32,000 nucleotides of DNA from an uncultured Methanosarcinales archaeon (lineage in GTDB: Archaea; Nanobdellota; Nanobdellia; Woesearchaeales; JANQNQ01): NCBI GenBank assembly GCA_964550525.1, contig CAZJZJ010000002.1, positions 15,618 through 47,617 on the forward strand. The letters are read 5' to 3'. Under the pieces are notes generated by a model. That model was given only the letters and a program-made list of their open reading frames with translations. It did not search any database and was not told the DNA's origin. Positions 1-32,000 of this stretch are shown here, in pieces (within the stretch, counting starts at the first letter, position 1; each line of letters begins with the position of its first letter). The translations under genes and the position numbers were made by a program.

Positions 1-1
1 A

Positions 2-1000
2 GAGACTGAAGATATCTTTTCTAAGCTTGCAGTTGAGCCTGTACTAAGAACTTATCTATTGTCATTGATTGCAACTGGTTTTGTAAGAACAAAGAAACAA
101 ATCCTTGACTTCTTTTCAAAAACATTCTGGGCTTTCCAGTTCGCAGACATGTTTGCATTGGAAGCTAAAATCAATAAAATGCTGAGACTATTAGTGGAGT
201 TTGAATTCATCACCTCAACTCAAGAAGATGATTTTGTTTCAGCAGATGAGGTTAGAAACGAAACCTACAAAGCAACCCTGCTTGGACAAAGAGTAGCACA
301 ACTCTATATTGACCCATTGACAGCATTTAACTTAATCCAAGGCATAAGAAAAGCAACCTCAATAAAAAAACTAAAAGAGGTTTCTTTCCTGCAACTTATT
401 TCACATACAAACGAGATGCGGCCTTTGCTTAGGGTTAAAACTTCTGAATATGATACAATCTCAGAGGAACTTGTAAAACATTATGATTATCTTCTTGAAA
501 ACGAGCCTTCTATCTACGAACCAGAATATGAAGATTATGTTGCATCCTTTAAAACAGCTTTATTCCTAAGAGATTGGGTTAATGAGGATGATGAAGAAAC
601 ATTGCTTGAAAACTACAGTATCCGGCCAGGTGAGATAAGAGTAAAGCTTGATCTAGCAGATTGGTTGTTGTACGCTTGTGAAGAAATGACTAGAATCCTC
701 AATTTTAAGCCAATACTAAAAGAACTTTCTAAGCTGCGTTATAGAATCAAGTATGGTGTGAAAGAAGAGCTTCTTACTTTATTGAAACTAAAAAATATAG
801 GAAGGGTAAGAGCAAGACGGCTTTACAAAAACAAGATAAAAACACTAGCTGATGTAAAAAAAGTAGATGCCTCTGCACTTGCTCAGATACTTGGCAAGAA
901 TATAGCCCTAGATGTAAAAAAACAAGTAGGCCAAGACATAAGCAAACTAAAAGTAAAAGAAAGGAAAAGAAAAGGGCAGATTAGTTTGAAGGACTTTTAA
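2..1000 (+). CDS. Hel308/Ski2-type DNA helicase, C-terminal portion (5' end lies outside the window)
   Basis: The frame is open from nt 2 (ETEDIFSKLAVEPVLRTYLLSLIATGF...), so the track's TTG at 59 is internal. The tail has a helix-hairpin-helix-like segment (LKLKNIGRVRARRLYKNKIKTLADV), as in archaeal Hel308 domain 5. Family assigned from recall. Confidence 0.7.
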   Translation, partial: ETEDIFSKLAVEPVLRTYLLSLIATGFVRTKKQILDFFSKTFWAFQFADMFALEAKINKMLRLLVEFEFITSTQEDDFVSADEVRNETYKATLLGQRVAQLYIDPLTAFNLIQGIRKATSIKKLKEVSFLQLISHTNEMRPLLRVKTSEYDTISEELVKHYDYLLENEPSIYEPEYEDYVASFKTALFLRDWVNEDDEETLLENYSIRPGEIRVKLDLADWLLYACEEMTRILNFKPILKELSKLRYRIKYGVKEELLTLLKLKNIGRVRARRLYKNKIKTLADVKKVDASALAQILGKNIALDVKKQVGQDISKLKVKERKRKGQISLKDF

Positions 1001-1095
1001 CATATTCTAAAATTCCATACCTACATTGTAAGTAAAAAACAATAAACTTTTTATACACTAAACGCGTACATGAAAAAAAGCAAACTGGGTGGCTT

Positions 1096-2547
1096 ATGCG
1101 TATAAAAACAGGTTTAACATTTGATGATGTACTTCTATTGCCTAGAAAGTCTGATGTTCTTCCTTCTGAAGTGGATTTGAAAGCAAGACTTACAAATAAG
1201 ATCAACATCAATATTCCTTTAGTGAGTGCAGCTATGGATACAGTTACAGAGGCTGACCTGGCAATAGCAATTGCAAAGGAAGGCGGCATTGGTATTATCC
1301 ATAAAAACATGCCAATAGAAGAGCAGGTTGATGAAGTTGTAACAGTGAAAAGAGCTGCAAGCTGGATTATTAAGGATCCTATAACACTTTCTCCTGAAGA
1401 TAGGATAAGTACAGCAAATGATATAATGCAAGAGATGAATATTGCAAGTTTCCCTGTTGTTGAGAATGGTAAGGTTGTTGGTATACTTACTGGTCGTGAT
1501 CTAAGGTTTAAGAAGGATTATAACCTTAAAATCAAGGAAGTTATGACAAAGAAGGTTATAACAGCTCCTATGAACATAACTGTAGAAAAAGCTATCTCTC
1601 TTCTTGACAAAAACAGGATAGAAAAACTGCCTGTAGTTGATAGTCAAGGTAATCTAAAAGGCCTTATCACTATGAAGGATATTGAACGTACCTGGGAATA
1701 CCCTTTAACTTGTAAGGATGAAGTAGGTCATCTAAGGGTTGGTGGAGCAATAGGTCCATTTGGCATAAAAAGAGCAGGCGCATTGATCAAAGCAGGTGTT
1801 GATGTTCTCGTAGTAGATACAGCTCACGGGCATTCTATGAATGTTATAACAACTGTAAAACAGCTTAAAAAGAAATTCAATATCCCTGTTATAGCTGGGA
1901 ACGTTGCTACTGCTGTTGGCACTGAAAGCCTTATCTCAGCAGGCGCAGATGCTGTTAAGGTTGGTATAGGACCAGGCGCAATTTGTACTACTAGAGTAAT
2001 CAGCGGGGTTGGAGTTCCTCAAATTACTGCAATCCAGGAATGCGCTGAGGTTGGAGATAAACATAAGATCCCTATAATCGCAGACGGAGGTATTAAGTAT
2101 TCAGGTGATATTGCTAAAGCTATAGCAGCAGGCGCTTCAACAGTTATGGTTGGTTCTTTAATGGCAGGTACAAAGGAATCTCCTGGCAGAGATGTTTATA
2201 TCCGAGGCAGAAAGTTTAAACGTTACAGAGGTATGGGAAGTATCGGTGCAATGGCTGAAGGCTCTAAAGACAGGTATATGCAGAAGTATGTTACTGATAA
2301 TAAAAAACTAGTTCCAGAAGGTATAGAAGGTATAGTTCCTTACCGTGGCACAGTCTCAGAGGTTATATACCAACTTATTGGCGGGTTAAGGTCTTCTATG
2401 GGTTATTGCGGTGTACATAAAATAGCAGAGATGAGAAAGAAAGCTAAGTTCATAAAAATAACCTCAGCTGGATTAAAAGAAAGCCACCCTCATGATATTA
2501 CTATCACAGAAGAAGCTCCTAATTATTCTATGAATTGGGGATGGTAA
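1096..2547 (+). CDS. guaB: IMP dehydrogenase with inserted CBS pair
   Basis: Length is 483 aa. Motifs: GGIGIIHKN, a CBS region (aa ~95-205), catalytic Cys loop [30 protein letters not shown] lies upstream of the ATG. Confidence 0.95.
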
Positions 2548-2568
2548 ACTATATAAAGGAAAGCCTAA

Positions 2569-3846
<1,278 letters not shown>

Positions 3847-3874
3847 AAAATAAAGGAAAATAAAAAAGAAAAAA

Positions 3875-4873
3875 TTAACCAGCGAACTTTCTTCGTTGTC
3901 TAAGGTTTGTAATCCTGCTGATGAAGTTAGGCTTTCTTGGTTCTTTGTTTTCAGGTTCATTCACAAAAACACTCATGTGTAAGACTACTTTGTCAAAAAC
4001 TAATGCGGATCCTGCAAGTTTATTTGACTTGATCCTTACATCTTTTCCTAGTCCTACTCCACTATAACTTTCAAGATCGCTTTCTTCAATCTCACTAATG
4101 AAGTCTTCAATCTTTCTCATTGAAGTTTGTGTAAAGTCAGATTCAATGTTATCTAGAGCATCCATTGCATAGCTTACGATCAATTTATCCCAGTTCTTCT
4201 TTAACACATTGTGGTCATTGAAAAATTCCATACCTGCAATCTTGCCGTTAACGGAAACAATAAACCCGTTCTGGCCTTCTACACATCTGAAATGCTCTAG
4301 GTACTTGTTTAGTTCTTTCTCCATGTTTCTGTAAACATCTCCCATAGCACTTGTTCTTGATTGTACTCTGTGCCTAGCTATCTTGTTGCGTATATCTCTC
4401 CAAACCATTCCTTGGTCAGATGCGAAATCGCAATTTGTACTTAAAGACATACTCACACCTCTAGAAAGGTTTTTTCTTAACCTACAGTAGGAATGGTATC
4501 TGCTAGGAGAAAACCCTCTTGATGTGCTATGCCATCTGCCTTGTTCAACACAACTTACTGGAATGACTATTTCACTTTTCTCTTTTACAAGTATGTTTGT
4601 GTTAGCTACCCTGTTTTGTTTAGCTCCTACTAGTTGTTCTCCATCCATTATCAGTACTTTCTTGTCTGATTTGTTGTTTACTCTTATCTTTGGTACAGAG
4701 CCAGATTCACTAATCTCTGTAATCTCTATCAACTTTTGTTTAAGTGCTTCATCTAAAGTAATGTAGTCTACTTTAGGGTACTCTTCAACTTTCAATGGGA
4801 ACACACTCATATTCCTATACCTAGTTACATCACCTATCTTTAATACCTTTAACAAATTCTTTATGGTTCTCAT
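3875..4873 (-). CDS. Uncharacterised protein, DUF6569/ARPP-1-like (assignment from memory)
   Basis: Start moved to the ATG at 4873, 7 nt after GGAGGT. The N-terminal half (YRNMSVFPL..DYITLDEAL..ITEISESGSVPKIRVNNKSDKKVLIMDGEQLVGAKQNRVANTNILV..VIPVSCVEQGRW) matches my recollection of the conserved DUF6569 core. Confidence 0.6.
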   Translation of the reverse strand: MRTIKNLLKVLKIGDVTRYRNMSVFPLKVEEYPKVDYITLDEALKQKLIEITEISESGSVPKIRVNNKSDKKVLIMDGEQLVGAKQNRVANTNILVKEKSEIVIPVSCVEQGRWHSTSRGFSPSRYHSYCRLRKNLSRGVSMSLSTNCDFASDQGMVWRDIRNKIARHRVQSRTSAMGDVYRNMEKELNKYLEHFRCVEGQNGFIVSVNGKIAGMEFFNDHNVLKKNWDKLIVSYAMDALDNIESDFTQTSMRKIEDFISEIEESDLESYSGVGLGKDVRIKSNKLAGSALVFDKVVLHMSVFVNEPENKEPRKPNFISRITNLRQRRKFAG

Positions 4874-4974
4874 TTTACCAACCTCCATGTTTTATATAGC
4901 TCACGCTAGCTTGAACTTAATCTTACCACCAAAATCGTACTACAGAGCTATCGCTATGTACTTTTTATAGTGTT

Positions 4975-5868
4975 TTATCTAGTCTTAATTTTTAGAACCC
5001 TTCTTTGTAGGTTTAGTCCACGGATTAGCTCCTTGTACCTATTTCTGATTGTGACTTCACTGACTCTAGCTATTTTTGCTACATCCCTTTGTGTAACTTT
5101 GTAGCCAGAGATAAAGGCTGCAAGATACATTGAAGCAGCAGCTACTGCTACAGGGTTTTTACCTGTGATTAAACTTTTCTTTTTAGCTTTTTCAATTATG
5201 CCAATTGCTTTTGTTTGTATGTTTGGTTTAAGTTTAAGCTTATATCTTATCCTACCAAGATGATCTATAGGGTCGTCTGGTATAATCTTTAGCTTAAGCT
5301 TTCTTATTAAAAATTTGTATGATTTAGCTATATCATTTGCACCTATCTCAGTTACCTTTTCAATATAGCCTAAAGGTCTTGGTGTCTGGTTAAGTTTACA
5401 TGCTGCATATAATGAAGCAGCTATAATCTCTTTAGCTGATCTTCCTTTAAGTATGCTTGCTTGAGTAGCCATCTTGTAGATGCGTGCAGCCTCTTTCTCA
5501 ATGAATGGCACTACTTTCATCTTAGCAGCTAGCCTCTTAAGATTCTTCATATTCCTAGCAAAATTACGTTCAGTTGAAGTAAGTACGTAAGGTTGCCTTT
5601 TTATTACTTTAATCATCTTATACCTATAAGGTTCAGGCAATCTTTTTAAATCTTGCCACCCAATGAATGTGCCTGCTTCAGTAGTCCTGAATACTGAGCT
5701 AGGTACATTGAACCTGCTTCTCATAAGCTGATCCTTGTTTCTACTATATTTTGGGGTCTCATTCATATCAAATGAATATTCTTCAATAACCAAACCACAT
5801 TTTCTACATATAATCTCCCCTATATGGCTGTTGTATAAAACATTCTTACTTCCACATGTTGAGCACAT
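4975..5868 (-). CDS. tfb: Transcription initiation factor IIB (TFB)
   Basis: N-terminal Zn ribbon (CSTCGS...CRKCG), two cyclin-like repeats (IAASLYAACK, VAAASMYLAA), C-terminal TQRDVAKIARVSEVTIRNRYKEL. Start set at the ATG giving MCSTCGS. TATA-like TTTTATTTAAA at about 5903-5913 suggests a short or no leader. Confidence 0.9.
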   Translation of the reverse strand: MCSTCGSKNVLYNSHIGEIICRKCGLVIEEYSFDMNETPKYSRNKDQLMRSRFNVPSSVFRTTEAGTFIGWQDLKRLPEPYRYKMIKVIKRQPYVLTSTERNFARNMKNLKRLAAKMKVVPFIEKEAARIYKMATQASILKGRSAKEIIAASLYAACKLNQTPRPLGYIEKVTEIGANDIAKSYKFLIRKLKLKIIPDDPIDHLGRIRYKLKLKPNIQTKAIGIIEKAKKKSLITGKNPVAVAAASMYLAAFISGYKVTQRDVAKIARVSEVTIRNRYKELIRGLNLQRRVLKIKTR

Positions 5869-6050
5869 TATTATGGGTACGACTACAATCACCTCCAATG
5901 TTTAAATAAAAACACCTATTTTACATAAACAAAATACTCAGAAATCACTATGCCTAGAATTACTTGTTTTCCCACACTAGTATAAAGGCATTTATCCTTT
6001 ATAAACCTTTCTCTACTATTTAAGGCTTTTGGTGGTTCTCGTCGAGACTT

Positions 6051-6374
6051 CTACTCTTCCTTTGCTTGTAATGCTCTTTCTTTCTTGATAAGATGAGCAC
6101 TGTCAGCTATGTAGATTAGCCTGAAAACAATTAAACCAATAAATGTCCAGTCAAGCAGTATCTCTAGTAGTAGGTATATCTTAAACCTTAGTGCTCTACC
6201 CATGTAAAGATAGACAAAAGGTCCAAAGAATACTGAGATTAAAAACGCTGTTAACATTGATTTCTCTCTTTTCTTTAACCACTTTAATATAGCCCATCCA
6301 ACTAACAATAGTCCAGCAACTACAGCCAGGAAAATCCACATATACTCTTTACTAACATATAAACTAAATGCCAT
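6051..6374 (-). CDS. Small integral membrane protein (3 predicted TM segments)
   Basis: Strong AAGGTGAT SD directly upstream, hydrophobic segments, 6-nt gap to the upstream gene. Confidence 0.6.
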   Translation of the reverse strand: MAFSLYVSKEYMWIFLAVVAGLLLVGWAILKWLKKREKSMLTAFLISVFFGPFVYLYMGRALRFKIYLLLEILLDWTFIGLIVFRLIYIADSAHLIKKERALQAKEE

Positions 6375-6380
6375 ATTTAA

Positions 6381-6953
6381 TCACCTTTTTATTTTTTTAT
6401 AAGCAACAAAAATAACAATCAACATTTCAATTAAGATTACTAAAGGTCTCCAGATCCTATGCAAGTCTCCAAAATAGCGTGCAGTTCCAAAGAACAATGC
6501 GAACAAACCGCCTAACATAAATCCTGTTCCAATCCACTCATTCAATGTATCCTTATTTTTTGGCAGATAGATTCCTAGGGCAACTGCGATTGCACCTAAA
6601 ATAGAGGCAACTACAAAAACAACAAATCCGTGCTGCTGAGAAGCAAGATCAAATTCGTTCTGACACGTTTCACATAAGTATTCAGTTGCACAATTATTCT
6701 CATCATACTTATACCTGATAAAGCCATCTTTCTCTTTACAAGCCTGTTTATCATCCTCAGTAGGGCTAATTGTAGCACATTCTGTATCCTTCTCAGGAGC
6801 TTGAACAGGGTAAGGCCTTGCTTCATACTTCTCAAAATCACAATAATCATCATAATCTGGAGAAGGATAAATCGCTTCTATAGAAGTAAACACAAATATC
6901 GAAAACAAAACACCTATCACAAAGATAATCGCAATCTTACGCAAGTCAAACAT
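6381..6953 (-). CDS. Membrane protein with Cys-rich acidic ectodomain
   Basis: Start moved to the ATG at 6953, 6 nt after GAGGTG. It has an N-terminal TM segment, a Cys-rich loop (7 Cys; YCDF..ECAT..QACKEK..NCATEYLCETC) and C-terminal TM segments. The track's longer ORF runs into the non-coding island. Confidence 0.6.
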   Translation of the reverse strand: MFDLRKIAIIFVIGVLFSIFVFTSIEAIYPSPDYDDYCDFEKYEARPYPVQAPEKDTECATISPTEDDKQACKEKDGFIRYKYDENNCATEYLCETCQNEFDLASQQHGFVVFVVASILGAIAVALGIYLPKNKDTLNEWIGTGFMLGGLFALFFGTARYFGDLHRIWRPLVILIEMLIVIFVAYKKIKR

Positions 6954-7007
6954 GGACACCACCTCTGAAAGAAATATGGCAATGGTGTTTAAAAATATTG
7001 CCTTTTT

Positions 7008-7215
7008 TAGAGCCACTGGACAAACCACCCTGTCCAGTGGCTAGAGCTCTCCTGCTGCCAGTTTTTAGCTGTTTCAGCCCTTTCAGCAGAGCCACTGGAC
7101 ACTGGACACGCGTGCGCGTGAGGTATTTAAAGGAAAGGATCTATTTAATTTATTGTGATGTTCAGCTTGGAAGACTGGCAGGGAGCGCATCTCCTCCTTC
7201 CCTCTGTTTCCCTGC
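7008..7215 (+). other. G+C-rich repeat- and helix-rich intergenic island (candidate structured RNA/leader or protein-binding site cluster)
   Basis: About 58% G+C over 7011-7120 by hand count, in an AT-rich background. The 14-mer AGAGCCACTGGACA occurs at 7008-7021 and 7087-7100, with an inverted copy at 7030-7041. Arms 7045-7070 and 7162-7187 pair over 23 bp. An 8-bp alternative helix pairs 7176-7183 with 7208-7215. Two G-U pairs favour the + strand. Confidence 0.4.
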
Positions 7216-7256
7216 CTACTCTTTCTGAACAACTGAATGTTCAAAGAGGTGAAACA

Positions 7257-7376
7257 TATGGAAAAAATGGATGTAAACAAGATCAGCGATTTATTCTTTA
7301 AACAAATCCGTAACCTTAGTGTTAAGACTTACAAAGAGGACTTATTTGATTACCAATTTAGTGATTTATGGTTATA
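7257..7376 (+). CDS. Hypothetical 39-aa protein (below the ORF-track cutoff)
   Basis: ATG lies 6 nt after GAGGTG (7245-7250). Hand translation: MEKMDVNKISDLFFKQIRNLSVKTYKEDLFDYQFSDLWL. The next SD starts immediately after its stop. Confidence 0.4.
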
Positions 7377-7394
7377 AATCTGGAGGTGAGTAGG

Positions 7395-7589
7395 ATGAAA
7401 AAAGAGGACCTAAGAAAACTAAAGTTAAGGTTGGGTCTTGAAGAAGACAGATACCCTGTTTTCTCTTTAGACCAGGAATTTGAAGAAGAAAAGGACATAT
7501 ATTCTGAGCAGGGCGCAAACAGTTGTTGTGAAGACGATCAGATCAATCCTGCAGAAGAGGGGTTTATGAAAGGTTATCTTGCTGCATAG
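7395..7589 (+). CDS. Hypothetical small acidic protein (64 aa)
   Basis: An internal ATG is preceded by GGAGGTGA. The track's start at 7368 has no SD. Confidence 0.5.
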   Translation: MKKEDLRKLKLRLGLEEDRYPVFSLDQEFEEEKDIYSEQGANSCCEDDQINPAEEGFMKGYLAA

Positions 7590-7690
7590 CTCCAACCAGG
7601 AAAAACTTCCCACTGATACTTCCTTCCCCAGGAATTTAGACTGAATGGGGATTGAAATAAAAAGCGAATAGCAAAAAGGAGGTGTTGTAT

Positions 7691-7960
7691 ATGGAAGATA
7701 CAACTACAGGTGTGAATACACCTGAAAAAAGGTTTAGTACAGGCGTTATTAACGCCACAATTTGGAAGAACAAGGCCATAGACAAAGATGGCAAAAATGT
7801 AGAGTACAGAACTGTTTCTTTTGAGAGACGTTACGCCTCTAAAACAGGCGACTGGAAAACCACGAGTTCTTTAAGAGTCCAGGACTTGCCTATGGCAGCT
7901 CTAGTTCTAAGAGAAGCATTTAGGTATATAGCTTTGAAACAGAAACGAGTTGCTGGGTAA
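7691..7960 (+). CDS. Hypothetical 89-aa protein (beta-rich core plus C-terminal helix; possibly nucleic-acid binding)
   Basis: ATG lies 6 nt after AGGAGGTG (7677-7684). The pattern GVINATIWKNK..EYRTVSFERRY..GDWKTTSSLRVQDLPMAALVLREAFRYI looks like a small sheet-plus-helix fold. Function is only a guess. Confidence 0.55.
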   Translation: MEDTTTGVNTPEKRFSTGVINATIWKNKAIDKDGKNVEYRTVSFERRYASKTGDWKTTSSLRVQDLPMAALVLREAFRYIALKQKRVAG

Positions 7961-7971
7961 AAAAAGAAAAC

Positions 7972-8004
7972 GTGGCAGAGCCACGCACAGGATTGACCCT
8001 CCTG
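7972..8004 (+). repeat. Partial copy of the 5' half (D-arm start plus whole anticodon hairpin) of the downstream tRNA
   Basis: GTGGCAGAG (7972-7980) equals 8050-8058. GCACAGGATTGACCCTCCTG (7985-8004) matches 8068-8087 with one mismatch. The D-loop is replaced by CCAC, and there is no acceptor or T arm. Confidence 0.7.
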
Positions 8005-8043
8005 AAGTAATGGGAGTGAAACAACTATTTAAATTTTTTGTAT

Positions 8044-8156
8044 GCCGCGGTGGCAGAGTCTGGCAATGCGCAGGATTGACCCTCCTGTGCCCTTCGGGGC
8101 TCCTGGGTTCAAACCTAGTAACAGTACTCTCGCGGGTGAGATTCCCAGCCGCGGCG
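8044..8156 (+). tRNA. Intron-containing tRNA with long variable arm (class-II/Ser-like shape, G73) and anticodon loop UUGACCC (nominal anticodon GAC)
   Basis: Acceptor GCCGCGG/CCGCGGC. D arm GCAG-AGTCTGGCA-ATGC with G18G19. Anticodon stem CAGGA/TCCTG. Variable arm GCCC-UUCG-GGGC. T stem CTGGG (8103-8107) plus loop TTCAAAC, whose perfect partner CCCAG is only at 8144-8148. That implies a 29-nt insert (8115-8143). No encoded CCA. Confidence 0.65.
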
Positions 8157-8159
8157 ACA

Positions 8160-8164
8160 TTTTT
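8160..8164 (+). terminator. Oligo-T tract after the tRNA
   Basis: TTTTT lies 4 nt after the discriminator base. Archaeal Pol terminators are oligo-T runs. Confidence 0.4.
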
Positions 8165-8217
8165 ACCTATCTTAATAGAAAAAAAGAAGAAACACCAAGA
8201 ACCAGAAAAGTCCACAA

Positions 8218-8366
8218 TACCACCCCGTATTGTACTCTTGCTGGTGTTTGGTGCTTCAATTATATAAAGTTTACGTTCAAGAAAAAGAAGATACACTAAG
8301 TGCTCAAGAAAACAACTACCACCCATAGTTTGTTCTATTGGGTGCTTAGTGCTTCAATTATATAAA
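8218..8366 (+). repeat. Tandem duplication (about 99-nt period) of a ~50-nt module ending in a TATA-like box
   Basis: The module is TACCACCC...GTGCTTCAATTATATAAA at 8218-8268 and 8317-8366. The last 18 nt are identical (8251-8268 = 8349-8366) and the upstream part is imperfect. Confidence 0.6.
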
Positions 8367-8395
8367 CTTTTTGGATTTCCAGAAAGTTTATGCTT

Positions 8396-8415
8396 AGAGA
8401 ACGCTGGCGTTCTCT
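8396..8415. repeat. Perfect 9-bp-arm palindrome AGAGAACGC-TG-GCGTTCTCT
   Basis: Read directly from the sequence. It lies about 30 nt downstream of the second TATA-like box. Confidence 0.6.
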
Positions 8416-8445
8416 CTTGTATAAACTTTTCGCTAAACAGCAAAA

Positions 8446-8455
8446 CTTATATAAT
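8446..8455 (+). promoter_or_regulatory. TATA-like box (CTTATATAAT) about 28 nt upstream of ATG 8479 (a leaderless mRNA is plausible)
   Basis: The spacing fits the archaeal TATA-to-TSS distance, and there is no SD before the ATG at 8479. Confidence 0.3.
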
Positions 8456-8478
8456 ATTAGATAAGCCAGAAACATGCT

Positions 8479-10017
8479 ATGAAAGAAGATTTTAGTATGT
8501 ACAAGGACAAAGTTGACTTTAAACTAGTCCCAGAGATAAAAGAAAAAGAAGAAAAGATAGTTGAACAACTTGAAAAACAATTAACAAAAGCTATTGAAAA
8601 AAGAGCTTCTGGGAAAATAGGTGTTTTATTCTCTGGCGGCATAGATTCTACATTGATTGCAATGATCTTAAAAAAACTAGGACATGATTTCACTTGTTAT
8701 ACAGCAGCTTTGGATGACTCAAACCTTAAACAGCCGGAAGATTTAATTTACGCAGAAAAGGTTGCAAAAGAGCTTGGGTTTAAGTTAAAAGTTGTGAAAA
8801 TCAAATTAGGGCAAGTAGAAGAATATCTTAAAAAAATTATTCACATAATTAAAGATCCAAATGTAGTTAAGGTTGGTGTTGCACTGCCTATTTATTTTGC
8901 TTCTGAACAAGCTAAAAAAGATGGTTGCAGAGTTGTTTTCTCTGGTCTTGGAAGTGAAGAAATCTTTGCAGGCTATCAACGGCATCGTGAAACAAAGAAT
9001 ATTAATCAAGAGTGTTTGAATGGTCTAAAATTAATGTATAAAAGAGATTTAACAAGGGACAGCGCAATCGCAGAACACCTTGGTATAGATTTAATGTGTC
9101 CTTTCCTTGACAAAGATCTTGTAGAATACTCTTTAAGGATTCCTGCAAAATATAAAATCAGAAATGGGCAGCAAAAGCACATTATTAGGCAGGTAGGTAA
9201 AAAACTTGGACTAAAAAAAGAGTTTGCTGAGAGAAAAAAACGTGCAGCACAATATGGAAGTAACTTTCATAAAGCATTGATTAAACTTACTAAGAAGAAT
9301 AGATTCAACTATATCAAAGACTACTTAGCAACATTCTTTCCTTTAGGAGCTTTAATCAGTTCTGGTAAGGATAGCATATATGCAATGTATAAAATAATGA
9401 AACAAGGCTATAAAATTAATTGTTTAATTACTTTGAAAAGCAAAAACCCAGATTCATTCATGTTTCACACGCCTACAATTGACCTAGTTAAATTACAGGC
9501 AGAATCCGTAGGCATTCCTTTAATTGAACACAAAACAAAAGGTGAGGAAGAAAAAGAACTAACTGACCTAACTGCTGCTTTGGAAAAAGCAAAAAAACAA
9601 TACAATATCCAAGGGATTACTACAGGTGCCTTATTCTCTTCCTACCAAAAAAACAGAATAGAAAAAGTATGCGAGAAACTAAACCTAAAAGTCTTTTCTC
9701 CACTCTGGCACATGGACCAGGAGAAAGAAATTAGAGAGATAATTGATGCTGGTTTTAAGTTCATCATCACAAAGATCGCTGCTGAAGGTCTTGACAAAAC
9801 CTGGCTCGGCAAAGTGGTTGGTCATAAGGATGTTGATAAGTTAGTAGAGCTCAACAAGAAGATAGGCTTGAATATTAGCGGCGAAGGCGGCGAATTCGAA
9901 ACATTAATGGTGGATGGGCCGTGTTTTAGCAAGCCGATAAAGATTGTCAATTCTGAGATAGAGATGGAGAATGAACGGACTGGAAATTATAATATCATTA
10001 AAGCTGAGTTAGAATAA
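8479..10017 (+). CDS. Two-module PP-loop ATPase: asparagine-synthase-like domain fused to a diphthine-ammonia ligase (MJ0570/Dph6)-like domain
   Basis: N-terminal half: GVLFSGGIDS PP-loop, VVFSGLGSEEIFAGYQRH, MCPFLDKDLVEYSLRIP (AsnB C-domain pattern). C-terminal ~225 aa: ALISSGKDSIYAMY, ITTGALFSSYQKNRIE, GEGGEFETLVVD-like GEGGEFETLMVD (ATP_bind_4 pattern). Confidence 0.8.
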   Translation: MKEDFSMYKDKVDFKLVPEIKEKEEKIVEQLEKQLTKAIEKRASGKIGVLFSGGIDSTLIAMILKKLGHDFTCYTAALDDSNLKQPEDLIYAEKVAKELGFKLKVVKIKLGQVEEYLKKIIHIIKDPNVVKVGVALPIYFASEQAKKDGCRVVFSGLGSEEIFAGYQRHRETKNINQECLNGLKLMYKRDLTRDSAIAEHLGIDLMCPFLDKDLVEYSLRIPAKYKIRNGQQKHIIRQVGKKLGLKKEFAERKKRAAQYGSNFHKALIKLTKKNRFNYIKDYLATFFPLGALISSGKDSIYAMYKIMKQGYKINCLITLKSKNPDSFMFHTPTIDLVKLQAESVGIPLIEHKTKGEEEKELTDLTAALEKAKKQYNIQGITTGALFSSYQKNRIEKVCEKLNLKVFSPLWHMDQEKEIREIIDAGFKFIITKIAAEGLDKTWLGKVVGHKDVDKLVELNKKIGLNISGEGGEFETLMVDGPCFSKPIKIVNSEIEMENERTGNYNIIKAELE

Positions 10018-10095
10018 TCTCCTTGATGGGACTATAACTACCTCTAAATAGCAACTGAGAAAAGCTTTAAATATAACTTGTTCTTTCCATTCATT

Positions 10096-10467
10096 ATGCT
10101 TAAAGGACATAGTAGATTATTGGCTGTAGCACATGTTGGGGAGAACAAAGTATTAGAACTACCTGGAATTAAGCCTGTTACCACATTGGATGAGATTAAA
10201 GAATTAGATGGTACGAGTCTAATCTTACTTAGTTCTGATAAGAGTACGCTTGAATATATTGAGATGGCTAGAACAGGATCAATTGTTAATAATATAGGTG
10301 ACCCACGAGTAAGTGTCCATGGTGCAAAAAGTTATTTTCTTAAGTATAATTGGGTTGGTATGAACTTTGGATCTTCATATGTTCCACAAGTAGGTACAAC
10401 AGAAATTACATCTCAAGATGTTAAACAAGGGAATGTTTATTTAGATACTTACCCGGAAGAATCTTAA
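10096..10467 (+). CDS. Hypothetical protein (123 aa)
   Basis: First ATG of the ORF. No motif recognised. Confidence 0.45.
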   Translation: MLKGHSRLLAVAHVGENKVLELPGIKPVTTLDEIKELDGTSLILLSSDKSTLEYIEMARTGSIVNNIGDPRVSVHGAKSYFLKYNWVGMNFGSSYVPQVGTTEITSQDVKQGNVYLDTYPEES

Positions 10468-10502
10468 GTAATTATACTTCTACTCATAAAAAAAGCACAA
10501 CT

Positions 10503-11573
10503 CTAAAACTCAGTCAACTTCTTCTCTTGTTTTTTGTACTTTACTATTGTTGTATTGCCTTCAGAACCAGTTACTTTCTCTGTTTTAATGAACTTTGCTT
10601 TAGCTAAAGAAGCAATCATTCTTTGGAAAGACTTATAACTTCTTTGTCCACCTTCTTCAAGGTACTTCTTATGTAAATCTCCAATCTTGCTTTCTGGGAA
10701 ACGTTTGACTATATTCAAAACAAACCTTTTCTCATCTTCTAAATCAGTTGACTTCTTTATTGAGTATTCATCTAATTTTGCAAACGCCTTATTTACATGC
10801 TCAATATTGATCTTTCTTGAAGAAGCATCTTCAGCAGCAAGCCCTGACTCACGCATTAAGTATAGACCAGCTCTTATATCCAGCAATTTAGATGCTTTGC
10901 TTGTTACTGCATTAAAAGCATCCTCTTCCCATACACCTGGTACAAATGCGTATTCTTTCCTTTGTTTAAGTATACCTTTAGTTTCAGCTGGATTATATGG
11001 TTTGAACTCCATTATTTCAGCTGTCAACCTTGACCTGATACGTTCATCTAGATTATCAATCCAGTTTTTATAATTAGTAATCAAGATAATTGTTTTCCTG
11101 TAAACATCTTCTAGAAGAGAGTATAGAATATCAAACTCCTTAAGCTTGTCAACTTCATCAAAAACAAGTACAACAGAATTCTTGTTAAGTTTCTCTTTTA
11201 CAATATTGAACAACTGCTCTGTTTTTTTGTTCTGTGTAAACTTATATCCAATATAATCACAAATCTCCATAATGATCTTATGGCTTGTATCCTTTTGCCA
11301 GCAATTAACATAGATTGGAACTATCTCATCAGTTGTTTCTTCTAATTCCTGTAAAACATGTCTGCAAGCAACAGTCTTACCTACACCAGGCAAACCATGG
11401 ATCAGAATATTCCTTCCGTTCATCTTATTGAACAAAGGTTTGATACAAGCAGCAATCCTTTTTTGCTGAATCTCTCTAAATGGAACTAGTTTAGGAATAA
11501 AATTAAAATCTAGAGCTACCTCATTCTTGAATAAAGATTCTCCTGCCCCCAGCATGTCCTTGAATAAACTCAT
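10503..11573 (-). CDS. cdc6: Orc1/Cdc6 replication initiator (AAA+ plus winged helix)
   Basis: Walker A HGLPGVGKT, Walker B VLVFDEVD, and a C-terminal winged-helix-like tail. Length is 356 aa. Confidence 0.9.
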   Translation of the reverse strand: MSLFKDMLGAGESLFKNEVALDFNFIPKLVPFREIQQKRIAACIKPLFNKMNGRNILIHGLPGVGKTVACRHVLQELEETTDEIVPIYVNCWQKDTSHKIIMEICDYIGYKFTQNKKTEQLFNIVKEKLNKNSVVLVFDEVDKLKEFDILYSLLEDVYRKTIILITNYKNWIDNLDERIRSRLTAEIMEFKPYNPAETKGILKQRKEYAFVPGVWEEDAFNAVTSKASKLLDIRAGLYLMRESGLAAEDASSRKINIEHVNKAFAKLDEYSIKKSTDLEDEKRFVLNIVKRFPESKIGDLHKKYLEEGGQRSYKSFQRMIASLAKAKFIKTEKVTGSEGNTTIVKYKKQEKKLTEF

Positions 11574-11582
11574 TTTATTACT

Positions 11583-11903
11583 TTATATTACTTTAGTGCC
11601 GCAATTCGGACAAAAACGATCTACTCCCCTCAAAGGAAACCTGCAATAATTACATCTTTCACCAATGTTTTTGTGCACAACTTTTTTATGCATACGGCCA
11701 TGCACCTTTTCAATCTTTTTGTTAACCCTTCTTTGTTGGAATTTCCTTAAGACAATCTTAGGCAAACCCCAAGCTACAAACATCATACCAGCATAATAAA
11801 ACACTGTTAACTGGTCAGTACCCCTGCTCTTATCCAAGTAATAAGCAGCTGCAGATAATGCTACCCCTATAAATACATGCACCCACCCTGATATGTATGC
11901 CAT
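11583..11903 (-). CDS. Membrane protein with C-terminal zinc ribbon
   Basis: Two TM segments, then CNYCRFPL..FCPNCG. It lies 9 nt upstream of cdc6 and 12 nt downstream of serS, so an operon is likely. Confidence 0.6.
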   Translation of the reverse strand: MAYISGWVHVFIGVALSAAAYYLDKSRGTDQLTVFYYAGMMFVAWGLPKIVLRKFQQRRVNKKIEKVHGRMHKKVVHKNIGERCNYCRFPLRGVDRFCPNCGTKVI

Positions 11904-11915
11904 AATAACCCCTTT

Positions 11916-13193
11916 TTACTCTTTAACTATCTTCTTAAACGGTAAATATTTATGTAAAACCTTAGGAACTAAAATCGTGCCATCTTTCTGTTGGAAATTC
12001 TCAAGTATAGCGCAGATAGCTCTTGAAGTTGCAATAACAGTACTGTTCAAAGTATGTGCAACAACCTTTTCACCGCCTTCTTTACCTATCTTAATATTCA
12101 ATTTCCTTGCTTGATAGCTTGTACAATTAGAACAGCTTACCATCTCTCTGTATTTGCCTTGTGCAGGGAACCATACCTCTAGATCATACTTCTTTGCAGC
12201 TACACTACCCATATCACCTGTACAGACATTCACTATCCTGTAAGGCAGACCTAGTTTCAGAAAGATCTCTTCAGCATTCTTGATTAGCTCTTTATGTAGT
12301 TCCCATGATTTTTTTGGATGGCAAAAGATAAACTGTTCAATCTTATTGAACTGGTGTACTCTGAATATGCCTTTAGTGTCTTTACCATGGCTACCTGCTT
12401 CTTTCCTGAAACAAGGGCTTACACCTGCGTACTTAAGCGGAGCTTTATCAATATCAATAGTTTCATCCATATGCAAAGCAGCTAAACTATGTTCAGAGGT
12501 TGCAACGAGATACAGGTCTTCTCCTTCAACCTTATATAGTACATCCTCGAAATCTGCGAGTGTAACAGCTCCTTCCATAGGTTTTCTTTTAATCATGAAT
12601 GGCGGTTCAGTAAGCTTGTATCCTTTCTTGTGCATGAAGTCTAAAGCAAACTTTTGTAATGCAATGTCCAACATTGTAAGTTGTGTATTCAGATAATAAA
12701 ACCTTGAACCAGCTACTTTAGCAGCTCTTTCCAGATCTATTAGGTTAAGTTCTTCGCATATGTCTGCATGTGCTTTAGGTGGGAAACCTAGTTTAGGTCT
12801 TTTTCCACCAGTCTTAATCTCTTGATTATCATTCTCATCTTTACCTACAGGTACAGATTCATGTAGAATATTAGGCAACCTCATCATATAGAAAACAATC
12901 TTATCCTTAAGCTGCTCTATCCTGTTTTCTGCTTGATCAATCTTCTTAGGCAGTTCTTTTAGCTCTTTAATCTTAGCTGAGATATCCTTTTTTTCTTTCT
13001 TTAGTTGAGCTATCTCTTTGTTGATAGTGTTTTTACTATGTTTTAGATTCTGCAAATCATAAGTCTGTTTTCTATATGCAGCATCTTTCTTAAGAAGATC
13101 ATCTACCCATTCAATCTTGTCTTCTTGACCTCTTTTCTTCAGGTCATTCTTGACAATCTCAGGATTCTCTCTTATAAGTCTAATATCAAGCAT
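11916..13193 (-). CDS. serS: Seryl-tRNA synthetase
   Basis: Start set at MLDIRLIRENPE (ATG 13193), preceded by TAGGAGGGG. It has an N-terminal coiled-coil arm and class-II motifs FRKEAGSHGKDTKGIFRVHQF and TLNSTVIATSR. Confidence 0.93.
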   Translation of the reverse strand: MLDIRLIRENPEIVKNDLKKRGQEDKIEWVDDLLKKDAAYRKQTYDLQNLKHSKNTINKEIAQLKKEKKDISAKIKELKELPKKIDQAENRIEQLKDKIVFYMMRLPNILHESVPVGKDENDNQEIKTGGKRPKLGFPPKAHADICEELNLIDLERAAKVAGSRFYYLNTQLTMLDIALQKFALDFMHKKGYKLTEPPFMIKRKPMEGAVTLADFEDVLYKVEGEDLYLVATSEHSLAALHMDETIDIDKAPLKYAGVSPCFRKEAGSHGKDTKGIFRVHQFNKIEQFIFCHPKKSWELHKELIKNAEEIFLKLGLPYRIVNVCTGDMGSVAAKKYDLEVWFPAQGKYREMVSCSNCTSYQARKLNIKIGKEGGEKVVAHTLNSTVIATSRAICAILENFQQKDGTILVPKVLHKYLPFKKIVKE

Positions 13194-13311
13194 AACTTCC
13201 CCTCCTAAGACTGAAATGTGGTTAATGGATATAAAAAGGTTTTGGAAATCTTTGATTTTCAGGACCTTAGAAAATCTATTTGATTTTTGTAAGGTTGTGG
13301 AAAAAGGTATT

Positions 13312-13635
13312 TTACCCTGGCCTAGGTTGTGGCGTGGCCTGACTAGCTTGATCACTCCTAAAGAAATCCTTGAATGCTTTTTTAAATGAATAGTATAATA
13401 CTCCAATTGCTAAACCAAAGAATACTGTTGGAACAATTGCAACAGCAGCAGTCATATATGGTGCTGCAGAAGCTGATAAACCTAAACCATAGGTTATTGC
13501 AGTACCTATTGATTGATACCAAGGCATAGCATAACATGCTGTTAAAGCAGCAGCTCCAGTGCCTACTGCAAAAGTGTCTAGACCATAATCAATTCTTTGT
13601 TCTAAACTCTGTTGCCCATTTGGTTGTGGTGGCAT
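13312..13635 (-). CDS. Small Gly/Ala-rich membrane protein
   Basis: Length is 107 aa with hydrophobic G/A-rich segments. TATA-like TTTATAAATA lies about 30 nt upstream. Confidence 0.5.
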   Translation of the reverse strand: MPPQPNGQQSLEQRIDYGLDTFAVGTGAAALTACYAMPWYQSIGTAITYGLGLSASAAPYMTAAVAIVPTVFFGLAIGVLYYSFKKAFKDFFRSDQASQATPQPRPG

Positions 13636-13851
13636 ATTAATGCATAATAGATGCCTCTTATTTATAAATCTTTCGGTGTTAACTACTCAAAAGTAACACA
13701 AAGAGGTAAATTTAAATATGGGTAAACATATACTTCAATACAACAATATATATAAACTCAAAACACCATATATTTATTTTAACTGTGAGGGTTGCTTTAT
13801 TTTGCGCTATGCTACCGCAGTTGTACAGTGTTTGGATAGGAAGCAACTAAA

Positions 13852-14787
13852 ATGGAACTGCAACTTCATGGCTTGAATGGTAGTGAAAGCCCGGATGTTT
13901 TTCTTAGTGACCTTGTTGTCCTAGGCAGAGATCCAACTCATTCAGATGATAGAGAAAACGCAAATTCTCAGGCTTGGAAAGAACTTTGTATTGACTCAAT
14001 TCTAGAGACGTTACATCATCCTGGTGTAAGAAAGGAAGATGTAGATTTTTTTAATTATGTCTTAAAAAATGATGATTTGACTTATAAAGATCTGGCTGTT
14101 ATCTTTGATTATATGGCTAAGTTTGATTATAAAGATTACTTTGCAGCTGAGATGTTTTATCATGACCAAAGCGATAATATAAATGGAAGAGGAGATTTGT
14201 TCCATCAATTGTTTGATAAGCTTACGGCTGTTTTTGAAGTTACTGGAAAAGAAAGAGAACACATCAGAAAACAGATAGAGATTAAGAAATTCTATATTGA
14301 ATCTCTTCTTTTGCATAAAGCAAATTTAGAGGAATGTTTATCTGAGCATTGGAGTATAGTTAAAACAAAACATCACGATTATATTGGAGAGGATAAATCT
14401 CCTGAATACCATCTTCCTGTAGAAGAAATAAGTGGTATAGACCCTGATTGGATTGATCATTGTAAGATTTATGTTCTTGTGAAAAGCAATGGTGCAGACC
14501 AGAAAATGCATGCAAAAGATGTCATGGATAATGGTTTATCTCTACTTGGTGAAGTAATGAAGGACAAATATATTCATCTTGTTGGGGATATGGTTAAAGG
14601 AACAGCTGTTTGGTTTAGAGACCATGGTACAGAATGGATGCAGGAAAACCTTTCACATTTAGAGCAAGAAGGAATCATGCCTATCGAAAGAGCAACCTTA
14701 GTAATAAGAAAAAACGGAGAATCCCATTATTTCACTTTCCATTACAACCCTCAAGAAAAGGAGCAAACATATTCTACATCACAATAA
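13852..14787 (+). CDS. Hypothetical protein (311 aa), orphan
   Basis: Long ORF in an AT-rich genome. No motif recognised. An in-frame stop lies 15 nt upstream of the ATG. Confidence 0.6.
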   Translation: MELQLHGLNGSESPDVFLSDLVVLGRDPTHSDDRENANSQAWKELCIDSILETLHHPGVRKEDVDFFNYVLKNDDLTYKDLAVIFDYMAKFDYKDYFAAEMFYHDQSDNINGRGDLFHQLFDKLTAVFEVTGKEREHIRKQIEIKKFYIESLLLHKANLEECLSEHWSIVKTKHHDYIGEDKSPEYHLPVEEISGIDPDWIDHCKIYVLVKSNGADQKMHAKDVMDNGLSLLGEVMKDKYIHLVGDMVKGTAVWFRDHGTEWMQENLSHLEQEGIMPIERATLVIRKNGESHYFTFHYNPQEKEQTYSTSQ

Positions 14788-14888
14788 TCTTTATATATTA
14801 AAAACACCAATATCTATACTAGTATGCAATTTGAGCTAAATATTTCTATCTAATTGGCTTATTTAACTAGTGTGAGGTGTACAGGAAA

Positions 14889-15035
14889 ATGAATCTCAAA
14901 AAAATCGCTTATATGAACTCAACAAAATTCAGTAAATTCTCTGTTGTAAACGGATTCAAGTTGTACAGGCAGCCAATGATGATGCGTGCTTCTAGGCTTA
15001 CTAAACTAAGGCGTTCTTTGCATAGAGCTTCCTAA
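14889..15035 (+). CDS. Hypothetical 48-aa basic protein (below the ORF-track cutoff)
   Basis: GAGGTG (14874-14879) lies 9 nt before the ATG. Hand translation: MNLKKIAYMNSTKFSKFSVVNGFKLYRQPMMMRASRLTKLRRSLHRAS. Its 3' end overlaps the convergent PIN-ATPase gene by 4 nt. Confidence 0.3.
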   Translation: MNLKKIAYMNSTKFSKFSVVNGFKLYRQPMMMRASRLTKLRRSLHRAS

Positions 15036-16867
15036 CCAACAACCAATTTAACATCTTCTTTTTTAGAAACAGCTTCAGCAAGCATTCTGGCCATCTTGTT
15101 CTTTTTGTTTAGTTTAATGCAGCCTGTTTTGCCTACTTTTGCAGTTAGAATGAATTCATCATTTAAGAAAATATCTACATCCTTGTATTTATAAGCAGTA
15201 TCAAGGAAGAATATAAGATGTTTCTTAGTAATCTGGCTCTCAAAACCAACAGCACCTTTATTTCCACTTGGACTAACCTTTTGCTCTGGCGTTAATTCCT
15301 GTATATCAATACTTAAACCAAGCTGTTTTTCAATCTCTGTTATACGTTTGCCTTGCCTGCCAATAATCTTAGAAATATCCTTTTCAGGCACATAGACAAC
15401 TGCTTTATGGTCAGATACAACATCCACTTTTACATTATCAACAATGTTACTAAAGAATTTTTCAACATGTTCACTAGCCAACTTTTGTGCACCTGTTTTT
15501 TGGCCAGCAGCATCTTTAACAGGTATTACTACAGTCTGTTCTCCATAAGTATAAATTTCATATTCTAGTTGATTGTCTTCAAAATTATTTACAACAACTA
15601 CAGGCCTTGCTAGATCAGCTTCTGTCATACCTGTTGGCACTTTTACAGTCATGTTGAGAGATAATACTCTATCAATTCCACCGTTCTTAATAAAAATCAC
15701 AGTATCAATAATCTGAGGGATTACACCCATCTCTACTCTTCCCAAAAAACGCTGGATTGCATCGATTGGATTAGTTGCATGCACTACACCAACCATACCT
15801 ACTCCTGCTAATCTCATATCAGCGAACAACTTGAAATCATTTGTATTACGCATCTCATCAAAGATAGTGTAATCTGGCCTAGATAATAGTAATATATCAT
15901 GTATCTCTTGTGCATCTCCATGACTAATAGCATATTGAGTTATACTTTCTGGCAGGATAAGGTCTCTAGGTGCTTCAACTGTCTTTACAATCTTATCTTT
16001 GCTTGCATAAAACTCAGATATAGCTTGTGCAAAAGTGCTTTTACCCATACCAGGAGCCCCTGCAACTAATACACCTTCCGCCTGCTCACCAATACGTTCC
16101 ATTAATTTCTCAGATAATTTATAATCCTCTAAAGTAAGCCTTCTTACAGGCCTAACAGCAGTAATCTCCCATCCGTCTGAAAACGGTGGCTTGGTTATTA
16201 CAATTCTGTACAATCCTAATTGAACTATAGTTGAACCTGCTCTTTCTATCTCAATAAAACCATCATGCCTTAATTTAGCATCTTCAATAATTTCCCTGGA
16301 AATATCTTGCACTTCTTCCTGGCTTAATACTTTTTTCCTTAAAGCTACAAATTTCCAGCCACCTGGTCTGCCTTTTTTAGCTACAGGCTGTACTTCTTCC
16401 CTAAGATGTACACTCATTGTTTCCTTGTCAAAGAATTTCTCTAACTTTAGTTTCCTTATTGCGCTTTCTGGCTTGAAAAAAATTACTTTCATGCCTTTAG
16501 CTTCAGCTACTCTGCTTTGAACATGGTCAGAAGTGATCAAAGTTGCCCCCTGTTCCCAGGCAAGTTGCCTAATCATAGCATCAATCTCACCTAAAGTAGC
16601 ATATTTTATCTCAACAGCTTTAGGCCTATTCCCTAGATACTCAAGTTCAAACCCTTTTTCCTCAGAAAGAAGTTTTATCCTCTTAATCTCATCTAGGCCT
16701 AAAAAACCAATTGCTTTCCCTTGATTAGCCTGATGCTCTAATTCAGCGATTACAGCCTCATGAATAATAACTTTCTGGACCTTAAACTGCTTCTTCTTAA
16801 TCTTATGTGATACTAAACCCTCTATAAGTATAGAAGTATCTGGAACAAGTAATTCTATTTCTTGCAT
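15032..16867 (-). CDS. PIN-domain / PilT-like ATPase / KH-domain protein (COG1855-type)
   Basis: N-terminal PIN (LVPDTSILIEG), Walker A GAPGMGKST, C-terminal KH (ISKIIGRQGKRITEIEKQLG). Strong AAGGGGTGA SD. Confidence 0.85.
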   Translation of the reverse strand: MQEIELLVPDTSILIEGLVSHKIKKKQFKVQKVIIHEAVIAELEHQANQGKAIGFLGLDEIKRIKLLSEEKGFELEYLGNRPKAVEIKYATLGEIDAMIRQLAWEQGATLITSDHVQSRVAEAKGMKVIFFKPESAIRKLKLEKFFDKETMSVHLREEVQPVAKKGRPGGWKFVALRKKVLSQEEVQDISREIIEDAKLRHDGFIEIERAGSTIVQLGLYRIVITKPPFSDGWEITAVRPVRRLTLEDYKLSEKLMERIGEQAEGVLVAGAPGMGKSTFAQAISEFYASKDKIVKTVEAPRDLILPESITQYAISHGDAQEIHDILLLSRPDYTIFDEMRNTNDFKLFADMRLAGVGMVGVVHATNPIDAIQRFLGRVEMGVIPQIIDTVIFIKNGGIDRVLSLNMTVKVPTGMTEADLARPVVVVNNFEDNQLEYEIYTYGEQTVVIPVKDAAGQKTGAQKLASEHVEKFFSNIVDNVKVDVVSDHKAVVYVPEKDISKIIGRQGKRITEIEKQLGLSIDIQELTPEQKVSPSGNKGAVGFESQITKKHLIFFLDTAYKYKDVDIFLNDEFILTAKVGKTGCIKLNKKNKMARMLAEAVSKKEDVKLVVG

Positions 16868-17157
16868 AATTCACCCCTTTTATGTCATTTTATGAGCTGG
16901 AACTTTATAAATCTTACTATTCCGAAACATTTATAAACTTAGTCTAACCTATTTCTACAACATGAAAATAAACACTATTGCTAAAATTGCAATTCTTTCA
17001 ATAGTGATTATCCTGATTATATAGAATTCTTAGGTTCCAGGTGCCTGACAAGTGCCTGTAACTGAGGCGTTGTTTCCCAAGATAAGGTTTTATTCTTTTT
17101 TCACAAAAAAGCGGTGAGGTGTTTAAGATCACAGATAATCATGAGGAGGATAAGAAA

Positions 17158-17637
17158 ATGAGAAGTGTAAGTTTAGATCAAAAATTGGCTGAAATCACTG
17201 TTCCAGCTGGTGTTTTAGAATCATGGGCAAGGAATCACAGAGATGAAATCTATGCAGACGAGCTGTATCTGCATCTGATTGCAGATGAAAACGATATTCA
17301 TCTGAAAAAAGCTAAAAAACTTATAGGCAATTTCATTGGTGGGAAATATAGAGGTACAAGGTATGTTACACAAGATATGAATTCTCTAGGTCCAGCAAAG
17401 CATACTTTTGCACGATTTACATTCAAGGAAAAGGTTGATGTAGATCAATTATACCATCTAATGCTTTCTGTAGGTTGTAGTTTTGAGATTCTTTCAGCAG
17501 GTTTTAAAGACTACTTAGGTAGGTTTGCTTTTAAGAGAAGAAATGTTACTGTAGATTTTTTAGATACAGGACATTATTCTTTAAGACATCATACAGCAGC
17601 CTATGTTATGAATCCAGAACTAAAACCAAAATCCTAA
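17158..17637 (+). CDS. Hypothetical protein (159 aa from ATG 17158; alternative GTG at 17119)
   Basis: GAGGAGG lies 10 nt before ATG 17158. No motif recognised. It sits directly upstream of the carboxyltransferase gene. Confidence 0.55.
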   Translation: MRSVSLDQKLAEITVPAGVLESWARNHRDEIYADELYLHLIADENDIHLKKAKKLIGNFIGGKYRGTRYVTQDMNSLGPAKHTFARFTFKEKVDVDQLYHLMLSVGCSFEILSAGFKDYLGRFAFKRRNVTVDFLDTGHYSLRHHTAAYVMNPELKPKS

Positions 17638-17720
17638 TTTTTTTCTTCTTTTTCTTTCTAATCGCAACCTTTTTAAACACTCAAAAATTCACCAAATAAG
17701 CATACGGAGCGGAGATATTT

Positions 17721-19268
17721 ATGGCTATGTTTAATGATAAGATAAAGGAATACGAGGCTAAAGTCAAGGAGACTGAGCCTAGTCCTGAAGCTGTTAAAAA
17801 GCAGCACGATAAAGGCAAACTTACAGCCAGAGAAAGGATAAAACTCCTTGTAGATTCTAATTCTTTCAATGAAATAGACGCTTTAGTTAAACTAAGATCA
17901 CACAATTTTAATCTTCAGGATAAAAAAAAAGCAGGAGATGCAGTTGTAACAGGTTATGCAACTGTGAATAAAAGGCCTGTTTACTTGTATGCTCAGGATT
18001 TCACTGCAATTGGTGGTTCTTTAGGAGAGATGCATGCTGACAAAATAGTTAAAATAATGAAAGAAGCAGTTAAAACAGGCACACCTTTTGTTGCAATCAA
18101 TGATTCAGGCGGTGCTCGTATACAAGAAGGAGTTAACAGCTTGGATGGTTATGGTAAAATATTCAAAGCAAACACATTTGCTTCTGGAGTAATACCTCAG
18201 ATCTCAGTTATTTTAGGTCCATGTGCAGGCGGTGCTGTTTACTCACCTGCAATTACAGACTTTGTGTTCATGGTCAACAAGCTTAGCCATATGTTCATCA
18301 CAGGCCCCGATGTGATTAAATCTGTAACAGGTGAAGAGATTTCTTTTGAAGACCTGGGTGGAGCTTCTGTTCATAACAAAAAAAGCGGTAATGCACATTT
18401 CTTATGTAAAGATGAAAAACAATGCTTTGAAAAGATCAAACAACTATTATCTTATTTACCTCAAAACAATATGGAAAGTCCTCCTGTAAAAACAACAGGA
18501 GATAGTATAAATAGGAAGAATACTAAACTTAAAGAGATAGTACCAGCAGAGTCAAAACAATCCTATGACATTAAACAAGTCATTGATGAGATTGCAGATA
18601 AAAACACTTTCTTTGAAGTGCATGAACACTTTGCACAAAGCGCTGTAGTGGGTTTTGCACGTCTAGTTGGCAATGTTGTTGGTATAGTAGCTAACCAGCC
18701 TTTGGTTTTAGCTGGTGTACTTGATATTCATTCTTCTGACAAGATTGCACGTTTTGTACGTTTCTGTGATTCATTCAATATTCCTTTAATTACTCTTGTG
18801 GATGTACCTGGTTATTTACCTGGAGTTGAACAAGAACACGGTGGTATAATTAGACATGGTGCAAAGATGTTGTATGCGTTCGCAGAAGCAACTGTGCCTA
18901 AGATTGCTTTAGTTATAAGAAAAGCTTACGGCGGAGCATACATAGCAATGTGTTCTCGTGCTTTAGCTTATGATAAGCTTATTGCATGGCCAACAGCTGA
19001 GATAGCTGTTATGGGTCCTGAACAAGCAGCCAAGATTATTTATCGTAGAGATATAAAAGCTTCAACAGACCCTGCAAAAACAGAAGCAGAGAAAGTATCT
19101 GAGTTCAAAGACAAATTCCTAAATCCATATGTCGCTGCTGAAGAAGGCAGAGTTGACATGGTTATCAATCCAGAAGACAGCAGGCTAACCTTAATCAAAT
19201 GTTTACAAATGCTTCTTACAAAACGCGAGAAAAGAATGCCTAAGAAGCATGGGAATATTCCTTTGTAA
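17721..19268 (+). CDS. pccB: Acyl-CoA carboxylase carboxyltransferase subunit (propionyl-CoA carboxylase beta / methylmalonyl-CoA carboxyltransferase family)
   Basis: Length is 515 aa. Motifs: DSGGARIQEGV, GPCAGGAVYSPA, RKAYGGAYIAM. Confidence 0.92.
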   Translation: MAMFNDKIKEYEAKVKETEPSPEAVKKQHDKGKLTARERIKLLVDSNSFNEIDALVKLRSHNFNLQDKKKAGDAVVTGYATVNKRPVYLYAQDFTAIGGSLGEMHADKIVKIMKEAVKTGTPFVAINDSGGARIQEGVNSLDGYGKIFKANTFASGVIPQISVILGPCAGGAVYSPAITDFVFMVNKLSHMFITGPDVIKSVTGEEISFEDLGGASVHNKKSGNAHFLCKDEKQCFEKIKQLLSYLPQNNMESPPVKTTGDSINRKNTKLKEIVPAESKQSYDIKQVIDEIADKNTFFEVHEHFAQSAVVGFARLVGNVVGIVANQPLVLAGVLDIHSSDKIARFVRFCDSFNIPLITLVDVPGYLPGVEQEHGGIIRHGAKMLYAFAEATVPKIALVIRKAYGGAYIAMCSRALAYDKLIAWPTAEIAVMGPEQAAKIIYRRDIKASTDPAKTEAEKVSEFKDKFLNPYVAAEEGRVDMVINPEDSRLTLIKCLQMLLTKREKRMPKKHGNIPL

Positions 19269-19300
19269 TTAGAATTGTTGGGGGGGCGGAATGATCCAAA

Positions 19301-20203
19301 ATGACATGGGCAGGTATACAAGTTGGGAATGATGGGATGATTGGTAAATATTATCCTTGGCGAATAATGAAAAAAATTCTTTCTGGAGAACTCTCTCCTG
19401 ATTTTGAATATCGTGCTTGGAGATCATTGATTGAAAGATTTGAAAGAGAGGAAAGATTAAAAGAAGGAGGACTGGAGCAAGCAACAAAACAACTTTCTGA
19501 GTCTTTTAGGGATTTATACAGGGTTTTTGGTCGTGAAAACACAGCTAAGGTTCTAGGAATGCTTCAAATTGAATTTCTATATCCTGAAGAACAAAAATCA
19601 ATAATGGAGCAATATGAAGAATTAAAATTAAATGTAGTTAAAAGAAAAAAGGAATTTGACGAGTTTATCAATGTTCTTGAGAATGAAACCAACTGGCTTA
19701 CTGCTCCTGCAAGTACAAGGTATCGTCTAATTGAAGAAGGTGGGTTATTAACACACTCTGTAAGGGTTTGCAATACTTACTTAAAATTACTTCAACTATT
19801 GGCTCCTAATATCTCTGTAGAAAGTGGTACTGTTGATGGTTTATTTCATGATGCAGGTAAAGCAGGCATGCCAGGAGTACCTTATTATATGAAACAGGAA
19901 GATGGGAGTTATATTAAAAACCCAGAGCTTGAAAAAATGCAGCCTGGAATGACTGTAGCTCAAAGAAGTTTACTTTTAATCTCAAATTATATCCCCTTAA
20001 GTCATCAAGAAAGGCAAGCAGTTGAATATCATGATGGTTTGTATAGGCCAGAAAACTGGGCTGTTGCAAATGACGAATACCCTCAAACTATATTGCTTAT
20101 AGCTGCAGATGGCTGGACAGCAGGTGTAACTGACATTAATAAACCTGTTGTAGATGGAAAACCTTTTAATAGGAAAGATGCTCACTCTTTAAAGCGTAAT
20201 TAA
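19301..20203 (+). CDS. HD-superfamily metal-dependent phosphohydrolase
   Basis: GGLLTHSVRV...GLFHDAGKA...AVEYHDG...LLIAADGW gives the H..HD..H..D pattern. The exact start is uncertain. Confidence 0.65.
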   Translation: MTWAGIQVGNDGMIGKYYPWRIMKKILSGELSPDFEYRAWRSLIERFEREERLKEGGLEQATKQLSESFRDLYRVFGRENTAKVLGMLQIEFLYPEEQKSIMEQYEELKLNVVKRKKEFDEFINVLENETNWLTAPASTRYRLIEEGGLLTHSVRVCNTYLKLLQLLAPNISVESGTVDGLFHDAGKAGMPGVPYYMKQEDGSYIKNPELEKMQPGMTVAQRSLLLISNYIPLSHQERQAVEYHDGLYRPENWAVANDEYPQTILLIAADGWTAGVTDINKPVVDGKPFNRKDAHSLKRN

Positions 20204-20216
20204 AGGTGAAATCAAT

Positions 20217-20603
20217 ATGCCACGCAAAATCAAAGTAACTGTGAACAATAAGGATTATGATGTTGGAGTTACTGAGTTAGGAGGCGGAAAGCTAAAACTA
20301 GAGTTAGAGGGTGAATCCTATGAAGTGGATACAAAGGAAGAAGAAACAACCTCTGAGCAAAAAACTGATTCTGTTGAGATTGAATCCAGTGAAAACGTAA
20401 TCAAAGCTCCAATGCCTGGCACAGTCCTTGGAATAAATGTTAAGCCAGGTGATAAAGTCAAGAAAGGCGACCCTGTAGTTACTTTGATAGCTATGAAAAT
20501 GGAAAACAAGATTACTTCTCCGAAAAAAGGCAAAGTCAAGGAAATCAAGGTTAAAGAAGGCCAGAATGTTGAATCAGGGGATGTACTTGTAGTTCTGGAA
20601 TAA
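20217..20603 (+). CDS. accB: Biotin carboxyl carrier protein
   Basis: C-terminal biotinyl domain with the IAMKMENKI attachment motif. AAGGTGA SD. Confidence 0.9.
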   Translation: MPRKIKVTVNNKDYDVGVTELGGGKLKLELEGESYEVDTKEEETTSEQKTDSVEIESSENVIKAPMPGTVLGINVKPGDKVKKGDPVVTLIAMKMENKITSPKKGKVKEIKVKEGQNVESGDVLVVLE

Positions 20604-20737
20604 TTCTATTCTTCCCAATAAATGAACAATTCACCACTCTTAAATGAACTCCATTCCCAAACTTCTCTAAAATAGTGACAAAGCTTTTTATAGCCATGAA
20701 TCAATAATTCACTAACCTTTAAAACGAGGTGACGCGC

Positions 20738-21076
20738 ATGCAAGACATGGTAGGGAAATGGGCCTTCATCATCGGTGTGGTGTTGGCTATAATTGCAGGA
20801 TTCGTCGCTATACCCTTTACAGCGTTTGTACTGGCTGTGTTAGGTTTAGTTGTAGGATTCCTGAACATTACAACTAAGGAAACAAACAATTTCTTGATGG
20901 CAGCTATTGCTTTGCTGGTATTAGGAGCAGCTTCTTTAGGTGCTATTGGAGAAGTGACAGTTCTAAAGATGGTAGCAGAATGGGTTGAATCAATCCTAAC
21001 AAACATAATAGCATTTGTAGCTCCAGCTGCATTGGTAGTTTCTTTAGAAGCAATCTATAAGATAGGTCAAAAATAG
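20738..21076 (+). CDS. Small integral membrane protein
   Basis: ATG lies 6 nt after GAGGTGA. Four hydrophobic segments. Confidence 0.6.
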   Translation: MQDMVGKWAFIIGVVLAIIAGFVAIPFTAFVLAVLGLVVGFLNITTKETNNFLMAAIALLVLGAASLGAIGEVTVLKMVAEWVESILTNIIAFVAPAALVVSLEAIYKIGQK

Positions 21077-21098
21077 GCCTAATTTTTTTCTTTTTTTC

Positions 21099-21323
21099 TT
21101 AACCACTTCTTCCTTTGTTAGCAAATAGAATTCCTATCAGTACAGTCAAGCCCCAAGCTTTCCATACTGTAAGCTTACCAATAACCCCCTTGGTTACGCT
21201 TGGCAGTATCCAATTCCATAACAGGAATACAGGATAAGCAAGTATAAGGCCAACTACAATAGTAAGTCCAAGTGCAACAGCAATCATAGTTGCTTTGTTA
21301 AATATATCTTTCAATAACCCCAT
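21099..21323 (-). CDS. Small membrane protein (74 aa)
   Basis: Start moved to MGLLKD (ATG 21323), preceded by AGGTGAT. The track's longer N-terminus has no SD. Confidence 0.5.
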   Translation of the reverse strand: MGLLKDIFNKATMIAVALGLTIVVGLILAYPVFLLWNWILPSVTKGVIGKLTVWKAWGLTVLIGILFANKGRSG

Positions 21324-21415
21324 AAATATCACCTGTAAATTAGGGTAGTTAGGGGGTTTAAAAATTTTATGGAAAAAACTAAAACAATAAATACAACCTC
21401 TCCATTCCCATAACC

Positions 21416-21811
21416 ATGGAACTTGGTAATGATGACTGGTGTTTTGCATGCGGTAAGTATAATCCGCACGGATTACAACTAGATATAAAGATTGAAGGCA
21501 AGAAATCCTATTTTGAATTCACACCAAAGAAACAGCATCAAGGATATCAAGACTTTCTTCACGGCGGTATAATGTCTACTCTGCTAGATGAAGCAGTTGG
21601 CAACCTTGTTTGGCGGCTTGGATTAGGAGCAGTAACAGCTAAGATAGAAGTAAACCTGAGAAAACCTGTGAAAATAGGAGAAAAACTATTTGTAACCGGC
21701 GAAGTAATCAAAGAACAAGGACGTAAAGTATTCGCAAAATCAGAAGCACGAACAGAAGACGGAGTTGTAGTTGCAGATTGTGAAGCGCTTTTGATTAAGC
21801 TTAAGAAATAG
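21416..21811 (+). CDS. PaaI/4HBT-type hotdog-fold acyl-CoA thioesterase
   Basis: CFACGKYNPHGL, HGGIMSTLLDEA and a length of ~130 aa are typical of PaaI-family thioesterases. Confidence 0.75.
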   Translation: MELGNDDWCFACGKYNPHGLQLDIKIEGKKSYFEFTPKKQHQGYQDFLHGGIMSTLLDEAVGNLVWRLGLGAVTAKIEVNLRKPVKIGEKLFVTGEVIKEQGRKVFAKSEARTEDGVVVADCEALLIKLKK

Positions 21812-22487
21812 TCCCCTCAACAACAACTTCCCTAGAACCATCCTCTTTCTCAACAATTAAATTGCAATCAGAATCAACATCAATAGCTTTGCCGACAATC
21901 TCTCCATTACCGAAAACATCTACTCTTACATCCCTGCCAATTGTGTCAGAAAGCTCTTTCCATTCAGCGATTATTTCTTTTTTGTTTTTTTTATAGTAAT
22001 GTTCAAAGTTTTTTAGAATGTTTTTTATTATCTCTTCTTTATCAAACTCTTTACCTTTAATCTCTTTAACACTAATCCCTTCCTCAACATCATTATTAAC
22101 ATTCAAACCAATTCCAACAACCATCTTACTGTCCTCAGCAACAACATTCTCAGTCAACATCCCGCACAACTTCTTTCCTTCATAAACCAAATCATTTGGC
22201 CACTTGATGCCAGCTTCAACAGAGCAAACCTCAAAAACAGCTTTACGCACAGCAAGCGCTGTAATAAAAGTCATGAATTTCATATTCTCAATCTCTGTCT
22301 TAATAACCAATGACATGTAAACTCCGCCTTCTTCAGAACTCCAGCTACGGTCAAACCTGCCACGACCTTTAGTCTGTTTATCTGCAACTATAGCTGTACC
22401 TACTGGTATTTCTTTTGCTTTATCCATAGTAGAATCCAGTTCCTTGAAATGCATTACTTTAAACATTTTAGAATCTTCCTTGGTCAT
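21801..22487 (-). CDS. birA: Biotin-[acetyl-CoA-carboxylase] ligase
   Basis: KGRGRFDRSW (GRGRxGRxW motif). An alternative start at ATG 22466 lies 1 nt after the accC stop. Confidence 0.88.
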   Translation of the reverse strand: MTKEDSKMFKVMHFKELDSTMDKAKEIPVGTAIVADKQTKGRGRFDRSWSSEEGGVYMSLVIKTEIENMKFMTFITALAVRKAVFEVCSVEAGIKWPNDLVYEGKKLCGMLTENVVAEDSKMVVGIGLNVNNDVEEGISVKEIKGKEFDKEEIIKNILKNFEHYYKKNKKEIIAEWKELSDTIGRDVRVDVFGNGEIVGKAIDVDSDCNLIVEKEDGSREVVVEGTIS

Positions 22488-24453
22488 AAAAATTACCCAG
22501 CATCTGCTGTCTTGATGCCATTACCCATGCACTTTGTTTTTGTGTATAATCAACCTCGCACATTGGATATTGTTCAGTGCCAAGGTACTGTGAAACAGCA
22601 GCAGCAATCACAGCAATCCTTTTACCATTAGTAAGCTCTTCTTTATTTTTAACTTCAAGTATTTTTTTAACTTTATCTAAAATCTTATTCCTTTCAATAA
22701 ATGTAGTGTTTATATTACCGTGCCTGAAATCTTCTGTCTCAAAAGCAACTGAGTGGAATGGGATAGTTGTATCCACACCTTCAATAATATACTCTTCTAA
22801 AGCACGTCTCATTCGTGCAATTGCTTCGTTCCTGTTCTTACCAAAACACATTAATTTTGAAATCATTGAATCGTAATGAGGTGAAATTTTGTAACCAGTA
22901 TGTGAACAACTGCATACTCTAATTCCAGGACCTCCTGGCGGAAGATAATTTGTGATAGTCCCTGGGCAAGGCATGAAATCATTTTCAACACTCTCAGCAT
23001 TAATCCTGCATTCAATTGCCCAACCTCTAAAATGAATATCCTCTTGTTTTAATGTAAGTTTAGCACCTGCAGCAACCTTGATCTGCTCTTTGACAAGATC
23101 AACTCCAGTAATCATCTCTGTAATCCCATGTTCAACCTGTATCCTTGTATTCATCTCCATAAAAAAGAAATTGCCTTTATCATCAAGCAAAAACTCAACA
23201 GTACCAGCACCCTCATAACCAGCAGCTTTGCCTGCTTTAACAGCAGCTTCACCCATAGTTTCCCTTAACTCAGGTGTTAGAGCAACTGAAGGAGCTTCTT
23301 CAATTAGCTTCTGATGTCTTCTTTGAATAGAACATTCTCTTTCACCAAGATGGATTACATTACCATACTGATCTGCCAGCACTTGAAACTCAATATGTCT
23401 AGGTTCTTCAAAATATTTCTCAATATATACATCTTTATTTCCAAAAGAACTTTTTGCTTCAGCCATAGCACTTTTGATAGCAGGCATTAGTTCTTCTTCT
23501 TTATTCACTATCCTCATACCTTTACCACCGCCGCCTGCAGTCGCTTTTACAATAACAGGGTAAACTAGTTCTTTAGCAATCCTTACTGCTTCTTCTTTAT
23601 CCTGTACTGCACCTTCAGTACCAGGTATCACAGGCACACCTACCTCTTTCATTGTATGCCTTGCAATAATCTTATCTCCCATCATCTGGATAGTTCTTTC
23701 TTTCGGCCCGATAAATTTGATGTTATTCTTTTTACACATCCTTGCAAAACCAGCGTTTTCTGCTAAAAACCCATAACCTGGATGCACAGCATCAACATTT
23801 GCTTTCTTAGCAATCTTGATGATTTTAGCTGGGTCAAGATAGCTTCTTGTAGAGCCAATATTATAAGATTCATCTGCGAACTTAACTGCAAGGGAATTCT
23901 TGTCCTCATCTGAATAAACAACTGCAACTTTTACACCTAACTCTCTGGCAGCCCTCATGATCCTTACAGCAATCTCCCCTCTGTTTGCTATCAATATCTT
24001 CCCAAACATTAGCTTAGGCTCAATAGAAGTGAAGTCCACACTCTCTTCTGTCAAACTTCCTACCCCCTTGGTTATTATGTCAAGGAAAGATTCTGGAGGC
24101 TTATCTTTAATCATTTTTCTCCAGTTATCTGTATTAAGTGTAGGCAGTTTTTTTAATAGATTATCTGTAAATATCTCACCGAGACTGTTAAGATCAGTCT
24201 TACCCTTGCCATCTCTCTTACTTGTTTCAATAGTCACAACATGAGACTTAACAACAGACATAACCTGATCATATACCTGTGGAAACCTCCTCTTAGTCTT
24301 CTTAGCCAGTCCAGCCAGCTTCTTAAATCCTCGGTTAAAAGGAGTAAGAAATCTATTCATAGCCTTAGATTCATCCAACCTATCCAATGGTTTCTTAATA
24401 AGTTTATCATACATTGGATTAATCTTTTTTATCTTTGTCATAAAACCACGCAT
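22468..24453 (-). CDS. accC: Biotin carboxylase with a ~148-aa N-terminal and a ~65-aa C-terminal extension
   Basis: The core runs from MFGKILIANRGEIAVRI (aa 149) and includes GGGGKGMRIV and MNTRIQVEH. The extension frames are open with no stop. Confidence 0.9.
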   Translation of the reverse strand: MRGFMTKIKKINPMYDKLIKKPLDRLDESKAMNRFLTPFNRGFKKLAGLAKKTKRRFPQVYDQVMSVVKSHVVTIETSKRDGKGKTDLNSLGEIFTDNLLKKLPTLNTDNWRKMIKDKPPESFLDIITKGVGSLTEESVDFTSIEPKLMFGKILIANRGEIAVRIMRAARELGVKVAVVYSDEDKNSLAVKFADESYNIGSTRSYLDPAKIIKIAKKANVDAVHPGYGFLAENAGFARMCKKNNIKFIGPKERTIQMMGDKIIARHTMKEVGVPVIPGTEGAVQDKEEAVRIAKELVYPVIVKATAGGGGKGMRIVNKEEELMPAIKSAMAEAKSSFGNKDVYIEKYFEEPRHIEFQVLADQYGNVIHLGERECSIQRRHQKLIEEAPSVALTPELRETMGEAAVKAGKAAGYEGAGTVEFLLDDKGNFFFMEMNTRIQVEHGITEMITGVDLVKEQIKVAAGAKLTLKQEDIHFRGWAIECRINAESVENDFMPCPGTITNYLPPGGPGIRVCSCSHTGYKISPHYDSMISKLMCFGKNRNEAIARMRRALEEYIIEGVDTTIPFHSVAFETEDFRHGNINTTFIERNKILDKVKKILEVKNKEELTNGKRIAVIAAAVSQYLGTEQYPMCEVDYTQKQSAWVMASRQQMLGNFYDQGRF

Positions 24454-24599
24454 AAACAGGTTTTTTTTGGGTTATTTAAAGTTTACTTTGCAAGGAAAGG
24501 CTCTTCTTACATCATGTTTTGTTATCCCTTTGAGGTAGTTAAAAACCAAAAGATTTATAAAGGGGTGATAATTCCTTCTCTTAACTGAGGTTATTATTA

Positions 24600-26123
24600 A
24601 TGACAGATTATAATGGTGAAACAAAAGTAGCCAGTCTTGAGGTTATTACTGATAGTACTCGACACGGCACTGCTATTAGGGCACTTGATATTCTAAAACG
24701 TAATCTAGAAACATCTGCTCCTGGTATTTCTTATTCCAGACCAAATGAAGGGGATCATAAAATAATTGACGTTTATTGTACTGCACTTAGTGATAAAGCA
24801 GCAGACCCAGTTGTGGTTCATACAAACCTAGTAAGGCTTTATAATGCATTAAGAGAATTCGAACGAACTGATGGTGGCGGCGGTAAAGTTAAAGTCAGTA
24901 CTAGACTGACAATCTATCCCTTAGGAAACACAAGTGAGTTAAATGAGTATAAAGATGCTAATGCTGAATTAACTGTTGAGAAGGATAAATTTAAAAAACA
25001 GTATGGAGAATCTCAACAAGAAGTCAAAAAAATAGAAGCAGATAATGCAAATAAAGACGAACAAATAGAAGATAAAGACAAAGAACTAGGGAGAAAGGGT
25101 AGGAAGATTACTTCTTTAGAGAGAAGGCTTAAAAAAGCAAAGGGAAAGCTTTCTTCAAAAGGTATATCAACTATATCATATGAAGATTCAGCTACACCAG
25201 AGAATCTTGCAGATGTTTTAGATATAAATAGAGCTGTTTACGAGGATCACGATCAAAAGTGTAGAACTGATTATGTATCTAATGAAGAAAAGTTAATAGA
25301 CGAGGTTTTCTATGAGGCTTCTGAAGAGATTAATACACGAAGATTGTTTAGTGATAATCAATTAGACAAAGCATTGAATCTTATTACTCGTGGAGAAAAC
25401 TATGAAGAGAACTTAAAAAGTTTAGATAACTTACCTTTGACGCCTGAAGAAATCAAAAAGATTAAGGAAGATACTAAACAAAAAGCTGAAGAAAACCTGA
25501 GATGGGCAAGAGAGCTTGAAGGAGCTTATAACAACACTAAGGAATATAAAGTCTTAGTTAGAATTGCAAAGGATGAAGATCAATTGAGAATTGTATTGCC
25601 TGTTGATGCAAAATCAGATAATGAAGTTGTAAAAGCACTATATCAGAGCCTTATTAATAGCCTAAGGGGTTTGAAAGCAAAAGATGATTCAGTATCATAT
25701 TCTGAAATAAAGGATGTGCCTTATACTTCATTCCAAGTAAGCGGAATATCAGATTATGATATGTTGAAAGCAGCTATTACAAAAGGATTAGAAAATGTTG
25801 CTAAAGAAGCTATGCTTACTATTAATACATTTTATACTGACTTTTATGATGGAAGTGTTGCAGAAGCTCAAGCACAACTTGAGTCTTTAGATGAATTTGT
25901 AGATTATCGGATTAAGCAAGTACTAACAAAGCCAGGTACAGAAGAGCATTATAAGGGTAGAACTGAATTCCTTAAAATCAAAGGATTTAATCTGAGCACC
26001 ACTCTGAGCAGAATAAACAATGGCAAAAAGATTAGAGCAACAACCATGCAAAAAATGGCAGATGCTCTTGGTGTCGATGTTTCTGAGTTAGAAAAGAGAT
26101 TACCTACTTCCAAGACTAGCTGA
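24600..26123 (+). CDS. Hypothetical 507-aa protein: N-terminal alpha/beta domain, K/E-rich coiled coil, C-terminal XRE-type helix-turn-helix
   Basis: TGAGGT SD 8 nt upstream. The charged heptad-like region spans aa ~110-185. The C-terminus LSTTLSRINNGKKIRATTMQKMADALGVDVSELEK fits the Cro/C1 HTH pattern. Confidence 0.65.
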   Translation: MTDYNGETKVASLEVITDSTRHGTAIRALDILKRNLETSAPGISYSRPNEGDHKIIDVYCTALSDKAADPVVVHTNLVRLYNALREFERTDGGGGKVKVSTRLTIYPLGNTSELNEYKDANAELTVEKDKFKKQYGESQQEVKKIEADNANKDEQIEDKDKELGRKGRKITSLERRLKKAKGKLSSKGISTISYEDSATPENLADVLDINRAVYEDHDQKCRTDYVSNEEKLIDEVFYEASEEINTRRLFSDNQLDKALNLITRGENYEENLKSLDNLPLTPEEIKKIKEDTKQKAEENLRWARELEGAYNNTKEYKVLVRIAKDEDQLRIVLPVDAKSDNEVVKALYQSLINSLRGLKAKDDSVSYSEIKDVPYTSFQVSGISDYDMLKAAITKGLENVAKEAMLTINTFYTDFYDGSVAEAQAQLESLDEFVDYRIKQVLTKPGTEEHYKGRTEFLKIKGFNLSTTLSRINNGKKIRATTMQKMADALGVDVSELEKRLPTSKTS

Positions 26124-26245
26124 AACCCCAAAAAACCGCTTTCTCAGCCCGTATTAAGTTCTTATACTCTAAAACATAAAACTTTTTAAATAGTAAAAGT
26201 TTTCGCCGTATACTCAGATTTTACCACAATATGGAGGGGGTATAT

Positions 26246-26749
26246 ATGAGCGAGATGATAGATGGACTTAAGGATGAGAATGGTCAGCTTGATCATAATT
26301 CAATCAAGCAGATAATACCATATGATTATCCGTTTTTAATGATAGATAGGGTAATTTTGTTGCAAAAAGACAAGATTATGGCAATAAAGAACGTTACAAT
26401 CAATGAACACTTCTTTAAAGGCCATTTTGCAGGTTTCCCTATTATGCCAGGCGCAATGATGATTGAAGGTATGGGCCAAGCAGCAACTTTGCTTGCTAGG
26501 TATAACCTAGAAAACCATCATGAGAAAGAGTGTCTAGCTTTTAAGATCAAAGACGCTAAATTCATTAAACCTGTATTCCCAGGCGACCAGATGAGGTTTG
26601 AGGTTGCTTTACAGGGTATGAACGAGAAAGGAGCAGCAGTCGCAGGCAAAGTCATTGTCAATGAAGCAGTAGTTGCAGAAGCGATGATGATGATTGCTGT
26701 TGTTGACAGGCAAAGCTTTAGAGCGAAATACAGTGGGATGTTCAAATAA
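26246..26749 (+). CDS. fabZ: FabZ-type 3-hydroxyacyl thioester dehydratase (hotdog fold)
   Basis: Start at the ATG after GGAGGGGG. Motifs: PFLMIDRV, HFFKGHFAGFPIMPGAMMIEGMGQ. Confidence 0.85.
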   Translation: MSEMIDGLKDENGQLDHNSIKQIIPYDYPFLMIDRVILLQKDKIMAIKNVTINEHFFKGHFAGFPIMPGAMMIEGMGQAATLLARYNLENHHEKECLAFKIKDAKFIKPVFPGDQMRFEVALQGMNEKGAAVAGKVIVNEAVVAEAMMMIAVVDRQSFRAKYSGMFK

Positions 26750-26787
26750 AGCTATTTTTTTAAATCTTTCAAACTAGGTGATACTAT

Positions 26788-27909
26788 ATGTACATTGCTG
26801 GCGTTGGAATGACAAAGTTTACCATAAGTAATAAGACTACAATGGATCTAGCTTATGAAGCAGCAGTTGAAGCTTTAGAAGATTCCAACATAAATTATGA
26901 TGATATTGATGCAGTGGTAGTATCTACAGTTGACACTAAATACAATCTTGAGAGGCAGAGACATTATAATTCCTTATTAGCTAGTTTATTCAAAAGAAAG
27001 ATGCCTATTATCCGAACAACTGCTGTATGCGGTGGTGGCGGGCTTGCTTTTTGGCAGGGTTTACGTATGAAATATGATAATGTGCTTGTACTTGCAACAG
27101 ATAAGGTATCTGTGAACAATACCAAAAATATCACAGACGTGATTCTACAAGCTGCAGACCGTATTTGGGAGCAGACAGAAGGTCTTATCTTTCCTGCACA
27201 AAACGCATTAGTAGCACAGCAGCATATGCAGAAATTCGGTACAACCCATGACCAGCTTGCTTTAATCGCCCATAAAAACCATTGTAACGCAGCAATTAAC
27301 CCAAAAGCTCATTTCTATGGCAAGAAGATTGATCTTGATACAATCAAAAACGCACCTGTTGTAGCTTCTCCTTTTACTTTATTCGATTGCAGTATATCTG
27401 TTAACGGAGCTGCTGCTGCTGTTATAACAAACAAAAAAACAGACATAAAAGTTGCAGGCTCAGGTACATGTGTAGACTACTTAGCAACATTTGAACGTGA
27501 AGATATGACAACTTGGAGAGCCACTTTAGAAGCAGCTAGACAAGCATATCAGCAAGCAGGTGTAACTCCTAAAGATGTAGATGTAGCTGAAGTGCATGAC
27601 GCATTTACAATCGTTGAATTAATCGCTTATGAAGACCTAGGTTTTTGCAAAAAAGGTGAAGGCGGTAAGTTTATTGAATCAGGTAAACCATTACTTGATG
27701 GAGAACTACCTGTAAATACAAGCGGCGGATTAAAAGCTAAAGGCCATCCAATATCTCCAACTGGTATGGCACAGATAGTTGAGGTTGTTGAACAGCTTAG
27801 AGGAAAAAGTGGTGATCGTCAGGTTAAAGACGCAAAGATAGGCTTAACTCAGAATATCGGTGGTGCTGGAGGCTCTATTACTGTTAATATTCTTAAGAAG
27901 GTGGATTAA
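26788..27909 (+). CDS. Archaeal/SCP-x-type thiolase (acetyl-CoA acetyltransferase family)
   Basis: Length is 373 aa. It has a nucleophile Cys in TTAVCGGGG, plus HDAFTI, NTSGGLKAKGHPISPTGM and GGAGGS. Confidence 0.88.
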   Translation: MYIAGVGMTKFTISNKTTMDLAYEAAVEALEDSNINYDDIDAVVVSTVDTKYNLERQRHYNSLLASLFKRKMPIIRTTAVCGGGGLAFWQGLRMKYDNVLVLATDKVSVNNTKNITDVILQAADRIWEQTEGLIFPAQNALVAQQHMQKFGTTHDQLALIAHKNHCNAAINPKAHFYGKKIDLDTIKNAPVVASPFTLFDCSISVNGAAAAVITNKKTDIKVAGSGTCVDYLATFEREDMTTWRATLEAARQAYQQAGVTPKDVDVAEVHDAFTIVELIAYEDLGFCKKGEGGKFIESGKPLLDGELPVNTSGGLKAKGHPISPTGMAQIVEVVEQLRGKSGDRQVKDAKIGLTQNIGGAGGSITVNILKKVD

Positions 27910-27910
27910 C

Positions 27911-30091
27911 ATGATTGAAAGATGGGTATGCAAAAAATGTAATAAAAAATGGATCTATCCTGTTGAAAAATGTGTTTATTGTTTTGGTAAGATTGAGAGT
28001 GAAGTAGGTAATAAGATGAAGGTTGTAGGCTTTACTCATGTAAAGATCCCTTCACCTATGCATCCGTTTGTACCTTACAATGTCTTAGTTCTTGAAGATG
28101 AGAACGGCAATAGGATGCCTAAGAAAACAATGAACATGGATTACAAAATCGGGGACGAATTTAAATTCAACACAAGCACAGATCCGCACGCAGTTTCTAT
28201 AGTGAAAATAAAATATAACACAGATCTTGCAGTGAAACAAGCTATAGATTACATCGGCGGGCTAAAGGTTGATAAAGATACAAAGATTATGTTAATACCA
28301 AATATCTTGATGCCAGCAAACTATTATCTTGGTGTTACAACACATCCATTGGTTGTAGCAGCTGTAGTGAAATACCTTGTTGAACATGGCGCTTCTAAAG
28401 ATAATATTGTTGTTGCAGCAAGAGCATTGCCAGGGTTATCTACAGAAAAAGCATTCAAGAAATCAGGTGTAGCTATAACCTGTAAAAAATTAGGACTAAA
28501 GAGCAAACATGTAGAAAAGAGTTCAGGTAAATTTAAGTTTAATATCCCTGAAGAGCTTTTCAATCAAGACCTAATAGTAAATATCCCTGGGTTGAAAACA
28601 CATGCTCAGTTGCAAGTATCAGCTGCTCTAGAAAACATGAGCAGAGTGGTTGACGCAAAAACACTTTACATGATGTACGCAATCAATATCCATGAAGCGA
28701 TTGCACATCTTAACAAGATTGTACCAAAATATTTTACAGTTGCTGATGCTATCAAAGGTATGCATGGTAAAGGCCCTGGTCTTGACGGTGAGCCTGTTTT
28801 CTTTAATTGCGTTACAGCAAGCCACGACCCTGTAGCCCATGATAGAACCTATCAAGAGATGGCAATGTTAAAAGAGCCAGATTACATAAAGATTGCTGCT
28901 AAAGAAGGTGTAGGTGAACGCGACCTAGAAAAAATACCTGATTGCTGCGATGAATTAATGGCATGCAAGATGGAAGTTAAACGTCCTGAAGGTAGCCTAA
29001 GCAACCATCCAACTGTAGAGATTATTGACGGTTTATCCTGTCCAATGGAGGTTGGTATGGTTCAAATGGTTTTAGCAAGATTATTTAAGCATCGAGCTAA
29101 AAAAATCACTGTAGCTGTAGGCAAAGAGCTTACTAAAGAGATGTTTGAAGGTAAAGAGAATATAGTTGCAGTAGGTGATTTAGCTATAAACAAATTAAAA
29201 GAGCTTGGAATAAAAACCATAAAAGATATCCCAGGCAAACCGCCTCAACCTTTAGATGTTGGCGGTACTTTGAAAGAATTACTAGGTGCAGAAAGAAAAG
29301 TTTCTTCTGCGCAAAAAGCTTCTATAGAAGTTAAGCAAGGAGGGATTAAAATGGATCTAAAAGGAAAAGTCGCTTTAGTTACTGGTGCAAGCCAGGGTAT
29401 AGGTAAAGCTATTGCTTTAAAACTAGCTAGCAGAGGTGCTAACATTGTTGTTAATGATATTAAGTCTGCAATAAACAACGCAGTTGTAACTGTAGAAGAG
29501 ATCAAAAAGTTTGGTGTAGATGCAATCTCTGTCGGAGCCAATGTAGCAGATTACAAAGAAGTTGAAGCAATGTATGAAATTGTTAAAGAGAAATTCGGCA
29601 AGGTTGACATAATTGTTAATAATGCAGGAATAACTCGTGATAAAACTCTTAAGAAGATGGATAAGGATATGTGGGAATCAGTTATTGGTGTTAATCTTAC
29701 AGGAATTTATAATGTAAGTAAACTTGGGTTAGAGTTAATCCCTGAAGGAGGCAGAATCATCAGTATTTCTTCAATTGTAGGTCAGAGAGGTAACTTTGGC
29801 CAGACAAATTATTCAGCTTCAAAAGCAGGTATAATCGGATTTACAAGGTCTTTAGCTAAAGAGCTTGGCAAGAAAAAAATTACAGTGAACGCAATTGCTC
29901 CTGGTTTTGTCGAATCAAGAATGACTGCAATGATACCAGAAGAAATGCAAAAGATAATGAAGAGACTAATTGGTTTAGGAAGATTTGCGCAGCCAGAAGA
30001 AGTTGCTAATGTAGTTGCTTTCCTAGCTTCACCAGATGCAGCTTATGTATCCGGCTGCACAGTTAATGTAGATGGTGCAATGTCGCTTTAG
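27911..30091 (+). CDS. Tri-domain fusion: DUF35-like Zn-ribbon/OB fold + DUF362 + 3-oxoacyl reductase (FabG-type SDR)
   Basis: ATG lies 1 nt after the thiolase stop, with AAGGTGGA SD. It contains CKKC..CVYC plus an OB segment, DUF362-like IMLIPNILMP..GVTTHPLVVAAVVKYL and NIPGLKTHAQL, then TGASQGIGKAIA, NNAGI and YSASKAG. An internal GGAGGG precedes ATG 29351. Confidence 0.8.
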   Translation: MIERWVCKKCNKKWIYPVEKCVYCFGKIESEVGNKMKVVGFTHVKIPSPMHPFVPYNVLVLEDENGNRMPKKTMNMDYKIGDEFKFNTSTDPHAVSIVKIKYNTDLAVKQAIDYIGGLKVDKDTKIMLIPNILMPANYYLGVTTHPLVVAAVVKYLVEHGASKDNIVVAARALPGLSTEKAFKKSGVAITCKKLGLKSKHVEKSSGKFKFNIPEELFNQDLIVNIPGLKTHAQLQVSAALENMSRVVDAKTLYMMYAINIHEAIAHLNKIVPKYFTVADAIKGMHGKGPGLDGEPVFFNCVTASHDPVAHDRTYQEMAMLKEPDYIKIAAKEGVGERDLEKIPDCCDELMACKMEVKRPEGSLSNHPTVEIIDGLSCPMEVGMVQMVLARLFKHRAKKITVAVGKELTKEMFEGKENIVAVGDLAINKLKELGIKTIKDIPGKPPQPLDVGGTLKELLGAERKVSSAQKASIEVKQGGIKMDLKGKVALVTGASQGIGKAIALKLASRGANIVVNDIKSAINNAVVTVEEIKKFGVDAISVGANVADYKEVEAMYEIVKEKFGKVDIIVNNAGITRDKTLKKMDKDMWESVIGVNLTGIYNVSKLGLELIPEGGRIISISSIVGQRGNFGQTNYSASKAGIIGFTRSLAKELGKKKITVNAIAPGFVESRMTAMIPEEMQKIMKRLIGLGRFAQPEEVANVVAFLASPDAAYVSGCTVNVDGAMSL

Positions 30092-30106
30092 GAATATTTA
30101 TCTGTA

Positions 30107-30241
30107 GTTTGCTTGTGACCGTCGAAGTCATTGGTTGCTTTGTTTGCGTAGTGTGTTTTTACGGAGCAAACAAGCAACGACGAGACGGAGCTTTGCTGAG
30201 CGTGTTTTGGCGAAGCAAAGCGTAGTAGGGCACAAGCAAAC
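30107..30241. other. 135-nt multi-hairpin element: 14-bp closing helix around two related hairpins (candidate ncRNA, cis-regulatory leader or MITE-like element)
   Basis: GTTTGCTTGTGACC (30107-30120) pairs with GGGCACAAGCAAAC (30228-30241), with 1 mismatch. Hairpin 1 spans 30121-30186 (~19 bp). Hairpin 2 pairs GCTTTGC (30190-30196) with GCAAAGC (30215-30221). Both 18-nt loops contain GTGTTTT. Confidence 0.5.
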
Positions 30242-30255
30242 GATAAAAACAAAAA

Positions 30256-30462
30256 ATGCCAAAATCAATCATAGACAAGGAATATTGTAAAGGTTGCATG
30301 CTTTGTGTAGACGCATGCCCATTGAAGTTGATCAAAGTAAGCAATGAGATGAATAAGAAAGGAGTTAAAATAGCAGAATTCGATGACAAGGAAGGAAAAT
30401 GTACAGGATGCAAGATGTGCGCTACAATGTGCCCTGAAGCTTGTATTGAGATAGAAAAATGA
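30256..30462 (+). CDS. 2x[4Fe-4S] ferredoxin (delta-subunit type of 2-oxoacid:ferredoxin oxidoreductases)
   Basis: CKGCMLCVDACP and CTGCKMCATMCP. Length is 68 aa. ATGA overlap with the next gene. Confidence 0.88.
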   Translation: MPKSIIDKEYCKGCMLCVDACPLKLIKVSNEMNKKGVKIAEFDDKEGKCTGCKMCATMCPEACIEIEK

Positions 30463-31514
30463 CAAAAAAAATCTTAATCAAAGGGAATGATGCAATCGGT
30501 GCAGCAGCTATAGCTGCGCAATGTGATGCGTATTTTGGTTATCCAATTACTCCTCAGAACGAACTTACTGCTTACATGTCTAAGTTTATGTTAGATGAGA
30601 AAAGAGTTTTTGTACAAGCAGAGGCAGAAGTATCAGCAATCAACATGGTATTCGGTGCAAGCGCAGCAGGTAAACGAGTAATGACTTCTTCATCTAGTCC
30701 TGGAATTAGTTTAAAACAAGAAGGTATTTCCTATATTGCAGGTGCAAGATTGCCTTGCGTTATAGTAAACATGCAAAGAGGAGGACCAGGCCTTGGCAAC
30801 ATAAGAGCTTCACAAAGCGATTATTTCCAAGCAACTAAAGGCGGTGGCCACGGAGATTATAAATTAATTGTACTAGCTCCTTCAACTGTCCAGGAATGTT
30901 ATGATTATACTATGATGGCTTTTGATTATTCAGATAAATACAGGGTTCCTGCAATGATACTTGGTGACGGTATTGTAGGCCAGATGATGGAACCTATAGA
31001 ACTTAAACCTTACAAAAAACCTAAACTTCCTGCAAAAGATTGGGCTGTTACTGGTAAAGAAGGTAGAAAAATGAATCTAGTTAGATCACTTTACCTGCAT
31101 CCAGCTCCTGCTTTGAAAGATCACAACATTGTTTTACAGGATACGTATAAAAAAATGAAACAAGAGATAACTCAGCACGAAGAGATTGAAACAGAAGATG
31201 CTGAACTTATTGTTGTATCCTGGGGCATCACTGCGCGTATAGCTAAATCTGCAATCAAACTTGCACGTAAAGATGGTATTAAAGTCGGCATGATTCGTCC
31301 AATCACATTATTCCCTTTCCCAGAGAAAGCAATATCAAAAATTGCTCAAAAAGACAGCACAAAACAATTTCTAGTCATGGAAATGAACTTCGGCCAAATG
31401 CTTGAAGATGTTAAGTTAGCAGTTAACGGCAAGAAACCAGTCAAGTTTTATGGCTGGGGCGGTGGATGGTATCCTACGCCAGAAGAATTGTATGAGGAGA
31501 TCAAGAGACAATGA
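30459..31514 (+). CDS. korA: 2-oxoacid:ferredoxin oxidoreductase alpha subunit (KorA/PorA/VorA family)
   Basis: GNDAIGAAAIAAQCDAYFGYPITPQNE, TSSSSPGISLKQEGISY, and VNMQRGGPGLGNI. Substrate specificity was not determined. Confidence 0.85.
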   Translation: MTKKILIKGNDAIGAAAIAAQCDAYFGYPITPQNELTAYMSKFMLDEKRVFVQAEAEVSAINMVFGASAAGKRVMTSSSSPGISLKQEGISYIAGARLPCVIVNMQRGGPGLGNIRASQSDYFQATKGGGHGDYKLIVLAPSTVQECYDYTMMAFDYSDKYRVPAMILGDGIVGQMMEPIELKPYKKPKLPAKDWAVTGKEGRKMNLVRSLYLHPAPALKDHNIVLQDTYKKMKQEITQHEEIETEDAELIVVSWGITARIAKSAIKLARKDGIKVGMIRPITLFPFPEKAISKIAQKDSTKQFLVMEMNFGQMLEDVKLAVNGKKPVKFYGWGGGWYPTPEELYEEIKRQ

Positions 31515-32000
31515 GCACAGAAGCACAACAAAAATACCAGGAAGCAAGAAAGAAGTTTTTGGAAGCAAGTGTTAGAGAGAGGGTTGATCTTCATCTAGAG
31601 GGTAAGGTGAAAGAAATAAACAAAACTAGGGAAATGGATATGAATAATCCTCCACTAAGTGTGACTACTTTAATGTATTGGCATGGGATCTTGGATGCTA
31701 TACTACAAGTATTTGTGCCTGATTTTTTAGAATATCGTTGTCTTGTAGACCTTGGAAGGATCTATTATAGGCAAGAAGATGTTATTTATCATGATCCTAC
31801 AGGAATAGATTATCAGGATGTAGCAGAGTTTGAACATAGGTATTCATCAGATTGTCCTGATGATATTAGTAATTTTTGTCGTTCACTTAACACTTGTATG
31901 AATCAACTACTTCTTTCTCAAGAAGACACAGAGATATTAAAACAACATTTTGGGTTTGATTTATTTGGCGGATTAGATTTTTCATTAGACCCTAAAAATG
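31511..32000 (+). CDS. Hypothetical protein, 5' part (runs off the window; not in the ORF track)
   Basis: ATG overlaps the korA stop (ATGA). I translated it by hand with no stop to nt 32000 (MSTEAQQKYQEARKKFLEASVRERVDLHLEGK...). It does not resemble a KorB TPP/Fe-S beta subunit. Confidence 0.55.
   Translation, partial: MSTEAQQKYQEARKKFLEASVRERVDLHLEGKVKEINKTREMDMNNPPLSVTTLMYWHGILDAILQVFVPDFLEYRCLVDLGRIYYRQEDVIYHDPTGIDYQDVAEFEHRYSSDCPDDISNFCRSLNTCMNQLLLSQEDTEILKQHFGFDLFGGLDFSLDPKN

What the first reader, a model, noticed from the sequence alone, without database searches (positions are those of the whole stretch)
8044..8156. tRNA with a T-loop intron and Ser-like (class II, G73) architecture but a GAC (Val) anticodon loop
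All arms can be drawn. The acceptor is GCCGCGG/CCGCGGC. The D arm has G18G19. A perfect 5-bp anticodon stem (8071-8075 with 8083-8087) encloses the loop TTGACCC. The variable arm is a 4-bp stem capped by a C(UUCG)G tetraloop (8089-8100). The T stem CTGGG plus loop TTCAAAC has its only perfect partner, CCCAG, 29 nt further on. That implies a non-canonical intron (8115-8143) near position 59-61. A long variable arm plus G73 is the Ser-type design, and SerRS generally ignores the anticodon. Yet positions 34-36 read GAC, and position 37 is a pyrimidine (C), which is very unusual. An in-window control argues against clean Val-to-Ser reassignment: the conserved IMPDH motif GVGVPQ is written with GTT codons (2008-2010 and 2014-2016), so GUY still means Val. 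The options are (a) a real tRNA-Val(GAC) with an aberrant extra arm or a second mini-intron, (b) an ambiguous or mischarging decoder, or (c) a tRNA-like RNA or pseudogene. I could not draw a convincing bulge-helix-bulge motif by eye.
Basis: partly seen in the sequence, partly recalled or inferred. Interest (0 to 1): 0.66.

Follow-up and report, generated by a model that had tools for sequence, protein, structure and literature searches.

The report
Intron-split serine-type tRNA with valine anticodon
A small archaeon (DPANN group) carries an intact tRNA gene, hidden from standard tools by a 29-base intron in its T-loop, that is built like a serine tRNA but has an anticodon for valine; it is a rare mismatch whose use could not be settled from this one locus.

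Summary
Window 8044-8156 (+) is a tRNA gene that ARAGORN and Rfam miss because a 29-nt intron interrupts the T-loop. Removing about 29 nt there is the only single deletion in the whole 32-kb window that produces a tRNA call.

It fits only register 59/60, a documented archaeal intron position. This moves the intron to 8114-8142 and restores the canonical T-loop UUCAAAU.

The 84-nt product has no stem mismatch and keeps the universal core bases. Its body carries the full archaeal tRNA-Ser set: long variable arm, G73, G1-C72, C2-G71, G4-C69, C11-G24 and G30-C40. Its anticodon loop is UUGACCC, that is GAC with C37.

GUY codons still mean Val (12 of 12 conserved columns are V or I, none S). GUU is the commonest Val codon.

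Expression is doubtful. No promoter box lies at the usual distance, and a T6 run sits 4 nt upstream. A decayed half-copy 80 nt upstream keeps an identical 17-nt anticodon arm.

No relatives were found.

Best reading: a tRNA-Ser-derived orphan V-arm tRNA that is weakly made and a poor decoder. A silent pseudogene and a non-decoding role remain live alternatives.

The parts
8044..8156 (+). Whole tRNA gene, G1 to discriminator G73 (113 nt with the intron, 84 nt spliced; CCA is not encoded)
   Evidence: Sequence. ARAGORN calls it after in-silico splicing. It is the only tRNA-forming locus in the whole-window deletion scan. Rfam tRNA scores 23.5 bits unspliced.
8044..8113 (+). 5' exon, tRNA positions 1-59: acceptor 5' strand, D arm, anticodon arm, variable arm, T-stem 5' strand and T-loop bases 54-59
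   Evidence: Cloverleaf drawn by ARAGORN. BHB register.
8114..8142 (+). 29-nt non-canonical intron at position 59/60 (CCUAGUAACAGUACUCUCGCGGGUGAGAU)
   Evidence: Only register 59/60 gives a 4/4 central helix. 59/60 is a listed archaeal intron position (PMC4090602). ARAGORN tolerates this deletion up to 114% of its default threshold.
8143..8156 (+). 3' exon, positions 60-73: U60, T-stem 3' strand CCCAG, acceptor 3' strand CCGCGGC, G73
   Evidence: Sequence. Splicing restores GGGUUCAAAUCCC.
8108..8143 (+). Bulge-helix-bulge splice motif. Central helix 8108-8111 (UUCA) pairs with 8137-8140 (UGAG). The 5' bulge is 8112-8114 (AAC) and the 3' bulge is 8141-8143 (AUU). A weak inner helix joins 8115-8116 with 8135-8136. 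The outer helix is the T stem 8103-8107/8144-8148.
   Evidence: Direct reading. Shuffle test: P about 0.018 for the 4-bp helix, 0.0024 with the inner helix. A fold constrained to this structure reaches -44.0 kcal/mol, against an unconstrained MFE of -52.5. The geometry follows PMC4090602.
8071..8087 (+). Anticodon arm CAGGA-UUGACCC-UCCUG. The anticodon GAC is 8078-8080, followed by C37 (8081) and C38 (8082). It includes the G30-C40 pair.
   Evidence: Sequence. Every successful ARAGORN model reads gac.
8088..8102 (+). 15-nt variable region with a 4-bp hairpin capped by UUCG (8089-8100): the class II long variable arm
   Evidence: Sequence. ARAGORN drawing. By blastn this part plus the T arm hits class II tRNAs of phages (Ser, Leu, bacterial Tyr). 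The hairpin has no bulges, so it has no BHB.
8160..8164 (+). T5 run 3 nt after the discriminator; a likely archaeal transcription stop
   Evidence: Sequence. That oligo-T acts as an archaeal terminator is established knowledge, not tested here.
7971..8022 (+). Decayed upstream half-copy ('U') of tRNA positions about 7-60. GTGGCAGAG is identical (9/9) and the anticodon arm is identical (17/17, 7988-8004). It lacks 5 nt of the D loop and 10 nt of the variable arm. Its D-arm remnant has been remodelled into a perfect 6-bp hairpin (7971-7985).
   Evidence: the repeat finder families D3 and D6. The 17-mer occurs exactly twice in the window against 0.07 expected. Fold.
8023..8039 (.). BRE/TATA-like box AACTATTTAAAT (8023-8034) followed by a T6 run (8034-8039), ending 4 nt before G1. 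The box is too close to serve as a promoter for the full tRNA: the predicted start is about 8056-8060. The T6 run would stop read-through from upstream.
   Evidence: Comparison with 25 gene upstream regions of the window, where boxes of the type AAAC-TTTWWAWA lie about 25-45 nt before starts. This is inference; no transcript data are available.

Best explanation
This is a genuine archaeal tRNA gene. The host is a DPANN, Woesearchaeota-like organism.

Proposed pathway:
1. A 29-nt intron interrupts the T-loop at position 59/60.
2. In the precursor, T-loop bases 54-57 pair with the 3' end of the intron. This makes a 4-bp helix flanked by two 3-nt bulges.
3. The archaeal splicing endonuclease cuts after A59 (8113|8114) and before U60 (8142|8143).
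4. An RNA ligase joins the exons and CCA is added.

The 84-nt product is a class II tRNA. Its body carries the archaeal tRNA-Ser marks, but its anticodon loop is UUGACCC (GAC, pyrimidine 37).

I think it is most likely a tRNA-Ser-derived orphan paralogue. It would be made at a low level and charged by SerRS, which ignores the anticodon; ValRS might also charge it through A35/C36. The C37/C38 loop would make it a poor decoder. It therefore does not change the meaning of GUY, which stays Val.

What is shown and what is inferred:
- Shown: the gene structure, the BHB register, the Ser-type body, and that GUY = Val.
- Inferred: expression, splicing, charging and decoding strength.
For: Structure and splice motif:
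- The cloverleaf appears only after a deletion of about 29 nt in the T-loop, and nowhere else in 32 kb.
- The BHB central helix is 4/4 only in register 59/60. That position is documented, and splicing there restores the canonical UUCAAAU T-loop.
- DPANN lineages are reported to have disrupted tRNA genes that standard predictors miss (PMC5829648).

Integrity:
- All stems are perfect, apart from the class-II-typical G13:A22.
- U8, A14, G15-C48, G18, G19, A21, U33, G53-C61, U54-A58, U55 and C56 are all present.

Ser-type body:
- It has a long variable arm, G73, G1-C72, C2-G71, G4-C69, C11-G24 and G30-C40. This equals the set listed for ancestral archaeal tRNA-Ser (PMC13433404).
- G73 and G30-C40 are identity elements for bacterial-type and archaeal SerRS (PMC9976931).

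Constraint over time:
- The neighbouring half-copy has diverged by about 45% outside two perfectly conserved blocks, while the tRNA has no structural defect. This suggests the tRNA was constrained after the duplication (inference).

Other points:
- A T5 run follows the 3' end directly.
- GUY codons sit in V/I columns 12 of 12 times, never in S columns.
Against: - No BRE/TATA box lies at the usual distance. The only box predicts a start inside the D loop, and a T6 run lies 4 nt upstream.
- Pyrimidine 37 is almost unknown in decoding tRNAs (established knowledge).
- GAC would read GUU, which is the commonest Val codon here: 244 of 6625 codons. Tolerated mismatched tRNAs such as nev-tRNAs instead target rare codons.
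- No homologue was found in any search, so there is no covariation or conservation evidence.
- Four assemblies are identical in this region and give no variation.
- The BHB fold is 8.5 kcal/mol above the MFE.
- The anticodon arm is identical in a copy that has no tRNA body. This hints that the arm matters for something other than decoding.
Confidence: 0.42

Rival explanations
1. Silent relic: a tRNA-Ser paralogue that is no longer expressed or used. It sits in a duplication-prone intergenic region and has been dead too briefly for its stems to decay.
For: - No correctly spaced promoter box, and a T6 run immediately upstream.
- C37 and an anticodon that contradicts the body.
- A decayed tandem half-copy lies next to it, and 98-nt tandem repeats lie just downstream. 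Both show local duplication and decay.
- No homologues were found.
Against: - There is not one stem mismatch or lost invariant base in 84 nt, and the BHB is intact.
- The odd loop is shared with the much-decayed half-copy, so it predates that duplication. The tRNA body has stayed perfect since then.
- Streamlined DPANN genomes rarely keep dead DNA (general knowledge).
Confidence: 0.25
2. The real tRNA-Val(GAC) of this organism. It would be charged by ValRS through A35/C36, and would have acquired an extra variable-arm hairpin and G73 as lineage-specific quirks.
For: - A35 and C36 are the strongest Val determinants, and the anticodon matters in archaea too (PMC9976931).
- C38 is a ValRS determinant in viral tRNA-like structures.
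- GUU is the top Val codon, so a GAC tRNA must exist somewhere.
- The upstream half-copy lacks exactly 10 nt in the variable region. Deleting CCCUUCGGGG would leave a class I-like 5-nt loop, UGCUC.
- ARAGORN also accepts the version without the arm.
Against: - A73 is described as universally conserved in canonical tRNA-Val, and G3-C70 as ancestral. Here they are G73 and C3-G70.
- The body matches the tRNA-Ser set at every listed position.
- C37, and no proper promoter for what would have to be an abundant tRNA.
- The review table consulted lists no class II tRNA with a non-canonical anticodon for archaea, and my paper search for an archaeal class II tRNA-Val found none.
Confidence: 0.12
3. A tRNA-shaped RNA or DNA element whose key module is the hairpin CAGGA-UUGACCC-UCCUG, present twice. 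The hairpin could be a protein- or RNA-binding site. Alternatively it could be an att-type core left by site-specific recombination at the anticodon arm, or the RNA could be a Ser-charged donor used outside translation.
For: - The 17-nt arm is identical in the tRNA and in a copy that has no tRNA body, while the flanks are about 45% diverged.
- The copy's other arm was remodelled into a perfect hairpin.
- The loop is unsuited to decoding because of C37.
- Many bacterial allo-tRNAs are thought not to be used for translation and associate with mobile elements or toxin-antitoxin loci (PMC5389517).
- The T-arm/acceptor part resembles tRNA-derived att sites of Sulfolobus viruses and plasmids, but only generically.
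Against: - No integrase or mobile-element gene is in the window.
- The two copies are only 66 nt apart and there is no third copy.
- No binding partner has been identified. The model of the adjacent 89-aa protein has no significant fold match.
- The full Ser-type body and the BHB are unexplained if only the hairpin matters.
Confidence: 0.13
4. Chance resemblance: not a gene at all.
For: - Rfam tRNA is below its gathering score on the raw sequence.
- Default ARAGORN finds nothing.
Against:
- The deletion scan gave no false positive in 32 kb on both strands.
- The region is 60% GC in a 36% GC genome.
Confidence: 0.02

Closest known systems
Archaeal tRNA genes with non-canonical BHB introns (Thermoproteales, Nanoarchaeota, ARMAN and other DPANN), found by SPLITS or tRNAscan-SE in archaeal mode
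   Same: - A short intron (29 nt; the reported range is 11-129 nt) sits outside 37/38, at a listed position (59/60).
- It is flanked by a 3-4-3 bulge-helix-bulge built on the adjoining stem.
- The DPANN host fits the reported excess of disrupted and unpredicted tRNA genes in that group.
   Different: Nothing essential differs in the intron. The inner helix is weak (2 bp), so the motif tends towards the relaxed hBH form. The endonuclease type of this genome is unknown.
Archaeal tRNA-Ser (class II)
   Same: Long variable arm, G73, G1-C72, C2-G71, G4-C69, C11-G24, G30-C40, and a 3-bp D stem with G13:A22.
   Different: The anticodon is GAC rather than NGA or GCU. Positions 37 and 38 are C C rather than purine/A. 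Five of the seven loop bases differ from a usual Ser loop (my own knowledge of typical loops).
nev-tRNAs / nov-tRNAs (V-arm-containing tRNAs with non-Leu/Ser anticodons in nematodes and other eukaryotes; PMC3333845)
   Same: A class II body combined with an anticodon of a class I amino acid. Charging is expected to follow the body rather than the anticodon. Expression is expected to be low.
   Different: - Those are eukaryotic, Leu-derived, conserved across species and shown to be expressed and charged.
- They mostly match rare codons. This one is archaeal and Ser-type, has no known relative, and matches the commonest Val codon.
- The 2014 review table lists no archaeal case.
Bacterial allo-tRNAs (PMC5389517)
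   Same: Ser-identity tRNAs with long variable arms and diverse non-Ser anticodons (a Val anticodon was seen once). Many are probably not used in translation.
   Different: Allo-tRNAs have 8/4 or 9/3 acceptor/T-stem geometry and are bacterial. This one is a standard 7/5 tRNA, is archaeal, and contains an intron.
Candida tRNA-Ser(CAG), the ambiguous CUG decoder (my own knowledge; mentioned in PMC13433404)
   Same: A Ser-type body with an anticodon for another amino acid, and an atypical anticodon loop that may temper decoding.
   Different: In Candida the codon is reassigned genome-wide. Here GUY columns remain V/I.

Membership tests
Archaeal intron-containing tRNA gene (BHB type, non-canonical position) | A canonical cloverleaf is restored after removal of one contiguous insert | tested here: met
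   ARAGORN calls the spliced sequence. Only deletions of about 29 nt within 8110-8145 work. No other locus in the window does so.
Archaeal intron-containing tRNA gene (BHB type, non-canonical position) | Two 3-nt bulges separated by a 4-bp helix, with the splice sites in the bulges | tested here: met
   UUCA (8108-8111) pairs with UGAG (8137-8140). The bulges are AAC and AUU. The helix is 4/4 only in register 59/60. P is about 0.018. Geometry as in PMC4090602.
Archaeal intron-containing tRNA gene (BHB type, non-canonical position) | The insertion point is one seen before in archaea | tested here: met
   59/60 is in the published list.
Archaeal intron-containing tRNA gene (BHB type, non-canonical position) | A splicing endonuclease able to cut relaxed or non-canonical sites is encoded; a spliced RNA is observed | not testable with these tools
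   No EndA gene is in the window. The rest of the genome and transcript data are not available.
tRNA-Ser (archaeal) | Long variable arm and discriminator G73 | tested here: met
   8088-8102 and G8156. Their role as determinants.
tRNA-Ser (archaeal) | G1-C72, C2-G71, G4-C69, C11-G24, G30-C40 | tested here: met
   All five pairs are read directly from the sequence and checked against the list in PMC13433404.
tRNA-Ser (archaeal) | Serine anticodon (NGA or GCU) with purine 37 | tested here: not met
   The loop is UUGACCC: GAC with C37.
tRNA-Ser (archaeal) | Charged by SerRS | not testable with these tools
   A SerRS with the N-terminal tRNA-binding arm is encoded at 11916-13193(-).
tRNA-Val | A35 and C36 | tested here: met
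   8079-8080. Their role as determinants.
tRNA-Val | Discriminator A73 and G3-C70 | tested here: not met
   G73 and C3-G70. A73 is described as universally conserved in canonical tRNA-Val.
tRNA-Val | Class I: short 4-5-nt variable loop | tested here: not met
   The variable region is 15 nt with a 4-bp hairpin. The hairpin has no bulges, so it is not a BHB intron.
V-arm tRNAs with non-Leu/Ser anticodons (nev-/nov-tRNA, allo-tRNA) | A class II body with an anticodon of another amino acid | tested here: met
V-arm tRNAs with non-Leu/Ser anticodons (nev-/nov-tRNA, allo-tRNA) | Conserved in related genomes | tested here: inconclusive
   Pattern scans of the genome, metagenome and viral collections gave only chance hits or none. 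The spurious-ORF search found only the window's own ORF. The nearest relatives are only 60-66% identical in protein and are not syntenic.
V-arm tRNAs with non-Leu/Ser anticodons (nev-/nov-tRNA, allo-tRNA) | 8/4 or 9/3 acceptor/T-stem geometry (allo-tRNA only) | tested here: not met
   The geometry is 7/5. ARAGORN's eighth pair, U8043.G8156, is only a possible extension.
V-arm tRNAs with non-Leu/Ser anticodons (nev-/nov-tRNA, allo-tRNA) | The anticodon matches a rare codon (a tendency of nev-tRNAs) | tested here: not met
   GUU occurs 244 times and GUC 37 times in 6625 codons. GUU is the commonest Val codon.
tRNA pseudogene | Broken stems or lost invariant bases | tested here: not met
   There is no mismatch in the acceptor, anticodon, variable-arm or T stems, and all core bases are present.
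tRNA pseudogene | No functional promoter, not expressed | tested here: inconclusive
   No box lies at -45..-25. The only box is at -21..-10, and a T6 run is upstream. No transcript data are available.
tRNA-Sec | 9/4 (or 8/5) fold, long D stem, UCA anticodon | tested here: not met
   7/5 fold, 3-bp D stem, GAC anticodon. There is no Rfam tRNA-Sec hit.

The most novel reading that the evidence does not exclude
The tRNA is made, spliced and serylated, and it inserts Ser (or a Ser/Val mixture) at GUU/GUC at a low or conditional level. For example, it might be made only when transcription reads through the T6 run from the operator-controlled small-ORF operon upstream. That would be the first natural missense (mistranslating) tRNA, and the first V-arm tRNA with a non-Ser/Leu anticodon, described in Archaea.
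Probability: 0.1. Interest if true: 0.85.

Novelty: new variant of a known kind. Interest (0 to 1): 0.5.

Why it matters
The intron finding shows concretely why DPANN genomes seem to lack tRNAs. A perfectly good gene is invisible to ARAGORN and to Rfam until a T-loop BHB intron at 59/60 is removed.

The body/anticodon mismatch matters more, if the RNA is active. Class II tRNAs carrying anticodons of other amino acids are known from nematodes and other eukaryotes, and as bacterial allo-tRNAs. In the literature I could search, none is reported from Archaea.

A Ser-charged tRNA reading the commonest Val codon would be a direct test case for tolerated or regulated mistranslation in a minimal-genome archaeon. 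If it is instead inactive or non-decoding, the twin conserved anticodon hairpins point to a tRNA-derived element with another role.

Either outcome is cheaply testable with tRNA-seq and two aminoacylation assays.

Tried and rejected
Searches for relatives:
1. The 17-mer anticodon arm in viral contigs gave one coding-region chance hit.
2. Anticodon arm plus T-loop pattern in 185,579 species genomes gave 9 bacterial chance hits, none a tRNA.
3. D-arm plus anticodon pattern in JGI metagenomes gave 5 chance hits.
4. Three further viral scans found nothing.
5. I translated the four open frames across the tRNA and searched the 5.8-billion-protein set for spurious ORFs laid over related tRNAs. Only the window's own ORF turned up.

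Synteny:
- Contigs carrying the same dph6 gene or 89-aa gene are 99.9-100% identical in this region and give no variation.
- The next relatives (60-68% protein identity) have no tRNA at the corresponding places.

Alternative folds:
- ARAGORN at 80% threshold offered a Pro(ggg) model with an 18-nt intron inside the anticodon and a degenerate T arm. I rejected it because the T-loop is poor and only 3 bp pair.
- Pairing CAGGA with the second UCCUG (8101-8105) destroys the canonical T arm.
- Register 56/57 would give the T-loop UUCGAUU, but it has no BHB (2/4 pairs).
- The minus strand lacks U33.

Other ideas rejected:
- Variable arm as a mini-intron: the hairpin has no bulges.
- tRNA-Sec: wrong fold and wrong anticodon.
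- Codon reassignment: GUY columns are V/I.
- A remnant of a dph6 N-terminal domain disrupted by insertion: none was found.
- blastn against phage and plasmid records gave only partial class II or att-site-like hits.
Full report
**What is there.** Window 8044-8156 (+) reads:

GCCGCGG UG GCAG AGUCUGGCA AUGC G CAGGA UUGACCC UCCUG U GCCC UUCG GGGC UC CUGGG UUCAAA[C CUAGUAACAGUACUCUCGCGGGUGAGAU]U CCCAG CCGCGGC G.

ARAGORN on the raw window finds no tRNA, and Rfam at gathering scores finds nothing in 32 kb. With relaxed thresholds the Rfam tRNA model aligns 8044-8126 at 23.5 bits (cut-off 29). The D arm, anticodon arm and T-stem 5' side align well, but the 3' acceptor side is mismatched because the model cannot bridge the insert. 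Once 29 nt are removed in silico, ARAGORN calls a class II tRNA with anticodon gac.

**Is it more than chance?** I deleted every possible stretch of 0-60 nt within the locus. Only deletions of about 27-31 nt lying between 8110 and 8145 gave a tRNA, always with anticodon GAC. The best of these survive up to 114-116% of ARAGORN's default thresholds. I then applied the same procedure (deletions of 12-45 nt) to 425 overlapping 150-nt segments covering the whole window on both strands. It gave calls at this locus only. The locus is about 60% G+C in a genome of about 36%. It is a real tRNA-type gene.

**The intron and its splice motif.** In archaeal precursors the endonuclease recognises two 3-nt bulges separated by a 4-bp helix. 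At the canonical site, the four loop bases next to the stem form that helix with the 3' end of the intron (PMC4090602). Transposed to the T-loop, this geometry predicts that bases 54-57 pair with the intron. Here they do:
- U54.G8140, U55-A8139, C56-G8138 and A57-U8137 form the central helix.
- The flanking bulges are A58 A59 C (8112-8114) and A U U60 (8141-8143).
- The T stem is the outer helix.
- A weak inner helix (C8115-G8136, U8116.G8135) lies beyond.

Of the nine possible registers, only 59/60 gives 4/4 pairs. Shuffling the intron gives such a helix in 1.8% of trials, and in 0.24% together with the inner helix. Position 59/60 is on the published list of archaeal non-canonical intron positions.

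Cutting after the second base of each bulge makes the intron 8114-8142. It yields the T arm CUGGG-UUCAAAU-CCCAG, the commonest T-loop form (my own knowledge). Thermodynamically the BHB fold is not the minimum: -44.0 kcal/mol when enforced, against -52.5 for a fold that pairs the D region with the intron 3' end. So the support comes from geometry rather than energy.

The variable arm is a bulge-free hairpin and cannot be a BHB intron.

**Whose body is it?** The spliced 84-nt RNA has perfect acceptor (7 bp), anticodon (5 bp), variable-arm (4 bp) and T (5 bp) stems. Its D stem has 3 bp plus the G13:A22 mismatch typical of class II tRNAs. It also has U8, A14, G15-C48, G18, G19, A21, U33, G53-C61, U54-A58, U55 and C56.
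- The ancestral archaeal tRNA-Ser is described as having a large variable arm, G1-C72, C2-G71, G4-C69, C11-G24, G30-C40 and G73 (PMC13433404). All seven are present.
- G73 and G30-C40 are reported as identity elements for bacterial-type and archaeal SerRS. G73 is an anti-determinant against archaeal LeuRS (PMC9976931).
- The ancestral tRNA-Val traits are G3-C70, A35, C36 and A73, with A73 called universally conserved. Only the two anticodon bases are met.
- By blastn, the variable-arm plus T-arm segment resembles class II tRNAs of phages: Ser at E 0.02, plus Leu and bacterial Tyr.

A caveat applies. Several of the Ser pairs (G1-C72, C11-G24, G30-C40) are common in many tRNAs. The discriminating features are the variable arm and G73.

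**The anticodon loop and the code.** The loop is U32 U33 G34 A35 C36 C37 C38. A pyrimidine at 37 is almost never seen in decoding tRNAs (established knowledge).

I tested whether GUY has changed meaning. I aligned two window proteins with 119 homologues (dph6-like) and about 140 homologues (carboxyltransferase), and looked at columns at least 60% conserved. GUU/GUC codons fell in V (9) or I (3) columns and never in S columns. UCN/AGY codons fell mostly in S columns.

GUU is the most used Val codon: 244 of 6625 codons, against 37 for GUC. Efficient Ser insertion by this tRNA would therefore hit about 4% of all codons. A genome-wide screen of bacterial and archaeal codes validated sense-codon reassignments only in bacteria (PMC8629427).

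**Context.** The window is archaeal: it encodes TFIIB, Cdc6/Orc1, a diphthine-ammonia ligase fusion and SerRS. The dph6-like protein's homologues are named Woesearchaeota or Nanoarchaeota, and the best non-self match is 66% identical.

The tRNA lies in a 1.45-kb stretch between a membrane-protein gene and dph6. That stretch also holds a small-ORF operon (46, 73 and 89 aa).

Promoter boxes of this genome have the form AAAC-TTTWWAWA and lie about 25-45 nt before gene starts. For the tRNA, the only such box is AACTATTTAAAT at 8023-8034, which is 10/12 identical to the AdSS gene's box. It sits at -21 to -10, so it predicts initiation near 8056-8060, inside the D loop. A T6 run (8034-8039) ends 4 nt before G1. 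A T5 run follows the 3' end (8160-8164). Expression of the full-length precursor is therefore uncertain. This is inference from sequence only.

**The upstream half-copy.** 7971-8022 is a decayed copy of tRNA positions about 7-60, which is almost exactly the 5' exon.
- GTGGCAGAG is identical (9/9).
- The anticodon arm is identical (17/17). It occurs twice in the window against 0.07 expected.
- The remainder is about 45% different, with a 5-nt gap in the D loop and a 10-nt gap in the variable arm.
- The D-arm remnant forms a new perfect 6-bp hairpin.

Two inferences follow.
1. The odd loop predates the duplication, and the tRNA body has stayed flawless while the copy decayed. This argues for constraint on the tRNA, unless the copy was born scrambled.
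2. The arm is conserved even without a tRNA body. This hints that the hairpin itself matters, or that recombination keeps the two copies identical.

I could not decide between these.

**Relatives.** None were found. Pattern scans of the species-genome, metagenome and viral collections returned only chance matches or nothing. A search for spurious ORFs overlying similar tRNAs returned only the window's own ORF. Other contigs with the same genes are 99.9-100% identical, with no change in the tRNA. More distant relatives are not syntenic and carry no tRNA at those places. There is thus no covariation evidence. The scans required exact matches to parts of this sequence, so their failure is weak negative evidence.

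**Interpretation.**

Firm conclusions:
- This is a BHB-intron tRNA gene at 59/60 in a DPANN archaeon, missed by standard tools. That agrees with the report that DPANN tRNA sets are incompletely predicted because of disrupted genes (PMC5829648).
- Its body is Ser-type and its anticodon is GAC with C37.
- GUY remains Val.

Most likely (about 0.4): a tRNA-Ser-derived orphan paralogue that is spliced, charged by SerRS irrespective of the anticodon, weakly expressed, and a poor decoder.

Rivals:
- A silent relic (0.25), favoured by the promoter problem and the local duplication and decay.
- A hairpin-centred, non-decoding role (0.13), favoured by the twin arms.
- The organism's real tRNA-Val(GAC) with an extra arm (0.12), favoured by the need for a GUU reader and by the 10-nt difference from the half-copy, but contradicted by G73, C3-G70 and the Ser-type body.
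- Chance (0.02).

**Comparison with what is known.**
- The intron belongs to a known kind.
- The body/anticodon mismatch works like nev-/nov-tRNAs (class II, Leu-charged, anticodons for Gly or Ile; PMC3333845).
- It also works like bacterial allo-tRNAs (Ser identity, many non-Ser anticodons, often not translational; PMC5389517).
- It is a member of neither. It has the standard 7/5 geometry, is archaeal, is Ser-derived, has no known relatives, and targets a common codon.
- A 2014 review table lists V-arm tRNAs with non-canonical anticodons only for nematodes, with none for archaea. My paper searches found no archaeal case.

I therefore rate it a new variant of a known kind. Interest is moderate. 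The structure is striking and cheaply testable, but activity is unproven and the evidence rests on one unvarying sequence.

Noticed in passing
window 7971-8022: Decayed half-copy of the tRNA (positions about 7-60) directly after the stop codon of the 89-aa gene. It consists of two perfect hairpins, and the second is identical to the tRNA's anticodon arm. Why only that arm and GTGGCAGAG stayed identical is unexplained.
   Followed up: partly
window 7009-7130; L033 1-55: The motif AGAGCCACTGGACA occurs three times, once as a perfect 12-bp hairpin (7011-7042). The block CACTGGACACTGGACA..CGCGTGAG.TAT.TAAA is conserved upstream of a similar small-ORF operon in an unrelated metagenome contig. It shares TCCAGTGG with the Pyrococcus mini-ORB TTCCAGTGGAACT, and a cdc6/orc1 gene lies 3.4 kb away. 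It could be an operator or an origin-recognition-box-like element. 7000-7235 folds with z = -3.1.
   Followed up: partly
window 8181-8370: Two tandem units of about 98 nt (76-89% identical), each ending in GTGCTTCAATTATATAAA, which is TATA-box-like. A third TATA box at 8447-8454 fits a leaderless dph6 start. The first two might drive small unannotated RNAs.
   Followed up: no
window 7237-7960: Operon of three small ORFs (46, 73 and 89 aa) with no Pfam match. Homologues of the 89-aa protein usually sit between RPA and RadA genes in other DPANN contigs. The AlphaFold model (pLDDT 82.7) has four strands plus a long C-terminal helix and no significant PDB match (Pur-alpha only at E 0.19). It may bind single-stranded nucleic acid.
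   Followed up: partly
window 8479-10017: The diphthine-ammonia ligase / Asn-synthase-like fusion is 512 aa. Most homologues are about 690 aa and have an N-terminal glutamine amidotransferase domain. No remnant of that domain lies upstream, and a few other lineages also have the short form.
   Followed up: partly
window 17721-30091: A cluster of acetyl-CoA carboxylase parts (carboxyltransferase, biotin carrier, biotin carboxylase, biotin ligase) lies with a FabA-like dehydratase, a thiolase and a DUF362-ketoreductase fusion. This is a fatty-acid-type pathway in a DPANN-like archaeon.
   Followed up: no
window 7907-8326 (-): A 139-aa ORF antisense to the tRNA was called as a gene in a public metagenome annotation (L002). 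It is almost certainly spurious, because it is open only thanks to the GC-rich tRNA.
   Followed up: yes
L004 9865-10177: An archaeal RNase P RNA (Rfam, 101.5 bits) is present in a related DPANN contig. Relatives therefore process tRNA 5' leaders in the usual way.
   Followed up: no

What the first reader, a model, noticed from the sequence alone, without database searches (positions are those of the whole stretch)
17721..30091. ACP-less fatty-acid-type elongation neighbourhood (carboxylase + thiolase/DUF35 + FabG + FabZ + thioesterase) in an archaeon
Within about 12.4 kb lie a carboxyltransferase, BCCP, biotin carboxylase, BirA and a PaaI-type thioesterase. The same stretch holds a FabZ-type dehydratase, an archaeal-type thiolase and a DUF35-DUF362-FabG fusion. 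Together these cover extender-unit supply, condensation, ketoreduction, dehydration and product release. The window shows no ACP, no KAS (FabH/B/F), no phosphopantetheinyl transferase and no recognisable enoyl reductase. An ACP-independent archaeal pathway built on thiolase/DUF35 has been proposed from comparative genomics but is not biochemically settled. Two aspects are unusual here: the dehydratase is a bacterial-style FabZ hotdog rather than MaoC, and fabZ, thiolase and the fusion are tightly coupled (the fusion ATG is 1 nt after the thiolase stop). No HMG-CoA synthase accompanies the thiolase/DUF35 pair, so this is not the usual mevalonate-pathway trio.
Basis: partly seen in the sequence, partly recalled or inferred. 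Interest (0 to 1): 0.72.

Follow-up and report, generated by a model that had tools for sequence, protein, structure and literature searches.

The report
Carrier-protein-free fatty acid cluster, DPANN archaeon
A tiny uncultured archaeon (Woesearchaeota-type) carries a conserved gene island that looks able to build fatty acids on coenzyme A, without the usual carrier protein. In related genomes the same island continues into genes that put fatty acids onto bacterial-style membrane lipids, which is unexpected for a group thought unable to make its own lipids.

Summary
Family searches confirm the carboxyltransferase, BCCP, biotin carboxylase, biotin ligase, hotdog thioesterase, FabZ and an archaeal/SCP-x-type thiolase. 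One nucleotide after the thiolase stop begins a 726-aa fusion.

Pfam does not recognise DUF35 in the fusion. A confident AlphaFold model does: residues 1-110 have the DUF35 fold and residues ~115-470 (DUF362) have the LarA/lactate-racemase fold. A FabG reductase follows.

The organism is a DPANN archaeon. FabZ-thiolase-DUF35/DUF362 recurs in 47 of 58 non-redundant loci of Woesearchaeota/Nanoarchaeota. It is usually glued to the carboxylase and followed by a second thiolase, FabG, two PlsC acyltransferases and GpsA.

The closest relatives add pyruvate:ferredoxin oxidoreductase and an AcrC-like acyl-CoA dehydrogenase with EtfAB, a candidate enoyl-CoA reductase. No ACP, KAS or FabD was found in ~0.9 Mb of these loci.

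Best reading: a CoA-based, thiolase/DUF35-scaffolded fatty-acid synthase feeding ester-lipid assembly. It is a new variant of the Sulfolobus archaeal FAS complex.

Untested: ACP elsewhere in the genomes, malonyl-CoA use, and the role of the LarA-like module.

The parts
17721..19268 (+). Acyl-CoA carboxylase carboxyltransferase subunit (12S/PccB-MmdA type)
   Evidence: Pfam Carboxyl_trans E 2e-190. TIGR01117 scores 783 bits, below its equivalog cut-off. Orthologs in 25 related loci sit in the same position.
20217..20603 (+). Biotin carboxyl carrier protein
   Evidence: Biotin_lipoyl E 2e-22, with the MKM biotinylation motif. Follows the carboxyltransferase gene directly in 25 related loci.
21099..21323 (-). 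Small conserved two-helix membrane protein ('tm75'), always next to the biotin ligase; function unknown
   Evidence: Family of ~75-aa proteins in 26 loci. The window ORF is listed to 21449, but homology starts at Met43. Not an ACP.
21416..21811 (+). Hotdog-fold (4HBT/PaaI-like) acyl-CoA thioesterase
   Evidence: 4HBT E 1e-11; TIGR00369 scores 34 bits, just under its cut-off. In 18 relatives the same slot holds an unrelated YbgC-like 4HBT_2 thioesterase.
21801..22487 (-). Biotin-protein ligase (BirA catalytic type, no repressor domain)
   Evidence: TIGR00121 172 bits (cut-off 83); BPL_LplA_LipB + BPL_C. Present in 38 loci.
22468..24453 (-). Biotin carboxylase with a conserved ~148-aa N-terminal extension
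   Evidence: TIGR00514 681 bits (cut-off 626), domains at residues 149-588. The extension is conserved in L010, L013 and L032. Divergent from FabZ in 39 loci.
26231..26749 (+). FabZ-type (R)-3-hydroxyacyl dehydratase (possible start at 26246)
   Evidence: NF000582 138 bits (cut-off 113). The catalytic His and Glu are conserved in 47/47 family members. Nearest solved structures are bacterial FabZ, E 2e-29. The basic E. coli residues R121/R122/R126 are replaced by D/E/hydrophobic residues.
26788..27909 (+). Thiolase KT1 (SCP-x/archaeal type condensing enzyme)
   Evidence: Thiolase_C_1 E 6e-53; NF004720 363 bits. Nearest structures are 7yvy and the M. thermolithotrophicus thiolase 6esq_A. Cys81, HDAF, GHP and NIGG motifs are conserved in all 39 upstream copies.
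27911..30091 (+). Fusion protein: DUF35-like + DUF362 (LarA fold) + FabG
   Evidence: ATG lies 1 nt after the thiolase stop. Only one 90%-identity cluster carries the FabG fusion. Confirmed in an independent assembly. In 6 relatives a separate SDR gene starts 2 nt after the DUF362 gene stop.
27911..28240 (+). DUF35-like module (zinc ribbon + OB fold), residues 1-110
   Evidence: CxxC...CxxC ribbon; invariant H51, Y56, D63, G66. Foldseek hits to BbsA 7pxp, 6esq_E, PhlB 5m3k and ChsH2 6ok1: E 3e-5 to 5e-4, TM(target) ~0.5, rmsd 2.5-3.5 A. No Pfam hit.
28253..29320 (+). DUF362 module with LarA (lactate racemase) fold, residues ~115-470; role unknown
   Evidence: PF04015 E 2e-31. Foldseek hits to malate/lactate racemases 7s91, 9eia, 2yjg and 5huq, E 3e-9 to 1e-4. 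Invariant K229, E241, N242, R245, D279, D311, with no invariant His in the core.
29366..30091 (+). FabG-type 3-ketoacyl reductase domain (SDR), residues 486-726
   Evidence: TIGR01830 277 bits (cut-off 298); NF009466 246 bits (cut-off 222). The Ser-Tyr-Lys triad is conserved in 44/44 family members. 52-59% identical to the SDRs of related clusters.
30256..30462 (+). Ferredoxin-type delta subunit of 2-oxoacid:ferredoxin oxidoreductase
   Evidence: 68-aa ORF with two 4Fe-4S motifs. Fer4 families recorded for the identical gene in L004.
30459..31514 (+). 2-oxoacid (pyruvate):ferredoxin oxidoreductase alpha subunit, the likely acetyl-CoA supply
   Evidence: POR_N E 1e-54 and PFOR_II. The same POR block lies between the DUF362 gene and the second thiolase in the 7 closest loci. 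The beta subunit N-terminus is seen just past the window, in L004.

Best explanation
The region is the front half of a conserved Woesearchaeal 'lipid island'. It most likely builds fatty acyl chains on coenzyme A rather than on an acyl carrier protein.

**Shown**
- The gene families and their intact catalytic residues.
- The DUF35 and LarA folds of the fusion protein.
- The gene order and its conservation across related genomes.
- The absence of ACP, KAS and FabD in the neighbourhoods examined.

**Inferred mechanism, step by step**
1. Pyruvate:ferredoxin oxidoreductase makes acetyl-CoA.
2. The three-subunit biotin carboxylase makes malonyl-CoA. It is served by the adjacent biotin ligase and, in relatives, by BioY/ECF biotin uptake.
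3. Thiolase KT1 docks on the DUF35 module of the fusion protein, as thiolases do in the solved thiolase/HMGCS, BbsAB and PhlABC complexes. In relatives a paralog, KT2, is also present. The thiolase condenses acyl-CoA with a C2 unit.
4. The FabG domain is covalently tethered to the same scaffold in this lineage. It immediately reduces the 3-ketoacyl-CoA and so pulls the unfavourable condensation forward.
5. FabZ dehydrates the (R)-3-hydroxyacyl-CoA.
6. The enoyl-CoA is reduced by an enzyme outside the window. In the closest relatives the candidate is an AcrC-like acyl-CoA dehydrogenase with EtfAB.
7. The acyl-CoA is used directly by two PlsC-family acyltransferases on glycerol-3-phosphate made by GpsA, or is released by the hotdog thioesterase.

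**Open points**
- Whether the C2 donor is malonyl-CoA (decarboxylative) or acetyl-CoA is open, about even odds.
- The job of the LarA-fold DUF362 module is unknown.
For: **Family assignments and catalytic residues**
- Searches give the family assignments.
- FabZ His/Glu are conserved in 47/47 members.
- The FabG Ser-Tyr-Lys triad is conserved in 44/44 members.
- The thiolase Cys/His motifs are conserved in all 39 upstream copies.

**Folds.** AlphaFold model pLDDT 88. Foldseek gives DUF35 folds taken from thiolase complexes and LarA folds.

**Synteny over 58 non-redundant loci, the window included**
- FabZ-KT-DUF35/DUF362 in 47.
- BirA and BC divergent from FabZ in 38-39.
- CT-BCCP in 25.
- SDR in 39.
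- Two PlsC in 24, GpsA in 23.
- In L032, 13 genes from FabZ to GpsA lie head to tail on one strand.

**CoA-specific partners in the same operons**
- ACAD whose best match is acryloyl-CoA reductase AcrC (523 bits), with EtfB/EtfA.
- Family III CoA-transferase in 12 loci.
- 4HBT thioesterases.

**Lipid context**
- GpsA: NF000942 389 bits against a cut-off of 257.
- A CdsA-like gene in 5 loci.
- FA_desaturase in 3 loci and patatin in 2.

**No ACP**
- An ACP HMM run over every six-frame segment of at least 35 aa in ~0.9 Mb gave a best E of 7.1.
- No ketoacyl-synt, Acyl_transf_1, PP-binding or ACPS appeared among the 25 families that were displayed for the leftover ORFs.
- FabZ residues matching E. 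coli R121/R122/R126 are D/E/hydrophobic.
- The FabG residue matching R129 is E or D in 27/44. That these are ACP-docking residues rests on my memory of the E. coli literature.

**Fusion logic.** In 6 relatives the SDR gene starts 2 nt after the DUF362 gene.

**Biochemical precedent.** In Sulfolobus, KT/DUF35 binds the SDR reductase and the dehydratase (10.1101/2024.07.05.601840).
Against: - Whole genomes could not be searched, so ACP, AcpS, KAS and FabD encoded elsewhere are not excluded.
- FabZ and FabG belong to families whose characterised members use ACP substrates.
- No enoyl reductase is visible in the window or in most related loci.
- Thiolases are not known to use malonyl-CoA, so the tight link to the carboxylase is unexplained under a classical thiolase mechanism. 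Malonyl-CoA use was disproved for one Sulfolobus thiolase.
- The direction of flux, the chain length and complex formation are not shown.
- DPANN archaea are generally reported to lack lipid synthesis.
- POR, ACAD/Etf and CoA-transferases also fit a fermentative pathway.
Confidence: 0.66

Rival explanations
1. An ordinary, horizontally acquired bacterial type II fatty-acid synthase. FabZ and FabG work on acyl-ACP, and ACP, AcpS, FabD and the ketosynthases are encoded elsewhere. The thiolases serve another purpose.
For: FabZ passes NCBI's FabZ equivalog cut-off, and FabG passes a FabG subfamily cut-off. The nearest solved structures are bacterial FabZ and FabG. Published surveys list FabG, FabI and FabZ in DPANN genomes as 'ACP pathway' genes. 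Whole genomes were not searchable.
Against: - No ACP, KAS, FabD or AcpS was found in ~0.9 Mb around 58 loci (window included), although these islands hold everything else from the carboxylase to PlsC.
- The condensing-enzyme position is always filled by thiolase plus a DUF35 module, and this is translationally coupled to FabZ and FabG.
- CoA-specific ACAD/Etf, CoA-transferase and acyl-CoA thioesterases lie in the same operons.
- The basic residues that I recall as the ACP-docking patch of E. coli FabZ, and R129 of FabG, are acidic or hydrophobic here.
Confidence: 0.12
2. A fermentative reverse beta-oxidation (butyrate or medium-chain acid) pathway used for redox balance: POR, then thiolase, reductase, dehydratase and Bcd/Etf, with CoA-transferase or thioesterase releasing the acid. 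It would not be lipid synthesis.
For: POR and an AcrC/Bcd-like ACAD with EtfAB lie in the 6-7 closest loci. EtfB carries a DGDTAQVGP-type motif that I recall from bifurcating Etfs. CoA-transferases occur in 12 loci (family III) and in about 3 more (family I subunits). Woesearchaeota are described as fermenters.
Against: - An ATP-consuming carboxylase, with its ligase and biotin transporter, is glued to the cluster in 39 loci. That makes no sense for an energy-yielding fermentation.
- GpsA, two PlsC genes, a CdsA-like gene, desaturases and patatin sit in the same operons.
- The chemistry uses the R-specific FabG/FabZ pair rather than Hbd/crotonase.
- ACAD/Etf is confined to one subgroup.
Confidence: 0.1
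3. A degradative or salvage pathway: beta-oxidation or remodelling of fatty acids and lipids scavenged from a bacterial host.
For: Thiolase, ACAD/Etf and, in 4 loci, a crotonase are beta-oxidation families. Patatin-like lipases occur in 2 loci. The literature favours lipid scavenging by DPANN archaea.
Against: - The carboxylase link has no role in degradation.
- No Etf:quinone oxidoreductase or respiratory acceptor was seen.
- No acyl-CoA synthetase is in the conserved set.
- FabZ and FabG are biosynthetic, R-specific families.
- GpsA makes the glycerol-3-phosphate backbone de novo.
Confidence: 0.06
4. The thiolase/DUF35 pair simply supplies acetoacetyl-CoA to an HMG-CoA synthase encoded elsewhere (mevalonate pathway), and the other genes are unrelated neighbours.
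For: KT/DUF35 pairs classically serve HMGCS in archaea (6esq). HMGCS genes occur in 6 related loci.
Against: - In those 6 loci HMGCS comes with its own thiolase and its own stand-alone, Pfam-positive DUF35 protein. These are additional to KT1, KT2 and the DUF35/DUF362 protein.
- FabZ-KT-DUF35/DUF362 order is fixed in 47 loci, and the gene is fused or coupled to FabG.
- Woesearchaeota are reported to use the MEP pathway.
Confidence: 0.03

Closest known systems
Archaeal fatty acid synthase complex of Sulfolobus acidocaldarius (KT Saci_1121 / DUF35 Saci_1120 + SDR reductase Saci_1104 + MaoC dehydratase Saci_1085; separate enoyl-CoA reductase Saci_1115), bioRxiv 10.1101/2024.07.05.601840
   Same: ACP-independent, CoA-bound intermediates. 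An SCP-x/archaeal thiolase is paired with a DUF35-fold module. An SDR ketoacyl reductase binds through the DUF35 partner; here that link is hard-wired as a fusion, or as a 2-nt gene junction in relatives. An R-specific hotdog dehydratase is present. The enoyl reductase is a separate protein.
   Different: - The dehydratase is FabZ/FabA-family, not MaoC.
- The DUF35 module is not detectable by the Pfam models and is fused to a ~360-aa LarA-fold DUF362 module that is absent in Sulfolobus.
- Two paralogous thiolases are present.
- An acyl-CoA carboxylase is tightly linked. In Sulfolobus it is unlinked, and malonyl-CoA use was disproved for one thiolase.
- The candidate enoyl reductase is ACAD/EtfAB, or unknown, instead of an MDR.
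- The cluster continues into GpsA/PlsC ester-lipid genes.
Thiolase/HMG-CoA synthase/DUF35 complex of Methanothermococcus thermolithotrophicus (PDB 6esq) and related DUF35 assemblies (BbsAB 7pxp, PhlABC 5m3k, MucABC 9vbt, Ltp2-ChsH2 6ok1)
   Same: The thiolase is a sequence relative of 6esq_A (E 3e-60). The fusion's N-terminus superposes on the DUF35 chains. The logic is the same: an unfavourable Claisen condensation is pulled by a tethered downstream enzyme.
   Different: The downstream enzyme is a ketoreductase, not HMGCS. No HMGCS is in the window. Where HMGCS occurs in relatives it has its own thiolase and DUF35 protein.
Bacterial type II fatty acid synthesis (AccABCD, FabD, FabH/B/F, FabG, FabZ, FabI, AcpP) with PlsC/GpsA phospholipid assembly
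   Same: FabZ, FabG, GpsA and PlsC-family proteins fall in the bacterial families. A biotin carboxylase supplies malonyl-CoA. The intermediates have R stereochemistry.
   Different: - No ACP, FabD, KAS or FabI/K/L/V in the clusters.
- The condensing enzyme is a thiolase.
- The carboxyltransferase is the single-chain PccB type.
- The basic residues I recall as the ACP-docking patch of E. coli FabZ and FabG are not conserved.
LarA superfamily (nickel-pincer nucleotide dependent 2-hydroxyacid racemases/epimerases, Pfam DUF2088; DUF362 is in the same clan CL0471, PMC11770544)
   Same: Residues ~115-470 of the fusion have the two-domain LarA fold (Foldseek E down to 3e-9).
   Different: There is no sequence-level match to LarA, and the Pfam family is different. 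There is no invariant histidine in the core, whereas LarA chemistry and nickel binding depend on histidines (my knowledge). No LarB/C/E genes were seen nearby. Function is unknown.
Clostridial butyryl-CoA dehydrogenase/EtfAB and acryloyl-CoA reductase (AcrC-EtfAB)
   Same: The ACAD of the closest relatives scores best against AcrC (523 bits) and is followed by EtfB-EtfA. Such complexes reduce enoyl-CoA.
   Different: It is not in the visible part of the window and is confined to 6 loci. It lies in a lipid-synthesis operon instead of a fermentation operon. The score is below the equivalog cut-off.

Membership tests
Archaeal ACP-independent FAS complex (Sulfolobus type) | SCP-x/archaeal-type ketothiolase with catalytic Cys and His | tested here: met
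   Thiolase_C_1 and NF004720 hits. Cys81, GHP and NIGG are conserved in all 39 upstream copies. Relatives in PDB are 7yvy and 6esq_A.
Archaeal ACP-independent FAS complex (Sulfolobus type) | DUF35 protein encoded next to the thiolase | tested here: met
   Met by fold only: Foldseek to 7pxp_A, 6esq_E, 5m3k_B and 6ok1_B. Zinc ribbon plus OB pattern is present. The Pfam DUF35 models do not hit. The start codon is 1 nt after the thiolase stop.
Archaeal ACP-independent FAS complex (Sulfolobus type) | SDR-type 3-ketoacyl-CoA reductase associated through the DUF35 partner | tested here: inconclusive
   The SDR is present and fused to the DUF35/DUF362 protein. CoA specificity and physical complex formation were not testable.
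Archaeal ACP-independent FAS complex (Sulfolobus type) | MaoC-type hydroxyacyl-CoA dehydratase | tested here: not met
   The dehydratase is FabA/FabZ family; the MaoC model hits only weakly, below its cut-off.
Archaeal ACP-independent FAS complex (Sulfolobus type) | NADPH-dependent MDR enoyl-CoA reductase | tested here: not met
   None in the window. The closest relatives have ACAD + EtfAB instead.
Archaeal ACP-independent FAS complex (Sulfolobus type) | Non-decarboxylative condensation with acetyl-CoA | not testable with these tools
   The carboxylase is syntenic in 39 loci, which hints at malonyl-CoA use. The thiolase motifs are ordinary.
Bacterial type II FAS | Acyl carrier protein (PP-binding) and holo-ACP synthase | tested here: not met
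   ACP HMM over all six-frame segments of the window and 65 fetched loci (duplicates included) gave a best E of 7.1. No PP-binding or ACPS among the displayed families for leftover ORFs. Whole genomes were not testable.
Bacterial type II FAS | Ketoacyl-ACP synthases (FabH/FabB/FabF) and FabD | tested here: not met
   No ketoacyl-synt or Acyl_transf_1 family in the window. None among the conserved or leftover ORFs of the loci; only 25 of 37 leftover-ORF families were displayed.
Bacterial type II FAS | FabZ dehydratase and FabG reductase | tested here: met
   NF000582 138 bits > 113; NF009466 246 bits > 222. Catalytic residues are intact.
Bacterial type II FAS | Enoyl-ACP reductase FabI/K/L/V | tested here: not met
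   None in the window. Only DECR/FabL-like SDRs in L008 and L043, below cut-offs.
Thiolase/HMGCS/DUF35 mevalonate trio | HMG-CoA synthase adjacent to the thiolase and DUF35 genes | tested here: not met
   No HMGCS in the window. In 6 relatives HMGCS has its own thiolase and its own Pfam-positive DUF35 protein.
LarA (nickel-pincer nucleotide racemase) superfamily | LarA two-domain fold | tested here: met
   Foldseek to 7s91, 9eia, 6d6z, 2yjg and 5huq, E 3e-9 to 1e-4. TM is only 0.33-0.42, consistent with a different domain angle.
LarA (nickel-pincer nucleotide racemase) superfamily | DUF2088 sequence family with catalytic and nickel-binding histidines and the cofactor-tethering lysine | tested here: inconclusive
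   The Pfam family is DUF362, not DUF2088. The profile finds no LarA in PDB sequences. There is no invariant His in the core, though K229 is invariant. No residue-level structural alignment was available.
LarA (nickel-pincer nucleotide racemase) superfamily | LarB/LarC/LarE cofactor-synthesis genes in the genome | not tested
   None among the conserved families of the loci.
Biotin-dependent acyl-CoA carboxylase (three-subunit archaeal type) | Biotin carboxylase, BCCP and PccB-type carboxyltransferase, with no membrane decarboxylase beta subunit | tested here: met
   for the three subunits. No OAD_beta-type gene in the window or in the conserved set. Acetyl- versus propionyl-CoA preference was not tested.
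Bacterial-type glycerolipid assembly (GpsA + PlsC), in relatives only | NAD(P)H glycerol-3-phosphate dehydrogenase and lysophosphatidate-type acyltransferases in the same operon | tested here: met
   L032 GpsA: NF000942 389 bits > 257. Two PF01553/TIGR00530-type acyltransferases score 97 and 52 bits, below the cut-off of 103. Present in 23-24 loci. Not visible in the window, which ends first.

The most novel reading that the evidence does not exclude
Woesearchaeota make bacterial-type fatty-acyl ester lipids de novo with a fully ACP-free synthase. In this synthase the LarA-fold DUF362 module, welded to a DUF35 scaffold and here also to FabG, is a new catalytic part. One possibility is that it lets thiolases use malonyl-CoA through decarboxylation-driven condensation. 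Another is that it supplies the enoyl reduction missing from most clusters. Either would be an independently evolved proto-megasynthase that crosses the lipid divide inside the Archaea.
Probability: 0.25. Interest if true: 0.88.

Novelty: new variant of a known kind. Interest (0 to 1): 0.72.

Why it matters
- **DPANN lipid autonomy.** DPANN archaea are widely described as unable to make their own membrane lipids. Archaea in general are said to lack fatty-acid-based ester lipids (the 'lipid divide'). Here one operon-like island, conserved in roughly 50 species-level genomes, encodes a plausible route from pyruvate to phosphatidic acid. It has no acyl carrier protein and uses a thiolase/DUF35 core.
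- **Extension of the archaeal FAS idea.** If functional, it extends the recently reconstituted Sulfolobus 'archaeal FAS complex' to a second, chimeric design with bacterial FabZ/FabG and a carboxylase link.
- **Genetic support for the complex.** The natural gene fusion supports the scaffold-reductase interaction that was seen biochemically.
- **A first context for DUF362.** The large DUF362 family (about 3,300 representative clusters at E<=1e-10) gets its first concrete functional context.
- **Biomarker interpretation.** It also bears on how environmental lipid biomarkers are assigned to organisms.

Tried and rejected
1. **Pfam and NCBIfam search for DUF35 in the fusion N-terminus.** No hit even at E<1. 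Resolved by structure prediction instead.
2. **Profile of the DUF35/DUF362 family against PDB sequences.** Only a chance hit, 2npn at E 1.5. LarA catalytic residues could therefore not be mapped.
4. **Seeing downstream of the window.** Every contig of this population stops ~450 nt past the window end. The 61-kb NCBI copy could not be fetched.
5. **HDAF as a sign of decarboxylative chemistry.** The thiolases have HDAF in place of the SCP2-thiolase HDCF motif. I rejected this as evidence because the solved thiolases 7yvy and BbsB also have HDAF.
6. **Split KT1 genes in L001 and L003 as stop-codon recoding.** Rejected. They are frameshifts at different positions, probably assembly errors between paralogs.
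7. **Short DUF362 form (~377 aa) correlating with ACAD/Etf.** Not strict: L026, L027, L053 and L054 have the short form without ACAD.
8. **The conserved 75-aa ORF beside BirA as a hidden carrier protein.** Rejected. It is a two-helix membrane protein.
9. **Supplements of two DPANN genomics papers searched for ACP, FabD or KAS.** Nothing held.
10. **PHA synthesis and 3-hydroxypropionate/4-hydroxybutyrate-type CO2 fixation.** Rejected for lack of PhaC, malonyl-CoA reductase or 4-hydroxybutyryl-CoA dehydratase in the conserved set.
11. **Rfam and tRNA scans of the window.** Nothing found.
12. **Published list of FabZ-ACP contact residues.** Could not be retrieved. That argument rests on memory.

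Full report
**Observation.** Pfam and NCBIfam give:
- a PccB/MmdA-type carboxyltransferase (17721-19268, +);
- BCCP (20217-20603, +);
- a 4HBT/PaaI-like hotdog thioesterase (21416-21811, +);
- a biotin-protein ligase (21801-22487, -);
- a biotin carboxylase with a 148-aa N-terminal extension (22468-24453, -);
- FabZ (26231-26749, +; NF000582 above its cut-off);
- an SCP-x/archaeal-type thiolase (26788-27909, +);
- a 726-aa protein (27911-30091, +) with DUF362 at residues 127-313 and a FabG-type SDR at residues 486-725.

The thiolase stop (27907-27909) and the fusion ATG (27911) are 1 nt apart. All aligned homologs start at the same Met. An independent JGI assembly reads through the DUF362-FabG junction at 100% identity, so the fusion is not an assembly artefact. 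TFIIB, a Cdc6/Orc1-type ATPase and an archaeal helicase domain lie on the same contig, and GC is even across it. The contig is therefore archaeal and shows no sign of being chimeric. No ACP, ketosynthase, PPTase or enoyl reductase is in the window.

**One correction: DUF35.** Pfam does not see DUF35 in the N-terminus even at E<1. I aligned the first 485 residues with 37 homologs and predicted the structure (pLDDT 88, pTM 0.87). Foldseek against the PDB splits the model in two.
- Residues ~1-110 (CxxC...CxxC ribbon plus OB fold) match the DUF35 chains of thiolase assemblies. These include BbsA 7pxp, the M. thermolithotrophicus thiolase/HMGCS complex 6esq_E, PhlB 5m3k, ChsH2 6ok1 and MucB 9vbt.
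- Residues ~115-470 match lactate and malate racemases of the LarA family (E down to 3e-9).

DUF362 and LarA's DUF2088 belong to one Pfam clan (PMC11770544). The DUF362 core here has invariant K229, E241, N242, R245, D279 and D311 but no invariant histidine. LarA-type nickel-pincer chemistry is therefore doubtful, and the function stays unknown.

**Who has it.** The ~480-aa DUF35/DUF362 protein occurs in about 65 clusters, named Woesearchaeota, Pacearchaeota or Nanoarchaeota where a name exists. Only the window's own cluster carries the FabG fusion. An exhaustive profile search finds about 40 representative clusters of the DUF35-fused form and about 3,300 DUF362 proteins in all at E<=1e-10. 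A scan of one genome per species returned 58 loci, 57 of them from DPANN archaea.

**Neighbourhood.** I called ORFs in all loci, mapped them with the window's proteins and clustered them. Among 58 non-redundant loci, the window included:
- FabZ-thiolase-DUF35/DUF362 in that order in 47;
- biotin ligase and biotin carboxylase divergent from FabZ in 38-39;
- carboxyltransferase-BCCP in 25, often with BioY/ECF biotin uptake;
- a second thiolase (KT2) downstream in nearly all loci that extend far enough;
- a FabG-type SDR in 39;
- a methyltransferase in 23, sometimes fused to the SDR;
- a family III CoA-transferase in 12;
- two PlsC-family acyltransferases in 24;
- a GpsA glycerol-3-phosphate dehydrogenase in 23 (NF000942 above its cut-off).

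Scattered extra members are a CdsA-like cytidylyltransferase (5 loci), membrane fatty-acid desaturases (3), patatin-like lipases (2) and a MaoC protein (1). In 6 loci the SDR gene starts 2 nt after the DUF362 gene stop. The window's fusion is therefore a simple merger of two coupled genes.

**The closest relatives.** The seven loci closest to the window are 46-50% identical in the DUF35/DUF362 protein. They carry pyruvate:ferredoxin oxidoreductase genes right after the DUF362 gene, as the window does. L039 shows no ACAD or Etf. In the other six the order continues KT2, FabG, a 384-aa acyl-CoA dehydrogenase whose best model is the clostridial acryloyl-CoA reductase AcrC (523 bits), EtfB, EtfA, PlsC, PlsC, GpsA. 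In L032, 13 genes from FabZ to GpsA run head to tail on one strand. The window ends inside this stretch. The POR beta N-terminus is visible 400 nt further on in L004. All contigs of this population stop there, so the enoyl reductase and the lipid-assembly genes of this organism could not be seen.

**Is it ACP-free?**
- An HMM built from five ACPs was run without filters over every six-frame segment of at least 35 aa in the window and 65 fetched loci (some duplicates; ~0.9 Mb). It found nothing better than E = 7.
- The conserved gene families and the 52 leftover ORFs inside the clusters include no ketosynthase, FabD, PP-binding or ACPS family among those displayed.
- The conserved 75-aa ORF beside BirA is a two-helix membrane protein, not a carrier.
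- The operon partners are CoA-specific families: thiolase, ACAD, CoA-transferase and 4HBT thioesterase.
- As a further lead I aligned E. coli FabZ and FabG (sequences verified against 6n3p and 1i01) with the archaeal families. FabZ positions R121/R122/R126 are D (32/47), E (33/47) and hydrophobic (47/47). FabG R129 is E or D in 27/44 and R172 is variable. That these residues form the ACP-docking patches is from my memory of the E. coli literature and could not be re-read here.
- Catalytic residues are intact: FabZ His/Glu 47/47, FabG Ser/Tyr/Lys 44/44, and thiolase Cys/HDAF/GHP/N-x-GG in all 39 upstream copies.
- Whole genomes could not be searched. ACP elsewhere remains the main uncertainty.

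**Mechanism proposed.** The closest worked-out system is the Sulfolobus acidocaldarius complex. There a ketothiolase/DUF35 pair binds an SDR ketoacyl-CoA reductase and a MaoC dehydratase, and the enoyl-CoA reductase is separate (bioRxiv 10.1101/2024.07.05.601840). I propose the same logic here.
1. KT1 (with KT2) docks on the DUF35 module.
2. The tethered FabG domain reduces the 3-ketoacyl-CoA at once and pulls the unfavourable condensation forward.
3. FabZ dehydrates the product.
4. ACAD/EtfAB, or an unknown enzyme in other lineages, reduces the enoyl-CoA.
5. The acyl-CoA goes to PlsC-type acyltransferases on GpsA-made glycerol-3-phosphate, or is released by the thioesterase.

Folds, families, order and conservation are shown. 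Complex formation, CoA specificity, direction and chain length are inferred.

**Differences from Sulfolobus.** The dehydratase is FabZ rather than MaoC. The scaffold carries a LarA-fold module. The enoyl reductase differs. Most strikingly, an ATP-dependent carboxylase is linked in 39 loci. In Sulfolobus the carboxylase is unlinked, and malonyl-CoA use was disproved for one thiolase. Either these thiolases use malonyl-CoA in some new way or the carboxylase link has another reason. I rate this as an open question at even odds. The HDAF motif (Ala in place of the SCP2-thiolase base Cys) is not evidence either way, because the solved thiolases 7yvy and BbsB share it.

**Rivals.**
- An ordinary type II FAS with ACP and KAS encoded elsewhere is not excluded. 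It fits poorly with the thiolase/DUF35 core and the CoA-specific partners (confidence 0.12).
- A fermentative reverse beta-oxidation fits POR, ACAD/Etf and the CoA-transferases. It does not fit the ATP-consuming carboxylase or the GpsA, PlsC, CdsA-like and desaturase genes (0.10).
- Degradation or salvage fits even less well (0.06).
- The mevalonate reading is contradicted by six loci in which HMGCS has its own thiolase and its own Pfam-positive DUF35 protein beside this cluster (0.03).

**What is known.** Earlier surveys noted FabG, FabI and FabZ, GpsA and 'bacterial fatty acid synthesis' genes in Woesearchaeota (PMC10936187, PMC8204110, PMC6431249). Other work assumes DPANN archaea cannot make lipid building blocks (PMC11868695). 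In the searchable library I found no description of the thiolase/DUF35/DUF362 core, its carboxylase link or its ACP-free character. I therefore rate it a new variant of a known kind, the archaeal ACP-independent FAS. It has a real chance of holding a new component, the LarA-fold module.

**Verdict.** Interest is 0.72. The finding makes the question 'can DPANN archaea build bacterial-type lipids themselves, and without ACP?' directly testable with a defined set of about 13 genes.

Noticed in passing
window 19301-20203(+), 24600-26123(+), 31511-32000(+) (continues to L004 8367): Three lineage-specific ORFs of unknown function sit inside the otherwise conserved island. The first is a 300-aa protein with HD-like motifs but no family hit. 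The second is a 507-aa coiled-coil protein with a weak C-terminal HTH. The third is a 266-aa protein that splits POR alpha from POR beta. They are unrelated to each other, absent from all 57 related loci and slightly lower in GC (0.34-0.36 against 0.37-0.39).
   Followed up: partly
window 21099-21323(-); 26 related loci: A conserved ~75-aa two-helix membrane protein is always encoded next to the biotin ligase in the carboxylase block. It has no family assignment and is not an ACP.
   Followed up: partly
window 24010-24453(-) (N-terminal 148 aa of the biotin carboxylase): The biotin carboxylase carries a basic N-terminal extension of ~120-148 aa with no Pfam hit. The extension is conserved in the closest relatives, and the family's median length is 637 aa.
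   Followed up: partly
window 21416-21811(+) versus L010 5298-5690 and 17 other loci: The thioesterase slot between the small membrane protein and BirA is filled by non-homologous hotdog thioesterases: PaaI/4HBT-like in the window and YbgC-like 4HBT_2 in 18 relatives. This suggests selection for the function rather than for the gene.
   Followed up: yes
L001 8929-10004; L003 9185-10003 (also L007, L017, L022, L025, L043): The upstream thiolase gene is broken by frameshifts at different positions in several groundwater MAGs. This is probably mis-assembly between the KT1 and KT2 paralogs rather than recoding.
   Followed up: partly
L004, L063, L064 ends (~450 nt beyond window position 32000): All assemblies of this population break at the same point, at the start of POR beta. 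This hints at a repeat or a strain-variable segment there.
   Followed up: no
L001 14422-16143 and 22 other loci: A SAM-dependent methyltransferase belongs to the cluster. In about 8 loci it is fused to a second FabG-like SDR (~570 aa), reminiscent of the C-methyltransferase/ketoreductase pairing of polyketide synthases. It may be the 'cyclopropane fatty acid synthase' reported in Woesearchaeota.
   Followed up: partly
L005, L008, L027, L043, L057, L059: A separate HMG-CoA synthase, thiolase and canonical DUF35 protein lie next to the cluster. In three of these loci the two subunits of a family I CoA-transferase follow.
   Followed up: partly
L008 19243-20031; L043 19411-20229: Extra SDRs score best against 2,4-dienoyl-CoA reductase and also hit FabL models, all below cut-offs. 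They are possible alternative enoyl reductases in the lineages that lack ACAD/Etf.
   Followed up: partly
L011, L017, L018, L024, L026, L047, L049, L051: A dihydrolipoamide-dehydrogenase-like flavoprotein is inserted on the opposite strand between KT2 and the methyltransferase. In 4 of these loci a crotonase-family enoyl-CoA hydratase is also present.
   Followed up: no
window 3875-4888(-) and 8479-10017(+): An ARPP-1 domain protein (E 8e-101) is flanked by unannotated small ORFs. Separately, a two-domain protein joins an Asn_synthase-type PP-loop domain to a diphthamide-synthase domain.
   Followed up: no

Follow-up and report, generated by a model that had tools for sequence, protein, structure and literature searches.

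A single archaeal reading frame joins DUF35-like, DUF362 and FabG-like modules in a putative covalent thiolase-ketoreductase assembly

In a 32,000-nucleotide stretch of archaeal DNA (the window), one 726-aa open reading frame (ORF) joins a DUF35-like module, a DUF362/LarA-like module and a FabG-like SDR. The best reading, by analogy, is that this fusion makes covalent what in Sulfolobus is a thiolase-ketoreductase assembly mediated by DUF35. We consider it probable, though well short of certain, that the ORF is a young fusion that creates such an assembly and that its DUF362 part is a non-redox adaptor. DUF35-mediated thiolase complexes belong to an emerging account of how archaea drive non-decarboxylative Claisen condensations, in settings that include the mevalonate pathway and the Sulfolobus fatty acid synthase.

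Results

Architecture of the fusion and its family

The ORF (27911–30091, + strand, stop codon included) is a single open frame that ends at a TAG (30089–30091). Its ATG at 27911 is located 1 nt past the TAA (27907–27909) of an archaeal/SCP-x-type thiolase gene (26788–27909, + strand). An earlier note, made from the sequence alone, had described three parts, a composition borne out by Pfam for DUF362 and the SDR and by structure for DUF35; to these a fourth can be added, a LarA-like C-lobe. From the N-terminus, the + strand encodes the DUF35-like module (residues 1–105, 27911–28225), the DUF362 domain that forms the N-lobe of a LarA-like fold (residues 125–318, 28283–28864; from Pfam PF04015, Foldseek and hhalign), the C-lobe, degenerate in the query (residues 319–460, 28865–29290), a linker that is the former tail of the DUF362 protein (residues 461–480, 29291–29350; pLDDT about 60) and a complete classical SDR, a FabG-like 3-ketoacyl reductase (residues 481–726, 29351–30088). 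In LarA, the C-lobe makes up half of the active-site cleft. The DUF35::DUF362 protein belongs to a conserved Woesearchaeota/Nanoarchaeota family with 116 homologues, all of them from DPANN.

The N-terminal module resembles thiolase-docking DUF35 proteins

The DUF35 Pfam HMMs (PF12172 DUF35_N and PF01796 OB_aCoA_assoc/OB_ChsH2_C) gave no match in residues 1–130 or 1–480, even at E<=10, and an hhalign comparison of the family profile with a stand-alone Woesearchaeal DUF35 was non-significant (E 0.36). It is structural similarity that points to a DUF35-like identity for residues 1–105. AlphaFold models containing the module had pLDDT values of 93.3 and 87.9, and in a Foldseek search with the domain-only model the top 17 matches were all DUF35 structures (7pxp, 6ok1, 6esq, 5m3k, 9vbt and 6htj among them; E 3e-4 to 6.5e-3, TM about 0.5), the next hits having E>=0.5. 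The Zn-ribbon motif, C7-x2-C10...C21-x2-C24, precedes an OB-type beta barrel and is both present in the query and conserved: C7, C21 and C24 are kept in 114 of the 116 members, the remaining two being gapped, and C10 in 98. This is also the best-conserved part of the family, with 12 invariant residues, and the query departs from the family at just 9% of its conserved positions. The DUF35 assignment of the earlier note holds in that a four-Cys Zn ribbon and OB fold resembling solved DUF35 structures are present; no Pfam match accompanies them. By analogy with these structures, residues 1–105 are probably a thiolase-docking domain, whose partner would be the thiolase encoded at 26788–27909.

The middle region is a divergent DUF362 domain with a LarA-like fold

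The DUF362 identity of the middle region, proposed in the earlier note, was secured by an HMM search. PF04015 matches residues 127–313 well above its gathering threshold (E 2.4e-31, 109.8 bits against a cutoff of 24) and over positions 2–197 of the 200 in the profile, and hhalign of the thiolase-linked family against 73 canonical DUF362 proteins returned a probability of 100 (E 4.6e-71). Foldseek matched residues ~125–460 to the two-lobe fold of LarA/Mar2 structures (7s91, 9eia, 6d6z, 2yjg, 9q3j, 6c1w and 5huq; E 5.5e-9 to 2e-4, probability 1.0), with TM values of 0.33–0.42 that are low because the orientation of the lobes differs. Pfam clan CL0471 likewise holds both DUF362 (PF04015) and the LarA family (DUF2088/PF09861). 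The Lar_N HMM had no match in the fusion protein, and no sequence relatives of the DUF362 part were found in the PDB.

In LarA, Lys184 serves as the cofactor tether, His200 as the Ni ligand, His108 and His174 as acid/base residues and Arg75 in phosphate binding (PMC11770544; see also PMC9283937 for LarA/DUF362 residue roles). All three LarA-type positions (the catalytic His, the Lys that tethers the cofactor and the His that binds Ni) are retained in canonical DUF362 proteins, together with a C-terminal Cys4 motif; the invariants of the stand-alone proteins are the Lys of 'KN', a His 15 residues on, the Lys of 'KPN' and the Cys4. In the query, H231, E241 and Y256 align with LarA His174, Lys184 and His200, a mapping that comes from weak alignments (E 0.09–0.18; 0.0024) but is concordant in register and supported by the fold match and clan membership. 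No equivalents of His108 and Arg75 could be mapped in these alignments. At the catalytic-His position, where the query has H231 (K229-T-H231, 28595–28603), 69 of the 116 members carry N, and the Ni-ligand position 256 is Y or F in the thiolase-linked family. E241 (115/116 members; E241-N242, 28631–28636) and R245 (110/116; 28643–28645) are near-invariant and family-specific, canonical DUF362 having K/G at those positions. At most three of the four Cys of the Cys4 motif occur in the thiolase-linked family and one, non-conserved, in the query; no conserved Cys cluster was found in the module across the family.

Other polar residues are common to the family and canonical DUF362, namely K229 and N242, invariant in the 116 members, and T144, N224, D279 and D311, each at >=95%. 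Together with E241 and R245, they give the N-lobe a conservation pattern more like that of a preserved ligand or active site than that of an inert spacer. The query is nonetheless unusually degenerate, departing from the family at 27% of conserved positions in the DUF362 N-lobe and 52% in the C-lobe, and it is also without E170, K129 (here I129) and Q171. The C-lobe is missing altogether in about 40% of the family, the ~372-aa class.

These features bear on whether the DUF362 module is a genuine new pathway enzyme that uses the family-specific E241/R245 pocket, for example in malonyl-CoA decarboxylation or transfer, in acyl or CoA transfer, or in acting on a 3-keto or 3-hydroxy intermediate. 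DUF35 would then set DUF362 at the thiolase active site, like HMG-CoA synthase in the mevalonate complex. Such a role would fit the conserved polar residues, E241 and R245 included, as well as the fixed position of the gene between two thiolase paralogues, the ATP-dependent carboxylase that always adjoins, and the known complexes in which the thiolase acquires a second enzyme through DUF35. We hold it to be unlikely, because the query has lost E170, K129 and Q171 and departs so widely from the conserved module positions, a lobe that provides half of the LarA active-site cleft is dispensed with in so much of the family, and the module showed no similarity to characterised decarboxylases or transferases. 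Our preferred reading is that the DUF362/LarA-like module belongs to the lactate-racemase superfamily but has degenerated catalytically, and that it is not a redox enzyme; most likely it acts as an adaptor, structural or ligand-binding, whose target may be the second thiolase paralogue or the CoA moiety.

The DUF362 module is not supported as the missing enoyl reductase

None of the known enoyl-reductase families was found among the window ORFs, in agreement with the earlier note, and therefore a catalytic gap remains. That note had suggested that DUF362 fills the gap as a ferredoxin-linked reductase. Stated fully, DUF362 would be the missing enoyl-thioester reductase, either fed with electrons by the downstream 2x[4Fe-4S] ferredoxin or itself using a LarA-like hydride cofactor. 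Beyond the gap itself, this idea draws on the shared clan with LarA, a hydride-transfer enzyme, and on the Fd/VorB genes that come after the fusion here and directly after the DUF362 gene in 12 of 81 relatives; the reduced ferredoxin of the oxidoreductase would presumably need a sink.

The ferredoxin gene does exist (30256–30462, + strand), and its best matches are delta subunits of 2-oxoacid:ferredoxin oxidoreductases. Its stop codon overlaps the start codon (ATGA, 30459–30462) of a gene for a VorB-like alpha subunit (30459–31514, + strand), whereas a structured 164-nt spacer separates it from the fusion. Gene order and best matches identify it as the delta subunit of the adjacent 2-oxoacid:ferredoxin oxidoreductase, a unit that neighbors the fusion and is translationally coupled within itself. 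In 52 of the 81 relatives the gene downstream of DUF35::DUF362 encodes a thiolase, not the oxidoreductase. The module argues against a reductase as well: the family is without equivalents of LarA Lys184 and His200, mostly without that of His174, and without a complete Cys4, in addition to the frequent absence of the C-lobe. PF04015 is the sole Pfam match in residues 1–480, which contain no flavin, Fe-S or NAD(P) family, and neither LarBCE nor ACP genes were found among the window ORFs. Finally, some relatives carry SDR-type enoyl/dienoyl-reductase-like paralogues elsewhere, and FabI annotations have been reported for DPANN MAGs (PMC10936187). The DUF362 part is a real DUF362, but nothing marks it as the missing enoyl reductase, a role that we regard as very unlikely, while the weaker alternative offered in the earlier note, a channeling module, fits the evidence.

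The C-terminal part is a complete SDR with its own start signal

Pfam adh_short_C2/adh_short matches residues 486–724 (E 4e-62), and the motifs of a classical SDR are all present, as first noticed from the sequence: TGASQGIG (residues 491–498; TGxxxGIG, 29381–29404), NNAG (570–573; 29618–29629) and YSASK (634–638; YxxxK, 29810–29824), with the Ser-Tyr-Lys triad intact. The NCBIfam FabG subfamily model NF009466 was passed (246.1 against 222); the FabG equivalog cutoffs were not reached (TIGR01830, 277.2 against 297.75; NF004198, 267.1 against 296), nor was that for PhaB. At dinucleotide-binding positions the query carries Q495 and D516 where most orthologues have R and Y, and its cofactor preference may therefore differ.

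Met481 aligns with the start of stand-alone orthologues of 244–248 aa. An SD sequence, GGAGGG (29339–29344), lies in frame within the linker, 6 nt ahead of the ATG at 29351, so that both elements of the internal start proposed earlier are in place. GGAGGG occurs just twice on the + strand of the whole window, and the -12/-11 SD geometry of the internal ATG is common to the operon genes at 26788 and 27911. The internal SD and ATG are the native start signal of a once-separate FabG gene.

A frameshift past an ancestral stop codon likely produced the fusion

The junction as assembled is GGAGGGATTAAAATG, which reads GGA GGG ATT AAA ATG and retains an intact TAAAATG string, out of frame, with a relic TAA at 29347–29349. 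In split relatives with a downstream SDR, TAA-A-ATG is read in 7 of 11, and the split form at locus L002 has 7452 as the last position of the DUF362 gene and 7454 as the first of the SDR gene. The nearest relative has the C-terminus KQVGG*, compared to KQGGIK-M in the window, and the tail formed by residues 461–480 equals homologue C-termini in length. Loss of 1 nt from the G-run within the final one or two codons, or gain of 2 nt there, explains the fusion; the ancestral TAA is pushed out of frame, and therefore the adaptor runs on into the SD and ATG of the reductase. The 'recently lost stop' of the earlier note was essentially right, except that the stop was passed by a frameshift and not lost by substitution. 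None of the 81 relatives has a fused SDR, and among the 116 homologues only the query's own cluster carries one; judged from these comparisons, the fusion seems to be recent and restricted to the query's lineage.

A single-base error in the G-run or the A-runs just before 29351 could mask a stop in the same way and make the fusion an assembly or sequencing artefact. One base suffices to make or undo it, short homopolymers flank the junction, and the genes are split in all 81 relatives. However, the fusion is found in at least two assemblies, as the exact protein on an NCBI 61-kb contig and as a 99%-identical variant in an ENA assembly. The two assemblies were deposited separately and share the same junction, even though the second contig differs by 9 SNPs, with no indels, over 8 kb. 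The frame is also open and homologous on both sides of the junction, while stop codons are abundant in both alternative frames across 29170–29400. Runs of three or four G are not typical hotspots of sequencing error. An artefact is highly improbable, and we treat the fusion as real.

The fusion lies in a conserved thiolase operon

The operon in relatives runs from a FabZ-type dehydratase through the thiolase and DUF35::DUF362 to a FabG-like reductase and/or a second thiolase. A thiolase gene is directly upstream of DUF35::DUF362 in all 81 loci, usually 5–30 nt away; downstream are the second thiolase in 52 loci, an SDR in 11 and Fd/VorB in 12. The survey of split versus fused forms thus found only split ones, and DUF362 and thiolase together in every locus. 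With that co-occurrence, none of the findings that the earlier note had named as fatal to its reading (a middle region outside DUF362, reads exposing a hidden stop codon, or DUF362 never accompanied by thiolase or SDR genes) was encountered. The second thiolase is a paralogue, 52–57% identical. The first gene of the operon, whose position is conserved among relatives, encodes the FabZ-type 3-hydroxyacyl dehydratase (26231–26749, + strand; NF000582 FabZ, 137.6 bits against 113), which also matches ApeI/ApeP-like models.

The same ATP-dependent acyl-CoA carboxylase block that lies upstream in the window (17721–24453, mixed strands) always flanks the operon in relatives. It comprises a carboxyltransferase (17721–19268), BCCP (20217–20603) and a 4HBT thioesterase (21416–21811) on the + strand, and a biotin ligase (21801–22487) and biotin carboxylase (22468–24453) on the - strand. 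Some relatives possess an extra, separate set of KAS-III-like, thiolase and stand-alone DUF35 genes.

The operon might serve another CoA-ester pathway, such as the synthesis of a pimeloyl-CoA biotin precursor, a beta-oxidation-like degradation or a polyketide/aryl-polyene-like product, in which case the fusion would still be a thiolase-reductase tether. The cluster at locus L088 adjoins biotin genes (BioB/F/D-like) and genes for a methyltransferase, a CaiB-type CoA-transferase and a patatin; a methyltransferase occurs at 19 of the 42 loci, with L002 having it fused to an SDR; and the ApeI/ApeP-like matches of the dehydratase point the same way. However, BioB, BioF and BioD are each present in just 1–2 of the 42 loci, compared to 23 for GpsA (G3P dehydrogenase) and 25 for two PlsC-type acyltransferases, and the FabZ/FabG-type enzymes with the ATP-dependent carboxylase suggest synthesis, not degradation. 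We judge this alternative to be unlikely.

Discussion

We propose that two adjacent, translationally coupled genes of a conserved Woesearchaeota/Nanoarchaeota operon were fused. The Zn-ribbon/OB module would dock on the thiolase dimer, as suggested by DUF35 complexes known from structures and biochemistry (thiolase/HMG-CoA synthase, BbsAB, Ltp2-ChsH2, PhlABC and the Sulfolobus ketothiolase/DUF35/ketoacyl-CoA reductase/dehydratase complex), and the fusion would keep the ketoreductase, an NAD(P)H-dependent enzyme, tied to the thiolase. Reduction of the 3-ketoacyl thioester (probably a CoA ester) could then follow directly on its formation, drawing the unfavourable Claisen condensation forward. 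The reductase may still be made alone too, from the retained internal SD and ATG. The triple fusion is in effect a natural experiment, one that speaks for adaptor and ketoreductase acting within a single complex.

A more far-reaching proposal puts DUF35::DUF362 at the centre of a DPANN-specific fatty-acid synthase that works without ACP, as its organising element and possibly as a new catalytic part. Here, a neofunctionalised lactate-racemase-fold domain would carry out enoyl reduction or couple malonyl-CoA from the carboxylase to a thiolase-type condensation, two thiolase paralogues with FabZ and FabG would feed bacterial-type G3P ester lipids via GpsA and PlsC, and the 726-aa fusion would be a first step to a covalent archaeal megasynthase. 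Taken together, this combination is speculative and we think it improbable.

More broadly, an entire DPANN clade encodes its own version of the DUF35-thiolase system, in which the DUF35 module is permanently joined to a degenerate LarA-superfamily domain, the gene lies between two thiolase paralogues and the operon adjoins an acyl-CoA carboxylase, often with G3P dehydrogenase and PlsC-type acyltransferase genes nearby. This bears on the 'lipid divide', that is, on whether some archaea make bacterial-type fatty-acyl lipids, and gives one branch of DUF362 a concrete role that can be tested. DUF362 as a whole is a large family, with about 7,500 cluster representatives, whose function is unknown. 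As a by-product, the LarA cofactor-binding triad and Cys4 kept by canonical DUF362 offer a lead toward its chemistry.

The closest known system is the fatty acid synthase complex of Sulfolobus acidocaldarius, composed of the ketothiolase Saci_1121, the DUF35 protein Saci_1120, the SDR reductase Saci_1104 and the MaoC dehydratase Saci_1085, with a separate MDR enoyl-CoA reductase, Saci_1115. There, DUF35 mediates KT/ACR/HCD assembly and reduction draws the condensation forward (bioRxiv 10.1101/2024.07.05.601840, a study that makes no mention of DPANN, the lineage to which the present locus belongs). Similarly, ketothiolase, DUF35-like module and SDR are encoded together here (26788–27909 and 27911–30091), and a hotdog-fold dehydratase accompanies them, in this case as known from genes; the predicted enzymes would share their intermediates with the Sulfolobus ones. 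In contrast to the stand-alone Sulfolobus DUF35, the module here shares a polypeptide with a LarA-like DUF362 and, in the query's lineage, also with the reductase. A FabZ/FabA-type dehydratase takes the place of the MaoC enzyme, the window has no MDR/ADH_zinc_N enoyl reductase, and an acyl-CoA carboxylase always adjoins the DPANN operon.

The archaeal acetoacetyl-CoA thiolase/HMG-CoA synthase/DUF35 complex (PDB 6ESQ) matches the N-terminal module with E about 1e-3, TM about 0.5 and 21% identity, and shares an adjoining thiolase gene, usually with a second thiolase-fold gene on the other side. Unlike in 6ESQ, that second partner is a thiolase paralogue and not HMG-CoA synthase, and DUF35 bears an extra ~375-aa LarA-like domain. 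The best structural matches of residues 1–105 are ChsH2(DUF35)-Ltp2 of Mycobacterium tuberculosis (6OK1) and the benzoylsuccinyl-CoA thiolase BbsAB (7PXP). A precedent comes from ChsH2, in which DUF35 is joined to a second enzyme of the pathway and a thiolase-fold protein is recruited, although there the DUF35 is C-terminal to a MaoC hydratase in a degradative system, whereas here DUF35 is N-terminal and fused to DUF362 and an SDR.

Residues ~125–460 share their two-lobe fold with the LarA superfamily (DUF2088/PF09861; 5HUQ, 6D6Z/7S91, 9EIA), whose NPN-biosynthesis genes are absent from the window. Where canonical DUF362 has His/Lys/His plus Cys4, the thiolase-linked family has (H/N)231, E241 and Y/F256 and no complete Cys4. 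The SDR resembles bacterial FabG and the acetoacetyl-CoA reductase PhaB as a complete classical enzyme with an intact Ser-Tyr-Lys triad, and differs from them in scoring below the equivalog cutoffs, in having no ACP in the window and in being fused to an adaptor.

Domain composition and origin of the fusion ORF

The ORF at 27911-30091 is one uninterrupted frame of 726 aa that begins just past an archaeal/SCP-x-type thiolase gene (26788-27909), whose stop lies 1 base ahead of the fusion ATG; a FabZ-type dehydratase gene (26231-26749) sits upstream of the thiolase. Pfam places DUF362 (PF04015) at residues 127-313 (E 2.4e-31) and a classical SDR at residues 486-724 (E 4e-62), and all three SDR motifs are complete (TGASQGIG 491-498, NNAG 570-573, and YSASK 634-638). 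The SDR passes the NCBIfam FabG subfamily NF009466 and falls below the equivalog cutoffs for FabG and acetoacetyl-CoA reductase. We considered a hidden frameshift or stop within the ORF and rejected it, as both alternative frames are closed across the junction. An earlier note, made from the sequence alone, had described a single fused ORF with a DUF362 middle region, a complete classical SDR, and a Shine-Dalgarno motif (SD; GGAGGG, 29339-29344) 6 nt ahead of an internal ATG at 29351. The open frame, the domain matches, the intact motifs, the position of the SD, and the closed alternative frames together confirm that description.

Comparison with relatives that carry the SDR as a separate downstream gene reveals how the fusion arose. 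The junction reads TAA A ATG in 7 of these 11 split relatives; in locus L002, for example, the last base of the DUF362 gene is 7452 and the first of the SDR gene is 7454. The window junction reads AAG CAA GGA GGG ATT AAA ATG (fusion form, within 29320-29360: GGAGGGATTAAAATG), such that TAAAATG is kept with its TAA one base out of frame; the recently lost stop that the earlier note had offered as an alternative is in essence borne out, with a frameshift as the way it was lost. The closest relative ends in ...KQVGG*, the window counterpart being ...KQGGIK-Met481; the query tail equals homologue C-termini in length, and Met481 aligns with orthologue start codons. Deletion of 1 nt from a G-run (GGGG to GGG) would suffice to produce the fusion, as would insertion of 2 nt immediately ahead of the stop. 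GGAGGG occurs only twice on the plus strand of the window, and the sites ahead of the thiolase and fusion genes have the same -12/-11 geometry. From the junction comparison with split relatives, we take the SD before Met481 to be the native ribosome-binding site of a once-separate SDR gene. An assembly artefact is an unlikely source of the fusion, given that a second contig (ENA, SAMN10231903) has the identical junction, with 9 SNPs and 0 indels relative to the window over 8,056 bp, and that a 61-kb NCBI contig encodes the identical protein.

The same pathway has a second fusion polymorphism, in which a single 573-aa protein of L002 (10422-12143) combines a SAM-methyltransferase with a FabG-like SDR, the two being encoded by adjacent genes (329 aa and 244 aa) in the related locus L088 (13795-15525). 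The methyltransferase of these loci has no NCBIfam match.

A thiolase-linked family in DPANN archaea

All 116 homologues recovered by a word-indexed search are from DPANN archaea (Woesearchaeota, Nanoarchaeota, and Pacearchaeota), and an SDR is limited to the 99%-identity cluster of the query itself. The window itself is archaeal by content, encoding TFIIB, Orc1/Cdc6, an archaeal helicase, and diphthamide synthase. Many 'binchicken' co-assembly MAGs (L008-L078) are titled 'uncultured Methanosarcinales archaeon', and their loci are collinear with those of Woesearchaeota and Nanoarchaeota MAGs; the title is probably a placeholder or mislabel.

We mapped the window proteins onto 80 loci from a scan of species-representative genomes and onto the earlier loci. 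Gene order is near-invariant, running from a divergent biotin carboxylase through FabZ and thiolase to DUF35::DUF362. This survey of split and fused forms found the thiolase directly 5' of the DUF35::DUF362 gene in 81/81 loci and the SDR fused in none of them. Immediately downstream, 52 loci have a second thiolase paralogue (52-57% identity to the first), 12 a ferredoxin or VorB gene, and 11 a FabG-like SDR; for the query genome, a second thiolase may lie beyond window position 32000. Thiolase genes beside DUF362 also appear to be broken by frameshifts into two or three pieces, as in L002 (4929-6004; 174 aa + 135 aa) and in L010, L021, L026, L028, L030, L042, and L052, from groundwater Woesearchaeota MAGs. 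Pseudogenisation, assembly errors, or programmed events may lie behind these pieces.

Neighbors were counted within 10 kb in the 42 loci of at least 15 kb. Genes for BirA (34), BCCP (25), carboxyltransferase (23), and a methyltransferase (19) are frequent, as are those for G3P dehydrogenase (23) and two PlsC-type acyltransferases (25 each). These counts point to acyl-chain synthesis for glycerolipids, a reading that fits the FabG, FabI, and FabZ annotations published for DPANN MAGs (PMC10936187). The G3P dehydrogenase is GpsA-like and bacterial-type, and it occurs with two PlsC-type genes in, for example, locus L089 (18113-20417), with none in the window; such neighbors hint that these archaea make fatty-acyl G3P ester lipids. 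In L088, the presence of BioB/F/D-like, methyltransferase, CaiB-type transferase, and patatin genes brought a biotin-precursor (pimeloyl-CoA) pathway into consideration. We rejected it as a general explanation because BioB, BioF, and BioD are present in just 1-2 of the 42 loci.

Several other genes of the region deserve mention. The biotin carboxylase (22468-24453, minus strand) is 661 aa long, and since Biotin_carb_N begins at residue 149 it has an N-terminal extension of ~145 aa, which has no Pfam match; the enzymes of relatives are of similar length (622-637 aa). Between it and FabZ lies a gene whose 507-aa product combines a coiled coil with a C-terminal HTH (24600-26123; weak HTH_3/HTH_26), found only in the window and locus L001, where relatives have a short divergent intergenic region. 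The carboxylase/biotin-ligase block includes a 116-aa ORF (21099-21449, minus strand) kept in 25/42 loci and, in 30/42 relatives, a 75-aa hydrophobic ORF (L088 5286-5513, minus strand) of which none was detected in the window; neither has a family match. Two further ORFs, of 300 aa between the carboxyltransferase and BCCP genes (19301-20203) and of 172 aa upstream of the carboxyltransferase (17119-17637), lack both a family match and a counterpart in related loci.

The N-terminal module is DUF35-like

The earlier note had also assigned the N-terminus to DUF35. Sequence-based detection failed here: Pfam gives no DUF35 match even at E<=10, the family profile searched against PDB sequences yields a marginal Zn-ribbon match to 6htj alone (E 0.53), and hhalign of the family profile against one stand-alone Woesearchaeal DUF35 is not significant (E 0.36). 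The assignment therefore rests on structure. An AlphaFold model of residues 1-480, with the 116 homologues as input, has a pLDDT of 93.3 and a pTM of 0.90, and its residues 1-~105 resemble solved DUF35s, namely BbsA (7PXP), ChsH2-DUF35 with Ltp2 (6OK1), PhlB (5M3K), MucB (9VBT), a subunit of the thiolase/HMG-CoA synthase complex (6ESQ), 3IRB, and 6HTJ. When the module was modeled alone (pLDDT 87.9), the top 17 matches were exclusively solved DUF35s (E 3e-4 to 6.5e-3, TM ~0.5, identity ~20%), the next matches having E>=0.5. C7, C21, and C24 are present in 114/114 members ungapped at those columns, and C10 in 98/116. We therefore describe the module as DUF35-like, a label that its predicted fold and genomic behavior fit and the HMM does not.

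The DUF362 region is half of a LarA-like fold that lost its signature residues

DUF362 covers only the N-lobe of a two-lobe fold in the fusion. Residues ~125-460 match structures of lactate/malate racemase (LarA; Foldseek E 5.5e-9, probability 1.0), in agreement with the common Pfam clan, CL0471, of PF04015 and the LarA N-domain family DUF2088 (PMC11770544). The nickel-pincer nucleotide (NPN) of LarA is tethered through Lys184 and has His200 as the fourth ligand of its Ni; His108 and His174 are the acid/base pair for proton-coupled hydride transfer (PMC11770544, PMC9283937).

A full-library profile search returned ~7,500 DUF362 relatives, of which only the top ~45 have the N-terminal module; the remainder are stand-alone proteins of 370-420 aa. 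In an alignment of 73 such canonical proteins drawn from this search, the Lys of 'KPN' and the Lys of 'KN' are invariant, as is a His 15 residues past the latter; the His of 'KTH' is near-invariant, and a CxxC...C...GCPP motif lies at the C-terminus. KTH, KN, and the +15 His align with LELH, GGHK, and EKNH of Mar2, the equivalents of His174, Lys184, and His200. The mapping is supported by the fold match and by the agreement in register of three independent, individually weak alignments: the family profile against 6D6Z (E 0.18), the canonical one against 6D6Z (E 0.09), and the canonical one against LarA sequences (E 0.0024). The LarA sequences, retrieved with a Mar2 fragment, were short fragments only, and the comparison with them is weak though register-consistent. 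The Cys motif is weakly similar to ferredoxins (HycB3, E 0.0033); together with the conserved His/Lys/His register, it raises the possibility that ordinary members of DUF362 carry a LarA-like cofactor and a metal cluster. We found no paper on this matter in the literature, nor any describing DUF362 function or the DPANN DUF35::DUF362 architecture.

Alignment of the thiolase-linked family with canonical DUF362 has probability 100 (E 4.6e-71), yet the two differ at the signature sites. Canonical K at position 241 is E in 115/116 members, G at 245 is R in 110/116, H at 231 is N in 69 and H in 31, H at 256 is mostly Y/F, and at most three of the four Cys of the Cys4 motif are retained. The query has one Cys left and has also lost K129 and E170, the latter position being E/D in 79/79 canonical proteins and E in 102/116 family members. 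The C-lobe is mostly missing in ~40% of the family (the ~372-aa class); that this class instead lacks the N-terminus was rejected, as the alignment places the missing part at the C-lobe. At family-conserved positions the query deviates by 9% in the DUF35 module, which is ordinary, by 27% in the DUF362 N-lobe, and by 52% in the C-lobe, with equally deviant members numbering 7/114 and 2/78 for the two lobes.

We infer that the LarA-like module serves as an adaptor or ligand-binding platform. K229, N242, D279, D311, E241, and R245 are strongly conserved, and for this reason a new, non-LarA catalytic or substrate-binding role, while the less probable reading, is a substantial rival.

The ferredoxin gene and candidate enoyl reductases

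The earlier note had proposed DUF362 as a ferredoxin-linked enoyl reductase, in part from the ferredoxin gene that follows the fusion. We consider this very improbable. The equivalents of LarA Lys184 and His200 are among the residues replaced across the family, and for the 68-aa 2x[4Fe-4S] protein the best-scoring models, though below cutoff, are delta subunits of 2-oxoacid:ferredoxin oxidoreductases. The stop of the ferredoxin gene overlaps the first codon of the gene for a VorB-type alpha subunit, which passes NF005507 (538 > 399), and a 164-nt spacer (30092-30255) parts the ferredoxin gene from the fusion ORF. A simpler reason for the co-localization may be that the oxidoreductase supplies acyl-CoA primers.

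The spacer, which has a higher GC content than the sequence around it, is confined to the window and L001; relatives with a ferredoxin or VorB gene after DUF362 have abutting or overlapping genes there. Its fold is a long closing stem with a pair of hairpins inside (-63.7 kcal/mol, z -5.46, 0/200 shuffles as stable), and it could be a terminator, a processing element, or the scar of a rearrangement that placed the oxidoreductase after the SDR. Rfam gives no match to it, Rfam and tRNA scans of the window gave none either, and a scan for sigma-70 promoters and intrinsic terminators was uninformative, the host being an archaeon.

Second SDR paralogues of relatives' clusters were considered as FabI/FabL and rejected, the cluster-linked ones being FabG-like. 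Roughly 5 kb downstream of the operon in L088 (16529-20229) is a set comprising a KAS-III/HMGCS-like protein, a thiolase, a 104-aa stand-alone DUF35, MaoC, and a 269-aa SDR. This SDR is nearest to 2,4-dienoyl-CoA reductase and FabL, below cutoffs, and is the sole such paralogue; it is a possible enoyl-reductase candidate.

Proposed mechanism and comparison with known systems

By analogy with solved DUF35 complexes and the Sulfolobus KT/DUF35/ACR/HCD complex (bioRxiv 10.1101/2024.07.05.601840), the N-terminal module would dock on the thiolase. With the ketoreductase held there by the fusion, 3-ketoacyl-CoA would be reduced as soon as it forms, which could pull the endergonic condensation forward. 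We regard the triple fusion as a minor, recent event, of less interest than the operon and the conserved DUF35::DUF362 adaptor family that it encodes.

Among known systems, the Sulfolobus archaeal FAS complex comes closest. In contrast to that complex, DUF35 here shares a polypeptide with a DUF362/LarA-like domain, the dehydratase is of the FabZ and not the MaoC type, the window is without an MDR enoyl reductase, an acyl-CoA carboxylase adjoins the operon, and the adaptor gene is flanked by two thiolase paralogues. The separate set found in some relatives, such as L088, resembles components of the Sulfolobus type. For the joining of DUF35 to a pathway enzyme, ChsH2-DUF35 provides a precedent.
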